The notes below the pieces were generated by a model. That model made no database searches and was not told the origin of the DNA. It saw nothing but the letters and a program-made list of their open reading frames with translations. From Schmidtea nova (taxonomy: Eukaryota), in the NCBI GenBank assembly GCA_044892505.1, contig CM097882.1, positions 246,636,001-246,700,000 on the forward strand: a stretch of 64,000 bases of DNA, given 5' to 3'. Numbering within the stretch: the stretch's first letter is position 1; each line of letters opens with the position of its first letter. The translations under genes and the position numbers were made by a program. Shown one piece after another: positions 1 through 64,000 of the stretch.

Positions 1-10503: not shown

Positions 10504-10905
10504 TTATTGCTTTAAATAATCTACAACAGCAGACAAGCACCCTTTATAGGCACACATACAATGGTCTTTATAGGGACATGAAATGTTTTCAGGAACATAT
10601 TCAACTTCTTTATAAGTATACTTGATTAATCTTAATTTCGGGAAATACTTCTTCAAAACATACATCTTTTCATTATCGGTAACATAGAAAATAGCTCCTT
10701 TATCTGTGATATCATCCATTATACATTTTGGGCAAAAATAATCTTGTCCTTCAAACGATTCTATACGATCAGGCCATAAAGATAAATCACTGTATATATA
10801 ATACTGGGGTGTGAAAATATTATTAACATTCATAATACATAATTCCTTAATTGTTGTTCCACCCATTTCATTATAACCATAAAAATCGATAAAATAACAA
10901 GACAT
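10504..10905 (-). CDS. Polinton accessory protein, possibly a degenerate DnaQ-like exonuclease fold with a C-terminal Cys/His cluster (133 aa)
   Basis: IDFYGY...IKELCI, YVTDNEK and CPYKDHCMCA resemble a recurrent Polinton-associated family; recalled, not searched. Confidence 0.6.
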   Translation of the reverse strand: MSCYFIDFYGYNEMGGTTIKELCIMNVNNIFTPQYYIYSDLSLWPDRIESFEGQDYFCPKCIMDDITDKGAIFYVTDNEKMYVLKKYFPKLRLIKYTYKEVEYVPENISCPYKDHCMCAYKGCLSAVVDYLKQ

Positions 10906-10937
10906 TTTTTCAAATAAAATATATTAAAATAAATTGT

Positions 10938-11316
10938 TTATAACATTGATTTTAACCATGCAAGGCAATGTTCACCACAAGTGATTGTTAAAGGATGCTG
11001 ATATCGAATTCTATTATACACAATAGGTTTACCAATAGTTTGTAGTTTTCGAACAAGTAAATTCGGATAATAATATCCAAAGGGATCAAATACATGTATT
11101 CGATCTGGTTTCACGTAAACTGCAATCCAATGTTCACCACCCAACGTAGATGTCTGAGTATTTACAATGATGGCTTGATTCATTTTCAAATAAGGTATTT
11201 TATCCAGAGGAAATACTCCAATAAATTGATTTCCCAATAGTTTTTTACCTTGTTTTAATACCTGAATAGAACTAATTAAAAATAAATAATTAATCAATTA
11301 AAAAATCTTACTCCAT
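10938..11316 (-). CDS. Adenain-like cysteine (maturation) protease, two exons (11316-11312, 11271-10938; 112 aa)
   Basis: FIGVFPLD, GEHW (His), FDPFG (Asp), YQHPLTITCGEHC (Gln/Cys); removing a 40-nt intron gives an ATG start, MDSIQVLK. Confidence 0.92.
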
Positions 11317-11392
11317 AATAATAATAAAAATAATAACTTTGATCATTTATACTGTTTAAGCTGTGCTCAAACGAATACTGTTTGATTTCTGC

Positions 11393-12613
11393 TCAAACCA
11401 ATATTGTTCTATTGGCAGTAATTTGTACTTCATTTTCAAAAACTCCATAAATAACTACATGAACCGGTTCATCAATAGGTTTTGCAAACTTTATATCCAG
11501 TCGTAAATTTCCGTTTTGAGGGATTTGGCTTTGATTCAAATCAAAATCGGGAGCCAGAACAAATGTAAAGAATGGATAACTAGATTTAAATTCATCTAGA
11601 CCAATACCACAATTCAAGTTTTTATCCAAATAACCTAGATTTCGGACAAGACTTTGCATATATGATGCACTAAAATTATCATTTTCAAAATCCTGGGTAT
11701 ATGTTTCACGATAATCGGTATTTTTCGACAATGTTAATGAAGTCACATTAAAATGTTTGAATGTAGATGTTGACTCGGTATAAGACCCATTATATTGATT
11801 TTCGGATTGAAAAGCCACAAGAATGAAATTAGGCATTCGTCTATCCCCAAATATCTGCTCCTTGTAAAATGACGATGCCCCTTTACCGATAGCAAACGAT
11901 ACGATTTCTTTGGATTTTAATGGATAAATTGCATGTTTTTTATTTAAACCAATTTGATGACCGGCCAATACTGAAGAATCACATCGAACTCTTCTTACCA
12001 TTAATTTTGCATCAACTATTTGGATAACTGGTTTTCCAGCTACCGATTTCAATGATAATGCAGAATCAGATCGCTTCAATCTAATATGTACATTAACTCC
12101 GGGAAGTAAGTATTTAGGTTGATCCATAAAATCCAGTTGTAATGACGAACACATGTTGAAAAGTTTAGATCCTTTAATCCATTTTTTCCGATCGTCAGCT
12201 GAACCATATCCCATTGGAGTAAGACATGTTTCTTTAGCATCATTCGTATAATTTAAAATAGTTTCGATTATTGCCTTGTGTGCATATGTATTGTTTCCAC
12301 CCTCGATTTTTATATTATTAAATCCGAGAATTACATCTTTGAAAAGTGTATGAAACAAATAATTATTGGGAACTACATCACTCGCATCGGCTAGAGCTTT
12401 TTTATCTTTATCTACAACTTTGATTGTAACGGACAATAATGTATCGTTCAAATCCAAATATTCGGTTTGAGAACCATTAATGTAAAATTCAACATCATTT
12501 CTACTATCTGTAATTGAATTCATTGGAAACACATCTTCAAACGCCCCATATTCAATAACTGCTTGAGGTGATGGTCGATCAAAAAGACATAATTCAGATT
12601 TACCGCAAATCAT
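11393..12613 (-). CDS. Major capsid protein (double jelly-roll, Polinton PY/hexon-like; 406 aa)
   Basis: N-terminal KSELCLFDRPSPQ...VEFYI...YLDL pattern of Polinton MCPs; position in the morphogenetic module. Confidence 0.9.
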   Translation of the reverse strand: MICGKSELCLFDRPSPQAVIEYGAFEDVFPMNSITDSRNDVEFYINGSQTEYLDLNDTLLSVTIKVVDKDKKALADASDVVPNNYLFHTLFKDVILGFNNIKIEGGNNTYAHKAIIETILNYTNDAKETCLTPMGYGSADDRKKWIKGSKLFNMCSSLQLDFMDQPKYLLPGVNVHIRLKRSDSALSLKSVAGKPVIQIVDAKLMVRRVRCDSSVLAGHQIGLNKKHAIYPLKSKEIVSFAIGKGASSFYKEQIFGDRRMPNFILVAFQSENQYNGSYTESTSTFKHFNVTSLTLSKNTDYRETYTQDFENDNFSASYMQSLVRNLGYLDKNLNCGIGLDEFKSSYPFFTFVLAPDFDLNQSQIPQNGNLRLDIKFAKPIDEPVHVVIYGVFENEVQITANRTILV

Positions 12614-12993
12614 TCTTCAAATATAGTTCCATGACCTTTCATTCGTTTGTTTATACGCTTTCGTTTACGTCTCGGTCCTACCGGTACAGATTCCGGTTCC
12701 TTATTTTTTGTAAACATACTTGTAATTGTAGGAAGCATTTGTGTTACAGCAGGTATAGCTTTATTAACTGCGGCCAAAGCATTGGTTTTCAATGACGGTA
12801 ATATTTTATTATCTTTCATGATAACGTCCTTGGCAGTATTCATTCCGAAATTACCTAGTCGTCTAAGAATTGGAAGTGCAAATCTCCCAATAGTTTTCAA
12901 CCAACCTGATCCATACTGTTTACCGACAAAATACGGTAATTCGCCACCAGTTTGGCTATCACTGTACATTGAAACTATATCGGGATTACTCAT
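12610..12993 (-). CDS. Conserved Polinton virion-associated protein (127 aa) with QxGG/QxGxG sites and an amphipathic helix
   Basis: SQTGG, KQYGSGWLKTIGRFALPILRRLG, basic RRKRKR tail; its stop overlaps the MCP ATG (ATGA). Confidence 0.75.
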   Translation of the reverse strand: MSNPDIVSMYSDSQTGGELPYFVGKQYGSGWLKTIGRFALPILRRLGNFGMNTAKDVIMKDNKILPSLKTNALAAVNKAIPAVTQMLPTITSMFTKNKEPESVPVGPRRKRKRINKRMKGHGTIFEE

Positions 12994-14029
12994 CGTTTTT
13001 TCGAAAATGTAGAGTTAAGTGAGTTTTTGAATCTTTTGGAAATTTTATAAATCTTCCACTGTCATCCCGGATATTTATTTCTATATTGTTTATACAAGAT
13101 GTTGAAACAGGTAAATACATTGGATTTTCAACTTGTATTTGAACAATTTCATCTGGCTCGTATTTTTCAATCCATACCGATTTTAGTAAAGGAACCAAGG
13201 AATCACCAACAATAATGGGTTCGATAATGTTTGTATACACGAATAATTGCTGATGAAGTTTAGATATTTTCGGTTGACGAACACCAGAAATGATATTTTT
13301 ATCGGTAAATGTATCCTTATCTAATCCCAATGTATTGACCAAGTATTTATCAAATCTGACTTTATTGATTTTTTCTTTGAGTTTGAATTTGAACAATTTA
13401 TTTAATTCGACAACTGTAAAAATATCCGAACAATTATCGCTAATATATTTCTGTAATTCATCTAGATGCGTTATATACAACTCCTCCTTGAAGGTGAATA
13501 CATGTCCTTCTTGACGATCATACGATATAGTAAAAGTAATTATTTCTTCATCGTTACTGGCCAAGTTTTGCATAACTTTGAATTCACATTCTTCTTCATT
13601 ACATTTTATTGTCAGTTTATTACTTCCCATTCGTTTTGCTACATCAAGATCGTTAAATGTAATTGTATACGGAACAACATTACACGTGAGAATTATTTTT
13701 CCACTTCGTTGCCACATTTCGATATCCGGATCAATTGTGTGAGTTGGAACATTCAGATGACCACTATTATTATATATCGAGAAAAATGCATTTGCAACAG
13801 TTGTTTTCGTAATATAGTAATATATTTTACAATAACTATAAAATGGAAAAGGTTGGTAAACAAATGTAAAATCCATTAGAGCAACTTCCCAATTTCCGTT
13901 TAAATAAATTGGATTAGGTAAATTCACCATGAATTTACTTGCGGTATTATCCGGATGGATATTCGGACAACTATTGCTCGGTAAAATAGTGTAAAAATTC
14001 ACTTTACTAGATTTTTTGACGAGATCCAT
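12986..14029 (-). CDS. Minor capsid protein (penton-like, single jelly-roll; 347 aa)
   Basis: FYTILPSNS...NTASKF...LNGNWEVAL at the N-terminus; FVYTNIIEPIIVGDSLVPLL...NPMYLPV...IRDDSG...LHFRK at the C-terminus. Confidence 0.9.
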   Translation of the reverse strand: MDLVKKSSKVNFYTILPSNSCPNIHPDNTASKFMVNLPNPIYLNGNWEVALMDFTFVYQPFPFYSYCKIYYYITKTTVANAFFSIYNNSGHLNVPTHTIDPDIEMWQRSGKIILTCNVVPYTITFNDLDVAKRMGSNKLTIKCNEEECEFKVMQNLASNDEEIITFTISYDRQEGHVFTFKEELYITHLDELQKYISDNCSDIFTVVELNKLFKFKLKEKINKVRFDKYLVNTLGLDKDTFTDKNIISGVRQPKISKLHQQLFVYTNIIEPIIVGDSLVPLLKSVWIEKYEPDEIVQIQVENPMYLPVSTSCINNIEINIRDDSGRFIKFPKDSKTHLTLHFRKNDE

Positions 14030-15043
14030 GACGGTTCTTTATATCCATGCCATTTAACATAGTATTGTTTATCCTTACCCACCATTTTAGTCTTCAAAAT
14101 CTTTTGAATTCTAAATATCGTAGGTTTAGGAATAACTTGTAATTCTTGTTCGTAGAATTTGCCGCTGATTATATTGTTATCAGAGTCACGAATAGTATAC
14201 ATGACAGGATTCTGCACTGTGTTGACTTTCGATATTTGATATACCTCATCACTCCAATTATTATCAAAATTTTTAACGAATGGCGATGTACTAATCTTGC
14301 TAATTCGAACATGATCATCAACTTTATATTTTGGTTTCTTTACTTTCACTTCACTCACAATATTTTCAGTATCAACTACTTCTGCCGGTTTCCTACCATT
14401 TATACCCCGATGAGCACTATGATTATAACTATGAATCAATTGAGGTAAGACATTAATCCAGGTTTTATTGCCTTTAAAAACAAAGTATTTTTTCAATCGA
14501 TCACGCAAAGTTCGATTAAATCTCTCGACATGAGCGGCTTTGAATTGTGAGAATACTGAATAATGATTTATTCCCTTGATAACTTCCTTGACTTTACTGT
14601 TGTAAAATTCCTTTCCTAAAAAATATTAAATTTATAAATTTAAATTAAAATTTACCCAAATCGGTTTGTAAATTAGTTGGCCGATCCTTTTTCATCATTG
14701 TCTTGATAGCGATTGCCATATCATTAGCAGATTTTGATTTTACTCCAATTGCTCGAGCAAATCTACTGTAAACATCAATACACGTTAAAATATACTTGTA
14801 CCCCTTGTTAATTTTGGAATACGGAATCATTTCCATCAAGTCCATTTGCCACAAATCATTGATTCTATATGTTTTATATGCTCGAGTTGGAAATCGTTTC
14901 AACATCGGCTTGTTTAGACTGTATGCAAGTTGCCCCGATAACCAACTTTGTGTCTGTTGTTTCGACTTCTGTGCTTTTTTCCTTAGCTTTTCGACTCCAC
15001 CGAAACCGGCGTCGTCTTTTGGGTTCGTCCAGATCTTCTCCAT
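13999..15043 (-). CDS. int: Retroviral-type DDE integrase with C-terminal chromodomain, two exons (15043-14656, 14615-13999; 334 aa)
   Basis: WQMDL (D), LQTDLG^KEF (D), HVERFNRTL (E), YYVKWHGY chromodomain; the two ORF-track fragments join in frame after removing a 40-nt GT-AG intron. Confidence 0.95.
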
Positions 15044-15098
15044 TACAACAAGAAGATTTAAAATTTAAATTTAAATTAGGTAGTGATTGACCCATTGT

Positions 15099-15608
15099 TT
15101 ATGACTTTCTTTTTCCCAATAAACCAGCACCTCCCAATAAAGATAATGCTAATGGTAACAATGCTGCGATAAAACCACCTTGTTGTTTATATATTACTTT
15201 GCGCATAAGTTTTTTATTTTTTGAGTTTACTAGCGACAACAATGGTTTTTTATGCCTGTTCAAAACACGGCGATTAGATGGAGTTAGATTCATTTTACCT
15301 CGCACGACTTTAATTAAAATAGTGAGTAAATCATCGATGACGTAACTAGGAAACGATTGAAGAATACCCATTCTTCTAACGGAAGGGGCTTTAAGTAATG
15401 CATTAAAAAACGGTAAACTCCGATGATGTGTTTGTTTAGCATTAGATTTCAAATTATTTTTGGGAATATTATCCATAAGTATTTTCTTGGATTTCTTTCT
15501 TGATTTCTTTATAGATTTCTTTGTAAATAGTTTCTTTGTTTTCTTTCCCGCTTTCTTTGTTCTAGCCTTTATCAATGGCTCAAACTTTACTCGAGATTTC
15601 ATTAACAT
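15099..15608 (-). CDS. Basic Polinton core-like protein (169 aa) ending QQGG-FIAALLP
   Basis: Lys-rich N-terminus; QxGGF plus hydrophobic C-terminus typical of Polinton core precursors. Confidence 0.75.
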   Translation of the reverse strand: MLMKSRVKFEPLIKARTKKAGKKTKKLFTKKSIKKSRKKSKKILMDNIPKNNLKSNAKQTHHRSLPFFNALLKAPSVRRMGILQSFPSYVIDDLLTILIKVVRGKMNLTPSNRRVLNRHKKPLLSLVNSKNKKLMRKVIYKQQGGFIAALLPLALSLLGGAGLLGKRKS

Positions 15609-15628
15609 GATTACGATTGAAAAATAAA

Positions 15629-16252
15629 TTAACTTTGTTTATAAACCATGGCTCCTTCAGGGTTAAAAATATCAGTTCTAACGCGTAAATCATCACTGCA
15701 TTGTTGAGTAAAATCCAGGAAAATATATCCATGAGGAGATTTTGTAGCATCTTGAAAGGCTTCAATTAAAAAGTTACGATTTGAAGGATAAGCTTGTCTT
15801 GCCAGAAAATCAATAACTGTTGCATCTCTAGGATTTTTAAAAACAACAAGATATTGAACATTTAAATTACGAGTTCGATGACTACCGCCCTGATGAAATA
15901 AATTCTGAGTTATAAAAATAACAGTAACACCTTTATGTCTACTGATTTTCGTAAATAAATTATTGAAATACTTTTCTTTATTTGCTTCTTGATACAAGTC
16001 GTCAATGATAATCACATCACCATGTTTTAATCTAGATGACCAGTTTTTATCGAAACCTTTAATGATTGTCATTTTTATTTTACAAAACTGATCTTGTGTC
16101 ATTCCACTTTCGTCGTCAGCACCCCTATGCCAATAAATATTATTAAATTTTGACTTGAATAATTTCGATTGCAATAATTTACAAACAAATAAAGTTTTTC
16201 CACTCCCGCTCGGACCAACAATTTGAAATACTGCATCATTTCTTAATTCCAT
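15629..16252 (-). CDS. A32/FtsK-like DNA packaging ATPase (207 aa)
   Basis: Walker A GPSGSGKT, Walker B IIIDD, SRH...IFITQNLF, FKNPRD. Confidence 0.95.
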   Translation of the reverse strand: MELRNDAVFQIVGPSGSGKTLFVCKLLQSKLFKSKFNNIYWHRGADDESGMTQDQFCKIKMTIIKGFDKNWSSRLKHGDVIIIDDLYQEANKEKYFNNLFTKISRHKGVTVIFITQNLFHQGGSHRTRNLNVQYLVVFKNPRDATVIDFLARQAYPSNRNFLIEAFQDATKSPHGYIFLDFTQQCSDDLRVRTDIFNPEGAMVYKQS

Positions 16253-16345
16253 ATTTAAAAATTATATTTAATTAATATTATTGTTTATATTTGTTTTAAA
16301 TACTGGTTCTCAAAGTAATTATTTCATTTAAAAATATTTTCAGTA

Positions 16346-16813
16346 ATGATTAGAAACATTAATTACAAGGGTAAGACAGATGTATCACACATGAAATTTC
16401 CAAATGGAAAACCCCAGCAAATTGTAGATCGAAGTGGGAAATACCCAAAAATATACTTTAAATCAGGAAGATATAGAATAATGGGATGCAGGGAATTTAT
16501 TAGTGAGGAACAAGTTGAGTTTTACGATTTAAAGATACAATCGATAACTGTAACTGCAGATTTAGGATTTATTTGTAATTTGAATGAATTATCGAAATTA
16601 ATACCGTGTGTTTACGAGCCAGAATTGTTTCCAGCTTTGAGATATACCAAATATAATCCCATGTGTGTAAATATATTTGCAAGTGGGAAATTAGTCATAT
16701 TAGGATTAAAAAACAAAGATTATAGTACTATAGTTGATGATATTATTAACGATATAAAATCAGTTATAGAAGATAAAGCCTTTGTTGATTTCATACTAAC
16801 ATGTGACTCATGA
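16346..16813 (+). CDS. Divergent TATA-binding-protein (TBP)-like protein (155 aa)
   Basis: YEPELFPALRY...VNIFASGKLVILG matches TBP repeat 2; IRNINY...IYFKSGRYRIMG matches a shortened repeat 1. Confidence 0.85.
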   Translation: MIRNINYKGKTDVSHMKFPNGKPQQIVDRSGKYPKIYFKSGRYRIMGCREFISEEQVEFYDLKIQSITVTADLGFICNLNELSKLIPCVYEPELFPALRYTKYNPMCVNIFASGKLVILGLKNKDYSTIVDDIINDIKSVIEDKAFVDFILTCDS

Positions 16814-16819
16814 CTGCAA

Positions 16820-16980
16820 TATCGATGCATTAGAAATGCACGATTCTGATTGGCTCTGTGTGTATTTCGAGAATAAAGACATGTTGTGCATGCTTCACTC
16901 TGATTGGTTCATTATGTATGTTTCAAATCATGTGTGTTTCTTTGATATATATACTATGAACAAACTGACATAGTTTATAT
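16820..16980 (+). promoter_or_regulatory. Putative promoter (two TCTGATTGG boxes and a TATA-like element)
   Basis: TCTGATTGG at 16845 and 16899; TATATATA near 16945. Confidence 0.5.
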
Positions 16981-16988
16981 CTACAATT

Positions 16989-17644
16989 ATGTCGCAAAAT
17001 TTAAACAATTTAAAAAATGGTAATAATAAAATTAATATATTTTCAAATTTAATATATTTTTTTTTTTTTTAGAAAGACGCATGTCCGTCATCTACACCAA
17101 ACTGGCTGAGATGTTCCCCAATCTGATGCAGACGCTGACCTATACAGCACCGGAGATGTTCCCGTTCAAAATTCGTGTTTTGACGGGACTAGATGTCAAT
17201 GCCATTTTGAAGGATCACATGGAAAATCTCAACAACGATTTGCCTTTTATGGCAGATCATATTTTATGCGCCTATCAATGCGGGCACTGTATGGATAGGA
17301 TCCAAAAATTCCAAGTGTGGGTTCTCAGAAATACCCTGAACCAATTTGAAACAGAAGAATTGAAGGAAATCATCGAGGAGGAGGAGGAGGAGGAGGAGAA
17401 CCAAATCAAGGAAACATGGCCCAACTCAACTCCGGAGCCAACAGATGATGAAACAACAACAGATTTGGAAGCACCAACTCTAGATGGCCCGTTTCCAACT
17501 AAATCATCTCAATCACCAGATTGTCAGGAATCACCTCAATCACCTGATTGTATGCAATGCCATCGAAAGGCTGAAGATTGTGATGGTGATAATAATAGTG
17601 ATGATGGTTGCCAATCTCTTGGTGGCGAACCATCTGACATGTGA
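16989..17644 (+). CDS. Acidic Cys-containing accessory protein, probably two exons (16989-17019, 17073-17644)
   Basis: 187-aa ORF; an upstream ATG exon joins in frame across a 53-nt GT-AG intron (MSQNLNNLKN-E-RRMSVIY). Confidence 0.7.
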
Positions 17645-17645
17645 A

Positions 17646-17687
<42 letters not shown>
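17646..17687 (+). repeat. (TTG)n microsatellite
   Basis: Direct inspection. Confidence 0.9.
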
Positions 17688-18069
17688 AATTTGTTGTGTC
17701 ATTTTTGTTATATTATTTGAATAAAAGTTTTATTATTCATTTTAGTTTGTCTTTTTATTTACATTTTAGTTAAATAAAAGTTTTTTATTCATTTTATTTA
17801 AATAGTAATAGTTTTTTATTAAAACATTTTAAGTAGTAATAGTTTTTTATTAAAACATTTTAAGTAGTATTTTTTTTTTTTTTTTTTTTTTTTTAACTGT
17901 ATATAAAAGTTAAATAATTTTTTATTTTTTTTTTTTTATTAAATACTTTTCAGAAAGAAAGTAGTAGTATTATAAAATAAATAAGAACATTAGTAACCAG
18001 ACATTAGAAGCAGAACCTATTCTGTGATGGTTTTGATATGCAAAAGCTCATTATTGAACATATACAAAT

Positions 18070-18217
18070 TAATTAAACATGCACGCATACAACAAAGACA
18101 TTGCAATACATGTGCATAGTGTGTGCAAGATAAATGCATGAATATGATTGGACAAAGACATCCAGTCATTAGTATAAATACAAAGACATTTTATAAAATA
18201 TTGTCACAATTTATAAA
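18070..18217 (+). promoter_or_regulatory. Putative promoter (ACAAAGACA x3, TGATTGG, TATAAA)
   Basis: TGATTGG 18145-18151 and TATAAA 18173-18178 upstream of ATG 18218. Confidence 0.5.
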
Positions 18218-18634
18218 ATGAATTCAAGAAAAGAAAATTTAGATATAAGCGAAGAAAAAATATATCAGACTGAGGTAAAACCAGTCCAGATGTACTACGA
18301 CAGCAGACTTTATTTTTTGGTTAATGAAATACCGTATCGATTATCATTTCCGGTAAAGTTGACAAAATCTTTATATGACAGTCTTGCTATAATTATTTCC
18401 AAAGCAGATATTATCGCATTAAATCGATTGTTTTCAAAGATCAATGTTAATTTGACATGTAAAGAAACCATGTACATCAATAACAGAAAAACTCGGTTCC
18501 ATGATGCTTTTCAGACTATTGATTTCATGGATCAAGAACACTGGTTCGTTACAGTTATTATTCAAGGGTACAAGATTGATAAAAAAGATGTTGCTACTCC
18601 GATTTGGAGAGTTGACAATGCAAGATACGCATAA
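18218..18634 (+). CDS. Accessory protein (138 aa), possibly OB-fold/SSB-like; contains LTCKE
   Basis: Clean ORF with a promoter-like upstream region; fold call is inference. Confidence 0.7.
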   Translation: MNSRKENLDISEEKIYQTEVKPVQMYYDSRLYFLVNEIPYRLSFPVKLTKSLYDSLAIIISKADIIALNRLFSKINVNLTCKETMYINNRKTRFHDAFQTIDFMDQEHWFVTVIIQGYKIDKKDVATPIWRVDNARYA

Positions 18635-18701
18635 TTGTTTTTTAATAAATATTTTTTAGTATGAACAATTTTAGTTTTGATATTAGTTTTTTGTTTTTAA
18701 A

Positions 18702-19283
18702 ATGAAATTAAATATAGTTATTTTGTTATTATGTGTTCACAATACTGAAGGAGAACAAGCTTTGGAAGATTGTCAATCATCTCATCCGTTTCGAAAACAA
18801 GATAGTACTTGTGCGAGTTATAATGATATATGTCTTTACTCAAACATTGAATGCAGTCAAATAAAATTACAATGTAATCAATGTCCTTCCAAAAATAATG
18901 TGATTAATAATGACATTGAAAAAATGATTGCCAAAATAATGATGAAAATAGTTGAACGATTAAAATGTATCAATCAAACTTTTGTTAAAAAAGAATATGA
19001 AGTCAGATACCAAAATCAATCAGTTGAAAATGAAAAAACAGCCATTGTATTACATTATATAAGTTTATTTATATTAATAATTATAATGATGTTATCGGCA
19101 TCCATACGGCTGGAGAAGATTTCAAATATTCCAAAGAATAATATTCCGACAAATACTAGTATTCCGATGAATAATATTACAATGAATAATATTCCTATGA
19201 ATAATATTCCGAGTAATAATCCAGATGTAAATAATTTTGAAACTAAATTTTGTACACGTACACAACGATATATTTATAAATAA
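18702..19283 (+). CDS. Predicted type I membrane protein (193 aa): signal peptide, 6-Cys ectodomain, TM helix, NNIP-repeat tail
   Basis: MKLNIVILLLCVHNTEG; six clustered Cys; hydrophobic IVLHYISLFILIIIMMLSASI. Confidence 0.75.
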   Translation: MKLNIVILLLCVHNTEGEQALEDCQSSHPFRKQDSTCASYNDICLYSNIECSQIKLQCNQCPSKNNVINNDIEKMIAKIMMKIVERLKCINQTFVKKEYEVRYQNQSVENEKTAIVLHYISLFILIIIMMLSASIRLEKISNIPKNNIPTNTSIPMNNITMNNIPMNNIPSNNPDVNNFETKFCTRTQRYIYK

Positions 19284-20299
19284 ATTTTATTTTCAATGTC
19301 TTTGTTCATGTTGCACGTGTATTGCATTGTCTTTGTTTAAGTTGCATGCGTGTTGCAAAGTCTTGCACGTGTATTGCATTGTCTTTGTTTAAGTTGCACG
19401 CGTGTTGCAAACCTTTCGATGACTAATATTTCTGTTAAAATTATTAATGTTAAAAAAAAATTTGTGTAAAAAAAAAATTTACAATTATAAATTTGGCGGG
19501 AAAAAAAAAATTAAAAAAAAAAATTTTTAAAAATTTAAAAAATTTTTGGCGCGAAAAAATAATTTTTGAAAAAAAAAAAAAAAAAAAAAAATTTAGCCCC
19601 CCCCCGGGGGGGGGGGTCTCGAAAAAATTCTTTGTTTAAAAATTTTTACGCCCACGCATTAAAAAGTTCTTTGTTTAAATTTTTTACGCCCACGCATAAA
19701 AAAGTTCTTTGTTTAAAAAAAAAATTTTAAAAAAAAAAAATTTTGTATGAAAAAAAAAATTGTTAAAAAAAAATTTGTGAAAAAAAAAAAAATTTGTGTT
19801 AAAAAATTTTGTGTTAAAAAATTTTGTGTTGAAAAAATTTGTGTTAAAAATTTTATGTTAAAAAATTTTGTGTTAAAAAATTTTGTGTTGAAAAAAAATT
19901 TGTGTTGAAAAAATTTGTGTTGAAAAAATTTGTGTTAAAAAATTTTATGTTAAAAAATTTTATGTTAAAAAATTTTGTGTTAAAAAATTTTGTGTTAAAA
20001 AATTTTGTGTTAAAAAATTTTGTGTTAAAAAATTTTGTGTTAAAAAATTTTGTGTTAAAAAATTTTGTGTTAAAAAAAAAATTTGTGTTAAAAAATTTTG
20101 AAATTTAAATTTGGCGCGAAAAAAAATTTTTCAAAAAAAAAATTCAAAAATTTTTGGCGCGAAAAAAAAAAAAAAAAAAAAATTGACCCCCCCCCCCCCG
20201 GGGGGGGGGGTTCGGAAAAAAAAAAGTTCTTTGTTTAAAATTTTCCGCCCACGCATTATGACTCATTTCTTTGTGTTTGACTCCACACATCTACCTACT
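18921..20299 (-). repeat. Right terminal inverted repeat (~1.38 kb)
   Basis: Reverse complement of the left end. Confidence 0.9.
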
Positions 20300-20305
20300 T
20301 ACATG
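20300..20305. repeat. Right 6-bp target-site duplication TACATG
   Basis: Follows CTACCTACT and restores the array unit. Confidence 0.95.
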
Positions 20306-20424
20306 ATTATAATGAAAGGATATTTAGCTATAAAATTTACAAAAATGATCAGTTTTTATTTTGTAATCAAATTATAATCCAAATGAAATTTAAGGAATAT
20401 TACTTTTTTTCATTAAACATCGCA

Positions 20425-20946
20425 CTAAATCATAAACTTTGCAAATGATTGGATTGTCATCATTATTTCTTCGAATATAATGAAGAATTTATTAAAGTTT
20501 GCTTTGAGAATATATTTATGAGATTTATCGCATGATTCAATGAGGCCAATTAATATTCTAATGCATTCAAATAGTACAATTGAAGTATTTTCTGGATTAT
20601 GTAGTTCACGATAAAGTAATTTAACAATTGTTTCTATGCTCGAAACTAAATGTATTTTGTCCCTTAATCTTGGAATAAATCTGGCTATTAGTTTCAAATC
20701 TCTCAATTTATTTATAGAGGAACTATCTTTAAGATTGTCAATAGTTCTTCGTAAAGTTTTCGAAGAAGTTGTCATTAGATATTGAGGAATATCGTCTTTG
20801 AAGACAGTCAATGCTGGATTTTCGTGTTTCAATAACAAAGTCAATTGTTGGTTTTTAATATTAGGATTTGGCTGCGGATAAACTCTAACCGTTTTCACAT
20901 TTCCACGGGTAGATACGACTCTAACAGTTTTATATTCAGTAGACAT
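20425..20946 (-). CDS. Array ORF, 173-aa form (ARM/HEAT-like helical protein)
   Basis: ATG-initiated ORF kept open in all copies. Confidence 0.75.
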   Translation of the reverse strand: MSTEYKTVRVVSTRGNVKTVRVYPQPNPNIKNQQLTLLLKHENPALTVFKDDIPQYLMTTSSKTLRRTIDNLKDSSSINKLRDLKLIARFIPRLRDKIHLVSSIETIVKLLYRELHNPENTSIVLFECIRILIGLIESCDKSHKYILKANFNKFFIIFEEIMMTIQSFAKFMI

Positions 20947-22128
20947 TTCAAAGTATAAGTAATTTTGAGTTAACTAATTTTTATTTGGTAATCTAAATAG
21001 AGATTACGTTTTTATTGATTTATATTCTATAACATTTTATTGGTTAAAATGGAAATGCATATTGAACATTACGAGAGAAAATATTGATTGTTACCTTACA
21101 TATTTAGCAGTTTAAAAAATTATAGATCATTGTGTCTTTAATCATTAGAAATTTATCAAATCATTCCTCTCATATTATCTAAACAGTTATTCTCACATTT
21201 TTAATATTACATGATTTTGACCATATTTTGACCATTTTATTGAATTTAATTTAATTACACTGAATTTCTAAAAAATGATATAAAAATCAAATACCATGTT
21301 ACAATCTCGCTTTAATACGTTGCAATGGTTTCCGATTATTTTTTGAATGTTCACGTTTTTGAATTTATCAAAATATATATATTTGAAAAACATTTAACCA
21401 ATAATTTATAGCTTTAGGCAACAAATTTTAGTTTTAATAAATAGCAAGACGAGATTTGAAAAAAAATATTTTATTATTTATATATGTATATAATAAAAGA
21501 TGTCACATATATCACAAGTAATATTTCTAGAAACTACTTATAAGCAAGCTACTAATTATCAAAAAGAAATGGTTAGAAGAATGCGCTGCACCATTTTTGT
21601 CACATAGCAACGGTTGCTAATTCAAAAATCATCAATAAATACACACAAAACGGCTCATTGCCATGGAATTTATTGCAAAAACAAGTACAAGCGTCGAAAT
21701 ATAATCCCTGAGGTGGCCGTTGCTTTCATTACCAAGTAAACACATAGTAATAAATCAATGCGTCGATTTATTTTCACGACTATCGATAACCAAAAACGAT
21801 ATGAACACAAAGACTGACAAGAATTATTTTATAGTTAAAAATTTTCAACAAATAAAAAATTTTCAGCAATGACTTATTTTGTTATTTAATTATAATTTTA
21901 GATATCAACAAACACTAAATACAAACACTAAAAAACTCTAAAAAAATCTCCTTATTTTTGTGATTTTCAATAAATTCAAATAATTAATACAAAGAGTATT
22001 TGATACATGATTATAATGAAAGGATATTTAGCTATAAAATTTACAAAAATGATCAGTTTTTATTTTGTAATCAAATTATAATCCAAATGAAATTTAAGGA
22101 ATATTATTTTTTTTCATTAAACATCGCA

Positions 22129-22650
22129 CTAAATCATAAACTTTGCAAATGATTGGATTGTCATCATTATTTCTTCGAATATAATGAAGAATTTATTAAA
22201 GTTTGCTTTGAGAATATATTTATGAGATTTATCGCATGATTCAATGAGGCCAATTAATATTCTAATGCATTCAAATAGTACAATTGAAGTATTTTCTGGA
22301 TTATGTAGTTCACGATAAAGTAATTTAACAATTGTTTCTATGCTCGAAACTAAATGTATTTTGTCCCTTAATCTTGGAATAAATCTGGCTATTAGTTTCA
22401 AATCTCTCAATTTATTTATAGAGGAACTATCTTTAAGATTGTCAATAGTTCTTCGTAAAGTTTTCGAAGAAGTTGTCATTAGATATTGAGGAATATCGTC
22501 TTTGAAGACAGTCAATGCTGGATTTTCGTGTTTCAATAACAAAGTCAATTGTTGGTTTTTAATATTAGGATTTGGCTGCGGATAAACTCTAACCGTTTTC
22601 ACATTTCCACGGGTAGATACGACTCTAACAGTTTTATATTCAGTAGACAT
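22129..22650 (-). CDS. Array ORF, 173-aa form
   Basis: Tandem copy. Confidence 0.75.
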   Translation of the reverse strand: MSTEYKTVRVVSTRGNVKTVRVYPQPNPNIKNQQLTLLLKHENPALTVFKDDIPQYLMTTSSKTLRRTIDNLKDSSSINKLRDLKLIARFIPRLRDKIHLVSSIETIVKLLYRELHNPENTSIVLFECIRILIGLIESCDKSHKYILKANFNKFFIIFEEIMMTIQSFAKFMI

Positions 22651-23834
22651 TTCAAAGTATAAGTAATTTTGAGTTAACTAATTTTTATTTGGTAATCTAA
22701 ATAGAGATTACGTTTTTATTGATTTATATTCTATAACATTTTATTGGTTGAAATGGAAATGCATATTGAACATTACGAGAGAAAATAGTAATTGTTACCT
22801 TACATATTTAGCAGTTTAAAAAATTATAGATCATTGTGTCTTTAATCATTAGAAATTTATCAAATCATTCCTCTCATATTATCTAAACAGTTATTCTCAC
22901 ATTTTTAATATTACATGATTTTGACCATATTTTGACCATTTTATTGAATTTAATTTAATTACACTGAATTTCTAAAAAATGATATAAAAATCAAATACCA
23001 TGTTACAATCTCGCTTTAATACGTTGCAATGGTTTCAGATTATTTTTTGAATATTCACGTTTTTGAATTTATCAAAATATATATATAATTGAAAAACATT
23101 TAACCAATAATTTATAGCTTTAGGCAACAAATTTTAGTTTTAATAAATAGCAAGACGAGATTTGAAAAAAAATATTTTATTATTTATATATGTATATAAT
23201 AAAAGATGTCACATATATCACAAGTAATATTTCTAGAAACTACTTATAAGCAAGCTACTAATTATCAAAAAGAAATGGTTAGAAGAATGCGCTGCACCAT
23301 TTTTGTCACATAGCAACGGTTGCTAATTCAAAAATCATCAATAAATACACACAAAACGGCTCATTGCCATGGAATTTATTGCAAAAACAAGTACAAGCGT
23401 CGAAATATAATCCTTGAGGTGGCCGTTGCTTTCATTACCAAGTAAACACATAGTAATAAATCAATGCGTCGATTTATTTTCACGACTATCGATAACCAAA
23501 AACGATATGAACACAAAGACTGACAAGAATTATTTTATAGTTAAAAATTTTCAACAAATAAAAAATTTTCAGCAATGACTAATTTGGTTATTTAATTATA
23601 ATTTTAGATATCAACAAACACTAAATACAAACACTAAAAAACTCTAAAAAAATCTCCTTATTTTTGTGATTTTCAATAAATTCAAATAATTAATACAAAG
23701 AGTATTTGATACATGATTATAATGAAAGGATATTTAGCTATAAAATTTACAAAAATGATCAGTTTTTATTTTGTAATCAAATTATAATCCAAATGAAATT
23801 TAAGGAATATTACTTTTTTTCATTAAACATCGCA

Positions 23835-24356
23835 CTAAATCATAAACTTTGCAAATGATTGGATTGTCATCATTATTTCTTCGAATATAATGAAGAATTT
23901 ATTAAAGTTTGCTTTGAGAATATATTTATGAGATTTATCGCATGATTCAATGAGGCCAATTAATATTCTAATGCATTCAAATAGTACAATTGAAGTATTT
24001 TCTGGATTATGTAGTTCACGATAAAGTAATTTAACAATTGTTTCTATGCTCGAAACTAAATGTATTTTGTCCCTTAATCTTGGAATAAATCTGGCTATTA
24101 GTTTCAAATCTCTCAATTTATTTATAGAGGAACTATCTTTAAGATTGTCAATAGTTCTTCGTAAAGTTTTCGAAGAAGTTGTCATTAGATATTGAGGAAT
24201 ATCGTCTTTGAAGACAGTCAATGCTGGATTTTCGTGTTTCAATAACAAAGTCAATTGTTGGTTTTTAATATTAGGATTTGGCTGCGGATAAACTCTAACC
24301 GTTTTCACATTTCCACGGGTAGATACGACTCTAACAGTTTTATATTCAGTAGACAT
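23835..24356 (-). CDS. Array ORF, 173-aa form
   Basis: Tandem copy. Confidence 0.75.
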   Translation of the reverse strand: MSTEYKTVRVVSTRGNVKTVRVYPQPNPNIKNQQLTLLLKHENPALTVFKDDIPQYLMTTSSKTLRRTIDNLKDSSSINKLRDLKLIARFIPRLRDKIHLVSSIETIVKLLYRELHNPENTSIVLFECIRILIGLIESCDKSHKYILKANFNKFFIIFEEIMMTIQSFAKFMI

Positions 24357-25538
24357 TTCAAAGTATAAGTAATTTTGAGTTAACTAATTTTTATTTGGTA
24401 ATCTAAATAGAGATTACGTTTTTATTGATTTATATTCTATAACATTTTATTGGTTAAAATGGAAATGCATATTGAACATTACGAGAGAAAATATTGATTG
24501 TTACCTTACATATTTAGCAGTTTAAAAAATTATAGATCATTGTGTCTTTAATCATTAGAAATTTATCAAATCATTCCTCTCATATTATCTAAACAGTTAT
24601 TCTCACATTTTTAATATTACATGATTTTGACCATATTTTGACCATTTTATTGAATTTAATTTAATTACACTGAATTTCTAAAAAATGATATAAAAATCAA
24701 ATACCATGTTACAATCTCGCTTTAATACGTTGCAATGGTTTCCGATTATTTTTTGAATGTTCACGTTTTTGAATTTATCAAAATATATATATTTGAAAAA
24801 CATTTAACCAATAATTTATAGCTTTAGGCAACAAATTTTAGTTTTAATAAATAGCAAGACGAGATTTGAAAAAAAATATTTTATTATTTATATATGTATA
24901 TAATAAAAGATGTCACATATATCACAAGTAATATTTCTAGAAACTACTTATAAGCAAGCTACTAATTATCAAAAAGAAATGGTTAGAAGAATGCGCTGCA
25001 CCATTTTTGTCACATAGCAACGGTTGCTAATTCAAAAATCATCAATAAATACACACAAAACGGCTCATTGCCATGGAATTTATTGCAAAAACAAGTACAA
25101 GCGTCGAAATATAATCCCTGAGGTGGCCGTTGCTTTCATTACCAAGTAAACACATAGTAATAAATCAATGCGTCGATTTATTTTCACGACTATCGATAAC
25201 CAAAAACGATATGAACACAAAGACTGACAAGAATTATTTTATAGTTAAAAATTTTCAACAAATAAAAAATTTTCAGCAATGACTTATTTTGTTATTTAAT
25301 TATAATTTTAGATATCAACAAACACTAAATACAAACACTAAAAAACTCTAAAAAAATCTCCTTATTTTTGTGATTTTCAATAAATTCAAATAATTAATAC
25401 AAAGAGTATTTGATACATGATTATAATGAAAGGATATTTAGCTATAAAATTTACAAAAATGATCAGTTTTTATTTTGTAATCAAATTATAATCCAAATGA
25501 AATTTAAGGAATATTATTTTTTTTCATTAAACATCGCA

Positions 25539-26060
25539 CTAAATCATAAACTTTGCAAATGATTGGATTGTCATCATTATTTCTTCGAATATAATGAAGA
25601 ATTTATTAAAGTTTGCTTTGAGAATATATTTATGAGATTTATCGCATGATTCAATGAGGCCAATTAATATTCTAATGCATTCAAATAGTACAATTGAAGT
25701 ATTTTCTGGATTATGTAGTTCACGATAAAGTAATTTAACAATTGTTTCTATGCTCGAAACTAAATGTATTTTGTCCCTTAATCTTGGAATAAATCTGGCT
25801 ATTAGTTTCAAATCTCTCAATTTATTTATAGAGGAACTATCTTTAAGATTGTCAATAGTTCTTCGTAAAGTTTTCGAAGAAGTTGTCATTAGATATTGAG
25901 GAATATCGTCTTTGAAGACAGTCAATGCTGGATTTTCGTGTTTCAATAACAAAGTCAATTGTTGGTTTTTAATATTAGGATTTGGCTGCGGATAAACTCT
26001 AACCGTTTTCACATTTCCACGGGTAGATATGACTCTAACAGTTTTATATTCAGTAGACAT
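25539..26060 (-). CDS. Array ORF, 173-aa form
   Basis: Tandem copy. Confidence 0.75.
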   Translation of the reverse strand: MSTEYKTVRVISTRGNVKTVRVYPQPNPNIKNQQLTLLLKHENPALTVFKDDIPQYLMTTSSKTLRRTIDNLKDSSSINKLRDLKLIARFIPRLRDKIHLVSSIETIVKLLYRELHNPENTSIVLFECIRILIGLIESCDKSHKYILKANFNKFFIIFEEIMMTIQSFAKFMI

Positions 26061-27244
26061 TTCAAAGTATAAGTAATTTTGAGTTAACTAATTTTTATTT
26101 GGTAATCTAAATAGAGATTACGTTTTTATTGATTTATATTCTATAACATTTTATTGGTTGAAATGGAAATGCATATTGAACATTACGAGAGAAAATAGTA
26201 ATTGTTACCTTACATATTTAGCAGTTTAAAAAATTATAGATCATTGTGTCTTTAATCATTAGAAATTTATCAAATCATTCCTCTCATATTATCTAAACAG
26301 TTATTCTCACATTTTTAATATTACATGATTTTGACCATATTTTGACCATTTTATTGAATTTAATTTAATTACACTGAATTTCTAAAAAATGATATAAAAA
26401 TCAAATACCATGTTACAATCTCGCTTTAATACGTTGCAATGGTTTCAGATTATTTTTTGAATATTCACGTTTTTGAATTTATCAAAATATATATATAATT
26501 GAAAAACATTTAACCAATAATTTATAGCTTTAGGCAACAAATTTTAGTTTTAATAAATAGCAAGACGAGATTTGAAAAAAAATATTTTATTATTTATATA
26601 TGTATATAATAAAAGATGTCACATATATCACAAGTAATATTTCTAGAAACTACTTATAAGCAAGCTACTAATTATCAAAAAGAAATGGTTAGAAGAATGC
26701 GCTGCACCATTTTTGTCACATAGCAACGGTTGCTAATTCAAAAATCATCAATAAATACACACAAAACGGCTCATTGCCATGGAATTTATTGCAAAAACAA
26801 GTACAAGCGTCGAAATATAATCCTTGAGGTGGCCGTTGCTTTCATTACCAAGTAAACACATAGTAATAAATCAATGCGTCGATTTATTTTCACGACTATC
26901 GATAACCAAAAACGATATGAACACAAAGACTGACAAGAATTATTTTATAGTTAAAAATTTTCAACAAATAAAAAATTTTCAGCAATGACTAATTTGGTTA
27001 TTTAATTATAATTTTAGATATCAACAAACACTAAATACAAACACTAAAAAACTCTAAAAAAATCTCCTTATTTTTGTGATTTTCAATAAATTCAAATAAT
27101 TAATACAAAGAGTATTTGATACATGATTATAATGAAAGGATATTTAGCTATAAAATTTACAAAAATGATCAGTTTTTATTTTGTAATCAAATTATAATCC
27201 AAATGAAATTTAAGGAATATTATTTTTTTTCATTAAACATCGCA

Positions 27245-27766
27245 CTAAATCATAAACTTTGCAAATGATTGGATTGTCATCATTATTTCTTCGAATATAA
27301 TGAAGAATTTATTAAAGTTTGCTTTGAGAATATATTTATGAGATTTATCGCATGATTCAATGAGGCCAATTAATATTTTAATGCATTCAAATAGTACAAT
27401 TGAAGTATTTTCTGGATTATGTAGTTCACGATAAAGTAATTTAACAATTGTTTCTATGCTCGAAACTAAATGTATTTTGTCCCTTAATCTTGGAATAAAT
27501 CTGGCTATTAGTTTCAAATCTCTCAATTTATTTATAGAGGAACTATCTTTAAGATTGTCAATAGTTCTTCGTAAAGTTTTCGAAGAAGTTGTCATTAGAT
27601 ATTGAGGAATATCGTCTTTGAAGACAGTCAATGCTGGATTTTTGTGTTTCAATAACAAAGTCAATTGTTGGTTTTTGATATTAGGATTTGGCTGCAGATA
27701 AACTCTAACCGTTTTCACATTTCCACGGGTAGATACGACTCTAACAGTTTTATATTCAGTAGACAT
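27245..27766 (-). CDS. Array ORF, 173-aa form
   Basis: Tandem copy. Confidence 0.75.
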   Translation of the reverse strand: MSTEYKTVRVVSTRGNVKTVRVYLQPNPNIKNQQLTLLLKHKNPALTVFKDDIPQYLMTTSSKTLRRTIDNLKDSSSINKLRDLKLIARFIPRLRDKIHLVSSIETIVKLLYRELHNPENTSIVLFECIKILIGLIESCDKSHKYILKANFNKFFIIFEEIMMTIQSFAKFMI

Positions 27767-28913
27767 TTCAAAGTATAAGTAATTTTGAGTTAACTAATTT
27801 TTATTTGGTAATCTAAATAGAGATTACGTTTTTATTGATTTATATTCTATAACATTTTATTGGTTAAAATGGAAAAGCATATTGAACATTACGAGAGAAA
27901 ATATTGATTGTTACCTTACATATTTAGCAGTTTAAAAAATTATAGATCATTGTGTCTTTAATCATTAGAAATTTATCAAATCATTCCTCTCATATTATCT
28001 AAACAGTTATTCTCACATTTTTAATATTACATGATTTTGACCATATTTTGACCATTTTATTGAATTTAATTTAATTACACTGAATTTCTAAAAAATGATA
28101 TAAAAATCAAATACCATGTTACAATCTCGCTTTAATACGTTGCAATGGTTTCAGATTATTTTTTGAATGTTCACGTTTTTGAATTTATCAAAATATATAT
28201 ATTTGAAAAACATTTAACCAATAATTTATAGCTTTAGGCAACAAATTTTAGTTTTAATAAATAGCAAGACGAGATTTGAAAAAAAATATTTTATTATTTA
28301 TATATGTATATAATAAAAGATGTCACATATATCACAAGTAATATTTCTAGAAACTACTTATAAGCAAGCTACTAATTATCAAAAAGAAATGGTTAGAAGA
28401 ATGCGCTGCACCATTTTTGTCACATAGCAACGGTTGCTAATTCAAAAATCATCAATAAATACACACAAAACGGCTCATTGCCATGGAATTTATTGCAAAA
28501 ACAAGTACAAGCGTCGAAATATAATCCCTGAGGTGGCCGTTGCTTTCATTACCAAGTAAACACATAGTAATAAATAAATGCGTCGATTTATTTTCACGAC
28601 TATCGATAACCAAAAACGATATGAACACAAAGACTGACAAGAATTATTTTATAGTTAAAAATTTTCAACAAATAAAAAATTTTCAGCAATGACTTATTTT
28701 GTTATTTAATTATAATTTTAGATATCAACAAACACTAAATACAAACACTAAAAAACTCTAAAAGAATCTCCTTATTTTTGTGATTTTCAATAAATTCAAA
28801 TAATTAATACAAAGAGTATTTGATACATGATTATAATGAAAGGATATTTAGCTATAAAATTTACAAAAATGATCAGTTTTTATTTTGTAATCAAATTATA
28901 ATCCAAATGAAAT

Positions 28914-29471
28914 TTAAGGAATATTACTTTTTTTCATTAAACATCGCACTAAATCATAAACTTTGCAAATGATTGGATTGTCATCATTATTTCTTCGAAT
29001 ATAATGAAGAATTTTATTAAAGTTTGCTTTGAGAATATATTTATGAGATTTATCGCATGATTCAATGAGGCCAATTAATATTCTAATGCATTCAAATAGT
29101 ACAATTGAAGTATTTTCTGGATTATGTAGTTCACGATAAAGTAATTTAACAATTGTTTCTATGCTCGAAACTAAATGTATTTTGTCCCTTAATCTTGGAA
29201 TAAATCTGGCTATTAGTTTCAAATCTCTCAATTTATTTATAGAGGAACTATCTTTAAGATTGTCAATAGTTCTTCGTAAAGTTTTCGAAGAAGTTGTCAT
29301 TAGATATTGAGGAATATCGTCTTTGAAGACAGTCAATGCTGGATTTTCGTGTTTCAATAACAAAGTCAGTTGTTGGTTTTTGATATTAGGATTTGGCTGC
29401 GGATAAACTCTAACCGTTTTCACATTTCCACAGGTAGATACGACTCTAACAGTTTTATATTCAGTAGACAT
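28914..29471 (-). CDS. Array ORF, 185-aa form
   Basis: One extra base gives the C-terminus ILHYIRRNNDDNPIICKVYDLVRCLMKK. Confidence 0.75.
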   Translation of the reverse strand: MSTEYKTVRVVSTCGNVKTVRVYPQPNPNIKNQQLTLLLKHENPALTVFKDDIPQYLMTTSSKTLRRTIDNLKDSSSINKLRDLKLIARFIPRLRDKIHLVSSIETIVKLLYRELHNPENTSIVLFECIRILIGLIESCDKSHKYILKANFNKILHYIRRNNDDNPIICKVYDLVRCLMKKSNIP

Positions 29472-30620
29472 TTCAAAGTATAAGTAATTTTGAGTTAACT
29501 AATTTTTATTTGGTAATCTAAATAGAGATTATGTTTTTATTGATTTATATTCTATAACATTTTATTGGTTAAAATGGAAATGCATATTGAACATTACAAG
29601 AGAAAATAGTGATTGTTACCTTACATATTTATCAGTTTCAAAAATTAGAGATCATTGTGTCTTTAATCATTAGAAATTTATCAAATCATTCCTCTCATAT
29701 TATCTAAACAGTTATTCTCACATTTTTAATATTACATGATTTTGACCATATTTTGACCATTTTATTGAATTTAATTTAATTACACTGAATTTCTAAAAAA
29801 TGATATAAAAATCAAATACCATGTTACAATCTCGCTTTAATACGTTGCAATGGTTTCAGATTATTTTTTGAATGTTCACGTTTTTGAATTTATCAAAATA
29901 TATATATAATTGAAAAACATTTAACCAATAATTTATAGCTTTAGGCAACAAATTTTAGTTTTAATAAATAGCAAGACGAGATTTGAAAAAAAATATTTTA
30001 TTATTTATATATGTATATAATAAAAGATGTCACATATATCACAAGTAATATTTCTAGAAACTACTTATAAGCAAGCTACTAATTATCAAAAAGAAATGGT
30101 TAGAAGAATGCGCTGCACCATTTTTGTCACATAGCAACGGTTGCTAATTCAAAAATCATCAATAAATACACACAAAACGGCTCATTGCCATGGAATTTAT
30201 TGCAAAAACAAGTACAAGCGTCGAAATATAATCCCTGAGGTGGCCGTTGCTTTCATTACCAAGTAAACACATAGTAATAAATAAATGCGTCGATTTATTT
30301 TCACGACTATCGATAACCAAAAACGATATGAACACAAAGACTGACAAGAATTATTTTATAGTTAAAAATTTTCAACAAATAAAAAATTTTCAGCAATGAC
30401 TTATTTTGTTATTTAATTATAATTTTAGATATCAACAAACACTAAATACAAACACTAAAAAACTCTAAAAGAATCTCCTTATTTTTGTGATTTTCAATAA
30501 ATTCAAATAATTAATACAAAGAGTATTTGATACATGATTATAATGAAAGGATATTTAGCTATAAAATTTACAAAAATGATCAGTTTTTATTTTGTAATCA
30601 AATTATAATCCAAATGAAAT

Positions 30621-31178
30621 TTAAGGAATATTACTTTTTTTCATTAAACATCGCACTAAATCATAAACTTTGCAAATGATTGGATTGTCATCATTATTTC
30701 TTCGAATATAATGAAGAATTTTATTAAAGTTTGCTTTGAGAATATATTTATGAGATTTATCGCATGATTCAATGAGGCCAATTAATATTCTAATGCATTC
30801 AAATAGTACAATTGAAGTATTTTCTGGATTATGTAGTTCACGATAAAGTAATTTAACAATTGTTTCTATGCTCGAAACTAAATGTATTTTGTCCCTTAAT
30901 CTTGGAATAAATCTGGCTATTAGTTTCAAATCTCTCAATTTATTTATAGAGGAACTATCTTTAAGATTGTCAATAGTTCTTCGTAAAGTTTTCGAAGAAG
31001 TTGTCATTAGATATTGAGGAATATCGTCTTTGAAGACAGTCAATGCTGGATTTTCGTGTTTCAATAACAAAGTCAGTTGTTGGTTTTTGATATTAGGATT
31101 TGGCTGCGGATAAACTCTAACCGTTTTCACATTTCCACAGGTAGATACGACTCTAACAGTTTTATATTCAGTAGACAT
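30621..31178 (-). CDS. Array ORF, 185-aa form
   Basis: Same as 28914-29471. Confidence 0.75.
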   Translation of the reverse strand: MSTEYKTVRVVSTCGNVKTVRVYPQPNPNIKNQQLTLLLKHENPALTVFKDDIPQYLMTTSSKTLRRTIDNLKDSSSINKLRDLKLIARFIPRLRDKIHLVSSIETIVKLLYRELHNPENTSIVLFECIRILIGLIESCDKSHKYILKANFNKILHYIRRNNDDNPIICKVYDLVRCLMKKSNIP

Positions 31179-32360
31179 TTCAAAGTATAAGTAATTTTGA
31201 GTTAACTAATTTTTATTTGGTAATCTAAATAGAGATTATGTTTTTATTGATTTATATTCTATAACATTTTATTGGTTAAAATGGAAATGCATATTGAACA
31301 TTACAAGAGAAAATAGTGATTGTTACCTTACATATTTATCAGTTTCAAAAATTAGAGATCATTGTGTCTTTAATCATTAGAAATTTATCAAATCATTCCT
31401 CTCATATTATCTAAACAGTTATTCTCACATTTTTAATATTACATGATTTTGACCATATTTTGACCATTTTATTGAATTTAATTTAATTACACTGAATTTC
31501 TAAAAAATGATATAAAAATCAAATACCATGTTACAATCTCGCTTTAATACGTTGCAATGGTTTCCGATTATTTTTTGAATGTTCACGTTTTTGAATTTAT
31601 CAAAATATATATATTTGAAAAACATTTAACCAATAATTTATAGCTTTAGGCAACAAATTTTAGTTTTAATAAATAGCAAGACGAGATTTGAAAAAAAATA
31701 TTTTATTATTTATATATGTATATAATAAAAGATGTCACATATATCACAAGTAATATTTCTAGAAACTACTTATAAGCAAGCTACTAATTATCAAAAAGAA
31801 ATGGTTAGAAGAATGCGCTGCACCATTTTTGTCACATAGCAACGGTTGCTAATTCAAAAATCATCAATAAATACACACAAAACGGCTCATTGCCATGGAA
31901 TTTATTGCAAAAACAAGTACAAGCGTCGAAATATAATCCCTGAGGTGGCCGTTGCTTTCATTACCAAGTAAACACATAGTAATAAATAAATGCGTCGATT
32001 TATTTTCACGACTATCGATAACCAAAAACGATATGAACACAAAGACTGACAAGAATTATTTTATAGTTAAAAATTTTCAACAAATAAAAAATTTTCAGCA
32101 ATGACTTATTTTGTTATTTAATTATAATTTTAGATATCAACAAACACTAAATACAAACACTAAAAAACTCTAAAAAAATCTCCTTATTTTTGTGATTTTC
32201 AATAAATTCAAATAATTAATACAAAGAGTATTTGATACATGATTATAATGAAAGGATATTTAGCTATAAAATTTACAAAAATGATCAGTTTTTATTTTGT
32301 AATCAAATTATAATCCAAATGAAATTTAAGGAATATTATTTTTTTTCATTAAACATCGCA

Positions 32361-32882
32361 CTAAATCATAAACTTTGCAAATGATTGGATTGTCATCATT
32401 ATTTCTTCGAATATAATGAAGAATTTATTAAAGTTTGCTTTGAGAATATTATTATGAGATTTATCGCATGATTCAATGAGGCCAATTAATATTCTAATGC
32501 ATTCAAATAGTACAATTGAAGTATTTTCTGGATTATGTAGTTCACGATAAAGTAATTTAACAATTGTTTCTATGCTCGAAACTAAATGTATTTTGTCCCT
32601 TAATCTTGGAATAAATCTGGCTATTAGTTTCAAATCTCTCAATTTATTTATAGAGGAACTATCTTTAAGATTGTCAATAGTTCTTCGTAAAGTTTTCGAA
32701 GAAGTTGTCATTAGATATTGAGGAATATCGTCTTTGAAGACAGTCAATGCTGGATTTTTGTGTTTCAATAACAAAGTCAATTGTTGGTTTTTGATATTAG
32801 GATTTGGCTGCAGATAAACTCTAACCGTTTTCACATTTCCACGGGTAGATACGACTCTAACAGTTTTATATTCAGTAGACAT
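32361..32882 (-). CDS. Array ORF, 173-aa form
   Basis: Tandem copy. Confidence 0.75.
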   Translation of the reverse strand: MSTEYKTVRVVSTRGNVKTVRVYLQPNPNIKNQQLTLLLKHKNPALTVFKDDIPQYLMTTSSKTLRRTIDNLKDSSSINKLRDLKLIARFIPRLRDKIHLVSSIETIVKLLYRELHNPENTSIVLFECIRILIGLIESCDKSHNNILKANFNKFFIIFEEIMMTIQSFAKFMI

Positions 32883-34065
32883 TTCAAAGTATAAGTAATT
32901 TTGAGTTAACTAATTTTTATTTGGTAATCTAAATAGAGATTACGTTTTTATTGATTTATATTCTATAACATTTTATTTGTTAAAATGGAAATGCATATTG
33001 AACATTACGAGAGAAAATATTGATTGTTACCTTACATATTTAGCAGTTTAAAAAATTATAGATCATTGTGTCTTTAATCATTAGAAATTTATCAAATCAT
33101 TCCTCTCATATTATCTAAACAGTTATTCTCACATTTTTTAATATTACATGATTTTGACCATATTTTGACCATTTTATTGAATTTAATTTAATTACACTGA
33201 ATTTCTAAAAAATGATATAAAAATCAAATACCATGTTACAATCTCGCTTTAATACGTTGCAATGGTTTCCGATTATTTTTTGAATGTTCACGTTTTTGAA
33301 TTTATCAAAATATATATATTTGAAAAACATTTAACCAATAATTTATAGCTTTAGGCAACAAATTTTAGTTTTAATAAATAGCAAGACGAGATTTGAAAAA
33401 AAATATTTTATTATTTATATATGTATATAATAAAAGATGTCACATATATCACAAGTAATATTTCTAGAAACTACTTATAAGCAAGCTACTAATTATCAAA
33501 AAGAAATGGTTAGAAGAATGCGCTGCACCATTTTTGTCACATAGCAACGGTTGCTAATTCAAAAATCATCAATAAATACACACAAAACGGCTCATTGCCA
33601 TGGAATTTATTGCAAAAACAAGTACAAGCGTCGAAATATAATCCCTGAGGTGGCCGTTGCTTTCATTACCAAGTAAACACATAGTAATAAATAAATGCGT
33701 CGATTTATTTTCACGACTATCGATAACCAAAAACGATATGAACACAAAGACTGACAAGAATTATTTTATAGTTAAAAATTTTCAACAAATAAAAAATTTT
33801 CAGCAATGACTTATTTTGTTATTTAATTATAATTTTAGATATCAACAAACACTAAATACAAACACTAAAAAACTCTAAAAAAATCTCCTTATTTTTGTGA
33901 TTTTCAATAAATTCAAATAATTAATACAAAGAGTATTTGATACATGATTATAATGAAAGGATATTTAGCTATAAAATTTACAAAAATGATCAGTTTTTAT
34001 TTTGTAATCAAATTATAATCCAAATAAAATTTAAGGAATATTATTTTTTTTCATTAAACATCGCA

Positions 34066-34587
34066 CTAAATCATAAACTTTGCAAATGATTGGATTGTCA
34101 TCATTATTTCTTCGAATATAATGAAGAATTTATTAAAGTTTGCTTTGAGAATATTATTATGAGATTTATCGCATGATTCAATGAGGCCAATTAATATTCT
34201 AATGCATTCAAATAATACAATTGAAGTATTTTCTGGATTATGTAGTTCACGATAAAGTAATTTAACAATTGTTTCTATGCTCGAAACTAAATGTATTTTG
34301 TCCCTTAATCTTGGAATAAATCTGGCTATTAGTTTCAAATCTCTCAATTTATTTATAGAGGAACTATCTTTAAGATTGTCAATAGTTCTTCGTAAAGTTT
34401 TCGAAGAAGTTGTCATTAGATATTGAGGAATATCGTCTTTGAAGACAGTCAATGCTGGATTTTTGTGTTTCAATAACAAAGTCAATTGTTGGTTTTTGAT
34501 ATTAGGATTTGGCTGCAGATAAACTCTAACCGTTTTCACATTTCCACGGGTAGATACGACTCTAACAGTTTTATATTCAGTAGACAT
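34066..34587 (-). CDS. Array ORF, 173-aa form
   Basis: Tandem copy. Confidence 0.75.
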   Translation of the reverse strand: MSTEYKTVRVVSTRGNVKTVRVYLQPNPNIKNQQLTLLLKHKNPALTVFKDDIPQYLMTTSSKTLRRTIDNLKDSSSINKLRDLKLIARFIPRLRDKIHLVSSIETIVKLLYRELHNPENTSIVLFECIRILIGLIESCDKSHNNILKANFNKFFIIFEEIMMTIQSFAKFMI

Positions 34588-35769
34588 TTCAAAGTATAAG
34601 TAATTTTGAGTTAACTAATTTTTATTTGGTAATCTAAATAGAGATTACGTTTTTATTGATTTATATTCTATAACATTTTATTGGTTAAAATGGAAATGCA
34701 TATTGAACATTACGAGAGAAAATATTGATTGTTACCTTACATATTTAGCAGTTTAAAAAATTATAGATCATTGTGTCTTTAATCATTAGAAATTTATCAA
34801 ATCATTCCTCTCATATTATCTAAACAGTTATTCTCACATTTTTAATATTACATGATTTTGACCATATTTTGACCATTTTATTGAATTTAATTTAATTACA
34901 CTGAATTTCTAAAAAATGATATAAAAATCAAATACCATGTTACAATCTCGCTTTAATACGTTGCAATGGTTTCCGATTATTTTTTGAATGTTCACGTTTT
35001 TGAATTTATCAAAATATATATATTTGAAAAACATTTAACCAATAATTTATAGCTTTAGGCAACAAATTTTAGTTTTAATAAATAGCAAGACGAGATTTGA
35101 AAAAAAATATTTTATTATTTATATATGTATATAATAAAAGATGTCACATATATCACAAGTAATATTTCTAGAAACTACTTATAAGCAAGCTACTAATTAT
35201 CAAAAAGAAATGGTTAGAAGAATGCGCTGCACCATTTTTGTCACATAGCAACGGTTGCTAATTCAAAAATCATCAATAAATACACACAAAACGGCTTATT
35301 GCCATGGAATTTATTGCAAAAACAAGTACAAGCGTCGAAATATAATCCCTGAGGTGGCCGTTGCTTTCATTACCAAGTAAACACATAGTAATAAATAAAT
35401 GCGTCGATTTATTTTCACGACTATCGATAACCAAAAACGATATGAACACAAAGACTGACAAGAATTATTTTATAGTTAAAAATTTTCAACAAATAAAAAA
35501 TTTTCAGCAATGACTTATTTTGTTATTTAATTATAATTTTAGATATCAACAAACACTAAATACAAACACTAAAAAACTCTAAAAAAATCTCCTTATTTTT
35601 GTGATTTTCAATAAATTCAAATAATTAATACAAAGAGTATTTGATACATGATTATAATGAAAGGATATTTAGCTATAAAATTTACAAAAATGATCAGTTT
35701 TTATTTTGTAATCAAATTATAATCCAAATGAAATTTAAGGAATATTATTTTTTTTCATTAAACATCGCA

Positions 35770-36291
35770 CTAAATCATAAACTTTGCAAATGATTGGATT
35801 GTCATCATTATTTCTTCGAATATAATGAAGAATTTATTAAAGTTTGCTTTGAGAATATTATTATGAGATTTATCGCATGATTCAATGAGGCCAATTAATA
35901 TTCTAATGCATTCAAATAGTACAATTGAAGTATTTTCTGGATTATGTAGTTCACGATAAAGTAATTTAACAATTGTTTCTATGCTCGAAACTAAATGTAT
36001 TTTGTCCCTTAATCTTGGAATAAATCTGGCTATTAGTTTCAAATCTCTCAATTTATTTATAGAGGAACTATCTTTAAGATTGTCAATAGTTCTTCGTAAA
36101 GTTTTCGAAGAAGTTGTCATTAGATATTGAGGAATATCGTCTTTGAAGACAGTCAATGCTGGATTTTTGTGTTTCAATAACAAAGTCAATTGTTGGTTTT
36201 TGATATTAGGATTTGGCTGCAGATAAACTCTAACCGTTTTCACATTTCCACGGGTAGATACGACTCTAACAGTTTTATATTCAGTAGACAT
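35770..36291 (-). CDS. Array ORF, 173-aa form
   Basis: Tandem copy. Confidence 0.75.
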   Translation of the reverse strand: MSTEYKTVRVVSTRGNVKTVRVYLQPNPNIKNQQLTLLLKHKNPALTVFKDDIPQYLMTTSSKTLRRTIDNLKDSSSINKLRDLKLIARFIPRLRDKIHLVSSIETIVKLLYRELHNPENTSIVLFECIRILIGLIESCDKSHNNILKANFNKFFIIFEEIMMTIQSFAKFMI

Positions 36292-37474
36292 TTCAAAGTA
36301 TAAGTAATTTTGAGTTAACTAATTTTTATTTGGTAATCTAAATAGAGATTACGTTTTTATTGATTTATATTCTATAACATTTTATTTGTTAAAATGGAAA
36401 TGCATATTGAACATTACGAGAGAAAATATTGATTGTTACCTTACATATTTAGCAGTTTAAAAAATTATAGATCATTGTGTCTTTAATCATTAGAAATTTA
36501 TCAAATCATTCCTCTCATATTATCTAAACAGTTATTCTCACATTTTTTAATATTACATGATTTTGACCATATTTTGACCATTTTATTGAATTTAATTTAA
36601 TTACACTGAATTTCTAAAAAATGATATAAAAATCAAATACCATGTTACAATCTCGCTTTAATACGTTGCAATGGTTTCCGATTATTTTTTGAATGTTCAC
36701 GTTTTTGAATTTATCAAAATATATATATTTGAAAAACATTTAACCAATAATTTATAGCTTTAGGCAACAAATTTTAGTTTTAATAAATAGCAAGACGAGA
36801 TTTGAAAAAAAATATTTTATTATTTATATATGTATATAATAAAAGATGTCACATATATCACAAGTAATATTTCTAGAAACTACTTATAAGCAAGCTACTA
36901 ATTATCAAAAAGAAATGGTTAGAAGAATGCACTGCACCATTTTTGTCACATAGCAACGGTTGCTAATTCAAAAATCATCAATAAATACACACAAAACGGC
37001 TCATTGCCATGGAATTTATTGCAAAAACAAGTACAAGCGTCGAAATATAATCCCTGAGGTGGCCGTTGCTTTCATTACCAAGTAAACACATAGTAATAAA
37101 TAAATGCGTCGATTTATTTTCACGACTATCGATAACCAAAAACGATATGAACACAAAGACTGACAAGAATTATTTTATAGTTAAAAATTTTCAACAAATA
37201 AAAAATTTTCAGCAATGACTTATTTTGTTATTTAATTATAATTTTAGATATCAACAAACACTAAATACAAACACTAAAAAACTCTAAAAAAATCTCCTTA
37301 TTTTTGTGATTTTCAATAAATTCAAATAATTAATACAAAGAGTATTTGATACATGATTATAATGAAAGGATATTTAGCTATAAAATTTACAAAAATGATC
37401 AGTTTTTATTTTGTAATCAAATTATAATCCAAATAAAATTTAAGGAATATTATTTTTTTTCATTAAACATCGCA

Positions 37475-37996
37475 CTAAATCATAAACTTTGCAAATGATT
37501 GGATTGTCATCATTATTTCTTCGAATATAATGAAGAATTTATTAAAGTTTGCTTTGAGAATATTATTATGAGATTTATCGCATGATTCAATGAGGCCAAT
37601 TAATATTCTAATGCATTCAAATAGTACAATTGAAGTATTTTCTGGATTATGTAGTTCACGATAAAGTAATTTAACAATTGTTTCTATGCTCGAAACTAAA
37701 TGTATTTTGTCCCTTAATCTTGGAATAAATCTGGCTATTAGTTTCAAATCTCTCAATTTATTTATAGAGGAACTATCTTTAAGATTGTCAATAGTTCTTC
37801 GTAAAGTTTTCGAAGAAGTTGTCATTAGATATTGAGGAATATCGTCTTTGAAGACAGTCAATGCTGGATTTTTGTGTTTCAATAACAAAGTCAATTGTTG
37901 GTTTTTGATATTAGGATTTGGCTGCAGATAAACTCTAACCGTTTTCACATTTCCACGGGTAGATACGACTCTAACAGTTTTATATTCAGTAGACAT
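37475..37996 (-). CDS. Array ORF, 173-aa form
   Basis: Tandem copy. Confidence 0.75.
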   Translation of the reverse strand: MSTEYKTVRVVSTRGNVKTVRVYLQPNPNIKNQQLTLLLKHKNPALTVFKDDIPQYLMTTSSKTLRRTIDNLKDSSSINKLRDLKLIARFIPRLRDKIHLVSSIETIVKLLYRELHNPENTSIVLFECIRILIGLIESCDKSHNNILKANFNKFFIIFEEIMMTIQSFAKFMI

Positions 37997-39179
37997 TTCA
38001 AAGTATAAGTAATTTTGAGTTAACTAATTTTTATTTGGTAATCTAAATAGAGATTACGTTTTTATTGATTTATATTCTATAACATTTTATTTGTTAAAAT
38101 GGAAATGCATATTGAACATTACGAGAGAAAATATTGATTGTTACCTTACATATTTAGCAGTTTAAAAAATTATAGATCATTGTGTCTTTAATCATTAGAA
38201 ATTTATCAAATCATTCCTCTCATATTATCTAAACAGTTATTCTCACATTTTTTAATATTACATGATTTTGACCATATTTTGACCATTTTATTGAATTTAA
38301 TTTAATTACACTGAATTTCTAAAAAATGATATAAAAATCAAATACCATGTTACAATCTCGCTTTAATACGTTGCAATGGTTTCCGATTATTTTTTGAATG
38401 TTCACGTTTTTGAATTTATCAAAATATATATATTTGAAAAACATTTAACCAATAATTTATAGCTTTAGGCAACAAATTTTAGTTTTAATAAATAGCAAGA
38501 CGAGATTTGAAAAAAAATATTTTATTATTTATATATGTATATAATAAAAGATGTCACATATATCACAAGTAATATTTCTAGAAACTACTTATAAGCAAGC
38601 TACTAATTATCAAAAAGAAATGGTTAGAAGAATGCACTGCACCATTTTTGTCACATAGCAACGGTTGCTAATTCAAAAATCATCAATAAATACACACAAA
38701 ACGGCTCATTGCCATGGAATTTATTGCAAAAACAAGTACAAGCGTCGAAATATAATCCCTGAGGTGGCCGTTGCTTTCATTACCAAGTAAACACATAGTA
38801 ATAAATAAATGCGTCGATTTATTTTCACGACTATCGATAACCAAAAACGATATGAACACAAAGACTGACAAGAATTATTTTATAGTTAAAAATTTTCAAC
38901 AAATAAAAAATTTTCAGCAATGACTTATTTTGTTATTTAATTATAATTTTAGATATCAACAAACACTAAATACAAACACTAAAAAACTCTAAAAAAATCT
39001 CCTTATTTTTGTGATTTTCAATAAATTCAAATAATTAATACAAAGAGTATTTGATACATGATTATAATGAAAGGATATTTAGCTATAAAATTTACAAAAA
39101 TGATCAGTTTTTATTTTGTAATCAAATTATAATCCAAATAAAATTTAAGGAATATTATTTTTTTTCATTAAACATCGCA

Positions 39180-39701
39180 CTAAATCATAAACTTTGCAAA
39201 TGATTGGATTGTCATCATTATTTCTTCGAATATAATGAAGAATTTATTAAAGTTTGCTTTGAGAATATTATTATGAGATTTATCGCATGATTCAATGAGG
39301 CCAATTAATATTCTAATGCATTCAAATAATACAATTGAAGTATTTTCTGGATTATGTAGTTCACGATAAAGTAATTTAACAATTGTTTCTATGCTCGAAA
39401 CTAAATGTATTTTGTCCCTTAATCTTGGAATAAATCTGGCTATTAGTTTCAAATCTCTCAATTTATTTATAGAGGAACTATCTTTAAGATTGTCAATAGT
39501 TCTTCGTAAAGTTTTCGAAGAAGTTGTCATTAGATATTGAGGAATATCGTCTTTGAAGACAGTCAATGCTGGATTTTTGTGTTTCAATAACAAAGTCAAT
39601 TGTTGGTTTTTGATATTAGGATTTGGCTGCAGATAAACTCTAACCGTTTTCACATTTCCACGGGTAGATACGACTCTAACAGTTTTATATTCAGTAGACA
39701 T
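39180..39701 (-). CDS. Array ORF, 173-aa form
   Basis: Tandem copy. Confidence 0.75.
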   Translation of the reverse strand: MSTEYKTVRVVSTRGNVKTVRVYLQPNPNIKNQQLTLLLKHKNPALTVFKDDIPQYLMTTSSKTLRRTIDNLKDSSSINKLRDLKLIARFIPRLRDKIHLVSSIETIVKLLYRELHNPENTSIVLFECIRILIGLIESCDKSHNNILKANFNKFFIIFEEIMMTIQSFAKFMI

Positions 39702-40883
39702 TTCAAAGTATAAGTAATTTTGAGTTAACTAATTTTTATTTGGTAATCTAAATAGAGATTACGTTTTTATTGATTTATATTCTATAACATTTTATTGGTT
39801 AAAATGGAAATGCATATTGAACATTACGAGAGAAAATATTGATTGTTACCTTACATATTTAGCAGTTTAAAAAATTATAGATCATTGTGTCTTTAATCAT
39901 TAGAAATTTATCAAATCATTCCTCTCATATTATCTAAACAGTTATTCTCACATTTTTAATATTACATGATTTTGACCATATTTTGACCATTTTATTGAAT
40001 TTAATTTAATTACACTGAATTTCTAAAAAATGATATAAAAATCAAATACCATGTTACAATCTCGCTTTAATACGTTGCAATGGTTTCCGATTATTTTTTG
40101 AATGTTCACGTTTTTGAATTTATCAAAATATATATATTTGAAAAACATTTAACCAATAATTTATAGCTTTAGGCAACAAATTTTAGTTTTAATAAATAGC
40201 AAGACGAGATTTGAAAAAAAATATTTTATTATTTATATATGTATATAATAAAAGATGTCACATATATCACAAGTAATATTTCTAGAAACTACTTATAAGC
40301 AAGCTACTAATTATCAAAAAGAAATGGTTAGAAGAATGCGCTGCACCATTTTTGTCACATAGCAACGGTTGCTAATTCAAAAATCATCAATAAATACACA
40401 CAAAACGGCTTATTGCCATGGAATTTATTGCAAAAACAAGTACAAGCGTCGAAATATAATCCCTGAGGTGGCCGTTGCTTTCATTACCAAGTAAACACAT
40501 AGTAATAAATAAATGCGTCGATTTATTTTCACGACTATCGATAACCAAAAACGATATGAACACAAAGACTGACAAGAATTATTTTATAGTTAAAAATTTT
40601 CAACAAATAAAAAATTTTCAGCAATGACTTATTTTGTTATTTAATTATAATTTTAGATATCAACAAACACTAAATACAAACACTAAAAAACTCTAAAAAA
40701 ATCTCCTTATTTTTGTGATTTTCAATAAATTCAAATAATTAATACAAAGAGTATTTGATACATGATTATAATGAAAGGATATTTAGCTATAAAATTTACA
40801 AAAATGATCAGTTTTTATTTTGTAATCAAATTATAATCCAAATGAAATTTAAGGAATATTATTTTTTTTCATTAAACATCGCA

Positions 40884-41405
40884 CTAAATCATAAACTTTG
40901 CAAATGATTGGATTGTCATCATTATTTCTTCGAATATAATGAAGAATTTATTAAAGTTTGCTTTGAGAATATTATTATGAGATTTATCGCATGATTCAAT
41001 GAGGCCAATTAATATTCTAATGCATTCAAATAGTACAATTGAAGTATTTTCTGGATTATGTAGTTCACGATAAAGTAATTTAACAATTGTTTCTATGCTC
41101 GAAACTAAATGTATTTTGTCCCTTAATCTTGGAATAAATCTGGCTATTAGTTTCAAATCTCTCAATTTATTTATAGAGGAACTATCTTTAAGATTGTCAA
41201 TAGTTCTTCGTAAAGTTTTCGAAGAAGTTGTCATTAGATATTGAGGAATATCGTCTTTGAAGACAGTCAATGCTGGATTTTTGTGTTTCAATAACAAAGT
41301 CAATTGTTGGTTTTTGATATTAGGATTTGGCTGCAGATAAACTCTAACCGTTTTCACATTTCCACGGGTAGATACGACTCTAACAGTTTTATATTCAGTA
41401 GACAT
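40884..41405 (-). CDS. Array ORF, 173-aa form
   Basis: Tandem copy. Confidence 0.75.
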   Translation of the reverse strand: MSTEYKTVRVVSTRGNVKTVRVYLQPNPNIKNQQLTLLLKHKNPALTVFKDDIPQYLMTTSSKTLRRTIDNLKDSSSINKLRDLKLIARFIPRLRDKIHLVSSIETIVKLLYRELHNPENTSIVLFECIRILIGLIESCDKSHNNILKANFNKFFIIFEEIMMTIQSFAKFMI

Positions 41406-42587
41406 TTCAAAGTATAAGTAATTTTGAGTTAACTAATTTTTATTTGGTAATCTAAATAGAGATTACGTTTTTATTGATTTATATTCTATAACATTTTATT
41501 GGTTAAAATGGAAATGCATATTGAACATTACGAGAGAAAATATTGATTGTTACCTTACATATTTAGCAGTTTAAAAAATTATAGATCATTGTGTCTTTAA
41601 TCATTAGAAATTTATCAAATCATTCCTCTCATATTATCTAAACAGTTATTCTCACATTTTTAATATTACATGATTTTGACCATATTTTGACCATTTTATT
41701 GAATTTAATTTAATTACACTGAATTTCTAAAAAATGATATAAAAATCAAATACCATGTTACAATCTCGCTTTAATACGTTGCAATGGTTTCCGATTATTT
41801 TTTGAATGTTCACGTTTTTGAATTTATCAAAATATATATATTTGAAAAACATTTAACCAATAATTTATAGCTTTAGGCAACAAATTTTAGTTTTAATAAA
41901 TAGCAAGACGAGATTTGAAAAAAAATATTTTATTATTTATATATGTATATAATAAAAGATGTCACATATATCACAAGTAATATTTCTAGAAACTACTTAT
42001 AAGCAAGCTACTAATTATCAAAAAGAAATGGTTAGAAGAATGCGCTGCACCATTTTTGTCACATAGCAACGGTTGCTAATTCAAAAATCATCAATAAATA
42101 CACACAAAACGGCTTATTGCCATGGAATTTATTGCAAAAACAAGTACAAGCGTCGAAATATAATCCCTGAGGTGGCCGTTGCTTTCATTACCAAGTAAAC
42201 ACATAGTAATAAATAAATGCGTCGATTTATTTTCACGACTATCGATAACCAAAAACGATATGAACACAAAGACTGACAAGAATTATTTTATAGTTAAAAA
42301 TTTTCAACAAATAAAAAATTTTCAGCAATGACTTATTTTGTTATTTAATTATAATTTTAGATATCAACAAACACTAAATACAAACACTAAAAAACTCTAA
42401 AAAAATCTCCTTATTTTTGTGATTTTCAATAAATTCAAATAATTAATACAAAGAGTATTTGATACATGATTATAATGAAAGGATATTTAGCTATAAAATT
42501 TACAAAAATGATCAGTTTTTATTTTGTAATCAAATTATAATCCAAATGAAATTTAAGGAATATTATTTTTTTTCATTAAACATCGCA

Positions 42588-43109
42588 CTAAATCATAAAC
42601 TTTGCAAATGATTGGATTGTCATCATTATTTCTTCGAATATAATGAAGAATTTATTAAAGTTTGCTTTGAGAATATTATTATGAGATTTATCGCATGATT
42701 CAATGAGGCCAATTAATATTCTAATGCATTCAAATAGTACAATTGAAGTATTTTCTGGATTATGTAGTTCACGATAAAGTAATTTAACAATTGTTTCTAT
42801 GCTCGAAACTAAATGTATTTTGTCCCTTAATCTTGGAATAAATCTGGCTATTAGTTTCAAATCTCTCAATTTATTTATAGAGGAACTATCTTTAAGATTG
42901 TCAATAGTTCTTCGTAAAGTTTTCGAAGAAGTTGTCATTAGATATTGAGGAATATCGTCTTTGAAGACAGTCAATGCTGGATTTTTGTGTTTCAATAACA
43001 AAGTCAATTGTTGGTTTTTGATATTAGGATTTGGCTGCAGATAAACTCTAACCGTTTTCACATTTCCACGGGTAGATACGACTCTAACAGTTTTATATTC
43101 AGTAGACAT
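42588..43109 (-). CDS. Array ORF, 173-aa form
   Basis: Tandem copy. Confidence 0.75.
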   Translation of the reverse strand: MSTEYKTVRVVSTRGNVKTVRVYLQPNPNIKNQQLTLLLKHKNPALTVFKDDIPQYLMTTSSKTLRRTIDNLKDSSSINKLRDLKLIARFIPRLRDKIHLVSSIETIVKLLYRELHNPENTSIVLFECIRILIGLIESCDKSHNNILKANFNKFFIIFEEIMMTIQSFAKFMI

Positions 43110-44291
43110 TTCAAAGTATAAGTAATTTTGAGTTAACTAATTTTTATTTGGTAATCTAAATAGAGATTACGTTTTTATTGATTTATATTCTATAACATTT
43201 TATTGGTTAAAATGGAAATGCATATTGAACATTACGAGAGAAAATATTGATTGTTACCTTACATATTTAGCAGTTTAAAAAATTATAGATCATTGTGTCT
43301 TTAATCATTAGAAATTTATCAAATCATTCCTCTCATATTATCTAAACAGTTATTCTCACATTTTTAATATTACATGATTTTGACCATATTTTGACCATTT
43401 TATTGAATTTAATTTAATTACACTGAATTTCTAAAAAATGATATAAAAATCAAATACCATGTTACAATCTCGCTTTAATACGTTGCAATGGTTTCCGATT
43501 ATTTTTTGAATGTTCACGTTTTTGAATTTATCAAAATATATATATTTGAAAAACATTTAACCAATAATTTATAGCTTTAGGCAACAAATTTTAGTTTTAA
43601 TAAATAGCAAGACGAGATTTGAAAAAAAATATTTTATTATTTATATATGTATATAATAAAAGATGTCACATATATCACAAGTAATATTTCTAGAAACTAC
43701 TTATAAGCAAGCTACTAATTATCAAAAAGAAATGGTTAGAAGAATGCGCTGCACCATTTTTGTCACATAGCAACGGTTGCTAATTCAAAAATCATCAATA
43801 AATACACACAAAACGGCTTATTGCCATGGAATTTATTGCAAAAACAAGTACAAGCGTCGAAATATAATCCCTGAGGTGGCCGTTGCTTTCATTACCAAGT
43901 AAACACATAGTAATAAATAAATGCGTCGATTTATTTTCACGACTATCGATAACCAAAAACGATATGAACACAAAGACTGACAAGAATTATTTTATAGTTA
44001 AAAATTTTCAACAAATAAAAAATTTTCAGCAATGACTTATTTTGTTATTTAATTATAATTTTAGATATCAACAAACACTAAATACAAACACTAAAAAACT
44101 CTAAAAAAATCTCCTTATTTTTGTGATTTTCAATAAATTCAAATAATTAATACAAAGAGTATTTGATACATGATTATAATGAAAGGATATTTAGCTATAA
44201 AATTTACAAAAATGATCAGTTTTTATTTTGTAATCAAATTATAATCCAAATGAAATTTAAGGAATATTATTTTTTTTCATTAAACATCGCA

Positions 44292-44813
44292 CTAAATCAT
44301 AAACTTTGCAAATGATTGGATTGTCATCATTATTTCTTCGAATATAATGAAGAATTTATTAAAGTTTGCTTTGAGAATATTATTATGAGATTTATCGCAT
44401 GATTCAATGAGGCCAATTAATATTCTAATGCATTCAAATAGTACAATTGAAGTATTTTCTGGATTATGTAGTTCACGATAAAGTAATTTAACAATTGTTT
44501 CTATGCTCGAAACTAAATGTATTTTGTCCCTTAATCTTGGAATAAATCTGGCTATTAGTTTCAAATCTCTCAATTTATTTATAGAGGAACTATCTTTAAG
44601 ATTGTCAATAGTTCTTCGTAAAGTTTTCGAAGAAGTTGTCATTAGATATTGAGGAATATCGTCTTTGAAGACAGTCAATGCTGGATTTTTGTGTTTCAAT
44701 AACAAAGTCAATTGTTGGTTTTTGATATTAGGATTTGGCTGCAGATAAACTCTAACCGTTTTCACATTTCCACGGGTAGATACGACTCTAACAGTTTTAT
44801 ATTCAGTAGACAT
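44292..44813 (-). CDS. Array ORF, 173-aa form
   Basis: Tandem copy. Confidence 0.75.
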   Translation of the reverse strand: MSTEYKTVRVVSTRGNVKTVRVYLQPNPNIKNQQLTLLLKHKNPALTVFKDDIPQYLMTTSSKTLRRTIDNLKDSSSINKLRDLKLIARFIPRLRDKIHLVSSIETIVKLLYRELHNPENTSIVLFECIRILIGLIESCDKSHNNILKANFNKFFIIFEEIMMTIQSFAKFMI

Positions 44814-45995
44814 TTCAAAGTATAAGTAATTTTGAGTTAACTAATTTTTATTTGGTAATCTAAATAGAGATTACGTTTTTATTGATTTATATTCTATAAC
44901 ATTTTATTGGTTAAAATGGAAATGCATATTGAACATTACGAGAGAAAATATTGATTGTTACCTTACATATTTAGCAGTTTAAAAAATTATAGATCATTGT
45001 GTCTTTAATCATTAGAAATTTATCAAATCATTCCTCTCATATTATCTAAACAGTTATTCTCACATTTTTAATATTACATGATTTTGACCATATTTTGACC
45101 ATTTTATTGAATTTAATTTAATTACACTGAATTTCTAAAAAATGATATAAAAATCAAATACCATGTTACAATCTCGCTTTAATACGTTGCAATGGTTTCC
45201 GATTATTTTTTGAATGTTCACGTTTTTGAATTTATCAAAATATATATATTTGAAAAACATTTAACCAATAATTTATAGCTTTAGGCAACAAATTTTAGTT
45301 TTAATAAATAGCAAGACGAGATTTGAAAAAAAATATTTTATTATTTATATATGTATATAATAAAAGATGTCACATATATCACAAGTAATATTTCTAGAAA
45401 CTACTTATAAGCAAGCTACTAATTATCAAAAAGAAATGGTTAGAAGAATGCGCTGCACCATTTTTGTCACATAGCAACGGTTGTTAATTCAAAAATCATC
45501 AATAAATACACACAAAACTGCTCATTGCCATGGAATTTATTGCAAAAACAAGTACAAGCGTCGAAATATAATCCCTGAGGTGGCCGTTGCTTTCATTACC
45601 AAGTAAACACATAGTAATAAATAAATGCGTCGATTTATTTTCACGACTATCGATAACCAAAAACGATATGAACACAAAGACTGACAAGAATTATTTTATA
45701 GTTAAAAATTTTCAACAAATAAAAAATTTTCAGCAATGACTTATTTTGTTATTTAATTATAATTTTAGATATCAACAAACACTAAATACAAACACTAAAA
45801 AACTCTAAAAAAATCTCCTTATTTTTGTGATTTTCAATAAATTCAAATAATTAATACAAAGAGTATTTGATACATGATTATAATGAAAGGATATTTAGCT
45901 ATAAAATTTACAAAAATGATCAGTTTTTATTTTGTAATCAAATTATAATCCAAATGAAATTTAAGGAATATTATTTTTTTTCATTAAACATCGCA

Positions 45996-46517
45996 CTAAA
46001 TCATAAACTTTGCAAATGATTGGATTGTCATCATTATTTCTTCGAATATAATGAAGAATTTATTAAAGTTTGCTTTGAGAATATTATTATGAGATTTATC
46101 GCATGATTCAATGAGGCCAATTAATATTCTAATGCATTCAAATAGTACAATTGAAGTATTTTCTGGATTATGTAGTTCACGATAAAGTAATTTAACAATT
46201 GTTTCTATGCTCGAAACTAAATGTATTTTGTCCCTTAATCTTGGAATAAATCTGGCTATTAGTTTCAAATCTCTCAATTTATTTATAGAGGAACTATCTT
46301 TAAGATTGTCAATAGTTCTTCGTAAAGTTTTCGAAGAAGTTGTCATTAGATATTGAGGAATATCGTCTTTGAAGACAGTCAATGCTGGATTTTTGTGTTT
46401 CAATAACAAAGTCAATTGTTGGTTTTTGATATTAGGATTTGGCTGCAGATAAACTCTAACCGTTTTCACATTTCCACGGGTAGATACGACTCTAACAGTT
46501 TTATATTCAGTAGACAT
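45996..46517 (-). CDS. Array ORF, 173-aa form
   Basis: Tandem copy. Confidence 0.75.
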   Translation of the reverse strand: MSTEYKTVRVVSTRGNVKTVRVYLQPNPNIKNQQLTLLLKHKNPALTVFKDDIPQYLMTTSSKTLRRTIDNLKDSSSINKLRDLKLIARFIPRLRDKIHLVSSIETIVKLLYRELHNPENTSIVLFECIRILIGLIESCDKSHNNILKANFNKFFIIFEEIMMTIQSFAKFMI

Positions 46518-47699
46518 TTCAAAGTATAAGTAATTTTGAGTTAACTAATTTTTATTTGGTAATCTAAATAGAGATTACGTTTTTATTGATTTATATTCTA
46601 TAACATTTTATTGGTTAAAATGGAAATGCATATTGAACATTACGAGAGAAAATATTGATTGTTACCTTACATATTTAGCAGTTTAAAAAATTATAGATCA
46701 TTGTGTCTTTAATCATTAGAAATTTATCAAATCATTCCTCTCATATTATCTAAACAGTTATTCTCACATTTTTAATATTACATGATTTTGACCATATTTT
46801 GACCATTTTATTGAATTTAATTTAATTACACTGAATTTCTAAAAAATGATATAAAAATCAAATACCATGTTACAATCTCGCTTTAATACGTTGCAATGGT
46901 TTCCGATTATTTTTTGAATGTTCACGTTTTTGAATTTATCAAAATATATATATTTGAAAAACATTTAACCAATAATTTATAGCTTTAGGCAACAAATTTT
47001 AGTTTTAATAAATAGCAAGACGAGATTTGAAAAAAAATATTTTATTATTTATATATGTATATAATAAAAGATGTCACATATATCACAAGTAATATTTCTA
47101 GAAACTACTTATAAGCAAGCTACTAATTATCAAAAAGAAATGGTTAGAAGAATGCGCTGCACCATTTTTGTCACATAGCAACGGTTGCTAATTCAAAAAT
47201 CATCAATAAATACACACAAAACGGCTTATTGCCATGGAATTTATTGCAAAAACAAGTACAAGCGTCGAAATATAATCCCTGAGGTGGCCGTTGCTTTCAT
47301 TACCAAGTAAACACATAGTAATAAATAAATGCGTCGATTTATTTTCACGACTATCGATAACCAAAAACGATATGAACACAAAGACTGACAAGAATTATTT
47401 TATAGTTAAAAATTTTCAACAAATAAAAAATTTTCAGCAATGACTTATTTTGTTATTTAATTATAATTTTAGATATCAACAAACACTAAATACAAACACT
47501 AAAAAACTCTAAAAAAATCTCCTTATTTTTGTGATTTTCAATAAATTCAAATAATTAATACAAAGAGTATTTGATACATGATTATAATGAAAGGATATTT
47601 AGCTATAAAATTTACAAAAATGATCAGTTTTTATTTTGTAATCAAATTATAATCCAAATGAAATTTAAGGAATATTATTTTTTTTCATTAAACATCGCA

Positions 47700-48221
47700 C
47701 TAAATCATAAACTTTGCAAATGATTGGATTGTCATCATTATTTCTTCGAATATAATGAAGAATTTATTAAAGTTTGCTTTGAGAATATTATTATGAGATT
47801 TATCGCATGATTCAATGAGGCCAATTAATATTCTAATGCATTCAAATAGTACAATTGAAGTATTTTCTGGATTATGTAGTTCACGATAAAGTAATTTAAC
47901 AATTGTTTCTATGCTCGAAACTAAATGTATTTTGTCCCTTAATCTTGGAATAAATCTGGCTATTAGTTTCAAATCTCTCAATTTATTTATAGAGGAACTA
48001 TCTTTAAGATTGTCAATAGTTCTTCGTAAAGTTTTCGAAGAAGTTGTCATTAGATATTGAGGAATATCGTCTTTGAAGACAGTCAATGCTGGATTTTTGT
48101 GTTTCAATAACAAAGTCAATTGTTGGTTTTTGATATTAGGATTTGGCTGCAGATAAACTCTAACCGTTTTCACATTTCCACGGGTAGATACGACTCTAAC
48201 AGTTTTATATTCAGTAGACAT
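47700..48221 (-). CDS. Array ORF, 173-aa form
   Basis: Tandem copy. Confidence 0.75.
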   Translation of the reverse strand: MSTEYKTVRVVSTRGNVKTVRVYLQPNPNIKNQQLTLLLKHKNPALTVFKDDIPQYLMTTSSKTLRRTIDNLKDSSSINKLRDLKLIARFIPRLRDKIHLVSSIETIVKLLYRELHNPENTSIVLFECIRILIGLIESCDKSHNNILKANFNKFFIIFEEIMMTIQSFAKFMI

Positions 48222-49404
48222 TTCAAAGTATAAGTAATTTTGAGTTAACTAATTTTTATTTGGTAATCTAAATAGAGATTACGTTTTTATTGATTTATAT
48301 TCTATAACATTTTATTTGTTAAAATGGAAATGCATATTGAACATTACGAGAGAAAATATTGATTGTTACCTTACATATTTAGCAGTTTAAAAAATTATAG
48401 ATCATTGTGTCTTTAATCATTAGAAATTTATCAAATCATTCCTCTCATATTATCTAAACAGTTATTCTCACATTTTTTAATATTACATGATTTTGACCAT
48501 ATTTTGACCATTTTATTGAATTTAATTTAATTACACTGAATTTCTAAAAAATGATATAAAAATCAAATACCATGTTACAATCTCGCTTTAATACGTTGCA
48601 ATGGTTTCCGATTATTTTTTGAATGTTCACGTTTTTGAATTTATCAAAATATATATATTTGAAAAACATTTAACCAATAATTTATAGCTTTAGGCAACAA
48701 ATTTTAGTTTTAATAAATAGCAAGACGAGATTTGAAAAAAAATATTTTATTATTTATATATGTATATAATAAAAGATGTCACATATATCACAAGTAATAT
48801 TTCTAGAAACTACTTATAAGCAAGCTACTAATTATCAAAAAGAAATGGTTAGAAGAATGCGCTGCACCATTTTTGTCACATAGCAACGGTTGCTAATTCA
48901 AAAATCATCAATAAATACACACAAAACGGCTTATTGCCATGGAATTTATTGCAAAAACAAGTACAAGCGTCGAAATATAATCCCTGAGGTGGCCGTTGCT
49001 TTCATTACCAAGTAAACACATAGTAATAAATAAATGCGTCGATTTATTTTCACGACTATCGATAACCAAAAACGATATGAACACAAAGACTGACAAGAAT
49101 TATTTTATAGTTAAAAATTTTCAACAAATAAAAAATTTTCAGCAATGACTTATTTTGTTATTTAATTATAATTTTAGATATCAACAAACACTAAATACAA
49201 ACACTAAAAAACTCTAAAAAAATCTCCTTATTTTTGTGATTTTCAATAAATTCAAATAATTAATACAAAGAGTATTTGATACATGATTATAATGAAAGGA
49301 TATTTAGCTATAAAATTTACAAAAATGATCAGTTTTTATTTTGTAATCAAATTATAATCCAAATAAAATTTAAGGAATATTATTTTTTTTCATTAAACAT
49401 CGCA

Positions 49405-49926
49405 CTAAATCATAAACTTTGCAAATGATTGGATTGTCATCATTATTTCTTCGAATATAATGAAGAATTTATTAAAGTTTGCTTTGAGAATATTATTATG
49501 AGATTTATCGCATGATTCAATGAGGCCAATTAATATTCTAATGCATTCAAATAATACAATTGAAGTATTTTCTGGATTATGTAGTTCACGATAAAGTAAT
49601 TTAACAATTGTTTCTATGCTCGAAACTAAATGTATTTTGTCCCTTAATCTTGGAATAAATCTGGCTATTAGTTTCAAATCTCTCAATTTATTTATAGAGG
49701 AACTATCTTTAAGATTGTCAATAGTTCTTCGTAAAGTTTTCGAAGAAGTTGTCATTAGATATTGAGGAATATCGTCTTTGAAGACAGTCAATGCTGGATT
49801 TTTGTGTTTCAATAACAAAGTCAATTGTTGGTTTTTGATATTAGGATTTGGCTGCAGATAAACTCTAACCGTTTTCACATTTCCACGGGTAGATACGACT
49901 CTAACAGTTTTATATTCAGTAGACAT
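49405..49926 (-). CDS. Array ORF, 173-aa form
   Basis: Tandem copy. Confidence 0.75.
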   Translation of the reverse strand: MSTEYKTVRVVSTRGNVKTVRVYLQPNPNIKNQQLTLLLKHKNPALTVFKDDIPQYLMTTSSKTLRRTIDNLKDSSSINKLRDLKLIARFIPRLRDKIHLVSSIETIVKLLYRELHNPENTSIVLFECIRILIGLIESCDKSHNNILKANFNKFFIIFEEIMMTIQSFAKFMI

Positions 49927-51109
49927 TTCAAAGTATAAGTAATTTTGAGTTAACTAATTTTTATTTGGTAATCTAAATAGAGATTACGTTTTTATTGATT
50001 TATATTCTATAACATTTTATTGGTTAAAATGGAAATGCATATTGAACATTACGAGAGAAAATATTGATTGTTACCTTACATATTTAGCAGTTTAAAAAAT
50101 TATAGATCATTGTGTCTTTAATCATTAGAAATTTATCAAATCATTCCTCTCATATTATCTAAACAGTTATTCTCACATTTTTTAATATTACATGATTTTG
50201 ACCATATTTTGACCATTTTATTGAATTTAATTTAATTACACTGAATTTCTAAAAAATGATATAAAAATCAAATACCATGTTACAATCTCGCTTTAATACG
50301 TTGCAATGGTTTCCGATTATTTTTTGAATGTTCACGTTTTTGAATTTATCAAAATATATATATTTGAAAAACATTTAACCAATAATTTATAGCTTTAGGC
50401 AACAAATTTTAGTTTTAATAAATAGCAAGACGAGATTTGAAAAAAAATATTTTATTATTTATATATGTATATAATAAAAGATGTCACATATATCACAAGT
50501 AATATTTCTAGAAACTACTTATAAGCAAGCTACTAATTATCAAAAAGAAATGGTTAGAAGAATGCGCTGCACCATTTTTGTCACATAGCAACGGTTGCTA
50601 ATTCAAAAATCATCAATAAATACACACAAAACGGCTTATTGCCATGGAATTTATTGCAAAAACAAGTACAAGCGTCGAAATATAATCCCTGAGGTGGCCG
50701 TTGCTTTCATTACCAAGTAAACACATAGTAATAAATAAATGCGTCGATTTATTTTCACGACTATCGATAACCAAAAACGATATGAACACAAAGACTGACA
50801 AGAATTATTTTATAGTTAAAAATTTTCAACAAATAAAAAATTTTCAGCAATGACTTATTTTGTTATTTAATTATAATTTTAGATATCAACAAACACTAAA
50901 TACAAACACTAAAAAACTCTAAAAAAATCTCCTTATTTTTGTGATTTTCAATAAATTCAAATAATTAATACAAAGAGTATTTGATACATGATTATAATGA
51001 AAGGATATTTAGCTATAAAATTTACAAAAATGATCAGTTTTTATTTTGTAATCAAATTATAATCCAAATAAAATTTAAGGAATATTATTTTTTTTCATTA
51101 AACATCGCA

Positions 51110-51631
51110 CTAAATCATAAACTTTGCAAATGATTGGATTGTCATCATTATTTCTTCGAATATAATGAAGAATTTATTAAAGTTTGCTTTGAGAATATTA
51201 TTATGAGATTTATCGCATGATTCAATGAGGCCAATTAATATTCTAATGCATTCAAATAATACAATTGAAGTATTTTCTGGATTATGTAGTTCACGATAAA
51301 GTAATTTAACAATTGTTTCTATGCTCGAAACTAAATGTATTTTGTCCCTTAATCTTGGAATAAATCTGGCTATTAGTTTCAAATCTCTCAATTTATTTAT
51401 AGAGGAACTATCTTTAAGATTGTCAATAGTTCTTCGTAAAGTTTTCGAAGAAGTTGTCATTAGATATTGAGGAATATCGTCTTTGAAGACAGTCAATGCT
51501 GGATTTTTGTGTTTCAATAACAAAGTCAATTGTTGGTTTTTGATATTAGGATTTGGCTGCAGATAAACTCTAACCGTTTTCACATTTCCACGGGTAGATA
51601 CGACTCTAACAGTTTTATATTCAGTAGACAT
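51110..51631 (-). CDS. Array ORF, 173-aa form
   Basis: Tandem copy. Confidence 0.75.
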   Translation of the reverse strand: MSTEYKTVRVVSTRGNVKTVRVYLQPNPNIKNQQLTLLLKHKNPALTVFKDDIPQYLMTTSSKTLRRTIDNLKDSSSINKLRDLKLIARFIPRLRDKIHLVSSIETIVKLLYRELHNPENTSIVLFECIRILIGLIESCDKSHNNILKANFNKFFIIFEEIMMTIQSFAKFMI

Positions 51632-52781
51632 TTCAAAGTATAAGTAATTTTGAGTTAACTAATTTTTATTTGGTAATCTAAATAGAGATTATGTTTTTAT
51701 TGATTTATATTCTATAACATTTTATTGGTTAAAATGGAAATGCATATTGAACATTACGAGAGAAAATATTGATTGTTACCTTACATATTTAGCAGTTTAA
51801 AAAATTATAGATCATTGTGTCTTTAATCATTAGAAATTTATCAAATCATTCCTCTCATATTATCTAAACAGTTATTCTCACATTTTTAATATTACATGAT
51901 TTTGACCATATTTTGACCATTTTATTGAATTTAATTTAATTACACTGAATTTCTAAAAAATGATATAAAAATCAAGTACCATGTTACAATCTCGCTTTAA
52001 TACGTTGCAATGGTTTCCGATTATTTTTTGAATGTTCACGTTTTTGAATTTATCAAAATATATATATTTGAAAAACATTTAACCAATAATTTATAGCTTT
52101 AGGCAACAAATTTTAGTTTTAATAAATAGCAAGATGAGATTTGAAAAAAAATATTTTATTATTTATATATGTATATAATAAAAGATGTCACATATATCAC
52201 AAGTAATATTTCTAGAAACTACTTATAAGCAAGCTACTAATTATCAAAAAGAAATGGTTAGAAGAATGCGCTGCACCATTTTTGTCACATAGCAACGGTT
52301 GCTAATTCAAAAAAATCATCAATAAATACACACAAAACGTCTCATTGCCATGGAATTTATTGCAAAAACAAGTACAAGCGTCGAAATATAATCCCTGAGG
52401 TGGCCGTTGCTTTCATTACCAAATAAACACATATTAATAAATCAATGCGTCGATTTATTTTCTATGGCTATCGATAAAAAAAACGATATGAATACAAAGA
52501 CTGACAAGAATTATTTTATAGTTAAAAATTTTCAACAAATAAAATATTTTCAGCAATGACTTATTTTGTTATTTAATTATAATTTTAGATATCAACAAAC
52601 ACTAAATACAAACACTAAAAAACTCTAAAAAAAATCTCCTTATTTTTGTGATTTTCAATAAATTCAAATAAAAAATACAAAGAGTATTTGATACATGATT
52701 ATAATGAAAGGATATTTAGCTATAAAATTTACAAAAATGATCAGTTTTTATTTTGTAATCAAATTATAATCCAAATGAAAT

Positions 52782-53273
52782 TTAAGGAATATTATTTTTT
52801 TTCATTAAACATCGCACTAAATCATAAACTTTGCAAATGATTGGATTGTCATCATTATTTCTTCGAATATAATGAAGAATTTTATTAAAGTTTGCTTTGA
52901 GAATATATTTATGAGATTTATCGCATGATTCAATGAGGCCAATTAATATTCTAATGCATTCAAATAGTACAATTGAAGTATTTTCTGGATTATGTAGTTC
53001 ACGATAAAGTAATTTAACAATTGTTTCTATGCTCGAAACTAAATGTATTTTGTCCCTTAATCTTGGAATAAATCTGGCTATTAGTTTCAAATCTCTCAAT
53101 TTATTTATAGAGGAACTATCTTTAAGATTGTCAATAGTTCTATGTAAAGTTTTCGAAGAAGTTGTAATCCCTGAGGTGGCTGTTACTTTCATTACCAAGT
53201 AAACACATAGTAATAAATCAATGCGTCGATTTATTTTCACGACTATCGATAACCAAAAACGATATGCACACAA
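52782..53273 (-). pseudogene. Chimeric array ORF from an ~930-bp internal deletion (185-type C-terminus, 5' end lost)
   Basis: Junction GAAGAAGTTGT|AATCCCTGAGG near 53165 joins the ORF body to the upstream GC-richer segment. Confidence 0.85.
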
Positions 53274-53488
53274 AGACTGAGAAGAATTATTTTATAGTTA
53301 AAAATTTTCAACAAATAAAAAATTTGCAGCAATGACTTATTTTGTTATTTAATTATAATTTTAGATATCAACAAACACTAAATTCAAACACTAAAAAACT
53401 CTAAAAAAATCTCCTTATTTTTGTGATTTTCAATAAATTCAAATAATTAATACAAAGAGTAATTAATACAAAAAAGTCGGCAAATTAG

Positions 53489-53742
53489 AGGGAAGTCGGC
53501 AAATTAGATCCGTACCTTCGGTAAAAGGATTGGCTCTAAGGACTGGGTATGATGGGCTTAGTTAAGAAGTCAGTTGGTATAAAATTGAGCTGTTTTGATG
53601 CTGTTTTGAGGCAATTTGAAATGGTGTTGAGATGGTACTTTTTTAACTGGTTGATGGGCGAATTTTGCTTTGGTTGTTGGTCTTCGGATTGATGATCGTC
53701 GTTGTACACTAAACGGTCAACTTAGAACTGGCACGGACTAAG
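53489..53742 (+). rRNA. 28S: Isolated ~250-bp 28S (LSU) rRNA fragment (pseudogenic)
   Basis: AGGGAAGTCGGCAAATTAGATCCGTA.CTTCGG.AAAAGGATTGGCTCTAAG and CAACTTAGAACTGGCACGGAC are conserved LSU segments flanking an expansion segment, upstream of the R2 target region. Confidence 0.88.
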
Positions 53743-54514
53743 TCTAATTTGCTAGGATCTCTGATTGTCTAACTTAAATAACTATAACTAACAAAGTGGT
53801 GTCGTGAGATACCCGGAGTTGTAGTAAACTATGATTTATCATAGTATTTTCCAAGGTTACTGACTATAGCCAAGGAAAGGACAATTGGAACCTACAATGG
53901 TGAATATAATATAACATCTGCCGTAATTATTGGCTGGGTGTTTGCGATTTACAACTTTCTGGCACAATAGTACGGTATAGTACATATGTGCGTGAGGAAG
54001 AAGTTCGAGTTTACGGGCCTTCACGAGGTCTTCCTGATAACCATATTGAAGTATGGAACCAAAAACGTAAACTCGGTAATTAGTCATTTGATCTGATTAT
54101 CCTTCCTTCGGGAAGTGATTTAAATTATCGTTACGTTCTATAGTAGCGTTTTGAGAGGTTCACTTTCGGTAATATATATATGTCCGAAAGTGCCTTTTTA
54201 AGGTGATAGTATATGAAAATATACCTTCATGGCAACATGAAGTTTAAGATCCGATCTTCTAGTTAGAATCTCTGTGGGACGCCCGGAGTAACCGAACTAG
54301 CAAGACTGTACTGAGATTATACTAAGAATTACTCACACTCTTTTGTTAAAAACAGTGTTTCTTCTTATCATGGATCTTAAATCTACCAGCGAATATATAC
54401 ATTAGTAATTATTCTGCGAGTGTAGTGCGGGGACGCCTTTGAAACTAGAGGAACTGACAGAACGATCTGGTCGATGTTGTATAAAGTACAGTGATGGTAA
54501 TAATCGTGATTAGT

Positions 54515-55395
54515 TCGATGTTGGTTATATCAGTGGTGGCAATTCTCACTATAAAATGATATTGTTCTATATAACCTAGCTATATAGTAAAAATACGGGA
54601 CGTTTGGTAGTTGGTGGGTGAAACATACTGCTGATTACTGATAAGGGCCCGGATGTATGCAGGTCTTGTCGTCGACACGTGATTGTCGGTCCTGTATACG
54701 GTGATGTCAATTCTCATTACCAAAGGAATTGTTTTAAGTGGCCTAGTTGCTTAATAAACTCGATGTTGGCTCGATGTCGGTTATATAAGTGGTGTCAATT
54801 CTCACTATAAAATGATATTGTAATATATAGCCTAGCTATATAGTAAAATTACGGGACGTTTGGTAGTTGGTGGGTGAAACATACTGCTGATTACTGAACA
54901 GGGCCCGGAGTAAGCAGGTCTTGTCGTCGACACGTGATTGTCGGTCCTGTATACGGTGATGTCAATTCTCACTGCCAAAGGAATTGTTTTAAGTGGCCTA
55001 GTTACTTAATAAACTCGATGTTGGCTCGATGTTGGTTATATAAGTGGTGTCAATTCTCACTATAAAATGATATTGTAATATATAGCCTAGCTATATAGTA
55101 AAAATACGGGACGTTTGGTAGTTGGTGGGTGAAACATACTGCTGATTACTGAACAGGGCCCGGAGTAAGCAGGTCTTGTCGTCGACACGTGATTGTCGGT
55201 CCTGTATACGGTGATGTCAATTTTCACTACCATAGGAATTGTTTTAAGTGGCCTAGTTACTTAATAAACTCGATGTTGGCTCGACGTTGGTTATATAAGT
55301 GGTGTCAATTCTCACTATAAAATGATATTGTAATATATAGCCTAGCTATATAGTAAAAATTCTAAGTGTTTGTCAGTTGGTGGGTGAAACATACC
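54515..55395 (+). repeat. ~255-bp tandem repeat, about 3.5 copies
   Basis: AATTCTCACTATAAAATG recurs at 54541, 54797, 55052 and 55307. Confidence 0.92.
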
Positions 55396-56310
55396 ACTGA
55401 TTGCCAATTGATCTTAGGTCTGCGGTAGAAGAATTGAAGTGCTTCGGTGCTTCGACAATTCGGTGCCGCATTACTCTCATTAAGGGCTATCGAGTACCAT
55501 GTGTTCTTCACGGGTCACTAAGTCGGATGTCCGGCTGATCTGTGGGGTAGTGGTCAACTTTATACCTGTCCTTAAAAAAGGTAACATATAGCTTACGCAT
55601 AGTAGTGTTTGCAATTTACATTTATCTATCTCTTCACAACCAGGCGAGATAGACCCTCTATAGTCCTTATAGAGATGATCCTACCTTCTCAAGTTATAAT
55701 GGCGAAAATCATTATGATTATTTCGGTAGGGTGCAATCGCCTAATTGACCTAAAATGCTACCTGGGTAACTGGGTAGGGGGCGTATGCAAGTCAAGGCTC
55801 GAATCCACTACCCACTTATAAAAATAACTGCTTGTCAGTTGGGTAGACAACACCTCTATTGTCCTAATAGGGAAGATCCTATTGAACAGCGAGCAATAGC
55901 AATATTGCAAGCATTGCACAAATAGGGTGCGATTACTCAAATTATCAAACGAGTAGTCGTAAAGGTCTGGTAGATCAAAGTGATACCATTCTCACTATAA
56001 ACGTGAATGGGTCTGTGTAGTACTGCTACATAAGTTCAAACCAGCCGCTAGGGTAAGGGCGGATAAGGGAGATCAGACTGACAGTTTTCGGTGGAGTAGT
56101 AGGCCACTACTCAACCGAAAACATGTTGGTACGAGAATTGACTAGTTTATAAGTATCAACTAGAATCAAGATCTCCCCCTTAACCGAACACCGCCACGCC
56201 AAAATTTTCCTTGACCCTTAATTAATTAACTTTATTAATTTTTAACCATATTGTCATTTTATTTTCAGGTTCAAATTTTCTTAATTGCATTAATATTTTA
56301 TATCTTATTC

Positions 56311-56436
56311 TAGGTATTTTAGGTATTTTAGGTATTTTAGGTATCTTAGGTATTTTAGGTATCTTAGGTATTTTAGGTATTTTAGGTATTTTAGGTATTT
56401 TAGGTATCTTAGGTATCTTAGGTATTTTAGGTATTT
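56311..56436 (+). repeat. 9-bp minisatellite (TAGGTATTT/TAGGTATCT), about 14 copies
   Basis: Direct inspection. Confidence 0.92.
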
Positions 56437-56544
56437 CAAGTAAATTAGTATTCAGGTATTTAAGTATATGTAGTCATTAACTTGGTACTATATAAGGAGA
56501 GGACTGGATCAGTATGTCCTCCCCACCAATTTGTATTTGTAAAT

Positions 56545-56750
56545 TTTCATTTGTGTATAAAAGTTGTAATGTATAACTGCCCACATAGTGCCCCAAGGGG
56601 TACTATGTGGGCATTTTACACAGACTTTTAATATGTAGTTTAGTGTATAGTGTACTTTCATTTGTGTATAAAAGTTGTAATGTATAATTGCCCACATAGT
56701 GCCCCAAGGGGTACTATGTGGGCACTTTGCACAGACTTTTTAATATGTAG
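56545..56750 (+). repeat. 111-bp direct repeat (two copies), each with a 16-bp-stem hairpin
   Basis: GCCCACATAGTGCCCC-AA-GGGGTACTATGTGGGC at 56579-56612 and 56690-56723. Confidence 0.9.
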
Positions 56751-57023
56751 TTATATTGTATAATATTGTATATTGTATATTTTATAATAATGCTCTGGTA
56801 ACAGGGAGCATGCTAACACGAAAGCCCACATACAACAAACTACTGGTTGTATGTGGGCTTTCATGCTAGGTAAATAATAATGTTTAAGAATAAGATTGTA
56901 TACGACCACCACCACTAAAGAACTAGGTAAGGTATCTACGTAGGTTAATTTTAGGACGGTGAGACATTACCAAGGGAGGGTGTCCTACTGTAAAACACTC
57001 CCTTAAAAACAAATCCATGAAAA

Positions 57024-60000
57024 ATGAAAACTAATGAAAAATCAAAAACGAAGGGAGAGGAAGCCGCCGACACTTTCGCTTGTGATTTTTGTGAAGCGAT
57101 TTTTTCCGACTAAAATTGGGAAGGGGTTACACACCAGTAACAAACATCGTGATAAACACGATGCCGCTAAGATAAATAAAATAAATAAAAATAAAATCAA
57201 CTCGCGTAACGCAATTTGGACTGTTGAGGAGGAAGTCCGCATGGCTAAGGTGCATGTGGCATGTGAGAGACTCGAGTGTAATAGGGGAGTTTTGATGTAC
57301 AAATTAGGGACCGTTAGTGCTGATCGCTCCAAGGAGTCCATTAGAGCACACTTAAAAACGGTTAGGTATTGTAAAATATTACAAGTGTTAAGGGAAAACC
57401 CTGACGACAATATTTGCATACCGCAAAACAAGCAGCAGGTTCAGTTCGCCCACGATGAATCGGACAAAGAAGCAATCATTAAATACCTCTCCGCACTACC
57501 AAAGAAGGAAGGTATTGATGATTGGCAAGAGCGCGACCTTGACTATATTATCCACGGTCCTTCTGCGTCTGATGAAAAAAGAAGATGTCTAGAGATATAT
57601 TGTAATGATATAACCTTTAGCCATCGTCCCAAAGGAAAGCCACCCCGTAGTAAGGTTAGCCCACTAGTCAAGCCGTCCAAGGATGCGAAGAAGCATCTGA
57701 AGAAAGAGTTCCGAAGAAAAACATATGGAGCTCTCCAAGAACTATTCAAAAAAGACAGAAGTGAGGCAGCCAAAGTGATACTAGGGGGGAAGGTCGATTC
57801 TTTGGTGAGTGGTATCGAACCAGTTACGGGTCTGGGTGAGTATTGGCGTGGGGTTTTCGAAAGGGAATCAGATGCTGATACAAGAGCTGTAGAGACTGTA
57901 ACTGAGGAGAGTAATATGGTCTTATCTATAACCGATTCAGAGGTTCTGAATTCAGTTAAGGAAATAGACCTGAAGACTGCCTGTGGTCCTGATGGCATTA
58001 CTACTGCAACACTAAGGACGATCCCGACGTCTGTACTGGTAAAGTTATTTAATTTGGTTATTTATCTAGGTTATCTTCCTCCGGTTCTAAAAAGCTCCAG
58101 AACAACGCTAATACCAAAGACCGATAATCCAAAAAGTCCAAGTGATTATCGGCCTATTTCAATAAATTCAGTTATAACTAGAGTTTTAAATAAAATTCTC
58201 GCTCAGCGAACCCTAAACTATGATAAAAGTTTTTCAGCCCAAAAAGGGTTTAAGCCCATTGATGGATGTCTAGAGAATACTATTTTACTAGACTCTATCC
58301 TCTCGGATGCACGTAAAAATAAAAAGAATATTGCCCTCGCCTTCATTGACATGAAGAAAGCTTTTGATTCTGTCAATCATGACAGTATTTTGAGAGCGGC
58401 AAAAATAGCCCATTACCCCAAACTACTTTTAAACTATATAGAAAATAGCTACACTGACGCCGAGACCATTGTAGATGGAACGCCAGCTATGTTCAAAAGA
58501 GGTGTAAAGCAAGGGGACCCGCTTTCACCCGCACTTTTTAATAATATTATTGAGTTGGCGATTGAGAAAGCCTACAAAACCCAACTCGGATACAAGATGA
58601 ATGGAAATACCTATCCCATTATGGCCTACGCTGATGATATTATCCTTCTAGCTGAGACCAAAGAAGGACTCCAAGACATTCTTTCTTCTGTTCTTCGAGA
58701 ACTTGGTGAAAATGGTCTTTCAGTGAATGCTGCAAAGTGTGCGTCCATTGTAGCCAAAAGAGACGGGAAGAACGACAGTTGGATAATAACTCCTGAGCGA
58801 GTGGCCGATGGTGAAGAGGAATTTCCCATTTTGTTATCAAATGATTTTTATAAATATTTAGGCATTTATTTTGGTCCGCTGGGTAAAATGAAAAATAACT
58901 TAACTAAAATATATACAGAACGCATTAACAATATTACTATCTCCCCTATTAAACCACAACAAAACTGGAAGTCTTAACTAACTTCCTTATACCGGGCATT
59001 TTGCACGAAGCAATTTTAGGTGAAACTGATGACTTGGAGCTTTGTGAACTGGACAAGATAACCCGGATGCTTGTTCGTAAATGGCTACATCTACCCAAAG
59101 ATACGTGCTTTTCGTACATTCACTCCAAAGTTAAAGATGGAGGAATGGGGGTACCTACTCTCTTGGCTGAGGTGAAGTTTGCGAAGATAACTAGATTGAA
59201 GAGGCTTGCCGATAGCAGTGATGGAAGGATTCGCGGATTAGTGGAGCAGGATGTCGTCAGAAACTTGTTAGCCAAATGGAGTAAGCCTATAAACTGGTGA
59301 CTCCCTGGCGTACGAAAAACATACCTATTACGAGTCGATGCGAGACTTGCTGTATACAAAGCTAGATGGGAAGGGTCTGTATGGAAGCGACGAGGTGCCT
59401 TTTGTTCATAACTGGCTTAAGGCCCAGACTAAGTTGATGACAGGTAGATCCTTCGTTAACAGTGTCAAAGTTCGTGGAAACCTTTTTAGTACCCCGACGT
59501 GACTCAGTCGTATGAATGGCGGCTCCGCCACTTCATCATCTATATGTAAGGCGGGCTGTGGGTTACCCTGCAGTCTTAGCCACATATCACAAAAGTGCAC
59601 TGCTACGCATGGGATGCGAGTGGAACGACACAATAAAGTGATGCTTTTTACAGCTGACATCGCGAGGAAGAAGGGGTGGAAGACCCTTGTGGAACCGGTT
59701 ATACCGTATAAAGAGACTATACGGAAACCGGATTTAGTAATTATCAAGGACCGCCGTGCTATGGTCGTGGATGTACAAATTGTTAGTGACAAGTCAGATC
59801 TGAGAGAACGAAATACTACAAAGTCCAAGGTATATGATGAGATTGAGATACGTTACTGGGTCCTTGAGCAGGGGGCAGATACTGTAGAGTTCGGTGCGTT
59901 AACGCTGAACTGGCGGGGTATCTGGGTCGAGGATTCATGGGACACCGTACAGAAATTCGGTGTCACACAGTCAGATGCCATGCTCATATCTCTGAAAGTA

Positions 60001-60048
60001 CTAAATTGGACGGCGAGAATGTATTGCGCTTGGAGGAATTGGCACTAA
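57024..60048 (+). mobile_element. R2-clade non-LTR retrotransposon ORF (C2H2 finger, Myb, RT, CCHC knuckle, restriction-like endonuclease), disrupted
   Basis: FACDFCEAIF/PTKIGKGLHTSNKH; WTVEEE Myb; YRPISI, DMKKAFDSV, QGDPLSP, YADD, YKYLG; CKAGC...HISQKC...RHN; RKPDLV. Three frameshifts and one in-frame TGA. Confidence 0.93.
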
Positions 60049-61544
60049 TAGTTTGTATGTTTATATAATAACAGTATTGTTTTATAATATTATCTTTATT
60101 ATTAAAATAACCATATACTCTATATACTAATCTCACATTTCGTTTCTTATTTTATTGTTTATTTTTATTTAGTCTCTGGTTGTCTGATTGTTTGTCTGTA
60201 TGTTTGCTTGATTATAAAATAGGGGGCAGATCTAATTAAATTAATTACTTACAAAATATTTAGAAGGAAAGATTGCTTTGTAGGTTTCACTCGTGGATTT
60301 GGGGCCGCTTCCGAGACCCATTGCAGGGACAACAGAAAAAGCTGCGAAGAACTCTCCCGACAGTCCGTAGAGGGTCTTCTTTCGCTTAGAGGGTGGGTGC
60401 ACGATCGGCTGAGGGTGCAAGAATGGGTGGAACTCCCTTAGTATAAATCCCGCTAGTTAGGTCCAAGTCGTGCATTCGAGAAGACCCTGTGGTAAGTTCA
60501 ACTACTTTGAGTTTTCTTTAGGCATATTCGATCTTCTCTGCAAGAACAATTTTTTTTAAGTTTATTTTATTTTATTTTTATAATTATAATGAACCGGGAA
60601 AACTGGACGCAAACATGTATATAAATCTCTTGAAGATTCAGGCAAGACATTATCAAAGCCTCGAGTTTAATAGAGTATTAGTGTTTGTATGAGGATGAGT
60701 ACGATGCTTGTCCGGCAGCGTGGGAGTAGAACCACCAGCTACAAAAAGACAAACTACGCTATTCAGATTGCTGAATAGGACTACATGAGTTATGACTACT
60801 TATCATAACCAATGGCAGCGCAGCTTAGTGCCAGTCTCACCGTTTAAATGAAAGCGAAAGCAAGATATTCGGAGCTGGTTGGTGTTAAGTTGTAAGGACA
60901 GTGTGGGAGTAGGACCACCAGTTATAAAAAGATAAACTGCACCACTCGGCTTGCTGAGTGGGTTTACATACGTCAACGCGGCCGGTAATACGATTGCCTT
61001 AATAACGTACCTGTGGTGGGGGCAGCGCAGGGGGGAGCCGGATACCACAAGTATCTTTTGTCCTCTAAAGAATCCGTTGATCTGTCATGCAAGTTGAATG
61101 TTGGTCGTTGATTTTGTGGCTCGCCACTATGATTCGATTTAGCATTAATCTATCACTTCGACACTAATAAACTGACTCGAGTACAAAGAGAGGAAGTTTA
61201 CCAAGTGTAAGTAAAGATGATAGATGGTCCAAAGGTGATGAGGCACTGAGTAATCTCTAGGGATTGCTACCTATGCACACTTTGAGTAAAGTGTGCAGGC
61301 AAACCAATTGCTAATAAAGCGGTAAAACGTATGTTGGCTTTTGGGGAAAGACTCCGATAAAGAGTTTGTAACTCCTGCTAATCTTTGGTGGGAAAAACGA
61401 GAGAAGCATCTGCGTAGGTTGGTTCCAAAACAAACTGACCTTACAAAGAGCCTGTGCTTAAAAAGGAAAATAAAACTCCAGGTTAATATCTCGTTTTCTA
61501 CTTTATCTATGAGTTTCTCTAGCCATATGCCTCGACTGACAAAA

Positions 61545-61900
61545 ATGATCCTATACAAAAGATCGACAAAAAATTTCCTATACAAAAGACCGACATAAAG
61601 TTCTCTATTCAAAATAACCAGAACAAATATCCTATTCAAAAATACCAGATCAAAAATCACTGTACAAAATTTCAGAGTCCCCTTTTTACCCGAGAAAAAA
61701 ATCTCGGAGTAGAAAATCCTATTCAAAAGATTGACAAAAATTTCCTATACAAAAGATCGACCCAAAAACATAGTGGCTCCCCAACCCACCTGTACAAAAG
61801 ACCGACAAAATTTTCCTATACAAAAGACCGACAAAAGTTTTCCTGTACAAAAGACCGACAAAAATTTTCATATACAAAAGATCGACCAAAAAACATAGTG
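61545..61900 (+). repeat. Imperfect tandem repeat (CCTATACAAAAGACCGACAAAA-type units)
   Basis: Direct inspection; variable spacing. Confidence 0.8.
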
Positions 61901-61970
61901 GCTCCCCAACCCACTTTTTTTCTAGGGGGGGGGTTGGGTTGGGGAGCCAGTGGGTTGGGGAGCCACTAAC
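61770..61970. repeat. GGCTCCCCAACCCA direct and inverted repeats with a G-run cluster
   Basis: GTGGCTCCCCAACCCAC and its reverse complement GTGGGTTGGGGAGCCAC flank a G9-TTGGG-TTGGGG tract. Confidence 0.8.
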
Positions 61971-62326
61971 TACCTACTTTTATTTAATTAAAAATATATT
62001 AGTACATATTAAATTCAAAAAAATCTTATTTTTTTTGTTTTTTATAATTTTTATTTATGTTAAATTTTTTTTTTAATTTTTATAATAGTAATATTAATTA
62101 TGTAAAAGCAATAAATTGAGACTGTTTTTATTAGTTTTTATGTTTATATAAATGTAAATATGTATATTAGTCGTTGAATAAAGACTTTTTATTATATTTT
62201 TTAATATTTTTGTAATATCTGGAACCTAACCCCATAATTACATATAAAATCAGGTTCACAGTGCGCTATTTCGGTTTGCGCGTTGTTTTGTGGAACGTAT
62301 CTACCACGCAGTTGGAGGGTTTACTG

Positions 62327-64000
62327 TACCATGTTACAATCTTGCTTTAATATGTTGCAATGATTTCAGATTATTTTTTGAAATAATATTTTGAGACAAA
62401 ATGTAATGAATGTTCACGTTTTTGAATTTATCAAAATCTATATTTGAAAAACATTTAACCAATAATTTATAGCTTTAGGCAACAAATTTTAGTTTAATAA
62501 ATAGCAAGACGAGATTTGAAAAAAAATATTTTATTATTTATATATGTATATAATAAAAGATGTCACATATATCATAAGTAATATTTCTAGAAACTATTTA
62601 TAAGCAAGCTACTAATTATCAAAACGAAATGGTTAGAAGAATGCGCTGCACCATTTTTGTCACATAGCAACGGTTGCTAACTCAAAAATCATCAATAAAT
62701 ACACACAAAATGGCTCATTGCCATGGAATTTATTGCGAAAACAAGTACAAGCGTCGAAATATAATCCCTGAGGTGGCTGTTGCTTTCATTACCAAGTAAA
62801 CACATAGTAATAAATAAATGCGTCGATTTATTTTCACGACTATCGATAACCAAAAACGATATGAATACAAAGACTGACAAGAATTATTTTATAGTTAAAA
62901 ATTTTCAACAAATAAAATATTTTCAGCAATGACTTATTTTGTTATTTAATTATAATTTTAGATATCAACAAACACTAAATACAAACACTAAAAAACTCTA
63001 AAAAAATCTCCTTATTTTTGTGATTTTCAATAAATTCAAATAATTAATACAAAGAGTATTTGATACATGATTATAATGAAAGGATATTTAGCTATAAAAT
63101 TTTCAAAAATGATCAGTTTTTTATTTGTAATCAAATTATAATCCAAATGAAATTTAAGGAATATTATTTTTTTTCATTAAACATCGCACTAAATCATAAA
63201 CTTTGCAAATGATTGGATTGTCATCATTATTTCTTCGAATATAATGAAGAATTTTATTAAAGTTTGCTTTGAGAATATATTTATGAGATTTATCGCATGA
63301 TTCAATGAGGTCAATTAATATTCTAATGCATTCAAATAGTACAATTGAAGTATTTTCTGGATTATGTAGTTCACGATAAAGTAATTTAACAATTGTTTCT
63401 ATGCTCGAAACTAAATGTATTTTGTCCCTTAATCTTGGAATAAATCTGGCTATTAGTTTCAAATCTCTCAATTTATTTATAGAGGAACTATCTTTAAGAT
63501 TGTCAATAGTTCTTCGTAAAGTTTTCGAAGAAGTAGTCATTAGATATTGAGGAATATCGTCTTTGAAGACATTCAATGCTGGATTTTCGTGTTTCAATAA
63601 CAAAGTCAATTGTTGGTTTTTAATATTAGGATTTGGCTGCGGATAAACTTTAACCGTTTTCACATTTCCACAGGTAGATACGACTCTAACAGTTTTATAT
63701 TCAGTAGACATTTTAAAGTATAAATAATTTTAAGTAAACTAATTTTTATTTGGTAATCTAAATAGAGATTATGTTTTTATTGGTTTAAATTCTATAACAT
63801 TTTATTGGTTATAATGCAAATGCATATTGAACATTACGAGAGAAAATAGTGATCGTTACCTTACATATTTAGTAGTTTAAAAAATTATAGATCATTGTGT
63901 CTTTAATCATTAGAAATTTATCAAATCATTCCTCTCATATTATCTAAATAGTAATTCTCACATTTTTAATATTACATGATTTTGAACATATTGTGACCAT
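62327..64000. repeat. Array resumes (more diverged units)
   Basis: Starts at TACCATGTTACAATC; carries extra substitutions and a small insertion relative to the central units. Confidence 0.92.
63154..63711 (-). CDS. Array ORF, 185-aa form
   Basis: Tandem copy with several private substitutions but an intact frame. Confidence 0.75.
   Translation of the reverse strand: MSTEYKTVRVVSTCGNVKTVKVYPQPNPNIKNQQLTLLLKHENPALNVFKDDIPQYLMTTSSKTLRRTIDNLKDSSSINKLRDLKLIARFIPRLRDKIHLVSSIETIVKLLYRELHNPENTSIVLFECIRILIDLIESCDKSHKYILKANFNKILHYIRRNNDDNPIICKVYDLVRCLMKKNNIP

Follow-up and report, generated by a model that had tools for sequence, protein, structure and literature searches.

Short spliceosomal-type introns predicted in the core genes of an intact Polinton/Maverick element in Schmidtea nova

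RESULTS

An intact Polinton/Maverick in a tandem array

We analyzed 64,000 nucleotides of Schmidtea nova DNA (assembly GCA_044892505.1, contig CM097882.1, positions 246,636,001 to 246,700,000), here called the window, and found that it holds an intact, recently multiplied Polinton/Maverick (Table 1). The element carries polymerase B, a DDE integrase, a double jelly-roll capsid protein, a packaging ATPase, an adenovirus-type protease, and Polinton ends with a target duplication. Its long terminal inverted repeats include arms at 2854-3413 and 18921-19480 that are 99% complementary, and an identical 6 bases at either flank form a 6-bp target-site duplication. The insertion target is a 1,705-bp tandem array, and the empty site is found in 20 other array units.

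This gene set, with a possible chromodomain-like end on the integrase, resembles that of animal Polintons/Mavericks, including the adintoviruses (Eupolintoviridae), as do the terminal inverted repeats, the 6-bp duplication, and a length of 15 to 20 kb. The cited passages of one preprint define adintoviruses by an OTU-like domain at the polymerase N terminus and a capsid protein reciprocally similar to those of reference viruses (10.1101/2024.03.25.586562). Scans of IMG/VR with integrase, capsid, and protease queries found no relative, and a PHROGs search gave no additional information.

The modeled major capsid protein (pLDDT, 84) matched iridovirus, chlorovirus, and mavirus capsid proteins in Foldseek (E, 1e-16). 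We named the candidate penton gene from its position; its frame is conserved in relatives between the integrase and capsid genes. The intron of the plus-strand accessory gene was GT..AG and 44 to 54 nt long in 27 of 30 copies, with the other 3 unmapped.

Table 1. Features of the element (positions in the window)
Feature	Positions	Strand	Description
Complete Polinton/Maverick	1429..20299	.	18,871 bp, AGT...ACT ends
Polymerase B (protein-primed), main exon	4675..8720	-	1,347 codons; own Met 19 codons in
Predicted long intron	8721..9512	-	792 nt, phase 1, from exon 4 to the polymerase frame
Four small exons	9513..10110	-	10110-10059, 10007-9891, 9838-9740, 9689-9513
Protease exon 2	10938..11271	-	Adenovirus-type cysteine protease; Pfam Peptidase_C5, E 5.6e-6, over cutoff
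Protease intron	11272..11311	-	40 nt, GT-AG, phase 2; 37-43 nt in other copies
Protease exon 1, coding part	11312..11316	-	Start codon and two bases; same layout in four other elements
Double jelly-roll major capsid protein	11393..12616	-	Unbroken by introns
Likely minor capsid (penton) gene, candidate	12986..14038	-	Intron-free; named from position
Integrase exon 2	13999..14615	-	Catalytic Glu motif, chromodomain-like C-terminal region; Pfam rve_3 weak
Integrase intron	14616..14655	-	40 nt, GT-AG, phase 1; 39-56 nt in other copies
Integrase exon 1	14656..15043	-	Start codon to second catalytic Asp motif; Pfam rve, E 2.6e-8, over cutoff
Packaging ATPase	15629..16261	-	Intron-free; Pfam Pox_A32, E 4.6e-7, over cutoff
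Accessory gene	16989..17644	+	53-nt phase-1 intron at 17020-17072

Two core genes are split by short GT-AG segments

The original prediction placed 40-nt GT-AG segments in the integrase gene (14655-14616) and the protease gene (11311-11272), and both were there. We found that they are 5% and 10% GC, compared with 32 to 39% in the flanking exons, and that both contain stops in all three frames. They were the only low-GC GT..YAG windows in 10400-16300 (shuffle mean, 0.013; 0 of 300 shuffles reached 2) in a post hoc scan that serves as a weak control. Donor and acceptor types agree with those of host dynein introns. With GT-AG ends, a host-like donor, a T-rich acceptor, fixed termini, a variable interior, and exons in register, the segments resemble U2-type introns. 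The prediction had called them host-sized, which holds roughly: host short introns peak at 43 to 58 nt, and the core introns fall on the bottom of that range or slightly below it. At 37 to 43 nt they are shorter than 47 of the 50 short host introns called, and given this size they could splice poorly.

The integrase intron splits a Gly codon right after the second catalytic Asp motif. Its removal rejoins the integrase halves, as had been proposed: they lie at the exact spacing of one split codon in all 111 homologs that align to both sides (of 120 listed). Exon 2 had 635 homologs; its Chromo match (E, 4.7e-5; 23.7 bits) was below the cutoff of 25.1. In close integrase clusters, the split pairs P0186/P0193, P0234/P0238, and P0259/P0264 were set aside, as their breaks do not fall at the intron site.

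In the protease gene, the intron begins five bases past an ATG, and exon 2 carries the His, Asp, and Cys motifs. That the protease start depends on intron removal was also borne out: past the intron, the frame has no Met before residue 30, which lies beyond the conserved N-terminal motif. Without splicing, translation would stop after 132 codons in the integrase and after 2 in the protease, in line with the original prediction. Unspliced RNA would thus yield a two-residue protease and an integrase stub without the catalytic Glu, and the sequence itself shows that both intact proteins need splicing.

The segments are carried by the whole family

If the segments were copy-specific insertions, other copies should be continuous. 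We found the integrase segment in 2,078 genomic copies and the protease segment in 2,463, counts obtained with patterns that required exact flanks and drawn from related copies, which are not independent events. No intronless copy was matched: none had a gap of 0 to 30 nt at the integrase site, and at the protease site a single copy had a short gap, of 24 nt with GT..AG ends. These data support the reading that both segments are family-wide introns of the spliceosomal type. The exact length of 40 nt, which the original prediction had singled out, is a coincidence of this one copy; the intron has that length in 49 of 100 listed integrase copies and in just 8 of 100 listed protease copies.

We compared 60 integrase copies, sampled in their order along the genome. 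At each end of the intron, the outermost three bases were identical in all 60, and the interior had 7% substitutions and 1- to 3-nt indels, giving 43 different intron sequences. The exons had a pN/pS of 0.09, and 35 copies had both exons free of stops and frameshifts.

It is highly improbable that the segments stay in the message, either as inactivating insertions that a non-autonomous subfamily has spread, or as sequences bypassed by ribosomal frameshifting. Possible hexon-adenain frameshift fusions in some adintoviruses, mentioned in part of one source (Buck et al., 10.1101/2024.03.25.586562), offer a precedent for such a bypass, but the intron lengths are spread over all three frame classes, which frameshifting could not bridge, and stops close every frame within the segments as well as in the stretch from the capsid gene to protease exon 2. 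An inactivated subfamily is likewise at odds with the purifying selection on the exons either side, with the many copies in which both integrase exons are intact, and with the lack of any matched intronless helper copy.

The protease intron is shared by divergent elements

Four other elements, with proteases that are 52 to 58% identical, have the protease intron at the same position and in the same phase. There it measures 37, 39, 40, and 47 nt, and the interiors are mostly no more alike than shuffles. Since site and phase are shared and the interiors are unrelated, the intron is, judged from these comparisons, old and a marker of a clade of elements. In all 13 of the elements that are more distant, a Met stands in frame at the intron site.

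A conserved intron position in homologous Polintons was thus confirmed for the protease but not for the integrase, where the intron is patchy among close relatives; the window's nearest neighbors are continuous in a quick tree of 129 columns that left most close forks open. The integrase intron looks younger than the protease intron and patchily distributed. A single gain does not fit this patchiness without losses or recombination.

Four small exons probably belong to the polymerase gene

The main polymerase exon groups with Atlas clusters carrying PF03175 (score, 0.96) and also matches relatives' frames. Endonuclease_7 was the sole match in a Pfam scan of the polymerase, and a PDB sequence search found no match. 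Polymerase motifs are recognizable in this frame.

Between the four small exons lie three phase-1 introns (51, 52, and 50 nt). With the 53-nt intron of the plus-strand gene, these are the further introns of 50 to 88 nt that had been assigned to two accessory genes. The plus-strand gene stood as such; the 88-nt intron did not, as its acceptor at 9425 leads to a stop after 9 codons. Paired with an acceptor 792 nt away, the donor at 9512 (minus strand) leads in phase into the polymerase frame. In other copies this long intron measures 567 to 1,293 nt, and its length varies freely, while 61 of 61 exon-4 indels are multiples of 3. We concluded that the DNA polymerase gene probably begins with these small exons, which would then not form the second accessory gene. 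Being in phase has a one-in-three chance of arising by accident.

Alternatively, for the polymerase only, the small exons might form a separate accessory gene that ends past the 88-nt intron, with the polymerase starting at its own Met. We regard this as possible yet doubtful. A YAG does lie 82 to 97 nt past the donor in all 29 mapped copies, and the main exon does have a Met near its start, but the near YAG changes frame between copies, and of the 28 AGs past the 9512 donor, one alone opens a long frame, that of the polymerase. The far AG is kept, with GT..AG ends, in 29 of 29 copies, which were chosen by likeness to the start of the main exon. Breaks in the L099 polymerase were rejected as introns, not being GT-AG on inspection.

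Contigs from four sequencing runs cover 10945-16255 evenly and are DNA-like, hence silent on splicing. In these contigs no gap reached a 5% share, and a 40-nt skip was absent among the 15 joints listed of 100. We dismissed a 108-nt GT-AG skip within the capsid gene, which has a poor acceptor and occurs in one contig of one run.

DISCUSSION

We propose that this is an intact Polinton/Maverick whose integrase, protease, and likely polymerase genes are split by short GT-AG introns, and we are fairly confident that the host major spliceosome would remove these routinely from every transcript. In this scheme, the Polinton lineage is integrated and presumably transcribed in the nucleus. Introns were likely gained stepwise, the first right after the protease start codon, where it is now common to a clade, and the one in the integrase core later. 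Element copying would depend on the splice ends, which explains why the introns persist, with their interiors free to drift in length and sequence.

The core introns are likely spliced from transcripts as a matter of routine, and we infer that this splicing is constitutive, not regulated. The tissue-specific switch of the original prediction is unsupported by these data. A related reading, which we consider unlikely, is that most cells retain or mis-splice these near-minimal introns, and that only germline or stem cells excise them. Such control would gate integration and capsid maturation, like the third intron of the Drosophila P element, whose splicing is repressed in somatic tissue according to the cited part of PMC4647562. 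That precedent and the position of the core introns at the lower edge of host sizes speak for regulation. So does P0147, a relative's protein that is identical to P0174 over 130 residues and then continues from the splice site into the last 14 integrase residues; this is the shape expected from use of a far acceptor and may instead be a deletion. In the window, however, no far acceptor close to the integrase end is both strong and in frame. The splice sites are strong and of types common in the host, the introns change freely in length and interior sequence and share no conserved motif inside, and the retention product depends on an intron length that varies between copies. We likewise give little credence to the broader idea of an animal Polinton clade that depends on splicing in integrase, protease, and polymerase and uses size-limit introns with alternative acceptors as a cell-restricted switch. 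If true, integration and virion maturation would occur only in some cells, and other cells would make truncated forms of integrase and polymerase that might be inhibitory.

Under constitutive splicing, the likeness to the P element is that both are DNA transposons dependent on host splicing for their catalytic gene, here predicted from sequence; the somatic repression that the same source describes for the P element is unsupported for the present element. Vertebrate Polinton core genes are reported as intronless (PMC8097293), and nematode Polintons as having introns in cargo genes only (10.1101/2022.07.12.499685), in the portions of these sources cited here. In contrast, we found introns in the integrase, the protease, and probably the polymerase, one of them conserved across a clade. 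Dinoflagellate eupolintoviruses are also Polinton-type proviruses with spliceosomal-type introns; these are described, in the part of PMC12166617 cited, as young copies of intron-generating transposons (introners), whereas the introns here are mutually unrelated and AT-rich, and one is old and positionally conserved. Adomaviruses share a related virion-gene module and, per excerpts of 10.1101/341131, have spliced transcripts by RNA-seq, with leaders joined to acceptors upstream of start codons; the introns predicted here lie within the coding sequence of an integrated element.

Short introns are thus predicted in the core genes of a Polinton, a gene set usually described as intron-free. Surveys, as portrayed in excerpts, apply bacterial-style gene callers on the premise that endogenous viruses lack introns (PMC10120064) or restrict intactness counts to intronless elements (PMC8097293). 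Such surveys would class as defective a family of >2,000 copies in which the exons of many members are unbroken, and intron-blind annotation would give the clade's protease wrong starts. The expectation that ORF callers break such genes was upheld: protein collections contain relatives as halves that stop at splice sites or with intron-like N termini. An intron at one site across proteases that are 52 to 58% identical points to long nuclear transcription and provides a dated marker of a clade of Polintons. With one minimal intron present in thousands of copies, the family also offers natural material for testing how short a spliced intron can be and how mobile elements gain and lose introns.

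Coordinates of the element, its features, and its surroundings
Feature	Position (nt)	Strand	Remarks
Host tandem array	1-1428, 20300-53300, 62400-64000		~20 near-identical 1,705-bp units; element sits in one
Complete Polinton/Maverick	1429-20299		AGT...ACT ends, long inverted repeats
Tandem duplication in left inverted repeat	1430-2640		~600 bp, relative to right repeat
Small ORF	18687-19283 and 3051-3413	+ and -	3' part within inverted repeat, so end present at both element sides
Probable polymerase 5' part	10110-9513	-	four small exons
Protease intron	11311-11272	-	40 nt
Integrase intron	14655-14616	-	40 nt
Met-Gly ORF	15095-14874	-	73 codons; overlaps integrase start in different frame
TATA-binding-protein-like ORF	16319-16813	+	Pfam TBP, E 5e-14; also in relatives L065, L075
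Reverse-transcriptase ORF	57028-58977	+	RVT_1, E 8.5e-36; separate retroelement inserted in tandem array

The element and its setting

We found that identical 6-base sequences flank the element on either side and that the empty target site is present in 20 units of the surrounding array. The 169-194 codon open frame in each array unit had no Pfam match. Pfam identified an rve integrase, an A32-type ATPase, and a C5 protease in the element; its family B polymerase was missed by the Pfam scan. The model of the double jelly-roll capsid protein had a pLDDT of 84 and matched iridovirus, chlorovirus, and mavirus capsids (Foldseek E 1e-16). Each of the capsid, putative penton, and ATPase genes is one uninterrupted frame. 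In several relatives (L061-L063, L092, L106, L115, L128, L133), the putative minor capsid gene has two or three tandem copies. The Met-Gly start of the ORF overlapping the integrase start is a possible myristoylation motif; all 9 relatives examined had a Met-Gly ORF in the equivalent position (>150 codons in one, 54-96 in the other eight).

Introns in the integrase and protease genes

The original prediction placed a GT-AG segment of 40 nt in each of these genes, and we confirmed both: their GC content is 5-10%, and each has stops in every reading frame. In the integrase, the segment interrupts a single Gly codon directly past the second catalytic Asp motif. When the two halves were translated separately, they were exactly in register in all 111 homologs aligning on both sides (120 were listed, 9 matching the second half only). 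The protease segment comes after the ATG plus two bases, and unless it is removed the first Met is at residue 30, past the conserved N-terminal motif. Unspliced RNA would stop after 132 codons in the integrase and 2 codons in the protease. Bypass by frameshifting, including through a capsid-protease fusion such as that mentioned by Buck et al. (10.1101/2024.03.25.586562), is blocked by the stops in all frames.

We searched the host genome for other copies using exact exon flanks. The integrase site was found at 2,078 places with a 31-60 nt gap and at none with 0-30 nt; the protease site was found at 2,463 places with a 25-55 nt gap, at one with 24 nt (still GT..AG), and at none with a shorter gap. 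These copies are related to each other, so the counts are not independent events, and because the patterns demand exact flanks, diverged intron-less copies could be missed. Continuous copies, relative to which the segments would be copy-specific insertions, did not appear among these matches.

Among the first 100 copies listed for each site, the integrase intron ranged from 39 to 56 nt (49 at 40 nt) and the protease intron from 37 to 43 nt (8 at 40 nt; mode, 39). Because of these ranges, we attribute the shared length of 40 nt, stressed in the original prediction, to chance. By eye, GT was kept in 100 of these integrase rows and 99 of the protease rows, and AG was kept in 99 and 98, respectively. 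Among 60 integrase copies fetched in genome order, the intron occurred in 43 distinct versions. All 60 agreed at the first three and last three intron positions, and the interior had a substitution level of 7% and indels of 1-3 nt. The exons had a pN/pS of 0.09 versus the window, and both exons lacked stops and frameshifts in 35 copies (23 were broken and 2 not scorable). In a selected set, the best-matching 30 copies of each region, both introns were unchanged. On sequence evidence, both segments are family-wide and behave like introns.

Probable polymerase introns and accessory-gene introns

Introns were also predicted in two accessory genes. They are present, but the 88-nt option on the minus strand runs into a stop after 9 codons, and that gene is probably the 5' part of the polymerase. 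Its four exons, starting from an ATG at 10110, are all open and all end in phase 1. Only one of the 28 AGs past the fourth donor, at 8721, opens a long frame, which is the 1,347-codon polymerase frame. Across 29 mappable copies of 30, this long intron is 567-1,293 nt, its lengths fall in every frame class, and its GT..AG ends are intact. The lengths of exons 3 and 4 vary only by multiples of three (exon-4 indels, 61 of 61), some exon-4 indels being codon-repeat slippage, and the five-exon phase held in 4 of 4 checkable copies. We consider it fairly likely that the small exons are joined to the polymerase main exon; the presence of a Met in the main exon itself keeps our estimate from being higher. 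The intron of the plus-strand accessory gene was kept in 27 of 30 copies.

Host intron size

The host genome (1.25 Gb, three large contigs) has many dynein heavy-chain loci and appears to be that of an animal. We called introns in 60 ten-kb stretches of dynein genes, a single gene family, with a caller that overlooks introns divisible by three in length if they contain no stop. The length peak of these introns is at 43-58 nt, which takes in 47 of the 50 well-supported calls shorter than 60 nt; the other three are 29-41 nt. Their donors are mostly GTAAA/GTAAT. The description of the element's introns as host-sized fits those of 44-54 nt, which match this peak, but the integrase and protease introns are at or just below its lower edge.

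Introns in related elements

The protease intron recurs at the same site in other elements. Six of 80 metagenome loci, those with close proteases, share the start codon plus two bases, GTAAGT, and AG; they represent four distinct elements with proteases 52-58% identical. Their introns measure 37, 39, 40, and 47 nt and include every frame class; in 9 of 10 pairwise comparisons, the interiors were no more similar to each other than shuffled sequences were. At the corresponding position, each of 13 more distantly related loci carries an in-frame Met. By a rough criterion, used for those rows alone that contain the N-terminal motif, this Met is missing, with AT-rich read-through or late starts, in 21 of 27 database proteases at least 50% identical and in 6 of 41 that are 40-50% identical. 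A few close proteases, such as P0123, do have the Met and are intron-less or cDNA-derived. These comparisons point to an old origin of the protease intron.

The integrase intron appears to be more recent, with a patchy distribution. The site is continuous in 76 of 76 metagenome loci covering it (4 of 80 do not), among them the four elements with the protease intron. However, database integrases P0148, P0149/P0175, and P0174 (71-74% identical) end 1-17 residues past the same motif. The P0174 tail is Ile/Phe-rich, as expected of intron read-through, and the corresponding second halves appear as separate calls on contigs of the same length. We infer that all of these have the intron at the same site. 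In a quick tree, they and the window fall in one supported 33-row group in which most rows are continuous, some on 11-16 kb contigs. One gain with losses, repeated gain, or recombination may account for this pattern. P0147 equals P0174 for 130 residues and then has the last 14 integrase residues; this may reflect a deletion or splicing from the donor to a distant acceptor. The public gene model P0002 illustrates how the split gene can be mis-annotated: it joins an unrelated N terminus (PF08606) to integrase exon 2 from an element that is 72% identical.

Discussion

The sequences show that the integrase and protease genes are split, with putative splice ends that are conserved among family members and, in the case of the protease, across elements as well. 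The host major spliceosome would remove the introns, probably in all cells transcribing the element. An integrated lineage resident in the nucleus probably acquired the introns step by step, and they would be kept because imprecise loss is not possible. The original prediction proposed a tissue-specific switch through splicing, for which the P element offers a precedent (PMC4647562) and at which small intron size and P0147 weakly hint. Neither the strength of the splice sites nor the free drift of the interiors lends it positive support, and we regard such a switch as unlikely.

In the literature, intact vertebrate Mavericks are without introns (PMC8097293), nematode Mavericks have introns in cargo with intronless core genes (10.1101/2022.07.12.499685), a protist survey presupposes the absence of introns (PMC10120064), dinoflagellate eupolintoviruses carry introners (PMC12166617), cryptophyte elements have group I introns, and adomavirus uses leader splicing (10.1101/341131). 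Within the article listings and passages that we covered, there was no report of conserved spliceosomal introns in a Polinton/Maverick integrase or protease; the annotated adintovirus maps of Buck et al. may include spliced genes. We conclude that intron-split Polinton core genes are a real feature. Its strongest points are a protease intron found throughout a clade, selection on the splice ends in thousands of copies, and a polymerase gene that is probably split as well. If many of the >2,000 family copies in the host genome are full length, the family would account for a few percent of it.

What the first reader, a model, noticed from the sequence alone, without database searches (positions are those of the whole stretch)
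20300..53461. Ampliconic array of about 20 copies of an unrecognised ARM-like gene
Seen: the ORF stays open in 19 consecutive units and in a diverged unit at 63 kb. It has upstream CCAAT- and TATAAAT-like elements and a downstream AATAAA on the coding strand. The helical pattern LKLIAR..LRDKI..SIETIVKLL..IVLFECIRILIGLI..HKYIL..NKILHYI..IICKVYDLVRCL recurs at ~43-48-aa spacing, like armadillo H1-H2-H3 repeats. I do not recognise the family. Inference: an intronless, satellite-like amplified gene in a region that also collects a Polinton and an R2/rDNA fragment resembles conflict-driven amplicons (drivers, suppressors, small-RNA sources). It could also be a dosage-amplified germline gene.
Basis: partly seen in the sequence, partly recalled or inferred. 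Interest (0 to 1): 0.75.

Follow-up and report, generated by a model that had tools for sequence, protein, structure and literature searches.

The report
Tandem array of an orphan gene
A real but unannotated 185-residue helical protein gene has been copied head-to-tail as a 1.7-kb cassette more than twenty times, and most copies share a frameshift that removes the conserved tail, so this looks like an ordinary gene-derived macrosatellite that is mostly decaying.

Summary
The array is real. It has 1704-1707-bp head-to-tail units, all on the minus strand, 99-100% identical. It fills 20300-53470 and reappears at both window ends (1-1428 and 62327-64000), so it is larger than the finding says.

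The gene is real too. Three unannotated 185-aa relatives (39-44% identity, same start and stop) exist among about 15 billion proteins. Among them dN/dS is 0.31-0.38, and the ORF is better conserved than its flanks. A CCAAT box upstream is shared.

"The ORF stays open" is misleading:
- 17 of 20 units carry a 1-bp deletion (A4 to A3) that replaces the last 32 residues, one of the most conserved parts.
- Only three full 185-aa copies lie in the window.
- Within the array the ORF varies as much as the spacer (2.15% against 2.17%).

"ARM-like" holds only weakly, at fold level, with no profile match and no internal sequence repeat.

A complete Polinton-like element (1429-20299, 6-bp duplication) sits inside one unit. 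A 28S fragment and a broken R2 element (53471-62326) split the array.

Best reading: a recently amplified, homogenised, gene-derived macrosatellite whose copies are mostly decaying. A conflict or small-RNA role is untested.

The parts
1..1428 (-). Left continuation of the array. 370-1428 is the distal 1059 bp of the unit split by the Polinton-like element. 1-369 is the start of the next unit (first 123 codons of the ORF), cut by the window edge.
   Evidence: blastn of unit 10 against the window: 100% over 369 bp and 99.0% over 1066 bp. tblastn of the 185-aa protein hits 369..1.
1423..1428 (.). Left copy of the 6-bp target-site duplication (TACATG)
   Evidence: Junctions compared with an intact unit
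1429..20299 (.). Polinton/Maverick-like element, 18,871 bp, inserted into one array unit about 85 bp after the stop codon of that unit's ORF. Terminal inverted repeats of at least 400 bp. Contains three N runs, left as they are.
   Evidence: Both ends are mutual reverse complements (93% over 400 bp) and start AG...CT, with a 6-bp duplication. A32-like ATPase, chromodomain and TBP-fold ORFs. The 1329-aa ORF has 52-55% identical relatives, one carrying PF03175 DNA_pol_B_2.
4675..8664 (-). 1329-aa ORF of the element, probably a protein-primed B-family DNA polymerase
   Evidence: Only a weak Endonuclease_7 match in Pfam and no PDB sequence match. The closest relative, P0004 (55% identity, 83% coverage), is marked PF03175.
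15629..16252 (-). 207-aa ORF of the element, an A32-like packaging ATPase
   Evidence: PF04665 Pox_A32, E 5e-07, 29.9 bits against a cut-off of 22.8
20300..20305 (.). Right copy of the 6-bp target-site duplication (TACATG)
20300..20946 (-). Proximal 647 bp of the unit split by the element. Its 173-aa ORF (20425-20946) is untouched by the insertion.
20947..51631 (-). Main block of 18 complete 1704-1707-bp units, each with promoter-like region, ORF and spacer. 16 units have the 173-aa frameshifted ORF and 2 units have the 185-aa ORF.
28914..29471 (-). 185-aa ORF in the ancestral frame (unit 6). A second identical one lies at 30621-31178 (unit 7).
   Evidence: Same length and same stop position as relatives P0001, P0002 and P0003, with the C-terminus aligned to the end
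29564..29568 (-). CCAAT box 97 bp before the ATG (shown for unit 6). The same box with the same flanking bases lies at -87 in all four related contigs.
   Evidence: Changed to CAAAT in 4 of the 19 array units.
29543..29549 (-). TATAAAT 78 bp before the ATG (unit 6). Present in all 19 array units, but not at that position in the 63-kb copy or the relatives.
28879..28884 (-). AATAAA 30 bp after the stop codon (unit 6)
   Evidence: A weak signal, because the motif occurs 10 times per unit on this strand.
51632..53470 (-). Rearranged end unit. Unit positions 644-949 are joined to positions 175-1704. It gives a chimeric 163-codon reading frame (52782-53273) without the native start but with the ancestral C-terminal frame.
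53471..62326 (+). Foreign block of 8.9 kb with about 40% G+C that splits the array. It holds a 28S fragment, tandem repeats and an R2-clade element. The array resumes at a different unit position (1359 against 644), so unit sequence was lost or rearranged here.
53491..53769 (+). Fragment of large-subunit ribosomal RNA gene
   Evidence: Rfam LSU_rRNA_eukarya, 88.3 bits (gathering score 50), E 3.8e-21, model positions 1909-2343. Missed by the whole-window scans.
57034..60048 (+). R2-clade retrotransposon protein gene, broken. The reverse transcriptase, the following region and the C-terminal endonuclease region lie in three ORF pieces in two reading frames.
   Evidence: Best PDB sequence matches are R2 proteins: 8gh6, E 1e-61 for the RT piece, with C-terminal pieces at E 1e-20 and 7e-12. 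PF00078, E 8.5e-36.
62327..64000 (-). Right continuation of the array, an older and more diverged sub-array (97.9% and 94.5% identical to the main block). Runs off the window.
63154..63711 (-). 185-aa ORF of the diverged copy. It differs from unit 6 at 7 of 558 bases (4 replacement, 3 silent). One replacement falls in the 13-residue block that is otherwise invariant in the family.

Best explanation
This is a gene-derived macrosatellite. A lineage-restricted, intronless gene encodes a 185-residue protein with a poorly ordered N-terminal third that carries one conserved motif, followed by a compact bundle of six or seven helices of armadillo-like appearance.

The gene was amplified together with its own promoter region and 3' flank as a 1.7-kb cassette. 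Repeated unequal exchange or gene conversion then homogenised the array. That mechanism is inferred from the mosaic pattern of variants, from runs of identical units in the centre, and from older copies at the edge.

During homogenisation a 1-bp deletion that destroys the conserved C-terminus spread to 17 of 20 units. At most three copies in this window can make the family-type protein. The rest are pseudogene units, or at best make a truncated product.

The array tolerates large insertions (a Polinton-like element, and an R2/28S block), as repeat-rich, weakly constrained chromatin does.

Shown here: the array anatomy, the frameshift, the authenticity and selective constraint of the gene family, and the two insertions.
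Inferred: the amplification mechanism and the decay of most copies.
Unknown: transcription, and what the protein binds.
For: Array anatomy:
- Period 1704-1707 bp, all units in one orientation, 98.9-100% identical. It extends to both window ends.
- Five units are identical to each other and the others are mosaics of a few variants. The edge copies keep the ancestral state.

The gene is real:
- An exhaustive HMMER search of 1.84 billion representatives gives one relative, at E 3.7e-29. A profile word search and a cluster look-up add two more.
- All relatives are exactly 185 aa, and 63 columns are invariant.
- dN/dS is 0.31-0.38 among relatives (Fisher p 2e-05 for L001 against L002) and 0.44-0.51 against the window, with dS above 1.
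- The ORF is less diverged than its flanks: 26/558 against 59/595, p 7e-04, and 0/558 against 7/452, p 0.0035.
- The CCAAT box is shared at about -90.

Decay within the array:
- The 1-bp deletion is present in 17 of 20 units.
- The lost tail has 15 invariant columns in the last 34 residues. It lies in the best-predicted part of the model.
- Variable columns are 12/558 in the ORF against 25/1150 in the spacer. Replacement to silent changes are 8:3, giving dN/dS of about 0.7.
- The CCAAT box is mutated in 4 units.
- Two large insertions interrupt the array.
Against: - The variants within the array are few and not independent, so the test for relaxed constraint is weak. Family-level constraint is rejected only at p about 0.04.
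- No unit has a nonsense mutation or a lost start codon, and the promoter-like motifs are kept in most units.
- A 173-aa product lacking the C-terminus could be functional. By analogy, Stellate lacks the C-terminal domain of its parent (PMC7874207).
- Nothing here shows whether any copy is transcribed.
- The organism and chromosome are unknown.
- The copy number of the gene in the relatives is unknown. Their contigs are 1-1.9 kb and end in simple repeats.
Confidence: 0.6

Rival explanations
1. It is a selected amplicon, driven by dosage or by genetic conflict. Many copies are expressed, for example in the germline. The C-terminally truncated 173-aa form is the active product or an antagonist of the full-length protein, as in Stellate-type systems.
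For: - Every unit keeps its start codon. Most keep the CCAAT box, and all array units keep the TATAAAT.
- There are no nonsense mutations.
- The frameshift allele has risen to 17 of 20 units, which could reflect selection as well as drift.
- The gene family is under selection elsewhere.
- Tandemly amplified small protein genes of this size are known drivers. Stellate makes 17-18 kDa proteins and lacks the parent's C-terminal domain (PMC7874207).
Against: - ORF and spacer vary equally, and dN/dS is about 0.7 within the array.
- The lost tail is among the most conserved parts of the protein.
- Four units have lost the conserved CCAAT box.
- There are no expression data and no sex-linkage data.
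Confidence: 0.2
2. It is a small-RNA source locus of the Su(Ste) or piRNA-cluster type. Read-through or antisense transcription across the homogeneous units, possibly started in the inserted elements, yields small RNAs that regulate the few intact copies or a paralogue elsewhere.
For: - The region is repeat-rich and invaded by transposons.
- The R2-clade gene and the 28S fragment lie on the strand opposite to the array genes, so read-through from them would be antisense to the right-hand sub-array.
- Known macrosatellites give sense and antisense transcripts and small RNAs (PMC5687341).
Against: - All unit copies in the window have one orientation, with no inverted copies.
- There are no small-RNA data.
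- The R2 gene is broken.
Confidence: 0.1
3. It is an assembly artefact. A much shorter array, or a single gene, was over-expanded by the assembler. The 1-bp difference in a run of A is a consensus-calling error.
For: - Five units are identical.
- The frameshift lies in a short homopolymer, A4 against A3.
Against: - The units carry 37 variable columns in linked, mosaic combinations. The indel state co-varies with neighbouring substitutions.
- Two different insertions with clean junctions interrupt the array, one with a 6-bp duplication.
- The edge copies are 2% diverged.
Confidence: 0.05

Closest known systems
ORF-bearing macrosatellites of mammals, such as the TAF11-like array (3.4-kb units, each with a 594-bp ORF for a 198-aa protein) and D4Z4/DUX4 (PMC5687341, PMC12376486)
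   Same: - Kilobase-sized head-to-tail units.
- One short intronless ORF per unit, with its own upstream region.
- High identity between units.
- The ORF is conserved in related species.
- The ORF length (558 bp, 185 aa) is almost the same as in the TAF11-like array.
   Different: - A different organism, very A+T-rich and probably an invertebrate or protist, not identified.
- The protein has no recognisable family.
- Most units here share a frameshift.
- Copy-number variation, chromatin state and expression are unknown.
Stellate / Su(Ste) tandem arrays of Drosophila melanogaster (PMC7874207)
   Same: - A small protein gene (17-18 kDa there, about 21 kDa here) amplified in tandem.
- The amplified form lacks the C-terminal part present in the family's standard form.
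- Transposon insertions lie in and around the arrays.
   Different: - No parent gene with introns was found.
- There is no evidence of sex linkage, of a homologous suppressor array, of antisense transcripts or of small RNAs.
- The Stellate protein has a known fold family (CK2 beta), and this one does not.
Armadillo-repeat proteins (beta-catenin and designed ARM proteins, the best structural matches)
   Same: - Residues 62-181 are predicted as a stack of helices.
- The best PDB matches are the first four repeats of beta-catenin and designed armadillo proteins. TM relative to the query is 0.44-0.50, with rmsd 3.1-3.7 A over 115-118 columns for the best ones.
   Different: - No match at E <= 0.001.
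- No Arm or HEAT profile match.
- No internal sequence repeat.
- There is room for only two to three repeats.
- Model confidence is moderate.

Membership tests
Armadillo/HEAT-type helical repeat proteins | Sequence match to an Arm, HEAT or related repeat profile | tested here: not met
   Pfam scans of the window proteins and of all five family members at E up to 10 gave only a sub-threshold DUF4306 match. PDB sequence and profile searches gave nothing below E 0.1.
Armadillo/HEAT-type helical repeat proteins | Tandem internal repeats of about 40-47 residues | tested here: not met
   Local alignment of residues 59-120 against 121-185 scores no better than shuffles in any of the five members (shuffles reaching the observed score: 15-91%).
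Armadillo/HEAT-type helical repeat proteins | Alpha-solenoid fold of stacked helical hairpins or triplets | tested here: inconclusive
   AlphaFold2 with a 5-sequence alignment gives pLDDT 67.3 and pTM 0.60, with seven helices between residues 62 and 181. The top Foldseek PDB matches are mostly armadillo repeats, but the best E is 0.028 and TM about 0.5.
ORF-bearing macrosatellite / tandemly amplified gene array | Head-to-tail units of 1 kb or more, many copies, high identity | tested here: met
   Unit of 1704-1707 bp. At least 23 unit instances in the window. 98.9-100% identity in the main block.
ORF-bearing macrosatellite / tandemly amplified gene array | A protein-coding ORF in each unit that is conserved in other species | tested here: met
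   There is an ORF in every unit. Relatives of the same length have dN/dS of 0.31-0.38. However, 17 of 20 units here carry a frameshift.
ORF-bearing macrosatellite / tandemly amplified gene array | Copy number variable among individuals | not testable with these tools
   No reads and no other assemblies of this genome are available.
Conflict amplicon of the Stellate/Su(Ste) kind | Homologous array in the opposite sense, or antisense transcripts giving small RNAs | tested here: not met
   All copies in the 64-kb window have the same orientation. Transcripts and small RNAs cannot be tested here.
Conflict amplicon of the Stellate/Su(Ste) kind | Sex-chromosome linkage and germline-restricted expression | not testable with these tools
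   No chromosome assignment and no expression data.
Polinton/Maverick elements (the left neighbour) | 6-bp target-site duplication and long terminal inverted repeats | tested here: met
   TACATG is duplicated at 1423-1428 and 20300-20305. The inverted repeats are at least 400 bp at 93% identity. That these features, and AG...CT ends, are typical of Polintons is from my own knowledge of the family.
Polinton/Maverick elements (the left neighbour) | Protein-primed B-family polymerase, retroviral-type integrase, packaging ATPase, capsid genes and protease | tested here: inconclusive
   - ATPase: met (PF04665).
- Polymerase: supported only through a 55%-identical relative marked PF03175, with no direct Pfam or PDB match.
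- Integrase: only a chromodomain was found.
- Capsid genes and protease: not found in the Pfam scans of the ORFs tested.
R2 retrotransposons (the right neighbour) | Reverse transcriptase and C-terminal endonuclease region closest to R2 proteins | tested here: met
   The best PDB matches of all three ORF pieces are R2 proteins.
R2 retrotransposons (the right neighbour) | Insertion at the specific 28S target site | tested here: inconclusive
   A 28S fragment is present (53491-53769), but it lies about 3.3 kb before the R2 gene with tandem repeats between them. No 28S was detected after the element.

The most novel reading that the evidence does not exclude
The array is an active conflict system. 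A truncated form of a young, lineage-restricted armadillo-like protein has been driven to high copy number. It is held in check by small RNAs made from antisense transcription that starts in the inserted elements. This would be an independent analogue of Stellate/Su(Ste), built on a protein family that is annotated nowhere.
Probability: 0.1. Interest if true: 0.75.

Novelty: new member of a known kind. Interest (0 to 1): 0.4.

Why it matters
- It adds an unannotated protein family. There are four lineages, all exactly 185 residues and all under purifying selection, and none carries a name in a collection of about 15 billion proteins.
- It is a clean, datable example of a short gene turning into a macrosatellite. 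Ancestral copies sit at the edges, a loss-of-tail allele has swept the centre, and two mobile-element insertions mark the array.
- If expression data showed that the truncated allele is the expressed one, the locus would become a candidate for a new conflict-type amplicon. If not, it is a textbook case of how near-identical repeats can mimic 'conserved open reading frames'.

Tried and rejected
Searches that found nothing:
- Pfam scans, PDB sequence searches and PDB profile searches of the array protein.
- Word-index protein search with the single protein.
- Rfam on the whole window and on two units, and a tRNA scan. So the unit carries no known RNA gene.
- Foldseek against viral models and pattern scans of viral and JGI metagenome contigs. 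So there is no sign that the gene is viral cargo.
- Internal-repeat test: negative.
- Degenerate copies of the ORF in the spacer, or internal repeats of the unit: none.
- Literature search for the four sequencing-run accessions, to name the organisms: none found. The organism stays unidentified. The only hint is that the R2 gene's best match, 8gh6, is to my knowledge (not shown in the tool output) the silkworm R2 protein; this fits an arthropod host but proves nothing.

Left unresolved:
- Whether the relatives are tandem in their genomes. Contig L001 has the same simple repeat at both ends, L002 has inverted ones, and neither shows unit-length self-overlap.
- The 28S fragment was missed by two broader Rfam runs and found only in a narrow run.

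Rejected idea:
- A longer, intron-containing parent. The exhaustive search has no length limit and found only 185-aa relatives.

Full report
**1. The observation**

The window is very A+T-rich: 24-26% G+C across the array, against about 40% in 54-62 kb. Exact 20-mers recur at spacings of 1704-1707 bp.

A blastn of one unit against the window shows the following, all in one orientation with the gene on the minus strand:
- 18 complete units from 20947 to 51631, 98.9-100% identical.
- A partial unit at 20300-20946.
- A rearranged end unit at 51632-53470.
- Further unit sequence at 1-1428 (99-100% identical) and at 62327-64000 (97.9% and 94.5%).

It runs off both ends of the window.

**2. The ORFs**

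Nineteen consecutive ATG-started ORFs lie between 20425 and 51631, and a further one at 63154-63711. They are not all the same gene product.
That frame is found in only two array units (28914-29471 and 30621-31178), in the 63-kb copy, and, without its start, in the rearranged end unit.
- The other 17 units encode 173 aa. One A is missing from a run of four, so the frame changes after residue 153 and the last 32 residues are replaced by 20 unrelated ones.
- The indel state is linked to neighbouring substitutions in mosaic haplotypes. It is therefore unlikely to be a random consensus-calling error.

**3. Is it a real gene?**

Pfam, PDB sequence search and the word-index protein search found nothing. 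Because the claim rested on the absence of relatives, I ran the exhaustive HMMER search.
- Among 1.84 billion representatives there is one relative, P0001, 185 aa, E 3.7e-29.
- A profile search and a cluster look-up add P0002 and P0003, also 185 aa.
- All come only from unannotated Logan contigs of four sequencing runs. These contigs are 1.0-1.9 kb with 19-23% G+C.
- The exact window proteins are in no public collection searched.

The evidence for a coding gene is strong:
- The relatives are 39-44% identical to the window protein and 70-91% identical to each other. They have the same start and stop positions and 63 invariant columns.
- dN/dS is 0.31-0.38 among the relatives (Fisher p 2e-05) and 0.44-0.51 against the window, with dS above 1.
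- The ORF is less diverged than its flanks: 26/558 against 59/595, p 7e-04, and 0/558 against 7/452, p 0.0035.
- Beyond about 190 bp upstream and a short 3' block, the flanks of the relatives no longer align with each other. They do not align with the window's spacer at all.
- A CCAAT box with the same flanking bases lies at -97 in the window and -87 in all relatives.

So this is a genuine, intronless, lineage-restricted protein gene. The 185-aa frame is the ancestral one, because the relatives align to the very end of it.

**4. State of the copies in the array**

- The tail removed by the frameshift has 15 invariant columns in the last 34 residues. It is one of the most conserved parts of the protein, and it lies in the best-predicted part of the model.
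- Among the 18 full units, 12 of 558 ORF columns vary against 25 of 1150 spacer columns (2.15% against 2.17%).
- ORF substitutions are 8 replacement to 3 silent, giving dN/dS of about 0.7. This is indistinguishable from neutrality. Constraint at the family's level is rejected only weakly, at p about 0.04.
- Four units have the conserved CCAAT box changed to CAAAT.
- The 63-kb copy differs from unit 6 at 7 ORF positions (4 replacement, 3 silent) and 17 of 747 spacer positions. One replacement falls in the otherwise invariant 13-residue block.

With so few differences, 'open in 19 units' is simply what near-identity gives.

**5. The protein**

AlphaFold2 on the single sequence gave pLDDT 58. With the five-sequence alignment it gave pLDDT 67.3 and pTM 0.60. 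Residues 1-60 are poorly ordered, and residues 62-181 form seven helices with pLDDT 76-87 from residue 101 onwards.

Foldseek against the PDB gives no match at E <= 0.001. The best matches are nevertheless dominated by armadillo repeats:
- The first four repeats of beta-catenin, E 0.028, TM 0.50.
- Designed armadillo proteins, rmsd 3.1-3.7 A over 115-118 columns.

The viral model library gives nothing. There is no internal sequence repeat. 'ARM-like' is therefore a reasonable description of the predicted fold, but it is not family membership.

**6. The surroundings**

*Left neighbour.* The left break in the array is a clean insertion.
- An intact unit reads straight through the site.
- In the window the 6-bp string TACATG is duplicated at 1423-1428 and 20300-20305.
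- Between the two copies lie 18,871 bp with terminal inverted repeats of at least 400 bp and AG...CT ends.

Inside the element are:
- an A32-like ATPase, a chromodomain and a TBP-fold ORF;
- a 1329-aa ORF whose 55%-identical relative is marked as a protein-primed type B polymerase.

It sits about 85 bp after the stop codon of one unit and leaves that unit's ORF intact. It contains three N runs, which I left alone.

*Right neighbour.* The right break, 53471-62326, holds:
- a 28S fragment (Rfam, 88.3 bits);
- several tandem repeats;
- an R2-clade protein gene (57034-60048). Its reverse transcriptase, middle and endonuclease parts all match R2 proteins best, but they lie in three ORF pieces in two frames. 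That means at least two frame changes, so the gene is broken.

The array resumes at a different unit position, so unit sequence was lost or rearranged there.

*One oddity.* This junction and the Polinton-like insertion fall within about 10 bp of the same unit position (note 4). The chance of that is about 1%. It is unexplained.

**7. Explanation**

The best-supported reading is a gene-derived macrosatellite. A young orphan gene was amplified with its own flanks and homogenised by unequal exchange or conversion. The evidence for that is the mosaic variants, identical central units and older edge copies. A tail-destroying allele swept most units, and the array tolerates large insertions.

The rival readings cannot be excluded without expression data and reads. 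They are a selected dosage or conflict amplicon, a small-RNA source, and assembly over-expansion. I rate them at about 0.2, 0.1 and 0.05.

**8. Comparison and novelty**

The closest known things are:
- ORF-bearing macrosatellites: the TAF11-like array, with a 594-bp ORF for 198 aa in each 3.4-kb unit, and D4Z4/DUX4 (PMC5687341; PMC12376486).
- The Stellate arrays of Drosophila, whose 17-18 kDa product also lacks its parent's C-terminal domain (PMC7874207).

This is a new member of that known kind, built on a protein family that has no name.

**9. Limits and slips**

- The organism is not identified.
- I did not fetch relatives of the Polinton-like element, align across the R2 frame changes, or fill the N runs.
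- The coordinates of the separate R2 ORF pieces are in my tool queries and my reasoning, but not in this report.

Noticed in passing
window 16346-16813 (+), inside the Polinton-like element: A 155-aa ORF with one TBP-fold repeat (PF00352, E 4.7e-14, 52 bits against a cut-off of 22.9). A TATA-binding-protein-like gene is unusual cargo for such an element.
   Followed up: no
window 4675-8664 (-): The 1329-aa polymerase-like ORF has a weak Endonuclease VII-type match in its middle (residues 602-641, E 5e-04). A 52%-identical relative (P0006) carries the same Pfam mark, so the inserted nuclease-like module may be a shared feature of this group.
   Followed up: partly
window 1423-1428 / 20300-20305 and 53470/53471: The Polinton-like insertion and the edge of the rDNA/R2 block fall within about 10 bp of the same position in the array unit, about 85 bp after the stop codon. 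The chance of this is about 1%. It may be an insertion or breakage hot spot.
   Followed up: partly
window 1630-2567 and 19786-20100: 15-bp tandem sub-repeats lie inside both terminal inverted repeats of the Polinton-like element (58.7 and 20.7 copies). They are reverse complements of each other and differ in copy number.
   Followed up: no
window 53770-57033: Between the 28S fragment and the R2-clade gene lie a 255-bp x 3.5 tandem repeat (54515-55402, 95% matches), a 9-bp x 17.6 repeat (56306-56461) and a 111-bp x 1.9 repeat (56545-56762). Their origin is unknown.
   Followed up: no
L001-L004 (Logan contigs of SRR13496040, ERR15397304, SRR27560321, SRR20852515): A short block about 70-120 bp after the stop codon is conserved among all the relatives and recognisable in the window unit, next to the two junctions above. 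It may be a 3'-end signal.
   Followed up: partly
window 52782-53273 (-): The rearranged end unit creates a chimeric reading frame. Spacer-derived codons are fused to residues 59-185 of the ancestral frame, with no native start codon.
   Followed up: yes
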